Virus record (IMG/VR): IMGVR_UViG_3300032737_000190
Coordinates: 1-55,123 of that record
Direction: 5' to 3' (one strand)
DNA from: a virus
Lineage: Duplodnaviria > Caudoviricetes
Length of the DNA: 55,123 nt
A program made the position numbers and the translations under genes. Numbering within the stretch: the first letter of the stretch is position 1; the number at the start of each line of letters is the position of its first letter. Positions 1 through 55,123 of the stretch are shown one piece after another. Below the pieces are notes generated by a model that was given only the letters and a program-made list of their open reading frames with translations, was not told where the DNA came from and did no database searches.

Positions 1-1
1 G

Positions 2-229
2 ATTTGCGCCGTTCACTTGAAGGATTCGGTACAATGGCAATCTGATCTTCAAACATTTAGACCGCTTGGTTTTGGCACTGTTGACTGGGGGCTTGTAAAA
101 GCATCCATGAAGCATTTGCCACATGATGTACATCTCATTGTTGAGCAAAGTTTCAATCGAAAGACATCATCAGATGATTTCCTTCGGTTGCTACACAGCT
201 CAGCAAAACACTTAACAGAAAGAGGCTAG
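2..229 (+). CDS. C-terminal part of sugar phosphate isomerase/epimerase (xylose isomerase-like TIM barrel), 5'-truncated by window
   Basis: Frame is open from base 2: ICAVHLKD...PLGFGTVDW...LIVEQ, the HxKD / LGxGxVDW / E pattern of this family. Confidence 0.7.
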   Translation: MCAVHLKDSVQWQSDLQTFRPLGFGTVDWGLVKASMKHLPHDVHLIVEQSFNRKTSSDDFLRLLHSSAKHLTERG

Positions 230-230
230 C

Positions 231-746
231 ATGACAAAACATGCAACCACATTTGGAGGATCTGAATTTGAAGAAGGTTCTTCCGAATACGAGGATAGCA
301 TCAAGATTGGGGAACATCTTGCCAAGTTAGGCTACGGTGTCCGCTGTGGCGGATACTATGGCCTAATGGAGGCTGTTGCCCGAGGCGTCGCTGAAGCTGG
401 TGGTCAATGTGAAGGTATTACCAATGCCTCATTTGACCCCAAGGATGCCAATCGTTTTGTTACGAGCGAGCGCAAAGGATGCGATCTGTTCGAGCGACTT
501 CGGTGGCTCATTCAGGACTCTGAGTTATTTGTTATCCAAAAAGGAAGCCTCGGCACCCTTGTGGAGCTGATGCTTGTCTGGTGTCTAAAGTACACCGATA
601 CCATGCCAAACATACGCATTTTCCTGATTGGTGAATGCTGGCATCCCGTAATCGAAGGATTGCGGGCGACGGCAATCAAGCCTGAATTCTTTTCGTTGAT
701 AACGATCTACGATTCTGTAGATCAATTTACCAGCGAAGTGGAATAA
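231..746 (+). CDS. LOG family (Rossmann-fold nucleotide-binding) protein
   Basis: GGYYGLMEAVARG, LFERL and GSLGTLVEL (PGGxGTxxE-like) motifs. Confidence 0.85.
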   Translation: MTKHATTFGGSEFEEGSSEYEDSIKIGEHLAKLGYGVRCGGYYGLMEAVARGVAEAGGQCEGITNASFDPKDANRFVTSERKGCDLFERLRWLIQDSELFVIQKGSLGTLVELMLVWCLKYTDTMPNIRIFLIGECWHPVIEGLRATAIKPEFFSLITIYDSVDQFTSEVE

Positions 747-807
747 GGTGATTACCATCAACCGTGTCGACATTTCTCCTGAGACGGAGCAAACTAGACC
801 GACTCAC

Positions 808-839
808 AGCTCCCATTCGAAAGGATGGGGGCTTTTTTT
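808..839 (+). terminator. Rho-independent terminator
   Basis: AGCTCCCATTC-GAAA-GGATGGGGGCT stem-loop (with G-U pairs) followed by a T-run, between convergent genes. Confidence 0.85.
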
Positions 840-1275
840 ATAATGCCAAACTATATGTAATGCCTTCCCATTCTTTATTCTCAAGCTTGGCAAAACCAAA
901 TTTTTCATACAGCTTTTGTGCCGGTGTATTTTCGTGTTCGGTTTGAACAACCAATCCCTGTAGCCCATTCTTTTTTGCAAATTCCACGGCAAAGGAAAGT
1001 AATTTCTTGCCAATGCCTCTCCCTTGAAAATTTGGGGAAACAAATACTTCTACAATTGTTAATTTATCGTTCCAGAGCGTTTCAGCAGATGCTAGGTAAC
1101 CAACAAACTGATCATCCTCTTCGAGGATTACTTGATAGGCATGCTTATTTTTTAGTTGGCTTTTCAGCCAATTGAGGTATTTTTCTGAGAACGAAAAATT
1201 TAGATCACCATAGCTTGCTTTTTGACTTGCTAATATATTTAGTTGAGCCGGATCCGTTACAAATACCATCTGCAT
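838..1275 (-). CDS. GNAT family N-acetyltransferase
   Basis: VFVSPNFQGRGIGKKLL (motif A) and NTPAQKLYEKFGF (motif B). Confidence 0.9.
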   Translation of the reverse strand: MQMVFVTDPAQLNILASQKASYGDLNFSFSEKYLNWLKSQLKNKHAYQVILEEDDQFVGYLASAETLWNDKLTIVEVFVSPNFQGRGIGKKLLSFAVEFAKKNGLQGLVVQTEHENTPAQKLYEKFGFAKLENKEWEGITYSLAL

Positions 1276-1374
1276 GTATTGATTATAGCAAAAGAAAAGT
1301 ACTTAAGCTGAAGTTCAGGTTTATATGTCAGCTAAATGACAAATCTCTAACAATAGGGTAATGTCTACTACTTT

Positions 1375-2187
1375 ATGGTTAACAACAGAAAAGAAGCGGC
1401 AAAGGCTCATAAGTTCCTTCTAAAGAAGGGTAACAAGAATGAGAAGAAGATTCGTAAGGAGTTCAAAAAACTGATCTTGTTTATAGAGAAAATAGAAGAG
1501 ATACACGGTCGAATGATTCTTTCACTCAGTAATTTACCTCCGAAAGATATTGCAGACGATTCGATAAGAGACTTGTATTGTGAGACCTTTGATGCGCTTT
1601 ACTCTGCGAAAGATTTGGTGCAGAAAGGCATACTGTCGATGCCATTGATTCTTATTAGAAACGCGTGGGAATCCACACTGCTTATTACGTACTTCACTCT
1701 GCATCCTGAGAAGGCAGAAGAATGGAGGAATGGTAAGGAAATAAGGCAAAAAGTTATTCGTGAAGCACACAAAAATCATCCTAAGGGTGGTAGCGAGGAA
1801 TCGCAAAAAGAGATGTATCATACGCTCTCCAAGGCAGTACATCCCGGTGCTGCAGGAAGAATCATAGTCCATCGTCTTTTGGGTTCTGGTAATCCTTATC
1901 CAATTGCAACAATAGGTTTTCCTGAACCTATTTCGATTCTTGAAAATCTAGACATGATTATTCGTCACTGGCTCTTCTTAAGGGCAAGCATTGAGATTTA
2001 CTTTGGTGATAGGCTTTTTGAGAATGATCAGGAGTTAAAAGAGGCAATGAAAGAAATTTCTGATGGTGAAGCAAATAAATTGAAACCTTGGCTATGGGAC
2101 AGGCACTCTAAAGAAGTAGAAAAATATGAGAGTGAATTGAATAAGAATATGGATTTCTTCGACGAAGAGTGGAATGTTGAGCCTTAA
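1375..2187 (+). CDS. Hypothetical protein, DUF5677-like
   Basis: 270-aa ORF with LIRNAWE...YF..HP...W and MYHTLSKAVHP pattern. Confidence 0.5.
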   Translation: MVNNRKEAAKAHKFLLKKGNKNEKKIRKEFKKLILFIEKIEEIHGRMILSLSNLPPKDIADDSIRDLYCETFDALYSAKDLVQKGILSMPLILIRNAWESTLLITYFTLHPEKAEEWRNGKEIRQKVIREAHKNHPKGGSEESQKEMYHTLSKAVHPGAAGRIIVHRLLGSGNPYPIATIGFPEPISILENLDMIIRHWLFLRASIEIYFGDRLFENDQELKEAMKEISDGEANKLKPWLWDRHSKEVEKYESELNKNMDFFDEEWNVEP

Positions 2188-2200
2188 AATAGATTTATTC

Positions 2201-3352
2201 TTAGAGCTCTACATCATCCGGAAACATTGATTCATGTCTCGCTGATTTAACCTTTGAAAGGTTAACTAACTTGCCCTTCTTTTTCATTCTACTCTTGGTG
2301 AGCTTCTGCAGCTCTTCTTCCGTCTCATATCCACGGATGCGTCCGCTGAGTAATCCGAGCCGATAGCTAACACCTTCAGCCAATGACCAGTTTTTGTTAT
2401 CCAATGCCTTCTCAATTGCCTTATCCAATGTTTTACGACTGTCGTAGTCTTCTCGTTTTTCCTCCGTATCTCTAACAGAGAACTCTACGATGATTTGCTG
2501 ACCGGGCGACGGCATTGTAATTTGTAGATCCGCGTAACCTATCTTCTTTGTTATTGCCTTCAGAAGCTTTTCTAACGAAGCGATGTTGATCTTCTTTGTA
2601 TCAGCAAGCTTGTCGTACAATTCCGTGTTGGCCTCCTGCTCCTTTGTTTGGCTCTCTATCTGCTTCATGGATTCCACCCAATGGCGATACCGCTGTCCTT
2701 GCTGGTCATTTAGGCAGAAACGCTGTTTATCGTACTCAAATCGTTTTATTTCTTCTGCTGTAGGGTCTTTCTTCTTACCAATGACGCTCTCTGTTTCCTC
2801 AATGTGACCGCAGTGTTTGCAGGTTTCAATGTAGTACCGCTTACCATTTTTCTTTTTCGTGTCAGTCTCCACTTCACGATTACATTTGATACAGAGAATG
2901 GGCTTACGAGGAACTTCTGTGCCATTCTCATAAACATCTTTTCCTTGCTTACAAGGTTTGCAGCACAGAAAGAACTCAATCCATTCCCGATCACTATCAA
3001 TATCAAAGTTTATGTGCTTATAAACACATTCCATCCTTTCCCCGCACGATGAACATGAAACAAGCGGTATTCGTGCATTCTCCAGCATCTCATCACTTCT
3101 TTGATCCTTCAATATCCATCGTTCGATTGATTCTTCTCGTTTCAAATATCGATCTCCGACAGTCTGGAAAAGAATCCAATCACTCGATAGGTCGTGACAC
3201 CATTGAATTTGTGCTGGAGAAAGCTGCTCTTCTGATCCTTGTTCTGATTTGGATATTGGACGCGGCTCTTCGTATCGGCGACACATTTCAACGGTATGGC
3301 GGTCGTACATATCTTCGTAATAGGGCCGATCTTTGAGATGCTGGTAAGTCAT
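2201..3352 (-). CDS. Hypothetical Zn-finger protein
   Basis: 383 aa with four CxxC pairs (CSSC, CKPC, CIKC, CKHC). Confidence 0.75.
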   Translation of the reverse strand: MTYQHLKDRPYYEDMYDRHTVEMCRRYEEPRPISKSEQGSEEQLSPAQIQWCHDLSSDWILFQTVGDRYLKREESIERWILKDQRSDEMLENARIPLVSCSSCGERMECVYKHINFDIDSDREWIEFFLCCKPCKQGKDVYENGTEVPRKPILCIKCNREVETDTKKKNGKRYYIETCKHCGHIEETESVIGKKKDPTAEEIKRFEYDKQRFCLNDQQGQRYRHWVESMKQIESQTKEQEANTELYDKLADTKKINIASLEKLLKAITKKIGYADLQITMPSPGQQIIVEFSVRDTEEKREDYDSRKTLDKAIEKALDNKNWSLAEGVSYRLGLLSGRIRGYETEEELQKLTKSRMKKKGKLVNLSKVKSARHESMFPDDVEL

Positions 3353-3362
3353 AGAACAGAAG

Positions 3363-4028
3363 TCATTTCATTTTCTTTAATTTTAATTCCCCCTCTATAA
3401 ATTCAATGTGCTCTAAGATCCCATAGCCCTTAAGATGAACATGTGGATCATTGTGTTTGTACCAAGGTTCGATGTGAACGGTGAATGTCCCATCGCCCGT
3501 TCCTTCGGTGTGAGAATAATTTTCAACCATCTTCTTTGGTGGTAGAAAATCTTTGTTTTCTTCGATCAGAAACAATAGAGCGTCTTCACGCTTTTCACGC
3601 TTCACGGTACGAGCTTTGATAAGATCTTCTTTTATCCAGCGTCGGAGTGTGGCGCGTCTGATATTGAAATCACTTTGCATGTCCCAGCACGAGTACCATG
3701 TATCAGTATCTTCAGCGCAGACAGCAGGAATCTCTCCACGATCAATGGCTCTTTGGCACTCAACGCATTTAACACCGTATTTGTCATACCACGTTTCTTC
3801 GTCGGAACATGAATCTCGGCAAATGGCACAGGTGTAGCCCTTTCCGCTGAGATGAAATCCCTTTGGGAATTTTTCTAGCTTCCGTTGTCTGTACTCCTCC
3901 TCTTTCTGAAATGGGAGCATGATTTCGTTGATTCGATGTATATTTTCAGCCATATCCATCGCATGATCCCAGTTGAATTCCTTACTGCGTGTTTGCATCT
4001 GTTGCCTGTTTTTCTGAATAGAATTCAT
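3363..4028 (-). CDS. Zn-finger plus MerR/excisionase-like HTH protein (paralog of 37244-37966)
   Basis: CAIC and CVEC pairs; FNIRRATLRRWIKEDLIKA resembles a MerR/Xis-type HTH. Confidence 0.7.
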   Translation of the reverse strand: MNSIQKNRQQMQTRSKEFNWDHAMDMAENIHRINEIMLPFQKEEEYRQRKLEKFPKGFHLSGKGYTCAICRDSCSDEETWYDKYGVKCVECQRAIDRGEIPAVCAEDTDTWYSCWDMQSDFNIRRATLRRWIKEDLIKARTVKREKREDALLFLIEENKDFLPPKKMVENYSHTEGTGDGTFTVHIEPWYKHNDPHVHLKGYGILEHIEFIEGELKLKKMK

Positions 4029-4088
4029 AACTTACAATTATACGAAACTTGGCATTGTAGTAAACCTTTTTCTTTGGTCCCTTGCATA

Positions 4089-5183
4089 TTACTTCGGCAT
4101 AAGCGAGTAAATCTTTCTCAGTTGCATCTGCAACTTGCTTCTGAGTTTGATATCTAACAGAGCTGAATCTAGAAGTTCAGGAATTGAATTTTTAGAGATA
4201 TTCCTGAAAGCGAGATGAAATTGCTTTTGCTTTAACAAATATAAATAACCCACCAAAACAAAGCGTGTGATCTTCGTGAAAAGCTCTGTGCTCCTAAATA
4301 GCTCTTTATATTTTTTTAGAAAGTCGGCGTGATCGACTGCTTCAATGACGGAGAAAGATGTTCCATGTATAAAGTTGTTTCTTTTCTTCGTAAGTCCTGC
4401 AATTTCATCATCTATGTCCACATTTTTCAAAACATTTCCAAGCATGAGAGTTATTCGCTTGCTTAACTTGTATGAAGCACCCGATCTTCCGTCGAAAGTT
4501 ATCAATGTTTCAAGAATGGTACAAAATTCGACGTATTCTTTATCATTGAGGTGATTTTTTCCTCGGCAGCTGTACTTCTTAAGTTGATCAAAGAGACAAC
4601 AAGCACGTGCTGCACGGTACTCCTCTTGCGATACGATTTTTTTCTTTCGGAGAATTTTGTATAAATCGTTCATACCTTGGCTGCCTGTTCCTGTGACTTC
4701 CAAACTCAATAAATTGTAAAATGTATAGTCCATCCTCGACAGTTCATTCAAAAACTTCACAAAATTCTGACTCTTAAAAGCCGGAGCTTGCTGTTGATCC
4801 TGCAAGGAAACTTTGAGTTCGCCATACGGGATATCGCTTGAGTGAAATCCCATATCGTTAACGATAAATATCGGATGCAGAAAATAAGGAGAGAATAAAT
4901 TGATCAGAAACAAGGCATTGTCCTCTAGGTACTGATCTGTAATTGGAAAGCGAATGTGATGGTTCACTTTCTTAGCCCAACTATTCGTCTTGATCTTTAT
5001 CAGAAGCCCCCAACTTGCTAATTCGTAGTAAGGTTTCCATGCTGCTTTTATTTTATTTATGTCATTTTCATGCGCTGACGTAATTCTGAAGTGGTGATCC
5101 TGAAGATAGCTCGCTTCTGTCATAGATGGATTTCTTGGTGCAATGGCGGTACTGATCTCTGAAATGAACTCATCAAACTTCAT
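4089..5183 (-). CDS. Apea-like HEPN domain protein (putative RNase toxin/defence)
   Basis: C-terminal ILETL...YKLSKRITLMLG...KKRNNFIHG with the RxxxxH motif; start moved to ATG at 5183 (MKFDEF). Confidence 0.75.
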   Translation of the reverse strand: MKFDEFISEISTAIAPRNPSMTEASYLQDHHFRITSAHENDINKIKAAWKPYYELASWGLLIKIKTNSWAKKVNHHIRFPITDQYLEDNALFLINLFSPYFLHPIFIVNDMGFHSSDIPYGELKVSLQDQQQAPAFKSQNFVKFLNELSRMDYTFYNLLSLEVTGTGSQGMNDLYKILRKKKIVSQEEYRAARACCLFDQLKKYSCRGKNHLNDKEYVEFCTILETLITFDGRSGASYKLSKRITLMLGNVLKNVDIDDEIAGLTKKRNNFIHGTSFSVIEAVDHADFLKKYKELFRSTELFTKITRFVLVGYLYLLKQKQFHLAFRNISKNSIPELLDSALLDIKLRSKLQMQLRKIYSLMPK

Positions 5184-5335
5184 CTTGCGCAAATTCCAGC
5201 ACTCAATACCGGTAGCAATGACATGCTTCTTTCGAAGTTGAGTGTTTTTATATCCTCTGAATACGAAGAAAAAGCATTGCTCCACATAAACAATTCTACC
5301 AACAGTATCACCGACATCCAACCTGAGCATTTTTG

Positions 5336-5365
5336 GACAACTCTTGACAACTCTTGACACCTTTT
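5336..5365. repeat. 10-bp tandem repeat upstream of core A
   Basis: GACAACTCTT GACAACTCTT GACACCTTTT. Confidence 0.75.
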
Positions 5366-5438
5366 GTGTGATATACAATCACAGGATTCAGAAACATGCG
5401 CAATGCGTTTTAGTTGAATGGAGAAATTGCCGAGGTTA

Positions 5439-5520
5439 ATGTGTTTTTGACTCGCAAGAGTCCACACATGGATCTGGAGAGTCATCCCATATCTATCTAG
5501 CAGGTGCCGCGCAAGCGGCA
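5439..5520 (+). other. Structured leader with two GCAA-tetraloop hairpins (possible cis-regulatory RNA)
   Basis: GACTC-GCAA-GAGTC (5449-5462) extended by ATGTGT/ACACAT, and TGCCGC-GCAA-GCGGCA (5505-5520). Confidence 0.45.
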
Positions 5521-5620
5521 TAACAAAGTATTCCACCACCGACTGCGCCCTCGACTAACAGATTCAATAAGAGGAACCGCAGACGGACACGGACTGCTTT
5601 TATTTCCTGTTACCACTTTC

Positions 5621-6934
5621 ATGCCTAAAGCTACTCAATCAAAATCGGCCGCGCAGAATATTCCTCTGTCACAGAAAATTACCATGGTACCTACGAAGGT
5701 ACTGAAGTGCGCTGAGTATAATCCTCGGAAACATGACGATGTTTCCAAAGAGCAACTCAAGGAAAGTTTTCGGCGATTTGGGGCAGTCGATCCCTTGATC
5801 GTCAATAGTTCTCCTAAACGCAAGAACATTATTATCGGCGGTCATTTCCGTAAGGAAGTCGCTGAAGAACTGGGCATTAAAGAATTGCCTGTTGTCTATG
5901 TTCACATTGCAGATATCGAGAAAGAACGAGAACTTAATCTCCGTCTCAACCGAAATACCGGAGAATGGGATCTTGAACTACTGAAGAAGTTTGATATCGA
6001 ACTTCTACTCGATGTTGGATTTGATGACAGTGATCTCTCAGATATCTGGGATGACATGCTGGGGACTGAGGATGATGAATTTGATGTCGAAGAGGAACTC
6101 GCAAAGATTGATAAGCCAAAGACCAAATTAGGCGATCTCTATCAGCTAGGATCACATCGCTTGCTGTGTGGCGATGCAACCGAAATGGATAACATTAGGA
6201 GGCTGTGTGGAGAACAGAAGATCAATATGGTCTACACGGATATTCCTTACAACATCAACCTAGACTACTCAAAGGGCATCGGAGGTAAGGGTAACTATGG
6301 CGGTACGACAGATGACCATAAAACTGACGATGTGTACCATGACTTTGTCAGCTCTATTATCAAAAGCGGTCTTTCGGTTGCAAGTGTAGACAGTCACTTC
6401 TTCGTGTGGTGCGACCAATCCTACGTTTGGCTGCTACAACAGTTATATCGAGAACATAGCATCACATATAAGCGCACATGTCTCTGGATTAAGAACGGTG
6501 CGAATGTAACGCCACAAGTGGCATTCAATAAGGCATACGAACCGTGTGTTTACGGAATAAGGGGCAAGCCTTATCTCAATACTAAGGCGACCAATTACCA
6601 TGAAGTACTCAACAAGGAGGTCGATTCTGGTAACCGTACCATCGATGACATCATGGATTTGATGGACGTGTGGCTCGTAAAGAGACTCGCTGGGAGCGAA
6701 TATTCACATCCCACTGAAAAGTCCCCAACATTACATGAAAAACCACTCAGACGCTGTACGCGCCCCAATGACATTGTGCTTGATATGACGGCGGGCTCAG
6801 GAAGCACATTGATTGCCTGCGAACAGATGAAACGTCGAGCTTTTCTCTGTGAGATAGAACCTATTTTTTGTGACCTGATCCTTCACAGGTACGAAGAACT
6901 CACAGGTACTAAAGCTATCCTTCTTCAATCATGA
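5621..6934 (+). CDS. ParB/Srx-domain DNA methyltransferase (N6/N4, beta class), core A
   Basis: N-terminal YNPRK...DPLIVN...IIGGHFR ParB motif; DIPY, HPTEK, DMTAGSGST; start at ATG 5621. Confidence 0.9.
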   Translation: MPKATQSKSAAQNIPLSQKITMVPTKVLKCAEYNPRKHDDVSKEQLKESFRRFGAVDPLIVNSSPKRKNIIIGGHFRKEVAEELGIKELPVVYVHIADIEKERELNLRLNRNTGEWDLELLKKFDIELLLDVGFDDSDLSDIWDDMLGTEDDEFDVEEELAKIDKPKTKLGDLYQLGSHRLLCGDATEMDNIRRLCGEQKINMVYTDIPYNINLDYSKGIGGKGNYGGTTDDHKTDDVYHDFVSSIIKSGLSVASVDSHFFVWCDQSYVWLLQQLYREHSITYKRTCLWIKNGANVTPQVAFNKAYEPCVYGIRGKPYLNTKATNYHEVLNKEVDSGNRTIDDIMDLMDVWLVKRLAGSEYSHPTEKSPTLHEKPLRRCTRPNDIVLDMTAGSGSTLIACEQMKRRAFLCEIEPIFCDLILHRYEELTGTKAILLQS

Positions 6935-7710
6935 GTAAAAGCACTATCAAATACGGCGATATGTTTCAGCTCGGGGCACACAAACTCCTGTGTGGCGACT
7001 GCTGTGATCTAAAACTTATCCAGCCCTTCCTTGGCTCCGACAGTATCTCTTTGCTACTTTCGGATCCTCCATACTCAATAAATTACGTTGCAGGCAAGAA
7101 AGGATTTACTCAATCGAAACAGGTGCACAAGAACATTCAGAATGATCATTTACAATCTGACGACGAGTACCGGAATTTCTCTCGGACTTGGATCGAAGCT
7201 GCACTCCCTTCGTTCGCGACGAAGAACGCAGTCTACATCTTCAACTCCGACAAAATGATGGTACCTCTGATCCTCGGAATGCGTGACGCTGGATGTCACT
7301 TTGCGCAGCTGCTCATCTGGGTAAAGACCGCAGCAGTTATCGGGAGATTGGACTACATTCCTCAGCATGAACTTCTGATTTATGGGTGGTACGGCAGACA
7401 TGCTTTCCAGAAATCCAAAGATAAAAGTGTGCTCGTGTGCCCAAAGACCAAGAAAAACTCGCTACACCCAACCATGAAACCCATCAGCCTTCTACGTCGT
7501 CTTATTCTCAATAGTAGCAAAGTTGGAGATATCATCTATGACCCATTCGGTGGTTCTGGTTCTACGTTGATTGCTGCAGAGCAGACGAAACGTAGGTGTG
7601 TGATGGTAGAGATAGATCCGCAGTACTGCCAAGTCATCATCGATCGCTTTGAGAAACTTACTGGAAAAAAGGCAAAAAAGATTTCGATACCTCAAATTAC
7701 CCATGTCTGA
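6931..7710 (+). CDS. DNA methyltransferase (N6/N4), core A
   Basis: DPPY, HPTMKP, DPFGGSGST; ATGA overlap with the upstream gene. Confidence 0.92.
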   Translation: MSKSTIKYGDMFQLGAHKLLCGDCCDLKLIQPFLGSDSISLLLSDPPYSINYVAGKKGFTQSKQVHKNIQNDHLQSDDEYRNFSRTWIEAALPSFATKNAVYIFNSDKMMVPLILGMRDAGCHFAQLLIWVKTAAVIGRLDYIPQHELLIYGWYGRHAFQKSKDKSVLVCPKTKKNSLHPTMKPISLLRRLILNSSKVGDIIYDPFGGSGSTLIAAEQTKRRCVMVEIDPQYCQVIIDRFEKLTGKKAKKISIPQITHV

Positions 7711-8203
7711 AGATACTACTCCAGCAAAGGCAGATAGTACGGTTGCAGCGAGACAGGCGCATCTGCGTACACAGCTCCTTGAACAATTCAAAAAGGTGCC
7801 CATCATTCATACTGCATGTGAAAAAGTCGGTGTTGCTCGCGCAACCTACTATCGCTGGAGAAAAGAAAATACTGAATTCTGCAGAGCTGCCGATGAGGCA
7901 CTCGATGATGGCAGGCTACTTATGAATGACATGGCTGAATCACAACTGCTCTCAGCCATTCGTGATCAAAACATGACTGCTATTATTTTCTGGCTCAAAA
8001 ACAGACACGTTGCCTATACGCCTCGGTTGCAAGTGACAGCCAAGACCGAGGTTGATGAAACATTAACGCCGGAGCAGGAAGAGACTATTCGAGAGGCACT
8101 TCGGCATGCTTCCTTACTTCCTTCACCATCTACTTATGACAATAATTCCGAAAAAGGATCAGGAAATCCTGAACCGAATGCTCAAGGAAAGACCAGTCCG
8201 TAA
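7703..8203 (+). CDS. HTH protein, terminase small subunit-like, core A
   Basis: ACEKVGVARATYYRWRKE HTH and AIIFWLKNR; directly upstream of and overlapping terL. Confidence 0.7.
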   Translation: MSEDTTPAKADSTVAARQAHLRTQLLEQFKKVPIIHTACEKVGVARATYYRWRKENTEFCRAADEALDDGRLLMNDMAESQLLSAIRDQNMTAIIFWLKNRHVAYTPRLQVTAKTEVDETLTPEQEETIREALRHASLLPSPSTYDNNSEKGSGNPEPNAQGKTSP

Positions 8204-9626
8204 AGCAGTGTGCAAACAGAACTTGTACTGGTATCTGCTCTTCTACTTTGCACACTACATTAAGTACTCGTTTGCAGAGTTCCATCATATTCTAATTCAC
8301 ATTTTGGAAGACAGATGCAAGCGATTGATAACGGTTGTAGCATTCCGTGGCTCTGGTAAATCAACCATTGTATCCCTCATTTATCTTCTCTGGGCCATCA
8401 TGGGTCGTGAGGAACGCAAATTCGTTCTTGTTGTTGGCAAAACACAAGAACAAGCTCGGCAACTACTACGAAACATCCGAACGGAATTAGAGACGAATAC
8501 CTTGTTACGAGGTGACCTAGGGCCATTCCACGAGGAAGAGGATGAATGGCGCAACATGTCCCTTGTGCTCTCGAACTATGGAGCACGTATTACTGCCATT
8601 TCTGTTGGACAAGGTATCCGAGGACTGCGCCATGGGCGTTACCGTCCTGATCTAATCCTCTGTGATGACATCGAAGATCTGGAGTCAGTAAAGACACGAG
8701 AGGCTCGTGATAAAACACACGAGTGGTACACAAGTGAGCTCGTGCCTGCTGGTGATAAAGGGACGCGCACGGTTGTTGTCGGAAACTACTTGCACGAAGA
8801 TTCCCTGACGCAAAGGCTAAGAATGCAATCAGAGAAATCTTCTCATACATCTTCATACATTCATTGTCCGTTGGTTGATGAAGATGGTATCTGTGCATGG
8901 ACAGGGAAATACCCGACAGCAGCAGATGTTGAAGAAGAACACCAACGTGTCGGAGATGAGAGAGCGTGGCATCGTGAATACTTGTTGCATATTCTCTCCA
9001 CCGATGAGCAGATTATTCAGCCAGAATGGATTGAGTACTACGATACGATTCCACCAATCGGACATCCAAAATTCAATGTCTCAGCAACGGGAGTGGATCT
9101 AGCCATTTCTAAAAATGATTCTGCAGACTTTACAGCAATGGTTTCGGCAATAGTTTTTGGTGAAGATCAGGATATGCGTGTGTACATCCTTCCAAATCCA
9201 CTGAATGAAAGACTGACATCATTAGAAACCGAAGATGCAGCGAAAAAACTCGCACAGAATATTGGTAAAGGAAAAGACGAGCACCATCTCTACATTGAAG
9301 ATGTTGCGTACCAAAAGGCAATGATTGAGCGATTGGAATATGATGGATATCGAGCAAAGGGCATAAAGGTTCACATGCAGGATAAGTCTGCAAGACTACG
9401 GATCAATAGCCATATGGTGCAGTCTGGCAAAGTACTTTTTCCAAAAAAAGGCGCAGAAAGACTCATTGAACAACTTGTGCATTTTGGCATGGAGAAGCAC
9501 GATGACCTTGCTGATGCATTTGCAATTCTCTTGGCTGGGATACAGGAGAACAAAACGAATTACATTAAAATCACTATCATTAGACCGACACGTCTAAGAG
9601 ATCAAATGAGAAGCTGGGGATATTAA
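8136..9626 (+). CDS. terL: Phage terminase large subunit-like protein, core A
   Basis: Walker A AFRGSGKST, Walker B LILCDDIED, RNase H-like nuclease GVDLA...DFTA and HDDLADA. Confidence 0.88.
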   Translation: MTIIPKKDQEILNRMLKERPVRKAVCKQNLYWYLLFYFAHYIKYSFAEFHHILIHILEDRCKRLITVVAFRGSGKSTIVSLIYLLWAIMGREERKFVLVVGKTQEQARQLLRNIRTELETNTLLRGDLGPFHEEEDEWRNMSLVLSNYGARITAISVGQGIRGLRHGRYRPDLILCDDIEDLESVKTREARDKTHEWYTSELVPAGDKGTRTVVVGNYLHEDSLTQRLRMQSEKSSHTSSYIHCPLVDEDGICAWTGKYPTAADVEEEHQRVGDERAWHREYLLHILSTDEQIIQPEWIEYYDTIPPIGHPKFNVSATGVDLAISKNDSADFTAMVSAIVFGEDQDMRVYILPNPLNERLTSLETEDAAKKLAQNIGKGKDEHHLYIEDVAYQKAMIERLEYDGYRAKGIKVHMQDKSARLRINSHMVQSGKVLFPKKGAERLIEQLVHFGMEKHDDLADAFAILLAGIQENKTNYIKITIIRPTRLRDQMRSWGY

Positions 9627-9643
9627 AGCGTTACAAGACTGGA

Positions 9644-9669
9644 TACCAGAGCATTTCGGTGCTCTGGTA
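9644..9669 (+). other. Perfect 10-bp hairpin between terL and recombinase
   Basis: TACCAGAGCA-TTTCGG-TGCTCTGGTA (UUCG-type loop); no U-tract follows. Confidence 0.6.
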
Positions 9670-9679
9670 GCTCTATTAA

Positions 9680-9729
9680 AGGGCAAGTGGGCTGGCTCTC
9701 GCACCGGCTCTCTGGCATTGCTTGTAGGT
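9680..9729 (+). promoter_or_regulatory. Conserved pre-recombinase motif (candidate att/recombinase-binding site or promoter)
   Basis: Aligns without gaps to 47101-47148: GGCA, GCTGGCTCTYGCA, GGCAT and TTGTAGGT at identical offsets. Confidence 0.55.
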
Positions 9730-9756
9730 GCATTCAGCACTTTCCCCCTATAACCA

Positions 9757-11130
9757 ATGCCAACAGCAACCGCTACATCACCGACACTAACTGATACCAA
9801 TGCACAAGCAATCGCGGATCCCATTAGGTTTTGCCTATACAGTAGAAAATCCTCAGAAGAGGATGAAAGACAAGCCCTATCCATTGATTCACAGATTAAG
9901 GAAATGAAGGAACTCGCAAAACGCGATGGAGTTGAGATTGAAGAAATTCTCAGAGAGAGTCATTCTGCAAAAGACTCCGGGCAGCGACCGATTTTCAAGA
10001 AAATGATCGAGCAGATCGAAGAGGGTGAATTTGATGGCATCATCACATGGGCTCCTGACCGCCTGAGCAGAAATGCAGGAGATCTCGGCAGCCTTGTTGA
10101 CCTCATGGACAGAGGTAAACTCAAGTGCATTCGTACGCACGGGCAAACATTTACAGATAATCCGAACGAGAAGTTCCTTCTGATGATTCTCTGCTCACAA
10201 GCGAAGCTGGAGAATGACAATCGTGGTATTAACGTGAAGCGCGGACAGAGGGCACGAGCACAGATGGGATATCGACCATGCTTGCCACCACTCGGCTACC
10301 TAACCGAACGAAAAGCTGGAGAGAGCAGGAGCAGTACAGTGGTAGATTCTATTCGAGGACCAGTCATCACCGAGATGTTCGAACAGGTTGCTTATCGGGG
10401 TGCAAGTGGACGTACTCTCTTTCACTGGTTGGTTGATGAGAAGGGGTTTCGGACACGGAAGGATAAGAAACCAAGCCTCTCCATGCTCTATCGCATGTTG
10501 CGCAACCCCTTCTACATCGGGAAGTTCGAGTATCCCAAAGGTAGTGGTAAATGGTACAGAGGTGACTATGAGCCATTGGTGAGTAAGGATTTGTTTGAAG
10601 AAGTGCAAAAGCTTCTTGATATGAATATGTCCCATAACAAATCATGGGGATCCAAAGACTTTGCCTTCGTGCGGATGATGACATGCGGTTCCTGTAAATC
10701 AGGAGTGACTGCTGAGGAGAAATTTAAGAAGCTCAAGAATGGATCAGTGAAACGGTATGTGTACTACCGCTGTACTCACAGTAAAGACCTGACGTGCAAA
10801 GAACCGTCGATACGAGAGGATGTGCTGATAGAGCAGCTACTCGATATGTTGGATGATCTGGATATGGACAGCGCCGGAATGAAGAAGAGTCTGAAGGAAG
10901 AACTGGAACGATACAGCAAGTTCTCTGATGTCCTCGGGGTGGACATGGAGTTCAAGAAGAAGTTGAAGGAGATTGATGGGAGGAAATATGCAGAGTATGT
11001 GCTTCGGGAGGGTAGCAGTGAGGAGAAGAGGGGGTTGTTGGAGAATATGAAGAGTGAAATCACTCTGATAGATGGCAGTATCTCCACAAATCACGAGAGT
11101 TCTGGACGAAGAAGTGTAAAAAGAAGATAA
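9757..11130 (+). CDS. Large serine recombinase, core A
   Basis: CLYSRKSSE catalytic motif, DRLSRN, recombinase domain, Zn ribbon CGSC...YYRC...C. Confidence 0.95.
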   Translation: MPTATATSPTLTDTNAQAIADPIRFCLYSRKSSEEDERQALSIDSQIKEMKELAKRDGVEIEEILRESHSAKDSGQRPIFKKMIEQIEEGEFDGIITWAPDRLSRNAGDLGSLVDLMDRGKLKCIRTHGQTFTDNPNEKFLLMILCSQAKLENDNRGINVKRGQRARAQMGYRPCLPPLGYLTERKAGESRSSTVVDSIRGPVITEMFEQVAYRGASGRTLFHWLVDEKGFRTRKDKKPSLSMLYRMLRNPFYIGKFEYPKGSGKWYRGDYEPLVSKDLFEEVQKLLDMNMSHNKSWGSKDFAFVRMMTCGSCKSGVTAEEKFKKLKNGSVKRYVYYRCTHSKDLTCKEPSIREDVLIEQLLDMLDDLDMDSAGMKKSLKEELERYSKFSDVLGVDMEFKKKLKEIDGRKYAEYVLREGSSEEKRGLLENMKSEITLIDGSISTNHESSGRRSVKRR

Positions 11131-11138
11131 TTGCAACT

Positions 11139-11459
11139 ATGCCATCTGCAAACGCTCAAAATATTGAATCGGCATTAGAGGATATGAGAAATGTACATCT
11201 TCCTGATGATGTAGATCTTTTTGCATTAGAGATTCAGGAAGATCATGGAATTTGGGAAGTCGTTGTAATTTTTGATCCTTTTTCTCATATTATTCCCGAT
11301 GGACATCCTTATCCTGCATCACGTGATGTACCATCACCTGACTTAGAATTTTCCTCAAAAGAAGAGGCATTGGATTTTGCACAAAAATTACATGATGTTT
11401 TGGTTGAGCGAGGTAAGCAGCCAGAAGGCAATACAACATACCTCTTTGAAGCAAGATAA
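11139..11459 (+). CDS. Hypothetical acidic protein
   Basis: 106-aa ORF filling the gap between the recombinase and the Avs-like gene. Confidence 0.6.
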   Translation: MPSANAQNIESALEDMRNVHLPDDVDLFALEIQEDHGIWEVVVIFDPFSHIIPDGHPYPASRDVPSPDLEFSSKEEALDFAQKLHDVLVERGKQPEGNTTYLFEAR

Positions 11460-11472
11460 ATATTGAATTTGT

Positions 11473-14400
11473 TTATCTATAAATCCCTTCTATCTGTATA
11501 GCCATTTGAATGGCTCTTTCCCATCCAATTTCAAGGTATGCATCCAGTGTCAGCAAGAAATCTTCTCTTGCCTGTTCATCTTCAGCTAACAGTGATTTGT
11601 GATCTGCAAAAATTCTCTCTAATAGCTCAACGGTTTTATCTGAAGCCATATGCTCATAGGTAATTCCGTTCGGAAGAGCTGCAAGGGTCATCTTTCGAAG
11701 CCAAGAGAGTGCTATTTTGGTATTGAATGGAAGCAGCTCCTCAATTGCTTGCAAAACATCATATGCAATGGCCGGATGAGCCATTTCACACAGAATATTT
11801 AAAAGCGGTGTTTGCTCTTTCCAAAATTTACTAATCTCTTCTGCTGGATTACCCTTTCCTGCATTCCATTCTTCCACCTTCGCCTTTGCAAGGAAATGCA
11901 GTTCGGTAGAAGCAATTTCAAACGTTCTACTTATGGTATTAATACCTGTTGGCGGCTCTGATGGTCTTTTATTGGGTTCCATTTTTAGCACTCGCTCTCT
12001 GTACTGATGGAGGGTTGAGTTTCCTGCTGCGAGTATTCGTAGCAATAATGCATGTGCCCTTTTTGCCTGAGCATCTGTGACTGAAATATGTTTAGGCATC
12101 CTCCTTGGAAAGGAGTAGTCCAGTGCTCCTTCTGCAAATCCAAAAAACGTGTGTGCATTCTCCTCTGGGGCTTCCAGAATTTTTTCTGTTAATTCCTCAA
12201 TCCACTTCCATTGTTCTGTAATGGAATAGCTTGAATATGTCCTCCCCAGTCCTTGCTGCCACTCATTCAAGTGTAAGTCTTTTGCGGTTTGTAATAGCTT
12301 CTGAGCGAATGCATCGGCTCTGCTTGCATCAATTTTTCTTGTTCTGAGCAGGAAGCCATTATGTAATACTGCTGAGAGTAGAGCATAGTTTCTAGCTCTA
12401 TTTGGCAAATCATCCAACCACTTTTCTAACGTATCCAAAACAAAGAGGGGGCTCTTCTCCTGAAGTAGGAAAATTTTTGAAGCCAAATGAAAACCAATCT
12501 GTGGGTCGTCTGCGTGAGCAACCTTCTTTAGGAGTTCCAGGTATGCGGAATCAAGTTTCTTCTTATTCCATACCAAATACATCAAACCAGATGTGGCTGT
12601 ATAGCGTGGATCAATGCTTCCATAAGTAACAACCTCGTTGTACTGATCTACTTCTTTGGCATCAACTGGATTGTTCAGTTCTTTTTCCAGTGCTGTCCTA
12701 AACACATCAAATGCCTTCTTAGAGATATCTTGTTTAAGATCAGAAAAGCTACGCACTATTTGGAGGTAGGCATTCACAATTTCATTTTGTACTATGCTCC
12801 TTAGCTTAGGGTCGGCATCACTACTAGTATTTAGATAGGATTCAGCATCACTAAGTTTCTTTTGAAGATAAGCAAGGTTTCGTTTTCCCACCTTTGCAGC
12901 AAGCTTCCCAATTTCTTGAGCCATCTTGTCCAAATCCTTATTTGCTTTGTTCGTTAGAGAAATTCCTTCCCTAGCCAACTCTTCTTCTCTCGAAAAATGT
13001 ACACCCCGAACAGTGCTATAACCTCTATCTTCATCAATTTTCACATCTTCTTTTTCGAATGACTCAACTATCGATTTGGCTGCATCAGTCCTCTTCTTCT
13101 TAGGAATTAATGAAAGGTACTTTGCCTGTTGGCGTTTTACATACTCATCCAAATGTGAATAACCAAGATATTTTGCATGAGATGTTTTTAATGAAAGCAC
13201 AGCCTTTTGAAAATCATCTACGAATTTATCTCCAAGATGCTTTTGAAAAGCCATGAAGCACTGACCGATAGGATGCATTAGGTCTACACACATTAATAAT
13301 TGTGGAATACAAATGAGCTTGGAAAGCTTTTTTGCATAGAACCTTGGATTGGATGCACCAGCAGTTAACAGCCTCCTCCACACAGATGCTGGTGTCTTTT
13401 CTGTAACAAGTGAAGGTTGAATATCCTTCCATTGATCCTCTGTAATTTCATTAGCTAGAAATTGCTGCCAATTGCCAAGCATCTTACTTGTCTCTTCTCG
13501 ATTGTTATCATCGTGATCCCATATGTGGGAATAATCAGTTAAAACACCTACCTTCTTTCCGTTCCATAAAAATAATTGCACCGCAGGAAGGTCTCTGTCC
13601 TTCAACTCTGAGTAGGCACATGAAACATTGATTAGAGCCATTGTTGCATACTTAGGACTTGAGTGAAGAAAGCCATCAAATTTCTCCTGTAGAAAATGAA
13701 GACCGCTTGTGTAGTCCTGTCTCCGGTTGCTGCTGATAGATAGGATTACACTGTTGCTAAACCCTGTTGTTGATTCATCCCTCTCTTCATATCCATACAT
13801 GGCGGAATAAACCTTTGCAACGAGTGCTGGGTCAGCATCCCATAAGCCATCAATATGCCAAGAAAGCTGCTGTGCTTGAATGTATCCAGTTTTGACTATC
13901 TCTACTGGTTCAATAATTTTTCGCACGATGACGGCAGCTTCAACTGGATTACTGGCAAACGAATGGCACAGCCAAGTTATGGGTCTGCTGATCAAACGCA
14001 TTGGCTCTTCTGTAGTCCACAAATACTCGATCAGAGCAACGACTGCCTGATTGAATGTTCTCTTCTGGTCATCTGTAAGTTGGGCTATATGACCATTTGC
14101 TTCTTGAAGGATTTGATAAGACTTGCGAACATGAGGATCGCTTTTGCTTTGTGCTAGTTTCAATGCAAGATCAAGCCAACATTGACCTGTGCCTTCTGCA
14201 ATTTGCTTTGGCAAGCAAACATATGTTGCAGCAGTAATAACTCCAAACAGAAGTTTTCTCCACTCATCAGAGTCCTGTTTATCAGATAACGATTGCTGGA
14301 AGGGATGGTCTAGGTCATCAACACTTCTTACTTCAGTAGCAATTGCCACATAGCCAGGGAACTTTTGTAGATGTGGCACTGCATCACTACTTTGAATTGC

Positions 14401-16362
14401 ATTGAGAATATCCCATAACTCATTTCTGCCCTTATGCCATGCCCACCTATAAAAGAAAATAAGGCTGGGTCGGAGAAAAAGACCCCAGTTATCGTATGAT
14501 GACAATTCACCAACTAATGACTCTTTCTTTGGTCTTACAAAAAATTTTTCTGCCAAGTAATCGAAGAGAAGATCGTGAGTGAATCCAACTCGATCATCTG
14601 GCAATCTTCCTGGCATGCTCTGCACTTCTGAGAGAAGATTTGTACTCATTAGGTATTGTTTCACTTCCGCTGATATTACAGGCAATGCAACTTGCAACCT
14701 TTGCTTTGAAACCATTTCATTAATTATCAGTGAAACCACATCTTCTACCTCATTTCTCTGTTTTAGACATTCCTCAACAAAAGACTGCACTCGCTCTTCC
14801 CAATACCTATCAAAGAGCTCTGCCTGTGTTGAAATCGTTGAAAGCTCCTCATCCTCAATATGGGAATCTAGCAATTCGCATAGCAGCTTTAAGCTGAAAA
14901 TATTGGTAACAATTTGAGCCAATTGGTCATGTTTCTTAATGGCATAGCCCACCTGAGGCACGCTCTTAATCACTTGTTTAATCTCATCCTCATGTAATTC
15001 AGGTACCTGAATATGAGCAATCTTAGCAAGTTCCTCATTCGTAAAATTCTCAGAGATCACTTCGCTGGCATGAAATGCATGTATTAATTTGGTCGAATAC
15101 CTCAAATCAAATGTTCTTACAGAGGCAATGACAGTGACTCCAGAAGCTTTTGCATAACGCAGAAGCTCTACATACGAATCTAAGGTAACGCCGTCACGTA
15201 TACTATCGAGTCCATCGATAACCAAAATAGTGTCTGTGCTAGCTGCCTCTTTCAATACATCAATCCATGAGTGCTGAAGACCAATGATATTCTTTGCCTC
15301 TTGGAGAGAAGAAAACTTGATGCTGCTAGCAGACCAAAACCATACACGTCTATTTTCAGATAGCTGCTGCACTCCTCCAAACAATGCACCTGTTTTTCCA
15401 CTTCCAGCATCACCCACTACCAAAAATGAATGCTTTTCTCCACAACGAACAATATCCTGAGTAACTGCACGTTCCACCTTCACAGTCTTCCCTTGTAGCT
15501 TTATTGATGCTCTGTTATTCAACTCGTATCCATGAATCTGGTCATTTGTCAGCTGACTCATTTTTTCAAAATCTTCCCTATAACTAGGGCTTTCGTTCAA
15601 TTCATACCCTGCTTGTGTTAGCTTCTCCCTTAAATCAGCTCTATCAATTCCCGCTTGTTCATCTGTCATTTTTCTCGATAGCTCCAGCAGCCAATTCACA
15701 GCAGCATTCCACCTAGCCTGCGAAAGAGGACTCAGCACATTGACTTTAACGGCAGTACAAACTGATTGCCAATCTGAATCGCCTTCTTCGAGCTTCAACT
15801 GTTTTATATGAATACTCTTAAGAAATTCGTCTTTGCTAGCATTTGGAATTTCATCGAGTGTATCAATCAAGCGGTACACCCTTTCCACTAAAGCAATCTC
15901 AGTAACACCACTCGCTACAAACATAACACTGTTTCCTGTCGGCATGCTACGGGCACGAGATAAAATTGTACCAAGTTTTTTTAAATTTTGATTGTCTCCT
16001 TGGTGAAACAAGACATTACGATGATTACTTCCTTGTTGGAATTGCTGATGTAGCTGAATAAGTAAGTCAGCAAATTTACTACTGGTACTTTCAGATATTC
16101 TGACATTCTTTTTACATTGTCCATACAAGTGATAATCATCACCAAAATCAATTCTCACATCGTTCACAGCATCCCCCGTTTCACAGCTGACTCGTGATGC
16201 TGGTATATCTGCTGGTATCCCAAATTCAGTCTGTGCAGTCTCTATCAGCATTTGTAACAGCCACCATGAAGCAACCTTTTTCTGAAAGGTAAAACCAGAT
16301 GATGCAGATGCACCACCTACATCTGTTCTTTGCCTTGCGCTATTAACATTTTTCTTATTCAT
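11473..16362 (-). CDS. Avs/AVAST-like STAND NTPase with N-terminal PD-(D/E)xK nuclease
   Basis: GFTFQ...VNDVRI...GQCK nuclease motif; Walker A GDAGSGKT; Walker B ILVIDGLD; FTHDLLFDY; long helical C-terminus; 1629 aa. Confidence 0.78.
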   Translation of the reverse strand: MNKKNVNSARQRTDVGGASASSGFTFQKKVASWWLLQMLIETAQTEFGIPADIPASRVSCETGDAVNDVRIDFGDDYHLYGQCKKNVRISESTSSKFADLLIQLHQQFQQGSNHRNVLFHQGDNQNLKKLGTILSRARSMPTGNSVMFVASGVTEIALVERVYRLIDTLDEIPNASKDEFLKSIHIKQLKLEEGDSDWQSVCTAVKVNVLSPLSQARWNAAVNWLLELSRKMTDEQAGIDRADLREKLTQAGYELNESPSYREDFEKMSQLTNDQIHGYELNNRASIKLQGKTVKVERAVTQDIVRCGEKHSFLVVGDAGSGKTGALFGGVQQLSENRRVWFWSASSIKFSSLQEAKNIIGLQHSWIDVLKEAASTDTILVIDGLDSIRDGVTLDSYVELLRYAKASGVTVIASVRTFDLRYSTKLIHAFHASEVISENFTNEELAKIAHIQVPELHEDEIKQVIKSVPQVGYAIKKHDQLAQIVTNIFSLKLLCELLDSHIEDEELSTISTQAELFDRYWEERVQSFVEECLKQRNEVEDVVSLIINEMVSKQRLQVALPVISAEVKQYLMSTNLLSEVQSMPGRLPDDRVGFTHDLLFDYLAEKFFVRPKKESLVGELSSYDNWGLFLRPSLIFFYRWAWHKGRNELWDILNAIQSSDAVPHLQKFPGYVAIATEVRSVDDLDHPFQQSLSDKQDSDEWRKLLFGVITAATYVCLPKQIAEGTGQCWLDLALKLAQSKSDPHVRKSYQILQEANGHIAQLTDDQKRTFNQAVVALIEYLWTTEEPMRLISRPITWLCHSFASNPVEAAVIVRKIIEPVEIVKTGYIQAQQLSWHIDGLWDADPALVAKVYSAMYGYEERDESTTGFSNSVILSISSNRRQDYTSGLHFLQEKFDGFLHSSPKYATMALINVSCAYSELKDRDLPAVQLFLWNGKKVGVLTDYSHIWDHDDNNREETSKMLGNWQQFLANEITEDQWKDIQPSLVTEKTPASVWRRLLTAGASNPRFYAKKLSKLICIPQLLMCVDLMHPIGQCFMAFQKHLGDKFVDDFQKAVLSLKTSHAKYLGYSHLDEYVKRQQAKYLSLIPKKKRTDAAKSIVESFEKEDVKIDEDRGYSTVRGVHFSREEELAREGISLTNKANKDLDKMAQEIGKLAAKVGKRNLAYLQKKLSDAESYLNTSSDADPKLRSIVQNEIVNAYLQIVRSFSDLKQDISKKAFDVFRTALEKELNNPVDAKEVDQYNEVVTYGSIDPRYTATSGLMYLVWNKKKLDSAYLELLKKVAHADDPQIGFHLASKIFLLQEKSPLFVLDTLEKWLDDLPNRARNYALLSAVLHNGFLLRTRKIDASRADAFAQKLLQTAKDLHLNEWQQGLGRTYSSYSITEQWKWIEELTEKILEAPEENAHTFFGFAEGALDYSFPRRMPKHISVTDAQAKRAHALLLRILAAGNSTLHQYRERVLKMEPNKRPSEPPTGINTISRTFEIASTELHFLAKAKVEEWNAGKGNPAEEISKFWKEQTPLLNILCEMAHPAIAYDVLQAIEELLPFNTKIALSWLRKMTLAALPNGITYEHMASDKTVELLERIFADHKSLLAEDEQAREDFLLTLDAYLEIGWERAIQMAIQIEGIYR

Positions 16363-16504
16363 ATTCCTTAATTAAATTGTAATAAGCACACCACTCACAA
16401 CCCTCATCACTCTTCGGAATCTTTTTTGCACACAAACACTTGTGAGCGTCAACGATAGCATCCTCTATCCAATTGGGAGATAACATTAGAAGTGTGAGCA
16501 TCAT
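16355..16504 (-). pseudogene. Remnant C-terminus of a Cas4/RecB-like PD-(D/E)xK nuclease
   Basis: Untracked 49-aa ORF ...NWIEDAIVDAHKCLCAKKIPKSDEGCEWCAYYNLIKEYE*; its stop overlaps the Avs-like start region (ATGAATAA). Confidence 0.5.
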
Positions 16505-16506
16505 AA

Positions 16507-19170
16507 TTAAGCAGCATTAAGTTGCAACAATCCATTAAAACTCATATTCGCCTTAATAACATTATGAGGGATCAGTACATAGCTCCATGGTTTTCCCTTA
16601 TGAGCAGCGCTGTATTCAGATGCAGCTTTGCAGAACTCTAGTGCGGCTTCTGCTTTTTCCAAAACATCTTTCTCTTCGATATCCTTTTCGGCTTTAACTT
16701 CAATCAAATAAATACAATCACTTGTCTCAACCACAAAATCCGGTACGTATCGTTTTGAATTGTGTCTCCAATAGATACGAAACTGCGATTGGGCAGGTCT
16801 GAGCCATTTTAGAACATCAGTATCCGCCTCAAGCGTTGCAGCTAAGTCTTTTTCAGATTTTGAATCGAATTTGTACAGGTTGTGACAGGCTTTTTTGAAA
16901 CCACCAAATACTTTGGATGGGATTGTATTGGTAGGCTGAATTGTTTCTGAATAGTGATGAACCTTGTCCTTCGTATACTTCGATAAATTATGTGGCTCTA
17001 TCTTCGTAAAAGCATGAATAACTGGCTCTTCAAAGCCGGCCTCTTCTAAGTAGAAATGCTTCTTTAATTGAACATAGATAAACTTTGCAATCTCACGTTT
17101 GTGATAGAGCACTATGTTGCGCAATTCATCATCACTGCGACCAGCACCAAGTTTATCGACTGCATTTTGAGCCAGATTGTACAAGAGATCGCTTACCTGG
17201 TCATAATCGATGTCGGGATAGTTTATGAGTTCATTCACCAGAATATTGACCGGAGTGTCACGTACGACTCCGCTGCCTTTGCCCTGAAGAACATCGAACT
17301 CGTGTGTTCTCAGTGTTGTGCGAAGTATCTCTTCGGAAACTGGTTGATAGTTCAGGTTCGACACATCCAAATCAAAATCATGGAATCCCGCAGTCACTTC
17401 ATTGCTCTGTTGGATAAGGATACGGGGGATAGGAATGATTTTTTGGATCACTTCCTGCACTACTTCTTCATACTCTTTCTTCGCAGCTTCAATGATTTCA
17501 TTTTTGAATAAGTCTTGCTGCGGCGCATTTTCTACTCGTTCAATGAGTTTTTCAAAAACAATTTTCTTTACTTCAACTGAATTAAGATCATTTATATTTG
17601 TAACTGAATCCCCAAGACTGGAAACAGTATCAAACAGTGCTTGTTTAGCTTGGATGTTGATATTGGCCTCCTGTTTCTTCTCAGGATCCTTCAATGCATC
17701 TGCAGCGACTCTTTGATCTTGCAATGCTTCTGCATATGTAGAGGCAGATGTAATAATAGATTGAGCCTCTGGCAGAAAGTTTGGGTTTATTTCAATAATA
17801 TTCTCCTTTCTAATTATTGAATTAGGATCATTAGCTGCTTCAACTAATGCCTGAAACCGATCATGGGCAATGACAGTAAGTGTATCAGCTTTCTTTTCTC
17901 CGGTACGTTTTCCAAATGGCAATCGAAGACCACGTCCCAGAGTCTGTTCTGTGAGAATTTGTGAATTTGATGCCCTAAGAGGAATAATTGTATACAGATT
18001 TGTGACATCCCATCCTTCCTTCAGCATATTAACGTGAATAACAATCTCAATCGTGTTTTCTGGTTTCTCTAAATCCATCAGCCGCTGCACGTTTTCCTCC
18101 TTTTCACCTCCTCGTTGATTGGAGTGAATTTCCATGACCTTGCCTTTATATCTACCCTCAAAGAACTTATTCGATTCGATCATTTCCTTTAGTTCCTGTG
18201 CATGGGTTGTATCTTTGGCAACGACAAGCACAAATGGCTTTACCAATTTGTTGCCTGTATCACGAGAATAGATATCCAGAGCGACCTTGGTATCCTCATG
18301 AATACGAATACCATCCTCAAGCTTGATGAGATCAAGCTCCTTGGGGTCATTTCTATATTGATCAGGGTCAAAGTCTCTACGAGTAGCAACGGCAGGTTCC
18401 TTGAGGTAACCATCATCCAGTGCATGAGCAAGAGAATATTCGTACACAACATTCTTAAACTTGTTACCCTTTGTATCAATCGGAGTTGCTGTAAGTTCTA
18501 ACCCTAAAACCGATTTTAGTTCATTAATAGCTTTCATGCCCGCATCAGCACGATAATGGTGCGATTCATCCATAAGCACCACAAGATCATTCAGTTCCGA
18601 AAGATAGCTAAAATACGACTCACCAAGGTACTCAGAAAGCCTCTTAATGCGTGGCTCTTTTCCTCCACGCATCTCTGAACTGATACGTTGGATATTGAAG
18701 ACATTGATTTTCACGGACTCGTTAAAAAGAGTTGCTTGCCTTGCTTCCGAGTAATTGTCACTGGTGATAATGCGAGGGGGATTCTGGGCAAACTCACTGA
18801 TGCCATTAAATACATACTTTGCATTATTTGGGTCTGAAAAATCCGCCACCAATTTGTTATAGATCGTTGTACCCGGAGCCAAAACAAAAAAGTTTTTGAT
18901 GCCCTTTTCTATGTACAGATACGCTATGAAAGCTCCCATAAGACGCGTTTTTCCGACTCCAGTAGCCAGCGCAAAGGTTACCGATGGGAAGTCACGCTCA
19001 AAGTCTGAGCAAGTTGGGTACAGTTCATGCACTTTTTTGAGAGTCTCTGTGAGATCAACTCCATTCTGTAACTCAAGTTCATCTGCAAGCTTAGAGAGTA
19101 TTTCCAGACTTTTTGTCTGAGGCGGGCGAAGACTGAGCCGATTGGTAATGGTTTGAGCAGTCTTATTCAT
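16507..19170 (-). CDS. res: Type III restriction endonuclease subunit (Res)
   Basis: ATGVGKT, DESHHY, TATP, LKEGWD, QTLGRGLR and C-terminal YVPDF...IEVK. Confidence 0.9.
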   Translation of the reverse strand: MNKTAQTITNRLSLRPPQTKSLEILSKLADELELQNGVDLTETLKKVHELYPTCSDFERDFPSVTFALATGVGKTRLMGAFIAYLYIEKGIKNFFVLAPGTTIYNKLVADFSDPNNAKYVFNGISEFAQNPPRIITSDNYSEARQATLFNESVKINVFNIQRISSEMRGGKEPRIKRLSEYLGESYFSYLSELNDLVVLMDESHHYRADAGMKAINELKSVLGLELTATPIDTKGNKFKNVVYEYSLAHALDDGYLKEPAVATRRDFDPDQYRNDPKELDLIKLEDGIRIHEDTKVALDIYSRDTGNKLVKPFVLVVAKDTTHAQELKEMIESNKFFEGRYKGKVMEIHSNQRGGEKEENVQRLMDLEKPENTIEIVIHVNMLKEGWDVTNLYTIIPLRASNSQILTEQTLGRGLRLPFGKRTGEKKADTLTVIAHDRFQALVEAANDPNSIIRKENIIEINPNFLPEAQSIITSASTYAEALQDQRVAADALKDPEKKQEANINIQAKQALFDTVSSLGDSVTNINDLNSVEVKKIVFEKLIERVENAPQQDLFKNEIIEAAKKEYEEVVQEVIQKIIPIPRILIQQSNEVTAGFHDFDLDVSNLNYQPVSEEILRTTLRTHEFDVLQGKGSGVVRDTPVNILVNELINYPDIDYDQVSDLLYNLAQNAVDKLGAGRSDDELRNIVLYHKREIAKFIYVQLKKHFYLEEAGFEEPVIHAFTKIEPHNLSKYTKDKVHHYSETIQPTNTIPSKVFGGFKKACHNLYKFDSKSEKDLAATLEADTDVLKWLRPAQSQFRIYWRHNSKRYVPDFVVETSDCIYLIEVKAEKDIEEKDVLEKAEAALEFCKAASEYSAAHKGKPWSYVLIPHNVIKANMSFNGLLQLNAA

Positions 19171-20815
19171 TGTCTTCGTCGGTAATATCTTGATCCTCAG
19201 CAATTTCTTCCGTTGATTCGATAATGTTGAGATCGTAATTGTCCTGCCCGTATTCGCACTTACCCAAAATCATCTGCGGAATCTTTTTGATTGTTATATT
19301 GGGATAGCGATCTTCACACTCAGGTGCAAAAGACTTGGCGCAAATTAGCAAACTTTCTTCACTGCTCATTTCTTCGTGGATCTTATCGAGTTGTTCAACT
19401 GTTACGAATGCTGTAGTCACAAAGATATAGTCTGTTTCCGTTGATTTACCCTGCTTCCAATACAATTCCTCATGTGGTGAAAACCGGAAACCTTCATGCT
19501 TACACATGGCTGCAGCCAGCATGTTCGCGTTGTATTTCTCGTCTATTATCCAATTATTATATTTGTCTTTACGAAGGAGGCTCGATGCAAGATTATAGAA
19601 TTTAAAACCTCCTCCCCCCTTCCATCCGAGAGTTTCAGAAAGAGGTAATCCGTCATTTCCATCGACTACTTTTTTAAGTCTTGGAAGACAATGAGTATAG
19701 GCGTGTTCTCCTAATTCAACTCCAATCCATTTGCGTTCCATTTTGTGAGCAACTGCTGATGTTGTACCTGAGCCAAGGAAAGAATCAAGAACTAAATCTC
19801 CAGGCTTTGTAGAAATATGAATGATTCGTTCCATTAATTTTTCTGGCTTCGGAGTATCAAACACATCAGATTCAAAAATGGCTTTTATCTCAATTTTAGA
19901 AGTTCTATTACTACCTACTTCACTTTGAGTCCATATAGTTTCAGGGGGTGTGCCAGTTGAATTTTCATAATAGATTCGGAAATAAAGGCTCCAACCATTT
20001 TTAGTTTTAACCCACTCAAGCAGACTTGCGTCCTTTTCAACTCTTTCCTTTCCCCATCGCCATCTACTATCTGTGCCATCTGGGTTTTTGGGAAATAATT
20101 CCTGGCCATCTGGTGTTGTTATAGCAAAATACATCGAAGGTCTTTTTGCTCTATGGCCGTCTGCACCCATTGCCCGAAGAGGCTTTAAGTAATATATCTT
20201 CCCATTCTCATCTTTTTTATTGTAATGCTCAGGGGCATCTCCATTCTTTAGTCTGTTAATATTTGTCTTTTCGATATTTTTTGAATAAACCAAGATGTGG
20301 TCATACCTGGAAGAAAAAAATTTAGCATCCATTCTTGGGCTATCTGCTTTCTCCCAAGCTACATCTGCAAGAAAATTATTCCGTCCAATAATTTCATCAC
20401 AGAGCACCTTACAGTAATGAGCTTCAATATCATCAAGTGTTATCCAAATTAACCCATCGTCTGAAAGAAGTCTCCATAATAGCAGGATTCTATCTTTCAT
20501 TAATCTTAACCAAATTGAGTGCTCTAAATTGTCGTCGTAATGTTCAAAAGCACTCCCCGTATTGTAAGGAGGATCAATGTAAACACACTTCACCTTGCCA
20601 GCAAAATCCTGCTCCAAAGCCTTGAGGGCTAAAAGGTTATCCCCATGAATGAGCATATTTTCTGTGTTGGAGTCGCCATAGGATTTCTCAGGATCTTCGA
20701 TTAGGATCCTCGGTTCCAGCTTCAGCTCTTCGTCTTTGCCTATCCACGTCAGCTCAAGGCGTTGCTTCTTTGGCTTTCCTTTGCCGTTATTGGTCTGTGC
20801 AGTTGTATCAGTCAT
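19163..20815 (-). CDS. mod: Type III R-M adenine methyltransferase (Mod)
   Basis: IHGDNL, YIDPPYNTG, TPKPE, DSFLGSGTT; overlaps the res start. Confidence 0.92.
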   Translation of the reverse strand: MTDTTAQTNNGKGKPKKQRLELTWIGKDEELKLEPRILIEDPEKSYGDSNTENMLIHGDNLLALKALEQDFAGKVKCVYIDPPYNTGSAFEHYDDNLEHSIWLRLMKDRILLLWRLLSDDGLIWITLDDIEAHYCKVLCDEIIGRNNFLADVAWEKADSPRMDAKFFSSRYDHILVYSKNIEKTNINRLKNGDAPEHYNKKDENGKIYYLKPLRAMGADGHRAKRPSMYFAITTPDGQELFPKNPDGTDSRWRWGKERVEKDASLLEWVKTKNGWSLYFRIYYENSTGTPPETIWTQSEVGSNRTSKIEIKAIFESDVFDTPKPEKLMERIIHISTKPGDLVLDSFLGSGTTSAVAHKMERKWIGVELGEHAYTHCLPRLKKVVDGNDGLPLSETLGWKGGGGFKFYNLASSLLRKDKYNNWIIDEKYNANMLAAAMCKHEGFRFSPHEELYWKQGKSTETDYIFVTTAFVTVEQLDKIHEEMSSEESLLICAKSFAPECEDRYPNITIKKIPQMILGKCEYGQDNYDLNIIESTEEIAEDQDITDEDNE

Positions 20816-20822
20816 AGATTTA

Positions 20823-23765
20823 TTAGATAACACTCCATCGAATAGTAAAAAGTGTCTCCAGTGTAGCATTTTGCTTGAGCTGTGCCTCTACTCGATCAAT
20901 CAGACCTTCCTTCTTCTCTTCGACTTCATCCTGAGACTCAAAAAGCTTCTTTCGCATCTCATTCCTCTTCTTTTCCATATCCTTAATCGACTTCTGTACT
21001 TTCAATTTTTCATCCAAGTTTAATATTTTCTTAGAAGCAGTCTTTGCAGTCTTAATATCTATGTCGAGCTTCTTTAAATCAAGTTCAAGAGCTTTCTTTA
21101 CGTCTTCTGCCCACTTATCCAGCTTATCAACCTCTGTATCAAAGAAGTCGCTGTTGCGTTCGGCGATCTGCCCAGAGATAAGAGTAACTGTTTGCTCTTC
21201 AGCTTGTTGTAGTTGTGCAATATCATCTGCCGTCAGATCTTCACACTGCTTAGTGCTTCCAGATAAGGCAAAAATCTTCTTCGATACTTCAGGATCCAAT
21301 ACCTTGCCACTCGCATCGAGAGCAATGGTAAGAATATGGTCTTCACTCTCAAAGGCCTGAACCGTGTAGCAGGCAACACGCATGACACCGCTTTTTCCGA
21401 CTAAATCTTCCAGTACAGAAATTTTGACTTTGTTGTTCGTGTAATCGAACGTCATTTCCGTTGTCGGAAGATCTGCTTCCTTTACCTTTTCTAAAATGCG
21501 CTGTGCCAAGGGATGTCCAGGGCGATAGACATGGGAATCTTCTATATTTTTTCCGATCTTGTATGGCCCTGGTGGAATGGCTTCGCCTTTAAATGGGTTC
21601 TTTTTAAGGAGAAATGAATATCCTTCTTCGGCATACTCTGCGCTATCACCAAGAAAGTATCTTGTTGTGTCCCAAAGCCAACGTTCATACTTATCAAGAT
21701 ACTGCTGACTTTCACTAAGATTGAAACGCAGTTTTTCATGTACCTCGGCATCAAAGTTTTCTAGCAGTTTTTGTTTCGCATCTCCCATATTTTCCTGAAT
21801 GCTTTCATCCATTTCCTGCTGGAGCGCGTCAAACGCCGTATTGATTTCGTCTTCAGATCGACATGACTGATAGATTGAAGCAATTCGCTTCTCAAAATCT
21901 ACTCCAGATTCAATACTACCCAGCACTTCATCACTGGCGCCAAATACACCTTTAAAGAGGTTAAATTTCTGGTCGAGCAATTCGTAAACACGCTGATCTG
22001 CAGCATTCTTTCTATTCACAAAGTTAATGACCACTACGTCATACTTCTGACCGTATCGATGGCAGCGTCCTATTCTTTGCTCGATCCGCTGTGGATTCCA
22101 AGGCAAATCATAGTTAATAACCAGCGAACAGAATTGAAGGTTGATACCCTCGGCTCCCGCTTCTGTAGCAATCATTATTTCTGCCTCATTCTTGAAATAA
22201 TCCACTATTGAAGCTCGCATATCTGCAGACTTTGAACCGCTTATCTTGTCAGTATCTTTGTGTTTCTCCAGCCATTCTGAGTAGATCTCTTTTGACTTAG
22301 GATCATTGTTTGATCCATTAAAGAATACGACTTTATCTTTGTACCCATTATCCGAAAGCATCTCCATCAGATAATTTTGTGTGATACGTGATTCAGTAAA
22401 AATAATGGCTTTCTTCTGTGCACCTAGGCTTTCTGTCATCTGAAAACCTTTTTCAATACCAATAAGCAAAGCATCCCCCTTTGAATTCTTCCATATTTTT
22501 TTTGCTATATCACGATATCTTTGCAGATCTTTCCTTTCCTCCTTCATCGCTTCAATGTCTTCCTTTGTAAATATTTTCGTTTCAGTATCTTCATCTTCGT
22601 CAGTATCCTCTTCTTCATCGATCCACTCATCAGATAGTTCATCATACGTATCAAAATCTTCTTCAATATTCGGAATGCCTAACTCTTGTTGTACATTCTT
22701 CTTCTTAGCCTCTTTGATGAGCATTTCAAGCTTCGTTGCCAGTCCATCTAAAGTGCTGGCAATTGCAAAGGATGATGAGGCAAGTAATTTTCGAAGAATA
22801 AGAGTCATGAGATGCCTTTGACTCGCTGGCAATGCATAGAGAATCGGGCGCTGAAGGTAGTCAGTCATCTCATCATACAATTCAATCTCTTGATCAGACG
22901 GAACGTAGTCCTGTGTTAAGGGTATGCGTTTAGTGTACTTGATATATTCAAGAACCTGACGTCGCAAAGTGCGAATGCAGACAGTCTTCAGGCGATTGCG
23001 AAGATCAAGGAACATCTCCTGCTTTGGTTCGACAAGACCCAACTCATTTTCATAGATATCTTGCACTTGTGATACCCGGGCATAATTTGCCTTAAAACTC
23101 TTTAAATCACCGAATACATGGTCATCAATAATGCTTACAAGACCGTAAAGTTCGAGAAGAGAGTTTTGTAGAGGGGTGGCGGTGAGCAAGATCTTGGGAA
23201 TACCTTCAAGTGATGCCTTAATCTCTTTAGCAATCTTATTGCTTGGCTTGTACACATTCCGCAAACGATGCGCCTCATCGATAATGACCAGATCCCACGG
23301 AGTCTGTTTTACATATGGCGACTTGTTTCGCGCAAAGTGATAGGAGCAAATAACAATATTATCCTCTTGGTCAAATGGGTTTAGATTTCCATCTTTGATG
23401 AGTTGATTGAAAGACTTAGCCTCTAATAGACTTGATGGAATAAAAAACTTTTCCTGCAACTCTGCGCTCCATTGCTTACGAAGGTTTGATGGAACAATGA
23501 GCAGTATTTTCCGTTTCCGCTCTGCCCATTTCTGAGAAATAACCAGACCTGCCTCAATAGTCTTTCCAAGTCCTACCTCATCGGCAAGAATTGCCCCCTT
23601 TGAAAGAGGCGAACGGAAAGCGAATAATGCTGCTTCAATCTGGTGTGGATTAAGATCAACTTGAGCATTGGATAGCGTAGAAGTTAGCTTTTCCAAGCTA
23701 TTAGATGAGCTTCTCTTGGTAAGCTCATACGCGAAATACTTTGCATGATATTCAGTTATATCCAC
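20823..23765 (-). CDS. SNF2-family helicase (RapA/DrmD-like)
   Basis: LADEVGLGKT, DEAH, TATPLQN, GAEGINLQ, YDLPWNPQRIEQRIGRCHR; GTG start. Confidence 0.92.
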   Translation of the reverse strand: MDITEYHAKYFAYELTKRSSSNSLEKLTSTLSNAQVDLNPHQIEAALFAFRSPLSKGAILADEVGLGKTIEAGLVISQKWAERKRKILLIVPSNLRKQWSAELQEKFFIPSSLLEAKSFNQLIKDGNLNPFDQEDNIVICSYHFARNKSPYVKQTPWDLVIIDEAHRLRNVYKPSNKIAKEIKASLEGIPKILLTATPLQNSLLELYGLVSIIDDHVFGDLKSFKANYARVSQVQDIYENELGLVEPKQEMFLDLRNRLKTVCIRTLRRQVLEYIKYTKRIPLTQDYVPSDQEIELYDEMTDYLQRPILYALPASQRHLMTLILRKLLASSSFAIASTLDGLATKLEMLIKEAKKKNVQQELGIPNIEEDFDTYDELSDEWIDEEEDTDEDEDTETKIFTKEDIEAMKEERKDLQRYRDIAKKIWKNSKGDALLIGIEKGFQMTESLGAQKKAIIFTESRITQNYLMEMLSDNGYKDKVVFFNGSNNDPKSKEIYSEWLEKHKDTDKISGSKSADMRASIVDYFKNEAEIMIATEAGAEGINLQFCSLVINYDLPWNPQRIEQRIGRCHRYGQKYDVVVINFVNRKNAADQRVYELLDQKFNLFKGVFGASDEVLGSIESGVDFEKRIASIYQSCRSEDEINTAFDALQQEMDESIQENMGDAKQKLLENFDAEVHEKLRFNLSESQQYLDKYERWLWDTTRYFLGDSAEYAEEGYSFLLKKNPFKGEAIPPGPYKIGKNIEDSHVYRPGHPLAQRILEKVKEADLPTTEMTFDYTNNKVKISVLEDLVGKSGVMRVACYTVQAFESEDHILTIALDASGKVLDPEVSKKIFALSGSTKQCEDLTADDIAQLQQAEEQTVTLISGQIAERNSDFFDTEVDKLDKWAEDVKKALELDLKKLDIDIKTAKTASKKILNLDEKLKVQKSIKDMEKKRNEMRKKLFESQDEVEEKKEGLIDRVEAQLKQNATLETLFTIRWSVI

Positions 23766-23835
23766 GTTTGGAGTATAACGTATGCAATGAATTAGTGATA
23801 AGTAAAAGCATTTAACTTACTAAATATTGACGTGA

Positions 23836-25296
23836 TTAGAACTTTTTACTGAGAAGGTGAAATATCTCAACCATAGCCAGTGTATCCAAATTGCAATACG
23901 TCAGAAGGTTCTGAAAAATCTGCTCACGTTCTTCTTCACTCTTACTAAACGACTTATTCCATAATAGTGAAGCAGTCATACCTTCTTGTACTTCTAGATT
24001 TTGGTATGAAAGATGTGGTAACAGTACTGGTAACACCTTTTTGAGGGAGTAGCTTCCACAGAAGCGATAGTCTACATAGTGTTGCTCGCTGAATATTTCC
24101 TTAAGATCGAAAATGCGATCGTTCATTGATCTAAGGAATTCGGCATGTTCCGGTAAAAGTGATGCCATGATCTCATTGCATCTGATCTCAAAACTCTTAT
24201 GCCATACAATAATCGTTCCCTCTTCTCCAATATCAGAGCGTAGAGCAGATGAAATGGCTGGCATTGTATTCCCATACTCTTGTGCAAGGAATTCTTTATG
24301 TATCAGTTCAGATGTAGGCGATTCCAAAATGTGTAGAGAATACTGGAATGGCATAGTTTGATTCGGATGGAATCCATCAAATGGAGGAACAACAGAAGAG
24401 AATGTTTCGTAATCGAAGAAATATAGTGGATATGTCAGGCTACCAAGAACTTCTTTAATTGATGTAAGATTAATAATAGGTTCTTCACGTTTTGTAGAAA
24501 GAACTTGATTCAATTGTGCATCATTTAACTCGAATTCATCTGGCACGTCGCTTATAACAAGAATTTTTTGGTTAGTTAGCAGCTGCACCTTCTTTTTGGA
24601 AATACCTCGTAGCTCATAGACAGAATGGTCAGGGAGTCCAGGATAACAATGAGTACAACACGGTGAATTTTTATAAGTGCAACTACAAGGAAACTCTTCG
24701 ATCGTTGGCTCTTCTGTACATTCAAGGACGCGCTTTGCTTTTGGAATAGCTGCCTCAACTTCGTCTATCAATGCGCAAGCACTCTCTGTTACATCTTCAA
24801 TCAGCAGGAGTCCATTTGGATCTATATCTCCATTACGAATGTATTCTCGATTAATATGCACAATGCTCAATGTTCCTATCTTGTATCCAGCCCGTTCGTA
24901 AGCCAATTTCTGAAAACAGACGTCGTACAGGTGTTTCTTCTTTATTTCTGTGCTGCCCTTCACTTCTACGATATTCCATACTTTCCGCTTAGAATCGAAA
25001 AGTAGAATATCAGCCATGGCAAGAAGTCCATCACCAATAGCAGTTGCTTGGTACAAAGTTTGAATACCTGTTTCTATAGCTTTTTTAGTATCCCGTTCTC
25101 CTGCCATATGAAAGCTTTTTATGTGCTTCCCATTTGGGAAAAGCTTGCATGCCCATTCTTCAACAGCTTCACCTTCATCTGCCATGCGTTCCTGCTCCAG
25201 CGGACTTGCTGTATCTATTTGATCTTTATCGTTATCCGATAGCCACAGATAACGTGGACATTGAAGATAGCGTATGAATCGTGATTTTGTCAGCAT
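23836..25296 (-). CDS. DUF2779 protein (Cas4-like PD-(D/E)xK plus RNase H-like exonuclease)
   Basis: MLTKSRF...QCPR; ADIL...IVEVKGST; Cys cluster; YFFDYET, PFQYSLH, YCNLDT. Confidence 0.85.
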   Translation of the reverse strand: MLTKSRFIRYLQCPRYLWLSDNDKDQIDTASPLEQERMADEGEAVEEWACKLFPNGKHIKSFHMAGERDTKKAIETGIQTLYQATAIGDGLLAMADILLFDSKRKVWNIVEVKGSTEIKKKHLYDVCFQKLAYERAGYKIGTLSIVHINREYIRNGDIDPNGLLLIEDVTESACALIDEVEAAIPKAKRVLECTEEPTIEEFPCSCTYKNSPCCTHCYPGLPDHSVYELRGISKKKVQLLTNQKILVISDVPDEFELNDAQLNQVLSTKREEPIINLTSIKEVLGSLTYPLYFFDYETFSSVVPPFDGFHPNQTMPFQYSLHILESPTSELIHKEFLAQEYGNTMPAISSALRSDIGEEGTIIVWHKSFEIRCNEIMASLLPEHAEFLRSMNDRIFDLKEIFSEQHYVDYRFCGSYSLKKVLPVLLPHLSYQNLEVQEGMTASLLWNKSFSKSEEEREQIFQNLLTYCNLDTLAMVEIFHLLSKKF

Positions 25297-25320
25297 TGTG
25301 TCTAGTGTAGTGAATTATCC

Positions 25321-26415
25321 CTATATCTCAGAGAAGTTCTTCTGACTAATTTCAGTAACCATTGTCTCAAAAACAGAGAGAAGCCCCTGAATATCTTTCG
25401 TCGAGAAGTCATTAAGGCGAATTTCGTAGTACGTAGCATCAAACTTATCTCGTATGAGTGATGGTACAGTCTTCACGAACAGATCGGCATACTTCTTTCG
25501 TAGTTCAGGATTATTCTTCCAGAATTCAGGAATGAGATTCCATCGACCCGGAGTATTAGCGAAGAAGATAGTTTTTCTAATGCCATCTTTGTACTTTGCT
25601 TTAAGTTTGAAGGAATTTGTTCCGTACTCGATCGCATCAGATCCACACTTTGTAGCAAAGTCGTAAATCACACGCATCTTTCTACAAGTTTCCTCATCAC
25701 TCTCCTTGTTGAGCTCTACGAAGAACGATTCCTCGTCCCAAACGCGAGATGCCAGACGTGTACTTGCAACAGAAACGTCTTTCTTCACTTCTGTTCCAAA
25801 AAGTCTGGGGATCATAATTTCATAGCTTTCAAATTTGTAGTATTCAATCTCGGCAATGTAGATGTTAAATTTACTGTATTGGTTGAGGAAGAGTATTAGA
25901 TCTTTTAATTGAGAATGGAGATTGTCCATAAGGACGACGAATTTAAAGGTGCCTTCATCCAAGTTTCTTCTATAGCTTTCAAGGATGGTCTGTACTTCAT
26001 CATCAGATATCTCGAAGAACTCTTGTAGCTTCTGCTGTACGCTCATATTCCATTTCTTCTGCGTCTGACGCTCTATTTCATTTAGGAACTGTACGAAGTC
26101 GTTATAATGCCTCCAGAGAGATGCTCCGTAATCGAGAACTTGAGCTACGACATGGCGCTTATCAGAGTTTCGGTAGAGTTTTGTTTCAATGAGGTACAAT
26201 TCACCATCTTTGTCGATACCGACAGCATCTATAGGACCACTTTGTGTTGGAAACTCCCTAGCAATGATCAGGAGACGGATATCCTCTTTAATATCGTAGA
26301 GAGGAATGGAATCTGGATTATCGTAAATGTACTGTTGGAGTTCGTCTTCACTATTAAAAACAGAGCTATCGATGCGTTTCGCATCTTTGCCGTTTTTGGA
26401 TATTATGAGTGTCAT
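25321..26415 (-). CDS. NucS/EndoMS-like PD-(D/E)xK endonuclease domain protein
   Basis: SEDELQ...REFPTQSGPIDAVGID...LIETK...VVAQVLDY; start at ATG 26415. Confidence 0.75.
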   Translation of the reverse strand: MTLIISKNGKDAKRIDSSVFNSEDELQQYIYDNPDSIPLYDIKEDIRLLIIAREFPTQSGPIDAVGIDKDGELYLIETKLYRNSDKRHVVAQVLDYGASLWRHYNDFVQFLNEIERQTQKKWNMSVQQKLQEFFEISDDEVQTILESYRRNLDEGTFKFVVLMDNLHSQLKDLILFLNQYSKFNIYIAEIEYYKFESYEIMIPRLFGTEVKKDVSVASTRLASRVWDEESFFVELNKESDEETCRKMRVIYDFATKCGSDAIEYGTNSFKLKAKYKDGIRKTIFFANTPGRWNLIPEFWKNNPELRKKYADLFVKTVPSLIRDKFDATYYEIRLNDFSTKDIQGLLSVFETMVTEISQKNFSEI

Positions 26416-26463
26416 GTAAGCATTGTGAGCATATATTATTAGAATGAAAGTATTACAATTTGC

Positions 26464-26485
26464 ACACCAACTGTAAAGTAGGTGT
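26464..26485. promoter_or_regulatory. Candidate operator (inverted repeat) in divergent promoter region
   Basis: ACACCAAC-TGTAAA-GTAGGTGT, 7 of 8 positions palindromic, upstream of the XRE gene. Confidence 0.4.
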
Positions 26486-26518
26486 AAAATACTTTGGCCA
26501 ATCCCGATACTCTTTGGG

Positions 26519-26728
26519 ATGGGTATAATCACAAAGACAGTATCGAAGAATTTAAAGCAGTTACGTGAGAAGCGTGGCCTCACTCAAGAGGAGGCAGCTG
26601 ATTTGTGCAATATGGAGTACAAACAGTACCAGCGTTATGAGAGCAATAAGCTTAAGGATATGCGCATGAGTACAATTGAGAAGATTGCGAAAGGTTTTGA
26701 TGTAGATCCATCTGAGTTGCTGATGTGA
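26519..26728 (+). CDS. XRE-family HTH regulator (R-M controller-like)
   Basis: NLKQLREKRGLTQEEAA...YQRYE...STIEKIAKGFDV. Confidence 0.9.
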   Translation: MGIITKTVSKNLKQLREKRGLTQEEAADLCNMEYKQYQRYESNKLKDMRMSTIEKIAKGFDVDPSELLM

Positions 26729-26763
26729 GCATTTCCGGAATTAAAATGTGGTAGAATGCACGC

Positions 26764-27108
26764 ATGCCAATTCCTAAGAAGTATAAACACATAAATTTTA
26801 AACCACCTGCGGAGGTCGCTAAGTATGCGGCTGAGGGATTAAGGCTAAGGCGTGAATTTAAGCGTGGAGGGACACCAGTAGGAATAGCCCGTGCTCGTGA
26901 TTTAAAGAACAGTCGGCAATTATCACCAAGCACAATCAAGCGTATGTATAGCTTTTTCGCACGTCATGAAGTAGATAAACGCGGAAAAGATTATGGGAAT
27001 CCAGATCGTCCCAGCAACGGTTTTATAGCATGGCTTCTGTGGGGAGGAGATCCCGGCAAGAAGTGGGCAGATGATATATACAGGCAAATGAAGAAATCAG
27101 ACCAATAA
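26764..27108 (+). CDS. Basic hypothetical protein resembling a phage-associated domain
   Basis: PP..VA..A..GL.LR...GGT.VG.ARARDL...KRMYSFFARHE...IAWLLWGGD. Confidence 0.65.
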   Translation: MPIPKKYKHINFKPPAEVAKYAAEGLRLRREFKRGGTPVGIARARDLKNSRQLSPSTIKRMYSFFARHEVDKRGKDYGNPDRPSNGFIAWLLWGGDPGKKWADDIYRQMKKSDQ

Positions 27109-27122
27109 CCACCCTGCAAAGT

Positions 27123-27527
27123 ATGCCTCCTTCAGAAACATCATATTGGTACTCTCAAATGATTAAACCTGCGTTTGCTCCTCCTGCATGGGTGTTCGGT
27201 CCGGTGTGGACGATTTTATATATAATCATTCTCATTTCTTTTGGCTACGCATTTCTTAATATTTTTAAATCTAAATGGCCTCCTAAAACTGCTGTCCCAT
27301 TCATTATTAATCTGGTAGCCAATTTTGCCTTTACACCGATTCAATTCGGACTTCAGAATAATATTCTGGCATTTATTGATATTACAATTGTTCTTGTAAC
27401 GATCATATGGATCATGCGTACAGCTTGGCCTCTTGCAAAATGGGTCAGTTGGGCACAGGTTCCTTATCTGTTATGGGTAAGCTTCGCTACTGTTCTGCAG
27501 GCTAGTATTACGTGGCTAAATTGGTAG
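27123..27527 (+). CDS. tspO: TspO/MBR family tryptophan-rich sensory protein
   Basis: WY..MIKP.FAPPAWVFGPVWTILY...PYLLWVSFA. Confidence 0.92.
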   Translation: MPPSETSYWYSQMIKPAFAPPAWVFGPVWTILYIIILISFGYAFLNIFKSKWPPKTAVPFIINLVANFAFTPIQFGLQNNILAFIDITIVLVTIIWIMRTAWPLAKWVSWAQVPYLLWVSFATVLQASITWLNW

Positions 27528-27547
27528 GAGCTAGTTTGGATTTTTAG

Positions 27548-27581
27548 GGCAAGTGGATCGCTTTAGACGCGCACCTATTGG
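27548..27581 (+). repeat. 34-bp direct repeat, left copy
   Basis: GGCAAGTGGATCGCTTTAGACGCGCACCTATTGG; 33 of 34 identical to 36764-36797. Confidence 0.92.
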
Positions 27582-27597
27582 ATACCCTTAAACCTTG

Positions 27598-28051
27598 CTA
27601 ACCTTCGATCTCCAGTTTTCTGCCTTTCTTCTGTATTGCTTCCTTGCTTTTGGGAATACTTATTTTAAGTTTGCCATTTTCCATTTTGCAATTGGCCTTG
27701 TCTTCAATAGCAGAAGTCGGCAGAGCTACTTTTCTAACACAACTTCCTGACGAACATTGTTTACAGTAATACTTCCTTTCTTCATCTTTTTCTTCTTTCC
27801 CATCTTTTATTGCTCCGGAGATTGAAAGTACTCCATTATCCAGAGTCACCTCGATATCATCTTTCTTGAATCCAGGAAGATCAGCAGTTACTTCTATTTG
27901 TTCATCTGTTTCCGAGATATCCAGATTTGGAGTAAATATTGCCCCAGTGGAATCCCCAAATATTGATGGTAATCCGAAGAAATCATCATCAAAAAAACCT
28001 CTCGAATGGGCCGAGAAACTGCCCCCGATGTCTATGTGGTACGAGTTGCAT
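27598..28051 (-). pseudogene. Hsp20/alpha-crystallin small heat-shock protein, frameshifted at a T7 run
   Basis: ATG 28051 gives MQLVPHRHRGQFLGPFERFF* (TTT TTT TGA); removing one T continues DDDFFG...PNLDISET...ADLPG...NGKLKISIPK. Confidence 0.8.
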
Positions 28052-28073
28052 GGTAATAGGGGAAAAATGTAAA

Positions 28074-28100
28074 TTAGCACTCGAAATTGTAGAGTGCTAA
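28074..28100. promoter_or_regulatory. CIRCE element (HrcA operator)
   Basis: Perfect TTAGCACTC-N9-GAGTGCTAA upstream of hsp20. Confidence 0.95.
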
Positions 28101-28114
28101 TTAGACCTGGTCAA
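28086..28114 (-). promoter_or_regulatory. Sigma70-type promoter of hsp20
   Basis: TTGACC-17 nt-TACAAT on the minus strand, overlapping CIRCE. Confidence 0.8.
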
Positions 28115-28219
28115 GATAGTATGAAGTGTCGACTCCTTAAGAAAAAGTGTCACACTGCCAACAAGAGCAATGCAACTCATGAGGAAGCCAAAGACGATGA
28201 TGAATGCAAGTGTTGTCAT
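28097..28219 (-). pseudogene. N-terminal fragment of a ZIP-family metal transporter
   Basis: Untracked ORF MTTLAFIIVFGFLMSCIALVGSVTLFLKESTLHTILTRSN*, like the first TM helix of ZIP transporters; truncated at the hsp20 promoter. Confidence 0.55.
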
Positions 28220-28311
28220 AACTCACTAACAAGATTGCCTGTTTCTACCAAAAATTGCAATTGTGGTGCTGAAAAATGGACGCGAGTGGATTTAAGAGAA
28301 TGTTGCAACGA

Positions 28312-28761
28312 TCATCGCGGCCACGGCGGCAAAATTAGAACCTTCGCATGAATCACATCTTCCTGATCAGGTTCCCCGATAGCAATAACAGGTATGCCAA
28401 TAGCAATGTCATCAATAGAACCTTCTTGTTCTTGATTCAGAACCTTCGTTCTTGAATCGAACACTATAACACGCTCTGTTCCGTCTCTCCTGAGTACTGT
28501 CAACGTCCCGCTCCCGATGGAGAGCACCTCTCCGCCAAATCCATGCCGCTGATGACCGAATCTTGGCGTTTCCGGTCGCATCTCTCGAATCATATCCGGT
28601 GGAAAGCCTGCTTGGCGGAATCTTCCGAATGAATGTGAAGCGCTTCGGTATGCACCGAACTGCATCCCAACGAAAAAAGTTCCTCCGAGGAGGATAATTG
28701 AAAGCATCATCAATATGACGATCATTAGAACCCGGTTGGAGGTATCATTAGGAGAAAGCAT
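28312..28761 (-). CDS. Membrane-anchored protein with DUF5666-like beta domain
   Basis: One TM helix, then GEVLSIGSGTLTV...RVIVFDSRTKV...IDDIAIG.PV...G......AKVL. Confidence 0.65.
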   Translation of the reverse strand: MLSPNDTSNRVLMIVILMMLSIILLGGTFFVGMQFGAYRSASHSFGRFRQAGFPPDMIREMRPETPRFGHQRHGFGGEVLSIGSGTLTVLRRDGTERVIVFDSRTKVLNQEQEGSIDDIAIGIPVIAIGEPDQEDVIHAKVLILPPWPR

Positions 28762-29161
28762 GACGGTTGAAAAGAATATCATAGAATGGACGAATATCCC
28801 GTATAAAAATGCGCAGTAACCAGCAGCAGAGGCCAGTAGCTACACCCGTTAAAAGCAAACTTGTGAGCGGAATGGATTCCAGAAGCGCATTCCTGCCCTC
28901 CTCCAACGCAAGCAAACCGGGTTGCTTGAACATCACATAGAAAAAATCCACCGTCTGGAATGCGACCGTATTGATGAGAAGCACGGAAAGTGCATAGAAG
29001 AACACAAGTAACGATCCGCCGAGTAAAACAGTATCACGCAGAAGTATCTTTCTCTTTTGTCGGATATTGCGCATCTGAACACGTAACTCAACTCCCTTCA
29101 CAAAGCCGTGTGGTAGACGCTTTACTTCTGCCGAGCGCTTGAGAAGGTCGTCGAGATTCAT
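28748..29161 (-). CDS. Putative anti-sigma membrane protein
   Basis: Overlaps the ECF sigma stop (ATGA); LPHGFVKGV followed by TM helices. Confidence 0.6.
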   Translation of the reverse strand: MNLDDLLKRSAEVKRLPHGFVKGVELRVQMRNIRQKRKILLRDTVLLGGSLLVFFYALSVLLINTVAFQTVDFFYVMFKQPGLLALEEGRNALLESIPLTSLLLTGVATGLCCWLLRIFIRDIRPFYDILFNRHAFS

Positions 29162-29742
29162 GATGTGAGCAGGTGTTGTAATGATGAAGAGAGGAGAGAT
29201 TTCGCCCGTTTCAGGTGCGTGCGCACAGTGTTGATGGGTAAAGATAACATCGATGCAATCTCTTCGTATGATAATCCCTCCCAGTAGTACAAGCTAATGA
29301 CCACTTGGTATTTTTGCGGGAGAGCGCGAACGGCTGCCTGTACCTGTTGTTTCTCTGAATATCTATCCAGCTTTTGTGAATGAGGTTCCTCATTGCTCTC
29401 AATGGATTCAGACATGCTGGGTTGCTCAGAATCCTCATGTTCCAGTTGCGAGAAGAGGAGCAATTTTTTACGCTTTGCGTGGTTTCTGCACAGGTTTGTG
29501 CAGACTCGAAAGAGCCATGGTTTGAGAGGATCCGAAATATCAAGCTTCGACAGGTTTTCGTGAAGTCGAATGAATGTCTCTTGTGCGATATCCTCGGCAT
29601 CGGCCTCATTGCCCGTGAGCCTTCGGGCGTAGCCGTAAATGGAAGGACCATAGTGCTCAACAAGCGCCCTAAAAGCCTCGCTGTCTCCTGCAATGGCCTG
29701 CTTTGCAAGCTTTGTATCGGAAAATTGTTCAGAGGAAGACAT
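29158..29742 (-). CDS. ECF RNA polymerase sigma factor (SigW/RpoE-like)
   Basis: GDSEAFRALV, DAEDIAQETF, WLFRVCTNLCRN, LSYEEIA...NTVRTHLKRAK; start ATG 29742. Confidence 0.93.
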   Translation of the reverse strand: MSSSEQFSDTKLAKQAIAGDSEAFRALVEHYGPSIYGYARRLTGNEADAEDIAQETFIRLHENLSKLDISDPLKPWLFRVCTNLCRNHAKRKKLLLFSQLEHEDSEQPSMSESIESNEEPHSQKLDRYSEKQQVQAAVRALPQKYQVVISLYYWEGLSYEEIASMLSLPINTVRTHLKRAKSLLSSSLQHLLTS

Positions 29743-29763
29743 GTCGATAGCATTGTACTTCCT

Positions 29764-29791
29764 TACACAACGGGAGGCGAAGAAAGTTTCA
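29764..29791 (-). promoter_or_regulatory. ECF promoter (autoregulatory)
   Basis: TGAAAC-N15-TTGTGTA upstream of the sigma gene. Confidence 0.8.
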
Positions 29792-30066
29792 ATATGATTT
29801 ATAAAATTCTTCTTGGCGCTCTCGATTTCACACTTTGCAGGCCTGATCAGTTCAGCAAAATCAAAGAATTGGAGGGTCAGAGAATGCATCACTGCTAAGA
29901 AGAAAAGACAGCCTGAACTATTACAAAGAAAACAGCCAGCGGCAAGCATACCTCCAAGCAAAACGCTGCGAGCTTGGATTTGAGCAATTTCGATAACGTC
30001 TGGTAATTCTTAGGCATATATCAATGGTACACACAGATAAGATGCAAAATAGTTTCAGCGATATCG

Positions 30067-30094
30067 TGAAACTTTTTCTGTATTCAGTTGTGTC
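30067..30094 (+). promoter_or_regulatory. ECF promoter of SLH gene
   Basis: TGAAAC-N15-TTGTGTC. Confidence 0.8.
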
Positions 30095-30137
30095 TTCTGT
30101 GTGAAATCTATTTTTATTCATTTACCTATTGATTTTC

Positions 30138-31253
30138 ATGGAGAAAATACGAATACCACTTTCAGTGATAGCACTCGCTCTTTTATTGAACATGCAGATT
30201 GCGTCTGCGCAGTCTTGGAACTTTGGTGAACAGCGAAACCCCGAAAATCGAGGTGCAACAATAGAGCAACGGCTTATTGATATGGGAATCACTCTTCCGA
30301 GTGACTGGGATTCCATGGCCCAAGAAGAACGCAGGACTTTCATGCAAGAGAATGGATTTGAGATGGGTCCCGGAGGTGATCGTGGCAATTTTGACCGTGG
30401 ACAAAGAGGCCAATCCATGGAAGATCGTCTGGAACAACAGGGCATAGAATTGCCATCTGACTGGGATACCATGGCTCAGGAAGAACGCAGGACATTTATG
30501 GAGGAAAATGGACTAAACGTTGGTGGCATCCGTCAGCGTGCCAATGAATACAGCGACAGTCTGCCTGAAAACTGGAGCGAGATGACGCAGGAGGAGCAAC
30601 AAAACTATCTTGAAGAGAACGAGATTGATCGCCCCGGTCCAAGAGTACATAACTACCTACGCAATGTCCGAAAGGCACAGAACTACAAAAAGTTTTCTGG
30701 TCAGTTGCAATCAAAGAAACAATTCAGCGATGACTATCTAATTCGCCGAAAAGACGCTGTGAGCTTCTTGCAGAGAAGAGGTATTTTAGATGGAAATGAT
30801 GACGGCTCATTTAATCCACAAGGAGCAATTAACAGAGCAGAATCACTGAAGGTTCTGTTAGAAGCTTTGGGTGAGAACACTGTAGCTAGTGATACGACAG
30901 CCTTTTCTGATGTGCCCGTTGGTGCATGGTTTACACGCTATGTGAATCGCGCACGTGATCTTGGCATCGTAAAAGGATACGAGGATGGTTCGTTCCGCCC
31001 TGGCAACGTCGTCAATCAAGTAGAACTTCTCAAGATTGCTTTTGAAAGCTTTGGGATCGATCTGTCCGATTATCCTGTCACCGATCTGCCCTCAGGCACT
31101 GATCTTGATGCATGGTATGCCGTGTACTTACAGTACGCACTTGATAATGATTTACTGGATGAAGAAAAGGTAAATCCCAGTATAGGCATGACGCGTGAGG
31201 AGTTTTCCGAAGTGATCTATCGATTGATTCAGCAGCAAGAGAATCTGGAGTGA
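30138..31253 (+). CDS. Secreted S-layer homology (SLH) domain protein with N-terminal repeats
   Basis: Signal peptide; LPxxWxxMxQEExxxxxxEN repeats; SLH motifs GILDGNDDGSFNP..INRAE and GIVKGYEDGSFRP. Confidence 0.88.
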   Translation: MEKIRIPLSVIALALLLNMQIASAQSWNFGEQRNPENRGATIEQRLIDMGITLPSDWDSMAQEERRTFMQENGFEMGPGGDRGNFDRGQRGQSMEDRLEQQGIELPSDWDTMAQEERRTFMEENGLNVGGIRQRANEYSDSLPENWSEMTQEEQQNYLEENEIDRPGPRVHNYLRNVRKAQNYKKFSGQLQSKKQFSDDYLIRRKDAVSFLQRRGILDGNDDGSFNPQGAINRAESLKVLLEALGENTVASDTTAFSDVPVGAWFTRYVNRARDLGIVKGYEDGSFRPGNVVNQVELLKIAFESFGIDLSDYPVTDLPSGTDLDAWYAVYLQYALDNDLLDEEKVNPSIGMTREEFSEVIYRLIQQQENLE

Positions 31254-31256
31254 CTT

Positions 31257-31284
31257 TGAAACTTTTTCTATCTCAATTTGTGTA
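31257..31284 (+). promoter_or_regulatory. ECF promoter
   Basis: TGAAAC-N15-TTGTGTA. Confidence 0.8.
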
Positions 31285-31347
31285 AGTGTTTGCATGCAAT
31301 GAAAGTCTGATCAACTCATCCATTTTATTTCCTTTCACTGTCTCATC

Positions 31348-31821
31348 ATGAAGATATACAAGCAATCAGTTGCGGTTCCATTAGCAACCGCTCTTATGTT
31401 CCTTGCCGCAACACCAGCAGTACTTGCCTTCGGTGGCTTTCGTGGAAGCGATGTGCCTGAAGAAGCGAGAGAAACACTCAAAGCCTGTCATAACTCCATT
31501 TTGGAGAAATATGACATTGAAGTTCCTGAAGCTTCTGAGAACAGTCGTCGTTTCCGCGGTTGGGGATGTGGATTTTCCGCTGACTTGAACAGTGAGGAAC
31601 GCGCTACCATGAGAGGAGAACTCCAAAGCTGTAGAAGCGATGTGATGGAGCAGTACGGCATAGAAGCTCCAAAGCGCCAGGACTTCAAGTCTTTCGGAAT
31701 GCGTGTTCCTCACGATTTCAGAGGTGAATTCTTCGGTGGCCTAAAGGATCTTTTTGAAGAAGACAAAACTGCACTAATGCAGGAGATAGAAGCTCTCATC
31801 GAGAAATACCGCAACAAGTAG
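31348..31821 (+). CDS. Secreted hypothetical protein
   Basis: Signal peptide ending AVLA-F; internal duplicated C...(L/M)E.Y.IE.P segment. Confidence 0.75.
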   Translation: MKIYKQSVAVPLATALMFLAATPAVLAFGGFRGSDVPEEARETLKACHNSILEKYDIEVPEASENSRRFRGWGCGFSADLNSEERATMRGELQSCRSDVMEQYGIEAPKRQDFKSFGMRVPHDFRGEFFGGLKDLFEEDKTALMQEIEALIEKYRNK

Positions 31822-31841
31822 TAAGCGCGTTTGAGGGGAGG

Positions 31842-31875
31842 AAAGTGTCTCCTGCAGGGAAGGAGGCACTTTTTT
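31842..31875 (+). terminator. Rho-independent terminator
   Basis: AAAGTGTCTCCT-loop-AGGAGGCACTTT followed by T-run. Confidence 0.8.
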
Positions 31876-31902
31876 GAAACTTTTTTCTTAGGCAGTTGTG
31901 TA
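31875..31902 (+). promoter_or_regulatory. ECF promoter of exporter operon
   Basis: TGAAAC-N15-TTGTGTA. Confidence 0.8.
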
Positions 31903-31945
31903 TACAAAAGATTTATCAAATGTAACATTTCTTCCCCAAATTCCA

Positions 31946-32377
31946 ATGAAACGATTCAATCTTCCCTCCTACATAGTCGGTGTAATCACTGGTGCGGTTA
32001 TCCTTGTACTTGTTTTCTCTGTGAAGCCATTCTTAAACCCATCACAGAAAACACCGTTTCCATCAGACCGCATGTTTGACGGACAGGAGAGAGGAGAATC
32101 CCGCAGGGAAGGCATGCGTTCCCTAGAGGGGGATATGATGAACGAAGAACGTCTGCAGAGTATGGCCGATCAGTTTGGTATAACCGTAGAAGAATTGCAG
32201 ACTGAAATGGATTCAGGAAAAACTCTGCCGGAAATTGCAGAAGAGCATGGTGTTGAGCTTCAATCCCCCAGAGGAATGCCAGGAGGAGATAGGCTGGGGA
32301 TGCCCCAGAGTGGGACAGGCACATCTGAAATACCTGACTCACCAGAAGAACCGTCTGATACTGAATCTTCTGAATAA
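31946..32377 (+). CDS. Membrane-anchored protein with one GITVEEL...GKTL.EIA.EHGV helical repeat
   Basis: N-terminal TM helix; repeat shared with the next gene. Confidence 0.7.
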   Translation: MKRFNLPSYIVGVITGAVILVLVFSVKPFLNPSQKTPFPSDRMFDGQERGESRREGMRSLEGDMMNEERLQSMADQFGITVEELQTEMDSGKTLPEIAEEHGVELQSPRGMPGGDRLGMPQSGTGTSEIPDSPEEPSDTESSE

Positions 32378-32397
32378 ATCTGATATTCTAGACGCAT

Positions 32398-32844
32398 ATG
32401 GATACCGCTACCCTCTCATCATTCGTTGCTGGCCTTCTCACCACACTTGTCGTTGGTGCGATAATCGTGGGGTCATTGCGTCTACATCCCAAGATGGATG
32501 TCTTACATCGTGGTGCGCCGCGCATAGAAGACCGCCAGTCATTTGTAGAGATTACAGAGCAACTCGGAATGTCTCATGAGGAACTTCGCCGTGAACTCTC
32601 ACAAGGGAAGTCGATGATGGATATTGCCATGGAGCGTGGTGTGAAACTTCGGCTTCCTCCCCGCTGGATGAATGAAGAAGATCGACAACAATTTTTGCAA
32701 GGTATGGCAGAACATATTGGTATCTCTGTGGAGGAACTGCGGGGAAAGCTATCTGAGGGAAAGAGATTAATGGACATTGCCGCAGAGCATGGCGTTACAC
32801 TTACGTTCCCGGAACCTCCAAGAAGAGAGAATCTTCCTCGATAA
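32398..32844 (+). CDS. Membrane-anchored protein with two copies of the same helical repeat
   Basis: LGMSHEEL...GKSMMDIAMERGV and IGISVEEL...GKRLMDIAAEHGV. Confidence 0.7.
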   Translation: MDTATLSSFVAGLLTTLVVGAIIVGSLRLHPKMDVLHRGAPRIEDRQSFVEITEQLGMSHEELRRELSQGKSMMDIAMERGVKLRLPPRWMNEEDRQQFLQGMAEHIGISVEELRGKLSEGKRLMDIAAEHGVTLTFPEPPRRENLPR

Positions 32845-32897
32845 TTTACTTCTTTTTCATGACAGTTTTCTCATCACTCATTTACCGGCTTCACCTC

Positions 32898-34796
32898 ATG
32901 AAATTTTCGATGCTGCTACACCGGCTTAAATGGGGCAGCGTAATACTTGGTGTTGCTACGCCACTTATTCTCGTAGGAGGCTACCGCTTCTGGAATGGCA
33001 ACACAGAGGCACAGGAGATTGTTGGAGAAATAGTGACTGTCGGTCGCCGGGATATTACACTCTCCATTAAGGCGCTTGGCACAGTGACACTTGCCAACGA
33101 GCAACAACTTCGCTTCAACGTGCAGGGTAAAGTGGAGAAAGTGCATGTAAAAACGGGAGATGAAGTAAAGCGCGACGACCTCATTGCGGAACTTGAATAA
33201 ACAGATCCCAATGCTGACATCCGTCAGGCACAGCTCGCCGTTAATGATGCGTATTTGCGTTTGCAAGAACTTCAAACGGGTCGCGATCAAGATATTATGA
33301 CTGCGGAGAACAGTGTTCGCGATCTCGAAAGACAGTTGGAAGATGCATACGGCGACCTGCCATCGCAACACATGCAAGTGGATGACCAGATCGAACAGGC
33401 AAAAAGAACGGTGTTGGAGAAAGAGGCTGCCTCCAAAAAGGCGCAGCGCGATCTTTCGGTGAGCATTGAGGATGCTATTGCTGATGCCGATGGCCTCTTA
33501 GATGATATTCTGGAAGTCCTCAGTGGAGAATCAGCAATACGTGGGGCTAAGCGCTACAAAACATTCGAAATTGATTTTCTTTATAACAATTACACCCTGA
33601 AAAATGAAGTAGAATTTGCCTTCTACGATGCATCAAACGCGTACGACGCATTTCGGGAGAAGCACGGATCGCTGCTAAACGTAGAAGATACCCGCAAGCT
33701 GCAACTGGCACTCGATGACGCTGTTGCCATGGCAGAAGAGATTGTTGACCTCACGAATATATCGTATGATTTTCTCAGAACAGCGGTACCATCGACGAGC
33801 TATACCGATGCAGACATCAATGACCTGAAGGCGACTATGAATACCAAACGTACAGCGACCATCACACTGTTCGATACCTTGCGCGATCAACAGGCAACTT
33901 TGACGCTTCCCGGAAAGAGCACCACGATGCAGGATCTTGAAGATGCACGCGAAGCTCTTACTTTACTAGAATCACAAAAGGAGAACAAAACGACAACAGC
34001 CGATACAGCAGAGCGTACGGTTTCCAACCTGAATGATAAACTGCGTGTAGAGCAGAAAAAAATGGAACAAACAACGGTGAGTGTTGATGTACAGATCAAT
34101 CAACAAGGAAATGCTATGGCGCAGAAGCAAGTTGCACTAGAAAAAGCACGACGTGCTTTGGAGAATTATGAACTGCGTGCGCCGTTTGATGGCATTGTCC
34201 GTCGCGTGGATTTTCAGGTTGGAGATAACCTCCTGGCAGATGCCAGCGAAACAAAATACATCGTGCTGGAAAATCCGGAATACTTTATTGTGACAGTTCA
34301 ACTCGATCAGGTCGATGTCGTCCACGCCAAAGAAAAACAGAAGACAATCATTACGTTTGATGCCATACCGGATGCGACATTTGAGGGAGCCATCAGTTTA
34401 ATTGATACGACACCGATTCAGACATCCGGAGTGGTTTCGTACGAAGTGGAAATTGTTCTGGAACCGACCGAAGAATATACGATTCTTTCGGGCATGACAT
34501 CCACAGTGGAAATTCAGACGGCATCAGCTGAAAATGCCATCGCTGTTCCCAATCTGGCTTTGCGCACGCAAGGTGACAGAACATTTATTACTAGCGAGGC
34601 TGGAAGCAATATTCCCATTGAGACTGGCATCACCGATGGGATGTACACCGAAGTTATTTCTGGCTTGCAAGAGGGTGATCGTATTCAGTCAATTAACATA
34701 TCACTCAACACGACGCAGGATTCCTCTGAGAGGGAGAATGACCGTGGCTCGAGAATGATGATGCCGATGGGTGGTGGTCGTCCGCCGGGCGGTTGA
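32898..34796 (+). pseudogene. MacA-like/RND membrane fusion (periplasmic adaptor) protein interrupted by in-frame TAA at 33198-33200
   Basis: ORFs 32859-33200 and 33255-34796 are in the same frame; lipoyl half-motifs GKVEKVHVKTGDEV and LRAPFDGIV lie on either side of the stop. Confidence 0.82.
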
Positions 34797-34817
34797 AGCT
34801 AATATTCCCTCTTCTGT

Positions 34818-35483
34818 ATGATAGAACTCAATGACATTACTAAAAAATACATCCTTGGTACGCAGGAACTCCCTGTGCTTAAGGGGATAACACTCACGAT
34901 TAATGAAGGCGAATTTGTCGCAATCATGGGGCCCTCCGGTTCAGGCAAGTCTACACTCATGAATATCATCGGTCTATTGGATACAGTGACATCGGGGGCG
35001 TACAAACTAGAGAACAAGAAAGTAAGCAGCCTCTCGGAAAATGACCAGGCAGAGGTTCGCAGCCGACGTATTGGGTTTGTATTTCAAATGTTTAATCTGC
35101 TCCCACGTATGAATTCTCTTCGACAGGTGATGCAACCGCTTCTATATCAGGGCATACCTCGCCATGAGGCAATGCAGAAGGCCGATGAAGCGTGTAAAGC
35201 TGTAGGACTCGAAGACCGAATGCATCATTTACCCAACGAACTTTCCGGAGGGCAAAGGCAACGTGTAGCTATTGCACGTGCGCTTGTAACAAATCCAGCA
35301 TTGATACTTGCCGATGAACCAACAGGTGCTCTCGATTCTCAAACTGGACAAGAGATAATGGATTTGTTAGATAATCTTAATAAGAATGATGTCACAATAG
35401 TAATGGTGACACATGAGCCACACATCGCCGATTATGCCAGTCGAAGGATTCATATTCTTGACGGCCAGATTGATCCCAAGTAA
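34818..35483 (+). CDS. ABC transporter ATP-binding protein (MacB/LolD-like)
   Basis: [32 protein letters not shown]. Confidence 0.95.
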
Positions 35484-35489
35484 CACCCT

Positions 35490-36722
35490 ATGTACTACTT
35501 CGAAAACTTCCGCAGCGCATTCGATGCCATCCGTAATAACAAGATGCGGTCGGGGCTCACGATGCTTGGCGTCATTATCGGTGTCTCATCTGTGGTGCTC
35601 ATGGTCGGCATCGGAAAAGGTTCTCAGCAGCAAATCACAGAACGGATCGAAAGTCTCGGAACGAACTTGCTCGTTATTCAGCCGGGAAGCCCCAGCCAAA
35701 CCAACGTTCGTTCAATGTTCCGTCGTGCCGGAGGAGGAAGCACTACCAGCACACTCACTTCAGATGATGTCAGTGCCATAGAAAAGAATGTTTCCGGGCT
35801 TCTTGGTATCTCGCCACAACTCTCAGGCAACATGCAGGCGATCGTAGGAAATCAAAATATGCAGACGAGCGTCATCGGCGTCACACCGGATTATCCTGCT
35901 GTCAATAATTTTTCACTGGAGTTTGGCTCTTTTATTGAAGAGCAACATATCGGAGAGATACAAAAAGTTGTCGTATTGGGTAAGGAAGTGGTTGAGACTC
36001 TTTTTGGAAGTCAAAATCCTATAGGAAAAGATATACGGTTGGAAAATCATATTTTCACTGTCATCGGCGTCATGGAGGCAAAAGGGCAACAAGGATTTTC
36101 AAATCAGGATGACATTGCCTTGATTCCACTGACGACAATGCAGCAGCGCATCCAGGGAACAGACAAGCTGGGTTCAATCAATGTTTCGGTAGAACATCAG
36201 GATGATATGGATCAGGTAAAAACAATTATTGAAGCTGTCTTGCTCAATCAGCACCGCATCTTAAACCCTGACGATCAGGACTTTAATATATTCAATCAAG
36301 CAGACACGGTCGAGACACTTAATGAAGTCACACAGACGTTCACTCTTCTCCTCGGCGGCATTGCAGCGATCTCGCTGATTGTTGGCGGAATCGGTGTAAT
36401 GAACATTATGCTTGTTTCTGTAACTGAGCGAACTCGGGAGATTGGTATACGTAAAGCCATTGGCGCAAAGAAGCGCGACATTCTTCAGCAATTCTTGGTT
36501 GAATCAATGGTATTGAGTGTGCTCGGTGGCGTAATCGGAATTCTCATTAGCTATCTCGGAGCATGGATTGTGACAAATTACGTAGAAACACAAGTAATCA
36601 TTGTATTCAATTCCATTTTACTAGCATTCAGTTTCTCGATTGCTATCGGTATTTTCTTTGGCATTCTTCCTGCGTGGAAAGCGGCGAAACTTAAGCCGAT
36701 TGATGCGTTGAGGTATGAGTAG
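35490..36722 (+). CDS. ABC transporter permease (MacB/FtsX-like)
   Basis: RSGLTMLGVIIGV; GGIGVMNIMLVSVTERTREIGIRKAIGA; PIDALRYE. Confidence 0.95.
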   Translation: MYYFENFRSAFDAIRNNKMRSGLTMLGVIIGVSSVVLMVGIGKGSQQQITERIESLGTNLLVIQPGSPSQTNVRSMFRRAGGGSTTSTLTSDDVSAIEKNVSGLLGISPQLSGNMQAIVGNQNMQTSVIGVTPDYPAVNNFSLEFGSFIEEQHIGEIQKVVVLGKEVVETLFGSQNPIGKDIRLENHIFTVIGVMEAKGQQGFSNQDDIALIPLTTMQQRIQGTDKLGSINVSVEHQDDMDQVKTIIEAVLLNQHRILNPDDQDFNIFNQADTVETLNEVTQTFTLLLGGIAAISLIVGGIGVMNIMLVSVTERTREIGIRKAIGAKKRDILQQFLVESMVLSVLGGVIGILISYLGAWIVTNYVETQVIIVFNSILLAFSFSIAIGIFFGILPAWKAAKLKPIDALRYE

Positions 36723-36763
36723 ACAGGGCACATGGGACACCCCAAAGTCGCCCATCTTGGATA

Positions 36764-36797
36764 GGCAAGTGGGTCGCTTTAGACGCGCACCTATTGG
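36764..36797 (+). repeat. 34-bp direct repeat, right copy
   Basis: GGCAAGTGGGTCGCTTTAGACGCGCACCTATTGG. Confidence 0.92.
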
Positions 36798-36893
36798 CTG
36801 GCCAGTCCTGTCTGGTACCAACCCCTTCGGGCTATTTTGGGGTTTTTGAGGACTCCTTTCATAAGGTTGGTTTAGGCACTCGGGTCAGGGCTT

Positions 36894-36933
36894 AAATGAG
36901 ACAAATGAGACACTATAAAAAGGGGGTGTCTTA
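36894..36933. repeat. Tandem 9-mer plus inverted repeat at the junction before element B
   Basis: AAATGAGAC x2 (36894-36911); TGAGACAC-N12-GTGTCTTA. Confidence 0.5.
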
Positions 36934-36972
36934 GATGATTCTTGAACAAATAATTTGCTCAACAATTACAGC

Positions 36973-37215
36973 TTAGTAACGCCAGATACCAAGAGTGCGC
37001 AGTAACCATCCAGTCAGTCTGTACGCAATTGCTCCGAGAACAAGGATAAGTACATCAAACCATGGTTCTAAGAAAATTTCAGTGCCCCAGATTTTAATGG
37101 AGCCCACAATTAAAAGGAGCATAAATAATGCCCATACCTGCTTGCCTAAAGCACGATTTTCTCGGGGTGTTAAGCCATTCTTAGAAATATAATTCTTGCG
37201 TTTACGACGTGGCAT
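36973..37215 (-). CDS. Small two-TM membrane protein
   Basis: 80 aa with basic N-terminus and two hydrophobic segments. Confidence 0.65.
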   Translation of the reverse strand: MPRRKRKNYISKNGLTPRENRALGKQVWALFMLLLIVGSIKIWGTEIFLEPWFDVLILVLGAIAYRLTGWLLRTLGIWRY

Positions 37216-37243
37216 AGTGAACCACTATAATGCTTTTCTGACA

Positions 37244-37966
37244 TTATTGCTTCTTCGATTTTTTGTTTTGGTTTGTATATTCAAATTTGTAATCGTTTTT
37301 CTGACCTGCAGGAGGATCGGAATACTTCATGTATTTCATGATCTTGTAGTCTTTCAGATGCTCGAACGCATCGACGAATTTATACCACGGCTCGACTCGG
37401 AACCAATCCTGCCCATCTCTGGTCTCTTTAATCGATTTGCTATCTACTAACTTCTTCGGAGGCAAGGTGTCCTTGTTATCTTTGATCAGAAATACTTGCA
37501 CATGAGGTTTCTTCTCAGCATTGGTAATAGTTCTGGGCTTCAGTATTCCCTCTCGTACCCACTTACGCAGTGTCGAGCTTCTGATATTGAAACACGACTG
37601 CATATCATAACTGGAATACCAATTGTCTCGGTTCTTAGCAATGGATGCCGGAACCTGCTTGCGATCAACACCCTTCTGACACGTCATGCACTTAATGCCG
37701 TATTTGTCGTACCAAGTCTCTTCTTTGGAACAGGACTGACCACAAATTGCACAGGTGTAGCCTTCGCCATCCAGATGAAACCCCTTCGGATTCTCTTCTA
37801 GACGTTTCTGGCGTTTCATATCCTCAATCATGAAGTCGTACAGCACATGAGCTAGATTCTGCATATTGTAGGCAGCCTCAGTTGCCTCTTCCCATGTGTA
37901 TTCCTTGCCATATTCCTTCTCCATAATTTCTTTCATCTCCTGAATTCGCTCTTTGGTTAGCTCCAT
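37244..37966 (-). CDS. Zn-finger plus MerR/excisionase-like HTH protein (paralog of 3363-4028)
   Basis: Shares PKGFHL.G.GYTCAIC..SCS.EETWYDKYG.KC..CQ and DMQS.FNIR..TLR.W with 3363-4028. Confidence 0.75.
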   Translation of the reverse strand: MELTKERIQEMKEIMEKEYGKEYTWEEATEAAYNMQNLAHVLYDFMIEDMKRQKRLEENPKGFHLDGEGYTCAICGQSCSKEETWYDKYGIKCMTCQKGVDRKQVPASIAKNRDNWYSSYDMQSCFNIRSSTLRKWVREGILKPRTITNAEKKPHVQVFLIKDNKDTLPPKKLVDSKSIKETRDGQDWFRVEPWYKFVDAFEHLKDYKIMKYMKYSDPPAGQKNDYKFEYTNQNKKSKKQ

Positions 37967-38018
37967 AACAGATTAAGATGGATATGCTAAAGTAAAGATG
38001 ATTATACTCTAAATAAAT

Positions 38019-38876
38019 ATGTCTACAAGACATGGTTTAGATCCTCAGGCAGAAACTCCTTCTATTGCTTTCGGCATTACTGAAATAATGAATGCCGTTG
38101 GAATGTATCCATTTCATCCTCGGCGTAACGGCGAGCTATTATTTGATCCCGCTTCTCAATATTCTGAACATTTCAAACAGACTTCCGAAAAACGAATATT
38201 CCAAACCCTGCATCTATTTCAATGTCACCTAAATGGATACGCAAAATGTATGGCAAATATAAGGGACCAGTCTTATAGGGAAAAAATCGGATATCACACA
38301 AATCTGGCAGGATTAGCAGCAGAGACATTCTATTTCTTCTGGAGCATTCTTAGTGATGACCTCTCTCGCGTCATCCCCTATGTCATGGAACAAAGTCCAT
38401 CAATCAATGTACATAAATGGTCATTCGACAAGATGCTCAAAAGAATAGTAAATGATGGGCTGTACCCTGCACTGAAACCACTATTTGTTCCATTGGAACA
38501 AGATATGTCCTGGTGGACACTTTCATTTTCCTACGAGGATGGGATGCGACAGCGATTTATGCATTATGCAGATAGCCTCAGTCTTAATGGTCAATGTGAA
38601 AATGGGATGATGCATGCGAGTCCGAGTGTGTGGAGGTTTAACGAAGAGGGAGTGCGTGTAGACGCAGACTTCGACTACCTTCTTCATGGTTCACTCAAAT
38701 CCTTCTTCAATTGGCTCGATAATATTGAACAAACTCTTCGTGAGCGATTGAGGGAAAGATCAAGTATAGAAAATATTGAGTGGAATGAAGATGAAGATTG
38801 CTACTCCTTTAAACTGGGTGTGCAATTTGAAGATCAAGAAAGGGAGTTGGCAATTTTTCCTCAGATTGAAATTTAA
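38019..38876 (+). CDS. Hypothetical protein, possible HEPN (Cthe_2314-like)
   Basis: ETFYFF..ILSDDLSR and MRQRFMHY (RxxxxH). Confidence 0.55.
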   Translation: MSTRHGLDPQAETPSIAFGITEIMNAVGMYPFHPRRNGELLFDPASQYSEHFKQTSEKRIFQTLHLFQCHLNGYAKCMANIRDQSYREKIGYHTNLAGLAAETFYFFWSILSDDLSRVIPYVMEQSPSINVHKWSFDKMLKRIVNDGLYPALKPLFVPLEQDMSWWTLSFSYEDGMRQRFMHYADSLSLNGQCENGMMHASPSVWRFNEEGVRVDADFDYLLHGSLKSFFNWLDNIEQTLRERLRERSSIENIEWNEDEDCYSFKLGVQFEDQERELAIFPQIEI

Positions 38877-38878
38877 AC

Positions 38879-40606
38879 TTAAGTTTTCAATTCTCTCTTA
38901 AATGCTTCCATTAGCGTACTCTTTCTTGTCTCAAAGAAATCCGGAAAATCCTCGTATTCTAAGGATATGCCATCTGGAATATAATGCTTTCGAAAGTAAT
39001 CTCTGCGACTTAGATCGTCAGGGCATTTTTCGGTAAGCCAATCCTTAAATGGCTTATTTGATTTTTCTTCATTTGGGATATCCTCAAGTAGTTGAAGATT
39101 CGGCAAGTAATCAACGTTTTCCAAATATTCTGAATGCCTATCAGGATCAATGCCTTCCGCCTTAAGTGATCGCTTATTAAACTTACTGCGCGGATGCATA
39201 TGATCAATATGAAACTTATTTCGGTAATCCAATGTTGGGTACAGCATAGAAAGAACCGAGAAGGTATGCCCTTTCCCATATTTTGAGTAGAGAAGATTTT
39301 CGATATCATCATCTGAAGAGATGAAGCTCTTCGGCGTTCCTTTAAATTTCTTAACAATTGAATCAAACGGAAACTTCGAGTGTTCTTTTTGTAATAGATT
39401 ACGCAGAGGTGTGAGTACATTATCTGGCTGTCCGCTGAAGATACGCTTGATGAGAGCAATAATCAGCCACTTACGAATAAACTTTCGATCTTCTAAATAT
39501 TCCCCAGATTGTACAAACGAAGAAGGATTACCTTTTTGCAAAATATAATAAGCAATGGGTATAAGTGCATTATTGGAAGTGAGTGTCGATTGATTATAGC
39601 CATATGATGCAACGAGTTCTGTTGTGAGTCGTAATGCCTTTTTGATGTCATCCCATTTTCCTTCTATCTTATGCATATTGCTGCGATTAAAGTTATCTAC
39701 TTTAAATCCGATATCTTTAATATCAGCCAATACCAGACTTGCTTTAAGGACAAAATCTTTATTGAAAGCAAATCCATCACCGGTTGCATTTAGATCGTCT
39801 ACAAATTCGGTAATCTCTTCTCTTGCATTTCCTTCCCACTGAGCTGTAGCAATAGAAAGGAGAAGATCGGAATAGCTAAGAACCGTCCCTCCGCTGTTAA
39901 CTCGGATAAAAATATTAAGTACCTTGTCCAAATCTTGATCATGCTCCTGAAAGAAATTTATTAACTGCTTTTCAGTAATAACTTCAAATAGTTGAAATAA
40001 ACACTCTTCAGCGAACTGACTTTCAAGCAGCTCCTTCTCTCTTAGATATCCATTTACATCTCGCAGACTGCTAAATGTAAGTATTTTTACAACTTCGAAC
40101 CAATGTGTATTTTCGTCGCTTGCTTCTGCTTCGTCTTCAGTCAGAAACTGAAAATCATACTTGAGATCGTAATCCTTTGAATTACTCAGTAGGTTCAGAT
40201 ACAACTTTCTTTTGGGATACGCATTGTCATTGCTACGAGAATAATATGGAAGCTTATTAGCGTATGTCCCTTTAAGTCCAATATACAAAGATGAAAGTCG
40301 TTGCTGGCCATCCAAGATTGCAGTTACAGCCTCATCACCAATAACATTTGCTCTAGTATTATGAGGATTATCCCGTTCATGATAGTTACGAATAAACTCG
40401 TAAAACTGGTAATTCTCTACGTTTTCTCGATCCACTTTCCAAAATAAGAAGGAACCGATTGGGTAGCCACGCATAATGGAATCAAACAACTTTGAAATTT
40501 GATCCGTCTTCCAAACAAACTCTCGTTGTATTGCGGGCAGAAGATACTTCTTGGCATGTACTTGCTCAATAACTTCCTTTATTGATATTGGTAGTTCAAA
40601 TGGCAT
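38879..40606 (-). CDS. GmrSD-family (DUF262 plus DUF1524/HNH) modification-dependent restriction protein
   Basis: LPAIQREFVW, LDGQQRL, FIRVNSGG; HIDHMHP...NLQLL...NEEKS. Confidence 0.88.
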   Translation of the reverse strand: MPFELPISIKEVIEQVHAKKYLLPAIQREFVWKTDQISKLFDSIMRGYPIGSFLFWKVDRENVENYQFYEFIRNYHERDNPHNTRANVIGDEAVTAILDGQQRLSSLYIGLKGTYANKLPYYSRSNDNAYPKRKLYLNLLSNSKDYDLKYDFQFLTEDEAEASDENTHWFEVVKILTFSSLRDVNGYLREKELLESQFAEECLFQLFEVITEKQLINFFQEHDQDLDKVLNIFIRVNSGGTVLSYSDLLLSIATAQWEGNAREEITEFVDDLNATGDGFAFNKDFVLKASLVLADIKDIGFKVDNFNRSNMHKIEGKWDDIKKALRLTTELVASYGYNQSTLTSNNALIPIAYYILQKGNPSSFVQSGEYLEDRKFIRKWLIIALIKRIFSGQPDNVLTPLRNLLQKEHSKFPFDSIVKKFKGTPKSFISSDDDIENLLYSKYGKGHTFSVLSMLYPTLDYRNKFHIDHMHPRSKFNKRSLKAEGIDPDRHSEYLENVDYLPNLQLLEDIPNEEKSNKPFKDWLTEKCPDDLSRRDYFRKHYIPDGISLEYEDFPDFFETRKSTLMEAFKRELKT

Positions 40607-40634
40607 ATGCCATATAGCATAAGCTATTCTTAGC

Positions 40635-42095
40635 TTAAAGAGAATCCAAGATATGAAAAATCTCCACCATTGCGAGCGTGTCCAGTTCGCAATACTTCCG
40701 CATATGGCTACAAGTTTCTATTTTCTCTTGTTCACTTCTACCATCCGTCAGCATTCGATACCATGATAGTGATGCTGTACCACCTTCCTGAATCTCCAGG
40801 TCTTTGTACGAAAGTTCTGGCACGAGTACTGGTAGTACATCCTTAATCGAACAGCTGCCACGGAAATCAGGATGGACGTAGAGCTGCTTCCGAAAAATTT
40901 CCATCAGATCATACACACGTTCATTGATGCTCAGTAGAAACGGAGCATGAGCTGGCACAAGCTCAGCAATCTCTTTGTTGCGACTCATCTCAAAGCTCTT
41001 ATTCCACACGATGACACTACCATCGCTATCTATGTCTCCAGACAATCGCTGTGCCAGTGTTTCTGCAGGATTTTCCAGTGCATCAGCTAAGTATTCGTAG
41101 TGTTCCACTTCTGCATCTGGTTCGCGCAAAACATGCAGTGAATACTGGAAGACCATCTGCTGGTACGGTTTGTAGCCATCAAAAAGAGGAATCGCTGGAA
41201 AGAATGTTTCATAATCGAGGAAGTACAGTGGATATTCTAGTTTGGATAGCTCCTTTTTAATGTCCTTAGTCTCAATAATCGGCTTTCCGTCTCGTGCAGC
41301 TTGAACCTGACACACCTGTGCCGTGGAGAGTGAGTATTCCTGAGGTAAGTCCGTGATTGCACGGATGCCAGCTTCGTAGAGTTCTTGTGCTTTTGTAGTG
41401 CGAATGCGGCTGAGGTTAAAGACGGAGTAGTCAGGCAAGTCAGGGTAGCAATAATGAAGGCATGGGCAGTCTTTCGCGCTACAAGTACAAGTGACATCAG
41501 TACGAGTGGGTGTATCTTTTCGTTCTATGAGTTCGAGAGCCTTTTGCACTTGCGCTTCCACTTGCAACTCGACTTCGTTTACCTGATCGGTAATTTCTCC
41601 CACAGTGATGAACTCCTGCGGATCAATGTCTCCATGTTTCACAAAATCCTTGTTTACATGGGCAAGGAAGAGCTTTCCGATATCGTATCCTGCCTTGCGA
41701 AACGCTAAACGCTGGAAACAAACATCGTGGATGTGATCTTTTTTAACTTCGGTAGAACCTTTCACCTCGATGATATTCCAAAGATCGCCGTCTTTCTGCA
41801 GAACGTCTGCCATCGCCAGTAATCCCTCAGCTATTGCAGTTGCCTGATAGATGAGATTTTTACCATCAGCCGCCAGCTCCTGCGTTTTCTTCGCTCCTGC
41901 ATCATGGAACGCTTTAACATGTGCACCGCCTGGATAGAGTTTTCGGGCTACGTCCTCCACCATGTTTCCTTGTTCCAGAATCCACTGCACTTGTGCATCG
42001 TCCTCGCTCCCCTCTATATCAGTACGGCGGTTTTTCCAGAGCCAAAGATGGATCGGGCATTCGAGGTAACGAAGAAATTCTGACTTGGTGAGCAT
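40635..42095 (-). CDS. DUF2779 protein (paralog of 23836-25296)
   Basis: Also 486 aa; MLTKSEF...ECP, IIEVKGST, YFLDYET, FQYSLH, YCELDTLAMVEIF. Confidence 0.85.
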   Translation of the reverse strand: MLTKSEFLRYLECPIHLWLWKNRRTDIEGSEDDAQVQWILEQGNMVEDVARKLYPGGAHVKAFHDAGAKKTQELAADGKNLIYQATAIAEGLLAMADVLQKDGDLWNIIEVKGSTEVKKDHIHDVCFQRLAFRKAGYDIGKLFLAHVNKDFVKHGDIDPQEFITVGEITDQVNEVELQVEAQVQKALELIERKDTPTRTDVTCTCSAKDCPCLHYCYPDLPDYSVFNLSRIRTTKAQELYEAGIRAITDLPQEYSLSTAQVCQVQAARDGKPIIETKDIKKELSKLEYPLYFLDYETFFPAIPLFDGYKPYQQMVFQYSLHVLREPDAEVEHYEYLADALENPAETLAQRLSGDIDSDGSVIVWNKSFEMSRNKEIAELVPAHAPFLLSINERVYDLMEIFRKQLYVHPDFRGSCSIKDVLPVLVPELSYKDLEIQEGGTASLSWYRMLTDGRSEQEKIETCSHMRKYCELDTLAMVEIFHILDSL

Positions 42096-42192
42096 GTAAT
42101 TTTAGTCAAATGAGAGGTAATTGTACGCCAAATTAACACTGATGGGTAAGCAAAACTGGCGGTATACATCGGTACACCCTATAATGTGCGTA

Positions 42193-42990
42193 ATGTCATT
42201 AGATGGAGACTCTCAACGGCATACTAACAAGCCTACTAAATGGCGTGGAGTGCCAATCAAACACGCACTAGCAACTGTTGAGGGGCAACAATATTTAGCA
42301 GACCGAATTGCTCCAATGATAGCCCTACACATGCCAGCCATGCAGCAGTTACAAGAAGATATGCAAATGATTGCAGATGTAGCAAACAAGGCAATGGAGC
42401 CGTATCGTGAACTGGGACGACAGATGGGAAGGGCCATGGAAATGTACAGGCATCAAGCAGAACAAGTCGGCCGAGCAATTCGTAAGGCTCAACCGTATCT
42501 GGATGCAGTAAACAGGGAGATTGCTCGTCGCAATGCAATAAATGTTACGGCAACAGTAGTCACTGCAAATGAAGAAATGGAGAGTGAATCGAAAGCAATT
42601 ACTGTCCAAACTTCGAAACCTGACGATTGGCTACCATACCAACTGAAAGGTTCTACCGAATTATGTTCTTCTGTAGCAATCCATTTTGGAAGACAAATTA
42701 TACAATTCCGCTATCAAGACGGTTGGGTTTGTCGCAATATTCAGCCTCTACAAATGCAGATTGTAGAATTTCTCTGGCGGGAATGTACGGGTGGAGACAC
42801 GCGAGGCTATGCGGTAAAGGAATTGGGTATTGAGCTTACAGATGGCAATAACAAACCACGTTGTAGCAGTTCTATTTGCGGTCGTATCAATGAAGTAAAT
42901 GAATTAGCCAGACCATTTACCTACTTGAATCTGATTATTTCCGATAATGGTAGGCGTAGATTCAATCAACTGTTATTCCAGATACAATAA
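42193..42990 (+). CDS. Hypothetical protein with putative C-terminal winged-helix DNA-binding domain
   Basis: Helical N-terminal half; QMQIVEFLW...YAVKELGIEL...SSICGRINEVN...LIISDNGRRRFN; TATAAT 7 nt before ATG 42193. Confidence 0.55.
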   Translation: MSLDGDSQRHTNKPTKWRGVPIKHALATVEGQQYLADRIAPMIALHMPAMQQLQEDMQMIADVANKAMEPYRELGRQMGRAMEMYRHQAEQVGRAIRKAQPYLDAVNREIARRNAINVTATVVTANEEMESESKAITVQTSKPDDWLPYQLKGSTELCSSVAIHFGRQIIQFRYQDGWVCRNIQPLQMQIVEFLWRECTGGDTRGYAVKELGIELTDGNNKPRCSSSICGRINEVNELARPFTYLNLIISDNGRRRFNQLLFQIQ

Positions 42991-42992
42991 AA

Positions 42993-43024
42993 CGTTAACG
43001 GGATCGTTAACGAAATCATTAACG
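42993..43024. repeat. Three 12-bp-period repeats with palindromic CGTTAACG core
   Basis: CGTTAACG at 42993 and 43005; CATTAACG at 43017. Confidence 0.75.
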
Positions 43025-43183
43025 GTAAAGACTATTTAGTAATCACAATGCGTATTTGCAAGGTGAGATATTTCGCTTTATGACAGTAAGAATCAGCGGC
43101 TACTAAAAATTACTACAGCTCAGTCGTTGCAAAGAAAGCATCGTTCGTCGCATTCAATAGACACTCATTTCTTTGTAAATCTT

Positions 43184-44473
43184 ATGACTGATCCACTCCA
43201 AATCCACACAGTCGCAATCAGCGACCTCAACCCTGCTCCATATAACCCACGTAAGTGGGGTACTAAACAGGAGAAAGACCTGATCGAAAGCATCAAACGC
43301 TTTGGGTTCGTCGATCCGCTGATCGTCAACGGAGCGGATGAACGACTAAATGTAGTCATCGGGGGGCACTTCCGACTGCACATCGCTCGTAAACTGGGCA
43401 TGACTGAAGTGCCAGTGGTATACATATCGATTCCAGAAATTGAAAAGGAGAAAGAGCTAAACTTGAGATTGAACCGTAACCTCGGGAGCTGGGATTTTGA
43501 AATGCTTAAAGAGTTCGATGTCAGTCAGCTTATAGATGTAGGTTTTGAAGACGCTGATCTTAGTAATATCTGGGACGATGCACTGGAAGCCGATGATGAT
43601 GGATTTAACACAGAGGAAGCACTTGAGGAGATCAAAGAGCCTACGACGAAGCTGGGTGACTACTACGCACTTGGCAACAGTCGTCTGTACTGTGGTGATG
43701 CCACAATTTCAGAGGTAGTGGCAATTCTCACGCAAGGCCATACGCCCTCCATGTTGTACTGCGATCCGCCCTATAATATTGGGCTTTCGTATAACTCAGG
43801 AATCGGAGGCAAGAAAAATTACGGAGGGTCGACCAACGACAACAAAACCGATGATGAGTACCGTACATTTCTGCAGGCTACGATCCGAAACGGACTCAAG
43901 TACTCAACTGATGACATTCATGTTTTCTACTGGTGCGACTCCAACGCCATAGGACTTGTGCAGAACCTCTACCGAGAGGAAAGCGTAACACCACGCCGAG
44001 TAGCACTGTGGGTAAAGAACAATGCCAACATCACACCGCAGATTGCCTTTAGTAAAGTGCATGAACCCTGCGTCTATGGCACTCGTGGTACGCCGTACTT
44101 GTCAGATCGCATGCAGCAATTGACCGAAGTGTTAAACAAGGAAGTTGGCACAGGAAACCGTTGCATCGAAGACGTTATGGATATTTTAGATATATGGCTG
44201 GAACGGCGACTGCCGACCGAGCAATACCGTCATCCCACGGAAAAACCTCCGACCCTGCACGAGAAGCCGCTACGACGTTGCACAAAGCCCGGTGACACCG
44301 TTCTCGACTTATTTGGTGGCTCGGGTAGCACCCTAATTGCGTGCGAGCAGATGAAGCGCATTGCGCTCCTCTGTGAAATTGAACCTGTCTTTTGTGATCT
44401 TATCCTTCTTCGTTATGAGCAAATCACTGGAAACAAACCAGTTCAGCTCGCTTGCGGTTGGCAGCGTAGTTGA
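43184..44473 (+). CDS. ParB/Srx-domain DNA methyltransferase, core B
   Basis: YNPRK, DPLIVN, GGHFR; DPPY, HPTEKP, DLFGGSGST. Confidence 0.9.
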   Translation: MTDPLQIHTVAISDLNPAPYNPRKWGTKQEKDLIESIKRFGFVDPLIVNGADERLNVVIGGHFRLHIARKLGMTEVPVVYISIPEIEKEKELNLRLNRNLGSWDFEMLKEFDVSQLIDVGFEDADLSNIWDDALEADDDGFNTEEALEEIKEPTTKLGDYYALGNSRLYCGDATISEVVAILTQGHTPSMLYCDPPYNIGLSYNSGIGGKKNYGGSTNDNKTDDEYRTFLQATIRNGLKYSTDDIHVFYWCDSNAIGLVQNLYREESVTPRRVALWVKNNANITPQIAFSKVHEPCVYGTRGTPYLSDRMQQLTEVLNKEVGTGNRCIEDVMDILDIWLERRLPTEQYRHPTEKPPTLHEKPLRRCTKPGDTVLDLFGGSGSTLIACEQMKRIALLCEIEPVFCDLILLRYEQITGNKPVQLACGWQRS

Positions 44474-45209
44474 ACTTGGACACCATCGGCTCTTGGTTGG
44501 CGATTGTCTCGATACGGCTCTCGTCGCTCAGTTTCTCCACGGCGAGCAGATCGACCTTCTACTAACAGATCCTCCGTATGGCATCGCCTATGTGGAAGGC
44601 AAAACAGCATTCACTGGAAACGTATCGCATAAACCGATTGCCAATGATGGCGAGCAGAGCGAAGCGCAGTACCGTCGATTTACTCGTGACTGGCTGTTTG
44701 CCTCAAAACCGTTCTACACCAAAAAGAATGCTGCGTACATTTTCCACGCTGACCGCATGCTCTTTGCATTACGTGGTGGCATGGAAGATGCAGGGTGGAA
44801 GTTCGGGCAAATGCTTATCTGGCTCAAGACTGCAGCGGTCATTGGTCGACTTGATTACTTACCTCAGCACGAACTCGTCGCCTACGGCTGGTGCGGAACA
44901 CATTTATTTCGACGCAGTAAGGACAAGAGCCTTCTCATTCATCCACGGCCAAGCAAAAGCAAGCTACATCCGACGATGAAACCTGTGGGGCTACTACGAA
45001 GATTGATTCTGAACAGCACAAGTACTGGGGCAACTGTGTACGACCCATTCGGTGGCTCTGGCTCAACACTAATTGCCTGCGAACAAACGAAACGACGCTG
45101 TCTGATGGTGGAACTTGACCCGAAGTACTGCAAAGTGATTGCGAAGCGTTACGAAAAACTCACTGGCACCACTCCTGTTATCCGCTCCCCCTTACCCCAT
45201 GCCCGCTAA
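44415..45209 (+). CDS. DNA methyltransferase (N6/N4), core B
   Basis: DPPY, HPTMKP, DPFGGSGST; start position uncertain. Confidence 0.9.
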   Translation: MSKSLETNQFSSLAVGSVVELGHHRLLVGDCLDTALVAQFLHGEQIDLLLTDPPYGIAYVEGKTAFTGNVSHKPIANDGEQSEAQYRRFTRDWLFASKPFYTKKNAAYIFHADRMLFALRGGMEDAGWKFGQMLIWLKTAAVIGRLDYLPQHELVAYGWCGTHLFRRSKDKSLLIHPRPSKSKLHPTMKPVGLLRRLILNSTSTGATVYDPFGGSGSTLIACEQTKRRCLMVELDPKYCKVIAKRYEKLTGTTPVIRSPLPHAR

Positions 45210-45654
45210 ACGCACACGTAAATCATCTGCTTCTGTACAAGCCAGAAAGTCACAAGAGCAGGAGCAATTGCTAATGCAGCTCAAGAAAACACCAGTCATC
45301 CAGATTGCCTGTGAAAAAACAGGTGTAAGCAGGGCATCGTACTACCGCTGGCGAAAGGAAGATGAAGAGTTTTCCTATGACTGCGATAAGGCACTTAGTG
45401 AAGGCAAACAACTCGTGAACGACCTTGCTGAATCACAACTGCTGGCAGCCATTCGTGACGGACACATGACGGCCATTATTTATTGGCTCAAGCACCATCA
45501 TAAAGACTATGAAACCCGTGTTGCCGTAACAGCCACGGTCAAACAGCAGGATGAACTCACGCCCGAACAGGAGGCCACTGTGAAGCAAGCACTAACCCTT
45601 GGACAACTATTACCCCCAGCATCTGATGATGGAACTGAACCCAATGTTGACTGA
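45199..45654 (+). CDS. HTH protein, terminase small subunit-like, core B
   Basis: ACEKTGVSRASYYRWRKE, AIIYWLKHH; homolog of 7703-8203. Confidence 0.7.
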   Translation: MPAKRTRKSSASVQARKSQEQEQLLMQLKKTPVIQIACEKTGVSRASYYRWRKEDEEFSYDCDKALSEGKQLVNDLAESQLLAAIRDGHMTAIIYWLKHHHKDYETRVAVTATVKQQDELTPEQEATVKQALTLGQLLPPASDDGTEPNVD

Positions 45655-47089
45655 ACGGTTGATTAAAGATGCTGCTGTACGGCGACAAGTTACGAAGGAG
45701 AGTCACCTGTGGTTCTTTCATCTCTACTTCTCGCACTACGTGCAGTACGAAATTGCACCGTTTCATCGAGAGATGTTTAAAACAACCGAAGATCCAGAAG
45801 CAAAGACATCGGTGATTCTTGCCTTTAGAGGTTCTGCAAAGTCAACCATCATCAGTATGTCGTACCCGATCTGGGCGATTCTCGGCAAGCTAGAGAAGAA
45901 ATTTGTATTGATCCTTGGTCTAACCCAACATCAGGCTCGCCAGCACCTTAAGAACATCAAGGACGAGCTGGAACGTAACCAACTACTTCGGAATGACCTT
46001 GGACCATTTGAAGAACGTGAGGAGTGGAATGCCTACAGTCTCGTCATACCAAAGTATGGAGCAAAGATTATGGCGGTATCAACCGACCAGTCAGTACGAG
46101 GATTACGACATGGACCACACCGCCCCGATCTTATTATCTGCGATGACATCGAAGACTTGGTGTCTGTAAAAACCAAAGAGAGTAGAGATAAGGTTGATGC
46201 CTTTGTCTCTGGTGAAGTAATACCTGCTGGAGATAGAAACACGAAAGTGGTCTTCGTTGGAAACCTCCTTCATGAAGACTCACTGCTTATGCGACTGAAA
46301 GATCGTATCGAAGCGGATGAACTAGAGGGTACATTCCAGCGTTATCCACTACTGGATGAAAATGACGTACCTCTGTGGCCAGGAAAATTTCCAAGTACGC
46401 AGTACATTGAAAAAGAAAAGAAGCGTGTTGGTGATGAGTCGTCGTGGCACCGAGAATATTTGCTGACAATCCTCTCCACGGCAGAACGTGTCATACGACC
46501 AGAGTGGATACAGTTTTACGACGAACATCCGACTATTCAGCAGGACGGATACTTCTGTACTGCGATTGGCATCGATCTGGCAATTTCTCTTCGTGATAGT
46601 GCTGATTATACGGCTATGGTGGCTGCCCGCATCTTCCATGAAAACGGTGTGCGTAAAATCTATATACTACCTAATCCGATCAACGAGAGACTGACTTCAC
46701 TGGAGACATTGGATCGTGCGAAACAAATGGCTGATATTCTTGATAAGAAGAGCAAGACACGCATTTTTATCGAAGATGTCGGGTACCAAGGCTCATTGGT
46801 TGAACATCTGAAGGAAGCCAGTTACAAAGCGGAGGGGGTGAAGCTGAAGGGATCAGATAAGCGGAGTCGTCTGGCACTGGCAGCAAGAGCTGTGCAGGAC
46901 GGCACAGTGGTATTTCCGAGGCACGGCTGCGAAGATCTCATAAACCAAATGGTGAATTTTGGGATCGAAAAGCACGACGATTTAGCGGATGCATTTTCAA
47001 TGCTTGTGCTGCAGGCAACCAGTATCAAGCGAAGACGTGCGATGTTTGTGACATTAGATGACAGCTGGCTCTATAAGTCGTCTTTTTGA
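45626..47089 (+). CDS. terL: Phage terminase large subunit-like protein, core B
   Basis: AFRGSAKST, LIICDDIED, GIDLA...DYTA, HDDLADA. Confidence 0.88.
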   Translation: MMELNPMLTERLIKDAAVRRQVTKESHLWFFHLYFSHYVQYEIAPFHREMFKTTEDPEAKTSVILAFRGSAKSTIISMSYPIWAILGKLEKKFVLILGLTQHQARQHLKNIKDELERNQLLRNDLGPFEEREEWNAYSLVIPKYGAKIMAVSTDQSVRGLRHGPHRPDLIICDDIEDLVSVKTKESRDKVDAFVSGEVIPAGDRNTKVVFVGNLLHEDSLLMRLKDRIEADELEGTFQRYPLLDENDVPLWPGKFPSTQYIEKEKKRVGDESSWHREYLLTILSTAERVIRPEWIQFYDEHPTIQQDGYFCTAIGIDLAISLRDSADYTAMVAARIFHENGVRKIYILPNPINERLTSLETLDRAKQMADILDKKSKTRIFIEDVGYQGSLVEHLKEASYKAEGVKLKGSDKRSRLALAARAVQDGTVVFPRHGCEDLINQMVNFGIEKHDDLADAFSMLVLQATSIKRRRAMFVTLDDSWLYKSSF

Positions 47090-47100
47090 AGCTATTTATA

Positions 47101-47148
47101 GGCATTAGAGCTGGCTCTTGCAACACCTATCCGGCATCAATTGTAGGT
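47101..47148 (+). promoter_or_regulatory. Conserved pre-recombinase motif, copy B
   Basis: Ungapped match to 9682-9729; also carries CACCTAT, as does the 34-bp repeat. Confidence 0.55.
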
Positions 47149-47174
47149 AGATTTAACCATTCACCCACATTTCT

Positions 47175-48506
47175 ATGCCGACAGCAGTCGCACCACCACT
47201 GGCGCAAACAGACACGCAAATACCAATAGAAAACAAGCCTCTTCGCTATTGCCTTTACGCTCGTAAATCGAGCGAAGAAGACGAGCGACAAGCTCTTTCC
47301 ATCGACTCGCAGATACAAGAAATGACAGAATTAGCGAAGCGTGATGGTGCAGAAATCGAAGAGATACTAAAAGAAAGCCATTCTGCAAAAGCGTCTGGGA
47401 ATAGGCCAGTTTATCAGAAGATGCTACAACTTATTGAAGAGGATGAATTCGATGCAATACTGACATGGGCACCTGATCGACTCAGTAGAAATGCTGGCGA
47501 TCTCGGTACACTTGTGGATTTGATGGATCGAGGCAAATTGAAATGCATCCGTACCCATGGGCAGACCTTCACCAATAACCCTAACGAGAAGTTCCTACTC
47601 ATGATTCTCTGCTCGCAGGCAAAGCTGGAAAATGACAACAGGGGTATCAATGTGAAGCGAGGCCTAAAGACCAGAGCACAGATGGGATACCGTCCCTGCA
47701 TGGCACCGCTTGGTTACCTTCATGAACGACTAGCAGGTGCAACACAAAGTCGAATAGTGGTAGATCAAGAGCGTGGTGAAGCGATTGGAGAAATGTTTGA
47801 GCTTGTTGCGTACAAGGGTGCAAGTGGAAGGAAATTAGCCGAATGGCTTTACAATGAGAAAGGAATACGAACTCGCAAAGGCAAGAAGATTACTCTCAGC
47901 ATGATTTATAGGATGCTACATAATCCCTTCTATACTGGAAGGTTTGCATGGAACGGTGTGATGCAAGATGGAGACTATGAACCACTGGTGACAAAAGAGT
48001 TGTTTGATGAAGTGCAAAAGCTACTAGATATGAATAAGGCACACGACAAAGCGTGGGGCACAAAGGACTTTGCCTTCGTACGGATGATGACCTGCGGTTC
48101 TTGCAGCTCAGGTGTGACTGCGGAGGAAAAGTTCAAGAAGCTGAAGAACGGTACCGTGAAACGATATGTCTACTACCGCTGTACCCATGCCAAAGACCTC
48201 AAGTGCAAGGAGAAAGCGATTCGAGAAGACAATCTGATCGAGGAGCTACTCGGCCTAATCGAGAAGTTGGATCTGGATACGTCAAGTGTGCGAAAGAAGC
48301 TGCAAGATGAGATGGATCGGTATGCAAAATTCTCAGACGTTCTTGGAATAGATGTAGAGATGCAAAAGAAATTACGTGAGATTGACGGCCTGAAGTATGC
48401 TGAATACATCCTTCGGGAAGGAGGGAGTGAAGAGAAACGGAGTTTGCTGGAGAGTATTAAAAGCAAAATATTCCTACATGGAACTAGGATTACTTTAGAA
48501 AACTAA
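47175..48506 (+). CDS. Large serine recombinase, core B
   Basis: CLYARKSSE, DRLSRN, CGSC...YYRC...C; close homolog of 9757-11130. Confidence 0.95.
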   Translation: MPTAVAPPLAQTDTQIPIENKPLRYCLYARKSSEEDERQALSIDSQIQEMTELAKRDGAEIEEILKESHSAKASGNRPVYQKMLQLIEEDEFDAILTWAPDRLSRNAGDLGTLVDLMDRGKLKCIRTHGQTFTNNPNEKFLLMILCSQAKLENDNRGINVKRGLKTRAQMGYRPCMAPLGYLHERLAGATQSRIVVDQERGEAIGEMFELVAYKGASGRKLAEWLYNEKGIRTRKGKKITLSMIYRMLHNPFYTGRFAWNGVMQDGDYEPLVTKELFDEVQKLLDMNKAHDKAWGTKDFAFVRMMTCGSCSSGVTAEEKFKKLKNGTVKRYVYYRCTHAKDLKCKEKAIREDNLIEELLGLIEKLDLDTSSVRKKLQDEMDRYAKFSDVLGIDVEMQKKLREIDGLKYAEYILREGGSEEKRSLLESIKSKIFLHGTRITLEN

Positions 48507-48508
48507 AG

Positions 48509-51500
48509 TTAGGTATTTTGTCTTGTGCCTTTGCAATAGGGAAATCGTTTACACCCATAAAACTCGCCGTATCTACCTTTCCTCAAAACCATCTGAGATG
48601 CGCATTTAGGACACTGTTTATCAACAAGAATAACAGGTTTTGGTTGTCTAGCGCTACGACTGGCAGAAGGCATAGCTTTGCAACTTCTGCAAATTCTGCC
48701 GTATCCCGAAACTAAACGCGTGTCTTGGAAATCTACGCTGTTCTTAATATCTTTACACTTCGGACACTCTTTCATATCGCCGTTTTCAAGTCCTTCTACT
48801 GTTTGGTGAATGTTGCTTAACAAAGCATCCATATCTCTCTCACCTACAGAAATTAACTTCTTAATTCTGGTATCAAGAGTCTCCACAGGATCATCTCCCA
48901 TTGTGAATTTATTAATACGCAAAAATTTATACCCATAGCTTTCTAGTACCTTCTCTCGATACAGGTCTTGCTCTCCGTAGTATTCACCAATGTTGAATTC
49001 ATTAATCTGTTCCTTTGATCCAAAATGTTCATCGAAGCCATCATATTCAATAACAATACTGTGATTTTTTCCTCTGTCGTCTTTGAATACTAATAAGAAA
49101 TCAACTTTGTAATTTGGATGATTGTAATTCGTATCTAGTTGTTTTAGATACTTACCAAGCTCAAATTGAGGGTTAAACTCAATTTGCACTTTGTGCTCTT
49201 TCCAAAAATCTGTCTGATAGAACCAGTGCAATACCTTAGCTTCCATCGGAGAGTTGGGGTCAACATCGTCTGCTGTTTTTTCTTGCTTACCTTCTTCAAT
49301 AGCATTTGCATAATGACGTAGTGCTTCACCAATAGAACCGTTAAATTCTTTAATCTCTTTGCTTAGCACGAAGTGCATACACTCCTTTGCACGACTAAAT
49401 CCAACATTGAGGCGTTGCGCCTTAATAGTTCCTTGTTCCTCTAAATCTTGTTTGCTGAGGTCTGATATGAAAACTCCATATAGCCTGTCCGATTCTTCAG
49501 TAGCAACCATTGGGTAATAAATGATGTCTCTCTCTTCACCTTGGCAAGTATCGAACGTCATGATTTTTAGCTTTAGCTCAGCAAAGAACCAATCAGAATC
49601 AGAGTGCTTACTAATTTTTTCGACTAAACGTTTCTGTTGATTTGTATGAGGTGTAATGATTCCAACACTCGATTTAGATTGCATCTTTTTCAAATTCTCT
49701 AGCTCAGAAATCACAAAATTTATTTCTAGCATATTTGTATTCGGCACTGTCTCAGCTTTTCCATCATGCTCCAAGACAGTAAATTTTAACACATCATTGA
49801 TAGATTTAGCCCGAATTTTCATAACCTCTAAAGATTCTTGATAGAAATATTTATTGGAGTACCCAATGTTTTCTTTGTATCCCCTAAAATGTTTCTTTAG
49901 CTGAATATTAAAGTTATTAATAAATTCAAAGAAATCCAAAATAGATGTTTTGATATTGAACTTGTTCAGCTTTTCGAGCTTCACTTTGTCTTTTGAAATC
50001 GTCTCTGTAAAGACTTTCTTAAGATTGGCAATGTACTCCCTGTTTGTGTCAGTTCTCGCATGTGATGCTTTTACATTGCTGAACTGTTTTCTATCTCCCA
50101 GAATCAAAACCTTTTTAGCACGCAATAAGGCAGGGAAAGCTTGGGCAATACTTACCTGTGAAGCCTCATCAATAATTACTAAATCAAAGATATCTGGCTC
50201 CAATGGTATATATTCTGCATAGTCTCGAATGCCAGCCAGAATACAAGGAAATGCTTTTTTTAGCTTATTAAACTCATCCTTTGGGAATCTCTGTTTTTTC
50301 TGAATGAGGGTCTTGATGGTCTTAGCAGTAGCCGTGTTGTTGTAGTAAAATTTGATAAGCTTTGCATCCATCAAGTATGTCATTTGAGCTGTGACCAGGT
50401 CTTCTATATTTGATTTATCATTTACATAATCTACTTGTCCCAACTTACTGAATCCGTCCGTAATTTTCTGATGTAAAGTAATGTAGCGCACAATCTTAGC
50501 AAGGTCTTCTTCCTCCAGTTCAACCAAATCATTATCCAGTATTTGAGCTAAAGAATCGCTTTGGATTCCAAGAAGTTTATAAGTCTTTGGATAATCAGCA
50601 TCTTTGTCTTCAATAAATCGCAGGTCATCCAGAGAACTAACCATTTCTGCAAATGCTTCTCCAATACCTTTATCAGACATGACACCTTGTACACCTTTTA
50701 AATAATTCATCTTTTTGGCGATAGGCGCTGCAACTTCCTTATGTAAAGAATCTAGATGCTTCAATACCTCTGCTGTACGACTAATTTCTTTTAAATGTTT
50801 ATGTGGCTTAGGTTCTGTATAACCAACGTCTCGCTTGAACTCAGAGTCTATTTTGAATACAGCTTCCTTCTGGAATAAGAATCCAAAGACAGGATTACGT
50901 ACCTCTTCGTACCGTGTTAAGTAGCTCTCAATCTTTGCAATTGTGCCATCATCTAACTTGCTCAATTTTGCGATTGCTTCTGTGTAAGTACCATATGCAT
51001 CAGTGACTTGCCCAATGTGTTTCTTTACTTCCTCAAGTACACTATAAAAGGCATGGTAATCCTCTAAACTGGAAAAATCATTAACGGAAATACTGAATGC
51101 ATCTAATAAGTATTGACCGTGAGTATGTGTTTGCTTGTCATCTTCATGGAACATCGAACGGAGTTTTACGAGTGCATCTCGTATTTCCTGCAAATCAATA
51201 GCAGCACCTTGCTTAGAAAGCAGCTCTTGCAAGTCAACCATTGAAGCGTTCTGCTCTACAAAAGGCTGTAATTCATGCAGTTCAATTATTTCCTTCAAAT
51301 CTATTTCCGCTGCGGTGCATGTTTCAGCTTCGACATCTTCTTTGAGAGTATCTAGTCGTTTCTGTACGGCTTCATCAATACCTCCATGCTCTTTCTTTAC
51401 TGCCCTGTAGTGATTTCTGATTCTATCAATGGATGTAGTGGAGAGTATTTTTGCATACGTACTCCCTGCCTTTCCTAGGCGTAAGATAGGATTTTGAAAA

Positions 51501-53089
51501 TCTTTATCGTGCCTTACTTTATCCATTGAGCTTGTAATTTTGTCTTCAACGACATCCAGAGCTTCTTTTTTATCTGAAAGAACCAATACCGATTGGTCGT
51601 TTAAAATCGCATCACAAACAATGGCTGTAATAGTATGACTTTTCCCTGTTCCTGGTGGACCCTCGACTGTGATGTAGTTACAACCATCCTTTTTAATTGC
51701 ACTAAGAATCTGTCTTTGTTCGCTGTTTAATGGCACAGGTGTGGGGTATACCAACTTATCTCCAATGCTCTGCTCATCCCATTCATTATCAATCTTTTCA
51801 TGAAAAGATAATGGTTCGTTAAATATGAAGTTATCAATCAACCTATTGAATATCTCGCTAAGAGGATTGTCTTCTGAATCTAATAGTCCAAGAATATCCT
51901 CATAATCGTTAACTAACGCCTCATCTGATTTATCAAATAGGGACACATTGCATGCATTAGTAGTACGAACCCAGAGACTTTTAGCAATTTGATTATCTTG
52001 CTCTAAGACATTAAAACTTGAATCCAGTTCAAAGAAATTCGTTATCTCAGAAAGAATTTGATCTAAGATCGTATGTAGATTCTCACCATGCTCAGCTAAA
52101 TAAATAATTCTTTCGGTTATAGATTTGAGACTTCCTCGCTTGCCCTTCTCAATATTGTATTCCTGAACAATAAATTCAAGCGCTTTTTTGTTTATGTACA
52201 GTTGAGAATCAAATTCTATATTGAGTGTGTCTTTATCTCGATTGATAGTGAAGGGAATATAAAAAAGAGGGTATCTCGATTTACGGAAAGAAATATCATA
52301 GAAGTAAAAATAAAACTCCTGTTTGTCTAAAATCAACCTATTTCTATCCATTTCGAATATCTCACTAAATAAGTCAGTGACTCTAAAAGCATCAAAGAAA
52401 TCAAAAATACTTACTTTTACAGCATCTTCCTCAAATACCTCTTTTAACTGTTTTTCTATATTCATCTCTTGGTTGCTAACAATGTAATTTACAATTTGCA
52501 TACACCTATTTTCAATAAGAGATAGTAGGATAGTTGTTAGCTCTTCTTCCATAAGATAAATACTGTTCTCATCACCTAAATCTAAATTTTCTAAAGGTTT
52601 TTCTATGCTCCCTATGAAAGGATTAATTAGTTCCTCTCGAAGGATACTTGCACATGATTCCAATGCAATAGACTGTGCTTTATCTACCTCTTTCTTGTGT
52701 TGAACAGCAGCATCTTCAACTGCTTCCGATAATCGTTTTAGTACTTGATTAATTTGCTTCTTGGATATTCTGCCTACCTGCAACTCAATAAGGTCAAGCA
52801 AGCCAGTTGGAATTGAGGTTTTGTAGACACCTCTTTCAATCTTTAGAGAGCTATCAGGAAATCCTTTAGCCAAGGTTTTACGAATAATATTCTGAAAATC
52901 TGGATACTTATTGAGGCTTAAGCCAATAAGCAAATTATCCTTGTTCCTTGATTGCACTGAACGCTTGGGGTTTCTTCTTTTATGAAAATCTGTTTCTAAA
53001 AAATCCATGAAGTACTTCGCTACTTCTTTAATAAATTTATGAGATTTATTCTGATTTGCGGCCACAGGATTTGTCTCTTTCTTGCTCAT
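48509..53089 (-). CDS. SF1 (Upf1/DNA2-like) helicase fused to Vsr/DUF559-like nuclease and topoisomerase-type C4 zinc finger
   Basis: GPPGTGKS, IIDEASQ, GDRKQ, QGEERD, RLNVGFSRAK; SPME...VDF...IEYDG...H; CPKC...GEFYGCKRFPYC. Confidence 0.85.
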   Translation of the reverse strand: MSKKETNPVAANQNKSHKFIKEVAKYFMDFLETDFHKRRNPKRSVQSRNKDNLLIGLSLNKYPDFQNIIRKTLAKGFPDSSLKIERGVYKTSIPTGLLDLIELQVGRISKKQINQVLKRLSEAVEDAAVQHKKEVDKAQSIALESCASILREELINPFIGSIEKPLENLDLGDENSIYLMEEELTTILLSLIENRCMQIVNYIVSNQEMNIEKQLKEVFEEDAVKVSIFDFFDAFRVTDLFSEIFEMDRNRLILDKQEFYFYFYDISFRKSRYPLFYIPFTINRDKDTLNIEFDSQLYINKKALEFIVQEYNIEKGKRGSLKSITERIIYLAEHGENLHTILDQILSEITNFFELDSSFNVLEQDNQIAKSLWVRTTNACNVSLFDKSDEALVNDYEDILGLLDSEDNPLSEIFNRLIDNFIFNEPLSFHEKIDNEWDEQSIGDKLVYPTPVPLNSEQRQILSAIKKDGCNYITVEGPPGTGKSHTITAIVCDAILNDQSVLVLSDKKEALDVVEDKITSSMDKVRHDKDFQNPILRLGKAGSTYAKILSTTSIDRIRNHYRAVKKEHGGIDEAVQKRLDTLKEDVEAETCTAAEIDLKEIIELHELQPFVEQNASMVDLQELLSKQGAAIDLQEIRDALVKLRSMFHEDDKQTHTHGQYLLDAFSISVNDFSSLEDYHAFYSVLEEVKKHIGQVTDAYGTYTEAIAKLSKLDDGTIAKIESYLTRYEEVRNPVFGFLFQKEAVFKIDSEFKRDVGYTEPKPHKHLKEISRTAEVLKHLDSLHKEVAAPIAKKMNYLKGVQGVMSDKGIGEAFAEMVSSLDDLRFIEDKDADYPKTYKLLGIQSDSLAQILDNDLVELEEEDLAKIVRYITLHQKITDGFSKLGQVDYVNDKSNIEDLVTAQMTYLMDAKLIKFYYNNTATAKTIKTLIQKKQRFPKDEFNKLKKAFPCILAGIRDYAEYIPLEPDIFDLVIIDEASQVSIAQAFPALLRAKKVLILGDRKQFSNVKASHARTDTNREYIANLKKVFTETISKDKVKLEKLNKFNIKTSILDFFEFINNFNIQLKKHFRGYKENIGYSNKYFYQESLEVMKIRAKSINDVLKFTVLEHDGKAETVPNTNMLEINFVISELENLKKMQSKSSVGIITPHTNQQKRLVEKISKHSDSDWFFAELKLKIMTFDTCQGEERDIIYYPMVATEESDRLYGVFISDLSKQDLEEQGTIKAQRLNVGFSRAKECMHFVLSKEIKEFNGSIGEALRHYANAIEEGKQEKTADDVDPNSPMEAKVLHWFYQTDFWKEHKVQIEFNPQFELGKYLKQLDTNYNHPNYKVDFLLVFKDDRGKNHSIVIEYDGFDEHFGSKEQINEFNIGEYYGEQDLYREKVLESYGYKFLRINKFTMGDDPVETLDTRIKKLISVGERDMDALLSNIHQTVEGLENGDMKECPKCKDIKNSVDFQDTRLVSGYGRICRSCKAMPSASRSARQPKPVILVDKQCPKCASQMVLRKGRYGEFYGCKRFPYCKGTRQNT

Positions 53090-53187
53090 ATTGCACTATA
53101 TTGTATAGGTTAAGGCTCCATTCTTAAAGAAAATAACTCTTGCTTAGCTAATCTGACAAGGGATGATAGATATTAAAAGAACCAACG

Positions 53188-54237
53188 CTATTCCTTCATC
53201 CAGAACCAGTAGTGATTGAGAAGTTTGGAGCGAAGCCTGTAGGTGTTGGCATGGGAGAGAACACCAAGATACGAATGCAGAGATTGCTCAACACTTTCAG
53301 CGGTTTCCGATCCTGTTTTATGCATAGATACCCTCTCATGAAACTTGCGAAACATACGATTCTTTGTGCGCGTGCGAAGCATTCGATGGTGAGGCAGGAG
53401 TACATATCCGAGATAATCTATGCCCTGCGTAAACTTACGAATTGTGACCTTACGTGGATGCAGATCAAGGGAAAGTTCTTGTTGAAGGAATGATCCAATA
53501 GTCTTAATAAGAGATTGTAGGTACAGACTATCTGAAGATACGATCACAAAATCGTCAGTGTATCGAACGTAGTGACATATTTTCAATTCATGCTTCATAA
53601 ATTGATCTAAGGCGTTGAGGTACACGTTTGCAAAGAGCTGTGAAGTTAAATTGCCAATAGGAATGCCAGACTGCGAAACACTTCCAAATTGTGGAGCAGT
53701 AAAGCTATCGATAATTTCATCCATCAACCGAAGTACATCCTTATCACGGATGCGTTTTGTGATTTGGGATTTTAGGATTGGGTGCGACACTGAATCGAAA
53801 AATTTGTTGATATCACACTGCAGAGCAAAACAGGTACGGCTATTATTTCTGCTTTCTCTTCGCAACATCTGTTCCAGTGCATCTACTGCTTTATGTGTAC
53901 CCTTACCCTTTCTACAAGAGAAAGAATGAGCAATAAACGTCGGTTCGAAAATCGGATTGAGAACAGAGAATACAGCATGGTGAACGATACGATCACGAAC
54001 AGATGCTTTGTGAATATGACGCTGCTTTGGATCACAAATTGTAAAGGCACTATACGGTTGATGTTTATAAGTGCCGCTCGAAAGTTCCCTGTGTAATTGA
54101 AAAAGATTCTGTTCCAGTTTCCGCTCGAACTCCTGTACATCTATCCGCGCCTGTTTGCCTTTACGAAATTCCTCCCATGCAACAAAGAGATTTTCAGTGG
54201 AGATGATCCGCTCGTAAAGATGGCAATAAACACGCAC
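53188..54237 (-). CDS. Reverse transcriptase, DGR type
   Basis: RDRIVHHA, CDINKFFDSV, GIPIGNLTSQ (DGR-type IGxxxSQ rather than group II QGxxxSP), YVRYTDD, DYLGY; no endonuclease extension; likely GTG start at 54237. Confidence 0.9.
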   Translation of the reverse strand: MRVYCHLYERIISTENLFVAWEEFRKGKQARIDVQEFERKLEQNLFQLHRELSSGTYKHQPYSAFTICDPKQRHIHKASVRDRIVHHAVFSVLNPIFEPTFIAHSFSCRKGKGTHKAVDALEQMLRRESRNNSRTCFALQCDINKFFDSVSHPILKSQITKRIRDKDVLRLMDEIIDSFTAPQFGSVSQSGIPIGNLTSQLFANVYLNALDQFMKHELKICHYVRYTDDFVIVSSDSLYLQSLIKTIGSFLQQELSLDLHPRKVTIRKFTQGIDYLGYVLLPHHRMLRTRTKNRMFRKFHERVSMHKTGSETAESVEQSLHSYLGVLSHANTYRLRSKLLNHYWFWMKE

Positions 54238-54467
54238 AAAGGCATTGTAGTCGCTCATTCTCTTAAAATCGATCATTGACAGTATCGTCATTTGGTTATA
54301 TTGTATATTAAGATGCTCTTTTAGATCATCGTCAAGATTCAGGTAAAGAGACAAGCGCTCTGTGTATTTATTTGTGCATAGGGTGCTTGTCTCATTTTCG
54401 AGCAAGTCCGAGCCGACGGTACAATCGGTAATACTTGTATGCCCTTAATAGGGTAAAGGAGATTTTC

Positions 54468-55123
54468 ATGAAGACCGCAACAAGTTTGACAGGTCTGCCG
54501 CAGAAGAAGGTCACCACTGGTCTCAAGCGGCTCCAAGAGGCTGGTATCACACCAGAGCGATGGCTAACCATGCTTGACGCTGACTCTGCAGAAATGCAGC
54601 GTCTAGCAGACGCGTGGCCAGTGCGACTGCCGTCCTTCACCTACGATGCCGTGGCAATCCTCGGTTTCGGAGAAGCAAGTACGGAGCCGCTCCCAGAACC
54701 CGCACCTGGCGAGATCATTATCCGCGTCGGAGACTGGTCTCTGCAAGATCTGCGTGACTGTGAGGTCGGCAAGGAGCTGATGCACCAGCAGGATTGGTAC
54801 GACAAGTACGACTGCGCAAGTGCGAAGCTGACAGCAGGCATCTACCGCATGCGCCTGCCCGTGCCAGACAGCAACCGCAAGAACTTCGCCGAACAGAAGG
54901 AACTTCTCCTTTCTGGCGAAGAGGTCGCTCCTGTCGCACTCGGCGCTTCCGCCCTCCTCGATCATCTGAAGGAGACCGGAAACGATCTCCTAAAGAACGA
55001 TTGGTGTCGTTGCGAAGAGCCGCGCCCCGTTGACAGCCTCGTCGGTCTCGATATCGGCGAGTGTCGCGTGAGCGTCAGCAGCAACTGGGATGGCGGTCGG
55101 CATGACAGCGTGTGGTTGTCGGC
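54468..55123 (+). CDS. Putative DGR target protein, 3'-truncated by window
   Basis: Not in the ORF track because it has no stop. AAGGAG precedes ATG 54468; frame is open to the end: MKTATSL...DHLKETGNDLLKNDWCRCEEPRPVDSLVGLDIGECRVSVSSNWDGGRHDSVWLSA. Confidence 0.75.
   Translation, partial: MKTATSLTGLPQKKVTTGLKRLQEAGITPERWLTMLDADSAEMQRLADAWPVRLPSFTYDAVAILGFGEASTEPLPEPAPGEIIIRVGDWSLQDLRDCEVGKELMHQQDWYDKYDCASAKLTAGIYRMRLPVPDSNRKNFAEQKELLLSGEEVAPVALGASALLDHLKETGNDLLKNDWCRCEEPRPVDSLVGLDIGECRVSVSSNWDGGRHDSVWLS

Follow-up and report, generated by a model that had tools for sequence, protein, structure and literature searches.

The five genes that occur twice in the window (the whole 55,123-nucleotide stretch of DNA analyzed here) belong to a family of capsid-less elements derived from the opening part of a tailed phage late operon (ParB/methylase, TerS and TerL), with a large serine recombinase in the place that portal and capsid genes would otherwise take. 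Species-representative genomes contain at least 544 loci of the family. We put the probability at roughly one half that these are repressor-controlled, satellite-like elements that bring their own terminase and borrow their capsids.

The order ParB-methylase, methylase, TerS-like helix-turn-helix (HTH) protein, TerL and large serine recombinase, which the initial annotation had read from the letters alone, was recovered at both places (5504-11130 and 43127-48506; Table 1), with ORF calls that begin slightly earlier than first given (5504 versus 5621 and 43127 versus 43184). Core 1 lies on the + strand, the frames are open in all ten core genes of both copies, and the proteins of core 1 and core 2 are, in gene order, 58, 60, 53, 51 and 72% identical. 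The description of the genes as intact and clearly diverged therefore holds, and the likeness of the two cores is real homology and not chance. The repeated unit is larger than five genes because a DUF2779 pair (23836-25296 versus 40635-42095, 47% identity) and a gene pair left of the core (p221 and p240, of 221 and 240 aa; 3363-4028 versus 37244-37966, 49% amino acid identity, 70% DNA identity over 224 nt) are also common to both copies.

Table 1. Features of the window, with the matches on which each assignment is based
Feature	Coordinates	Strand	Evidence or remark
Left-arm p221, element 1	3363..4028	-	paralog of p240
Left-arm cargo p429	4089..5378	-	possibly ApeA-like HEPN protein
ParB_N + N6_N4_Mtase, copy 1	5504..6934	+	PF02195 4e-8, PF01555 3e-26, phrog_498 9e-96
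Second N6/N4 DNA methyltransferase, copy 1	6931..7710	+	PF01555 2e-29
TerS-like HTH, copy 1	7649..8203	+	HTH_Tnp_1_2; phrog_309 and phrog_4044 (both terminase small subunit)
TerL, copy 1	8106..9626	+	phrog_38 4e-80; family invariant residues present
Large serine recombinase, copy 1	9757..11130	+	Resolvase + Recombinase + Zn_ribbon_recom
Defence block	11473..26583	-	tail-to-tail with recombinase gene; PADLOC and Pfam
Host backbone between elements	27598..36722	.	Hsp20, sigma factor, SLH protein, HlyD-ABC-MacB operon
Left-arm p240, element 2	37244..37966	-	paralog of 3363-4028
GmrSD-type restriction enzyme, left-arm cargo	38879..40606	-	GmrSD_N + GmrSD_C; PADLOC HEC-05 2e-236
DUF2779 protein, divergent from core operon	40635..42095	-	PF11074 8e-43
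First gene of operon 2	42121..42990	+	long helix + OmpR/PhoB-like winged-helix domain (AF2 model)
ParB_N-fused methyltransferase, copy 2	43127..44473	+	domains as copy 1
Second methyltransferase, copy 2	44361..45209	+	domain as copy 1
TerS-like HTH, copy 2	45139..45654	+	four PHROG TerS families
TerL, copy 2	45599..47089	+	phrog_38 6e-78, Terminase_6C 4e-6
Large serine recombinase, copy 2	47175..48506	+	copy-1 domains; 72% identical to copy 1
Convergent cargo	48509..54405	-	1526-aa SF1 helicase with Top1-type zinc ribbon + reverse transcriptase

The TerL motifs had been described as conserved in both copies, and every column that is invariant in a 30-sequence family alignment is indeed present in both window TerLs. 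Among these columns are what we take, by motif name, to be the P-loop, an acidic Walker-B-like stretch and C-terminal Asp clusters. The family profile also picks up the T7 gp19 ATPase (4bij), at 1.5e-5, and both proteins are predicted terminase large subunits, with an N-terminal P-loop ATPase, a C-terminal RNase-H-like nuclease and conserved acidic residues. The TerS-like gene overlaps the start of terL, and its products match PHROG TerS families at 4e-10 to 5e-8. For the AF2 model of the copy-1 protein (7649..8203), the best of 48,161 PDB chains is Sf6 TerS (3hef; Z 7.7, 91 residues aligned), with the next row at Z 5.5; Foldseek alone gave a weak result. On this modeled fold and its profile matches, the TerS-like HTH protein is probably a terminase small subunit. 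Three Pfam domains place both window recombinases among the predicted large serine recombinases, and the best solved relative is the SPbeta recombinase (YokA).

Related loci collected from genomes and viral contigs (n = 116) carry the ParB-methylase in 106 cases, the TerS-like gene in 101, the downstream recombinase in 94 and a second methyltransferase in 54; family loci were examined with 10-kb flanks. All 10 loci that lack the ParB-methylase have less than 2.5 kb of sequence to the left of TerL, and 12 of the 22 that lack the recombinase have less than 3 kb to the right. A conserved block of 6-10 kb is accompanied by variable cargo, and 44 of the 94 recombinase-bearing loci have inserts that separate TerL from the recombinase, mainly restriction-modification, other defence, helicase and DGR genes. 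The family is often multi-copy, occurs together with genes for restriction-modification and other defences, and has a host range centred on CPR/Patescibacteria, where 31 of 301 sampled genomes (~10%) contain it. The stretch of ~27.6-36.7 kb between the window copies is the host backbone of a Peribacteraceae bacterium: its MacB permease shares 80% identity with proteins of Peribacteraceae, and the HlyD-ABC-MacB operon is syntenic in two Peribacteria genomes.

In a TerL tree of 169 rows, a branch with support 99 has the 41 phage-like rows together on one side and so splits the family from the phage TerLs; the element TerLs form one clade apart from portal-linked phage TerLs. The nearest phages have TerLs 31-42% identical to that of the element. 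Upstream of TerL these temperate Caudoviricetes, with the order ParB/methylase-TerS-TerL-portal, are like the element, whereas directly after TerL they have an SPP1-type portal, a protease and the major capsid gene, where the element has the recombinase or cargo. Since the sister contigs (L116-L118 and L122-L128) have a ParB-like gene before TerL, plus a methylase in L116, the element arrangement was inherited from a packaging module.

The absence of structural and transfer genes from the window, also claimed at the outset, was upheld by every search: no portal, capsid, tail or conjugation family was found with Pfam (47 ORFs) or PHROG (32 ORFs), and tblastn with 30 sister-phage structural proteins gave no match. 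The same 30 proteins matched nothing in 118 family loci (1.83 Mb) save L118, a 5.8-kb fragment now classed as phage; as a control, 16 of the 30 cross-match among the sister phages themselves. A tailed prophage (Caudoviricetes) was rejected because portal and HK97 capsid genes linked to terL are missing in the window as well as in 117 of the 118 loci, with the sister phages as positive control. No replication gene was recognizable in the conserved block.

A rival explanation takes the two loci for what is left of two prophages, each of which decayed on its own to this set of genes. IMG/VR lists the record as viral and the TerL lineage derives from phages, yet this explanation is scarcely credible, being contradicted by one gene order in 116 loci of a single clade, by intact frames with no structural gene fragments and by purifying selection. 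TerL dN/dS is 0.012-0.15 in 17 comparisons and 0.024-0.042 in six of the seven with dS <1, with no sign of relaxed selection; in all core genes the ratio lies far below 1, and of the 73 TerL matches in 50 genomes, 68 are free of internal stops. All core genes are thus under strong purifying selection. The initial annotation had favored a stable element family over two independent decays and had named embedding of close homologs in complete prophages, or relaxed selection on terL, as what would speak against it. The 116-locus synteny, the single TerL clade and the strong selection bear that view out, and the synteny search with portal/capsid linkage showed that close homologs are not embedded in complete prophages.

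As a capsid-less element with packaging-redirection genes that is predicted to be integrative, the unit has the general make-up of a phage satellite. The initial annotation had offered satellite packaging, a role as translocase or interference with phage packaging. In the satellite-like life cycle that we favor, a divergent repressor would silence the operon (LexA/S24-type in 32 of the 116 loci, other regulators in the window). On induction, the two methylases would mark element DNA and the recombinase would excise the element, after which its own TerS/TerL would recognize that DNA and pump it into the procapsids of an infecting helper phage. In the new cell, methylation would shield the DNA from restriction and the recombinase would integrate it. 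The net result would be a phage satellite with a whole terminase of its own, stealing the shell only.

An HTH and S24 peptidase gene divergent from the operon, as in L076 (Peptidase_S24 1e-29, LexA_DNA_bind 2e-5), is a predicted LexA/CI-type switch in the family; neither window copy has a LexA/S24-type repressor, and other upstream genes are found there instead. Induction through an SOS-type repressor would set the element apart from characterized satellites, whose induction is triggered by the helper, and this counts against the satellite reading. In one genome with two copies (G037), the ParB-methylase, TerS, TerL and recombinase are 96-98% identical, whereas the S24 repressor is only 34% and the first gene 43% identical. 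This divergence is the pattern of hetero-immune temperate elements, and the elements are probably controlled by a swappable repressor/first-gene module. The first-gene slot is filled by a + strand gene in 79 of 97 loci, drawn from at least nine unrelated families; for the gene of operon 2 in the window (model pLDDT 70), every one of the top Foldseek matches is an OmpR/PhoB effector domain (E 8e-3, TM to target 0.71). The DUF2779 gene is placed in L080 as it is beside operon 2. Farther left, members of the p221 family are present in 9 of the 116 loci, at a distance of 4-9 genes upstream of TerL, and for p221 the atlas offers a weak HTH_17 lead alone. The neighboring p429 has no match in Pfam, PHROG, PADLOC or PDB; an atlas feature score of 0.94 to a cluster named ApeA-like HEPN gives a lead only.

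Similarity between the G037 copies begins sharply at a 23-nt motif, and the same motif begins the similarity in L050; this sharp left terminus is known from four copies of one Saccharibacteria lineage only. It bears on whether the element serves as a dedicated platform for lateral transduction. In that case the element would stay in the chromosome, with headful packaging by its terminase beginning in place from a pac site within or close to terS, and helper capsids would take up what lies downstream, namely the cargo on the TerL side, the recombinase and the neighboring defence island. The cargo does lie downstream of terS/terL in the 44 loci with inserts, defence genes directly adjoin the recombinase gene, and neither excision joints nor a replication module were seen. 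Against this, the left arm and immunity module are co-inherited with the core up to the sharp terminus, which points to a discrete unit moving whole, and a helper phage would be required as well; we consider lateral transduction improbable.

The search for mobile forms, also proposed at the outset, came out negative, which speaks against the satellite reading. There was no joint or excised form in four sequencing runs, read depth in the likely source run was 10.6 for the core and 8.6-9.9 for the flanks, and no contig had terminal repeats. A viral-metagenome run contained identical short contigs of core and flanks alike at depth 2-3, with no enrichment of core over flanks and no ends. We found no att site and no conserved DNA motif around the recombinase gene. 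The gap after this gene has a median of 16 bp (<=10 bp in 38 of 81 loci), and in the window the SF1 helicase stop lies 2 bp past the recombinase stop.

Carrier genomes seldom hold a prophage-type capsid or portal gene, an observation that counts against the helper-capsid satellite reading. Among 50 of them, all MAGs searched for two families, the portal (phrog_12) was matched in 3 and the HK97 capsid (PF05065) in 4, leaving 47 without an SPP1-type portal and 46 without the capsid, while control genomes gave matches. These counts also make it highly improbable that the five genes do the packaging for a domesticated particle system of the split gene-transfer-agent type with its structural genes elsewhere in the genome, although a TerL that keeps ~50% identity across distant hosts suggests a conserved partner.

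The rarity of prophage capsid genes would suit a defence or interference device, in which the methylases mark self and a TerS-guided TerL acts on unmethylated invading phage DNA, cutting or mis-packaging it or filling its procapsids, and the recombinase does no more than move the island. The ATPase-nuclease always comes after one or two methylases, an order shared with restriction-modification operons; there was no signal of excision or packaging; and the element carries defence genes and sits among them, the block beside core 1 comprising a PDC-M54A-like protein of 1629 aa, type III res and mod, a DrmD-like SNF2 protein, DUF2779 and a PDC-S11-like protein. We nevertheless rate such a device as possible but rather unlikely: portal-bearing sister phages have a similar ParB-like (plus, in L116, methylase)-TerL arrangement, and a hetero-immune LexA/S24-type or other repressor fits an inducible mobile element better than constitutive defence. 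Interference and satellite transfer are, moreover, compatible with each other.

Known capsid-less islands resemble the element in part. In phage-inducible chromosomal islands (PICI/SaPI) and minimalist islands (PICMI), TerS redirects packaging into helper capsids; these islands have a tyrosine integrase, use the helper's TerL and usually carry a primase-replication module. The element differs from them in its large serine recombinase, its own TerS and TerL, its methylases and the lack of a recognizable replication gene; identity with PICI/SaPI was rejected on the serine recombinase, the TerL and the absence of a replication family from the conserved block. PICI/SaPI and PICMI are small, capsid-less, integrative, repressor-controlled islands, often with defence genes (cf. 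PMC10085698). Satellites that, like the element, encode both TerS and TerL are described for capsid-forming PICIs (cf-PICI) in part of 10.1101/2022.09.08.507074; these also encode capsid, portal and head-tail connector, none of which was found in the element, and cf-PICI identity was rejected on that ground. Marine virion-encapsidated integrative mobile elements (VEIMEs), in the relevant passages of PMC9618062, are integrative satellites that lack capsid genes and in some cases have serine recombinases, TerS and defence genes; TerS and 'motor-like ATPases' are reported there and TerL is listed among the helper's genes, whereas our element encodes its own. A further likeness is NitKor-E1 of Ca. 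Nitrosopumilus koreensis, as treated in sections of Krupovic et al. 2019 (PMC6563490): an integrated element with TerS and TerL as its sole virus-like genes, an integrase and restriction/toxin cargo, whose function is called enigmatic. It shares with our element a terminase without other virus genes, an integrase and restriction cargo, but it stands alone, comes from an archaeon, has a tyrosine integrase and is, per its authors, a likely relic, whereas the present family has hundreds of members under selection, with methylases and a serine recombinase. In those sections, terminase is stated not to have been identified in non-viral mobile elements.

A non-viral element might also have re-used TerS/TerL and the methylases as a methylation-aware, ATP-driven translocase-nuclease with no capsid role, which we regard as unlikely. 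Such an enzyme could be a restriction-like weapon, or a motor that processes or exports element DNA in nearly prophage-free bacteria, and it would be the first terminase at work outside virus assembly. A complete, selected terminase is common in a capsid-less lineage, though terminase is treated as a virus hallmark. Pipelines for virus detection report these loci as viral contigs, and the prophage counts of these bacteria are inflated as a result. The phages, gene exchange and defences of CPR/Patescibacteria are poorly known, and these bacteria mostly lack CRISPR, as the title of PMC4742961 has it. The elements carry restriction-modification and defence genes and therefore may be a main route of immunity for these tiny genomes. 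If the satellite reading is true, they would represent a new parasitic strategy, one that pairs a motor of its own with a stolen shell.

The window record (55,123 bases, classed as linear, CheckV completeness 56%) carries two five-gene cores that are co-linear and both on the + strand. The ORF listing and the Pfam and PHROG scans bore out the initial annotation, which had described the same five-gene order twice and no portal, capsid, tail or conjugation gene; none of these four kinds of family was found in any scanned ORF of the window. Outside the cores, the two copies have in common a DUF2779 protein and a protein of 221 or 240 amino acids to the left of each core, and defence genes surround both cores. 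The gene at 4089-5378, in the left arm of element 1, had no sequence match in the PDB. The genes of 11473-26583 are all co-oriented and are a possible composite defence system. The reverse transcriptase at the window end gave no Rfam intron match.

Features of the window, with coordinates, strand and similarity between copies
Feature	Coordinates	Strand	Similarity or match
ParB_N-fused N6/N4 methylase	core 1 5504-6934; core 2 43127-44473	+	58% amino acid identity
Second N6/N4 methylase	core 1 6931-7710; core 2 44361-45209	+	60% amino acid identity
HTH protein	core 1 7649-8203; core 2 45139-45654	+	PHROG TerS family matches; 53% amino acid identity
TerL	core 1 8106-9626; core 2 45599-47089	+	phrog_38, 4e-80 and 6e-78; 51% amino acid identity
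Large serine recombinase (Resolvase, Recombinase, Zn ribbon)	9757-11130; 47175-48506	+	72% amino acid identity
221/240-aa protein left of each core	3363-4028; 37244-37966		49% identity
DUF2779 protein pair	23836-25296; 40635-42095		47% identity
First gene of the core operon	42121-42990	+	
PDC-M54A-like giant (1629 aa), type III restriction (with TnsA-like endonuclease tail) and modification, DrmD-like SNF2 helicase, DUF2779 (Cas4-like) protein, PDC-S11-like protein	11473-26583	-	
GmrSD/HEC-05 enzyme	38879-40606		
1526-aa SF1 helicase and reverse transcriptase	48509-54405		
Reverse transcriptase at window end	53188-54405	-	
Possible ApeA-like HEPN protein	4089-5378		atlas lead only
34-nt direct repeat	27548-27581; 36764-36797		33/34 identical

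Between the two copies lies a block whose MacB-type permease shares 80% identity with Peribacteraceae proteins; all named matches among the best 120 of this permease are Peribacteria, Peregrinibacteria or Patescibacteria. The HlyD-ABC-MacB operon of the same block keeps its synteny in two Peribacteria genomes. Because of this identity and synteny, we take the window record to be part of the chromosome of a Peribacteraceae bacterium (from freshwater, by the run description), on which the two elements lie ~37 kb apart, and the block between them is evidently chromosome rather than element. We had first weighed the 27.6-36.7 kb block as cargo, because MacB sets are cargo in other loci; the operon synteny, together with the 80% identity of its MacB permease to chromosomal genes of Peribacteraceae, ruled this out. 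No unoccupied site could be defined; the genes beside the operon differ between the two Peribacteria genomes. The two copies of a 34-nt direct repeat flank this 9.2-kb host block at the inner edges of both islands, just 3' of the TspO stop and just 3' of the MacB permease stop (two matches in 0 of 100 shuffles). Around it we found no similarity outside the 34 nt, no recombinase within the block and no match in the viral contigs.

A first genome scan with a single-protein query gave no matches, and an alignment-based pattern scan returned at least 544 encoding loci in species-representative genomes. In IMG/VR, a scan gave 152. More than 2,500 proteins in a large protein collection match TerL, mostly at ~50% identity. 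We inspected the best 80 of the genome loci and the best 79 of the IMG/VR loci with up to 10 kb on each side, and 116 of these were family members. The ParB-methylase lies upstream in 106 of the 116, and all 10 exceptions have less than 2.5 kb of sequence on that side. A second methylase is present in 54 and a TerS-like gene in 101; the recombinase lies downstream on the same strand in 94, with 12 of the 22 exceptions having less than 3 kb to the right. ParB-methylase, TerL and recombinase occur together in 89/116 loci. Clustering of 1,451 neighbour ORFs from the first 80 loci and the window revealed three other common families, (i) a LexA/S24-type repressor (30 loci), (ii) an OB-fold Sie-like protein (19) and (iii) a TIR protein (12), and no further widely shared family.

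Carriers made up 31 of 301 genomes in an even sample of the phylum to which a Saccharibacteria carrier belongs. Some carrier records are titled otherwise (13 Gammaproteobacteria and 6 Bdellovibrionota, e.g., L011, L018, L035 and L045), with genomes of 0.9-1.6 Mb. For one genome with a non-CPR title, G023, all genomes in its order are 0.6-1.4 Mb in size, and the order has genome G156 in common with the Patescibacteria phylum sample, so the G023 title is probably a mislabel. CPR bacteria make up essentially all of the known host range.

A tblastn search of TerL against 50,697 isolated-phage records found no relative above 33% identity, so that among these records no isolated phage relative of the window TerL appears to be known. 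Viral contigs with a TerL 31-42% identical to that of the family are ordinary phages: in all six such contigs tested, an SPP1-type portal gene (phrog_2662/phrog_12) directly follows TerL, and protease or capsid genes come next. These sister phages, the portal-bearing contigs with the nearest TerL, have a ParB-like gene upstream of TerL, joined in L116 by a methylase. A tblastn search with 30 of their structural-module proteins, covering 118 family loci (1.83 Mb including the window), matched only L118, while 16 of the 30 cross-match among the phages as a control; L118, a 5.8-kb fragment, was classed as a phage because of these matches. The proposed check on close homologs thus found them unlinked to portal or capsid genes. 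In a FastTree tree of TerL (169 rows), a branch with support 99 separates the 41 phage-like rows from the capsid-less elements. The element core resembles the half of a phage packaging module that acts on the DNA side, and a recombinase takes the place of the portal and capsid genes.

Structural genes might instead reside elsewhere in the host, as in a split GTA-like system. Of 50 carrier genomes, 3 had the sister-phage portal type and 4 an HK97 capsid family match, with both searches matching in control genomes. Since the carriers are MAGs and two families were searched, these counts only weaken the split arrangement, which we consider very improbable.

Selection on the core genes was estimated by the Nei-Gojobori method in 15 closely related locus pairs. 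TerL dN/dS was 0.012-0.15 in 17 comparisons (at dS below 1, six at 0.024-0.042 and one at 0.15), and selection on terL, which the initial annotation had proposed to check, is therefore not relaxed. Values for the other core genes were similar, the sole exception being one TerS pair of negligible divergence. The family profile matched 73 times in 50 carrier genomes of 0.6-2.1 Mb; 68 of the matches are free of internal stops, and 16 of the genomes had at least two matches. That the cores are prophage relics is scarcely credible to us: the earlier view that they represent a stable element family and not two independent decays is upheld by the recurring synteny, the TerL tree and the selection on the genes.

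Tandem TerL pairs, both genes intact, occur in 15/116 loci (among them L006, L010, L028, L031, L040, L046, L079, L085-L089 and L112), and in nearest-neighbour lists the window TerL1 has the first gene of these pairs closest to it and TerL2 has the second. Assignment of the window TerLs to two paralog clades is a lead from these lists; a clade test on the FastTree tree gave no separation. The TerLs of L017 and L022 (720 and 718 aa), with proteins P0058, P0100 and P0120, are ~200 residues longer than other family TerLs.

In 32/116 loci the upstream side carries a divergent repressor of LexA/CI type, made up of an HTH and an S24 peptidase. A first gene opens the operon in 79 of 97 loci and comes from several (at least nine) unrelated families; hhalign of the window family against two others gave a probability of 0.1%. 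The slot is taken by unrelated regulators and not by one gene, and the predicted fold of the window version combines a long helix with an OmpR/PhoB-like winged helix. Two copies in one genome, G037, are nearly identical in ParB-methylase (97%), TerS-like protein (98%), TerL (98%), recombinase (96%) and the left-arm gene pair (96-98%), whereas the S24 repressors are 34% and the first genes 43% identical in amino acids, and genes around the repressor have been swapped outright. Such a mosaic is to be expected of hetero-immune, repressor-controlled elements in one cell.

Similarity between the G037 copies begins abruptly at one 23-nt sequence, which also starts the similarity to the L050 genome and is present in a fourth, L056, and ends at the recombinase stop codon; the unit is therefore ~10 kb in this lineage. 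In locus L163 of this Saccharibacteria lineage, the left terminus is near position 3570. Three other Saccharibacteria genomes have a 6.1-kb block in common that ends exactly at the repressor and recombinase stop codons, with unrelated genes directly adjoining. In the Saccharibacteria lineage, neither of the left-arm genes, of 167 and 217 aa, had a sequence match in the PDB. By analogy, the window units may run from ~3.3 to 11.1 kb and from ~37.0 to 48.5 kb. In one Peribacteria-like MAG, the two copies have large flanking genes in common (76-78%). Seven loci (L005, L029, L035, L056, L063, L070 and L081) have a second serine recombinase of 449-551 aa on the + strand, 2-9 genes before the ParB-methylase. 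It is longer than the core recombinase in 6 of the 7, and in L056 overlaps the 23-nt left-terminus motif with its 3' end; it might be a sign of tandem elements or of a variant with two recombinases.

In 50 of 94 loci the recombinase comes immediately after TerL, and the other 44 have inserts totalling 135 ORFs of at least 100 aa. The commonest Pfam families among them are ResIII (9), N6_Mtase, tRNA_anti-like and MarR (5 each), followed by SWI2_SNF2, N6_N4_Mtase and Eco57I (4 each), with parts of type I restriction-modification systems. RVT_1 with bAvd (3 each; diversity-generating retroelements) occurs in three related loci. The 25 insert families listed, of 102 matched, include no phage structural family. 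With defence genes on both sides of the window cores and restriction-type genes among these inserts, we considered that the core itself might be a terminase-derived defence or interference module, and regard this as unlikely.

Over positions 1-20000, contigs of four public runs revealed no joints (in Logan contigs, starts, ends and rare junctions are invisible). In the likely source run, depth was 10.6 over the core and 8.6-9.9 beside it. Viral-metagenome run X4 contains 100%-identical short contigs at depth 2-3, scattered within 1-20000 across the core, the left flank and the defence block without distinction. A platform that packages DNA in place, as in lateral transduction, is another reading, which seems somewhat less likely than the defence module. 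In a run from a second sample of this study, single contigs have loose ends at 11354 and 11387; these ends, too thin to interpret, lie ~230-250 bp 3' of recombinase 1 within a small ORF (11139-11459) and could be a cargo-exchange or recombination junction. No terminal repeats were found in any locus or the window; searches for tRNA genes and for Rfam matches at the gathering score were likewise negative. An ungapped consensus revealed no conserved att motif near the recombinase gene, after which the gap is mostly too short for one, and no replication gene is evident. Because joints, terminal repeats, an att motif and a replication gene were not found, recombinase-driven mobility, packaging and the helper phage belong to our inference rather than to the observations.

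To our knowledge, known satellites either are without TerL or have capsid genes as well. The nearest published parallel found is one archaeal element that has TerS and TerL alone, termed enigmatic by its authors (PMC6563490). The full-text literature searched contained no description of the family; supplementary gene tables (PMC9618062, PMC10085698), which lie outside that search, might list similar elements. We favor, with a probability of about 0.5, the reading that these are repressor-controlled, satellite-like elements of CPR bacteria that would bring their own whole terminase and methylases and borrow the capsids.
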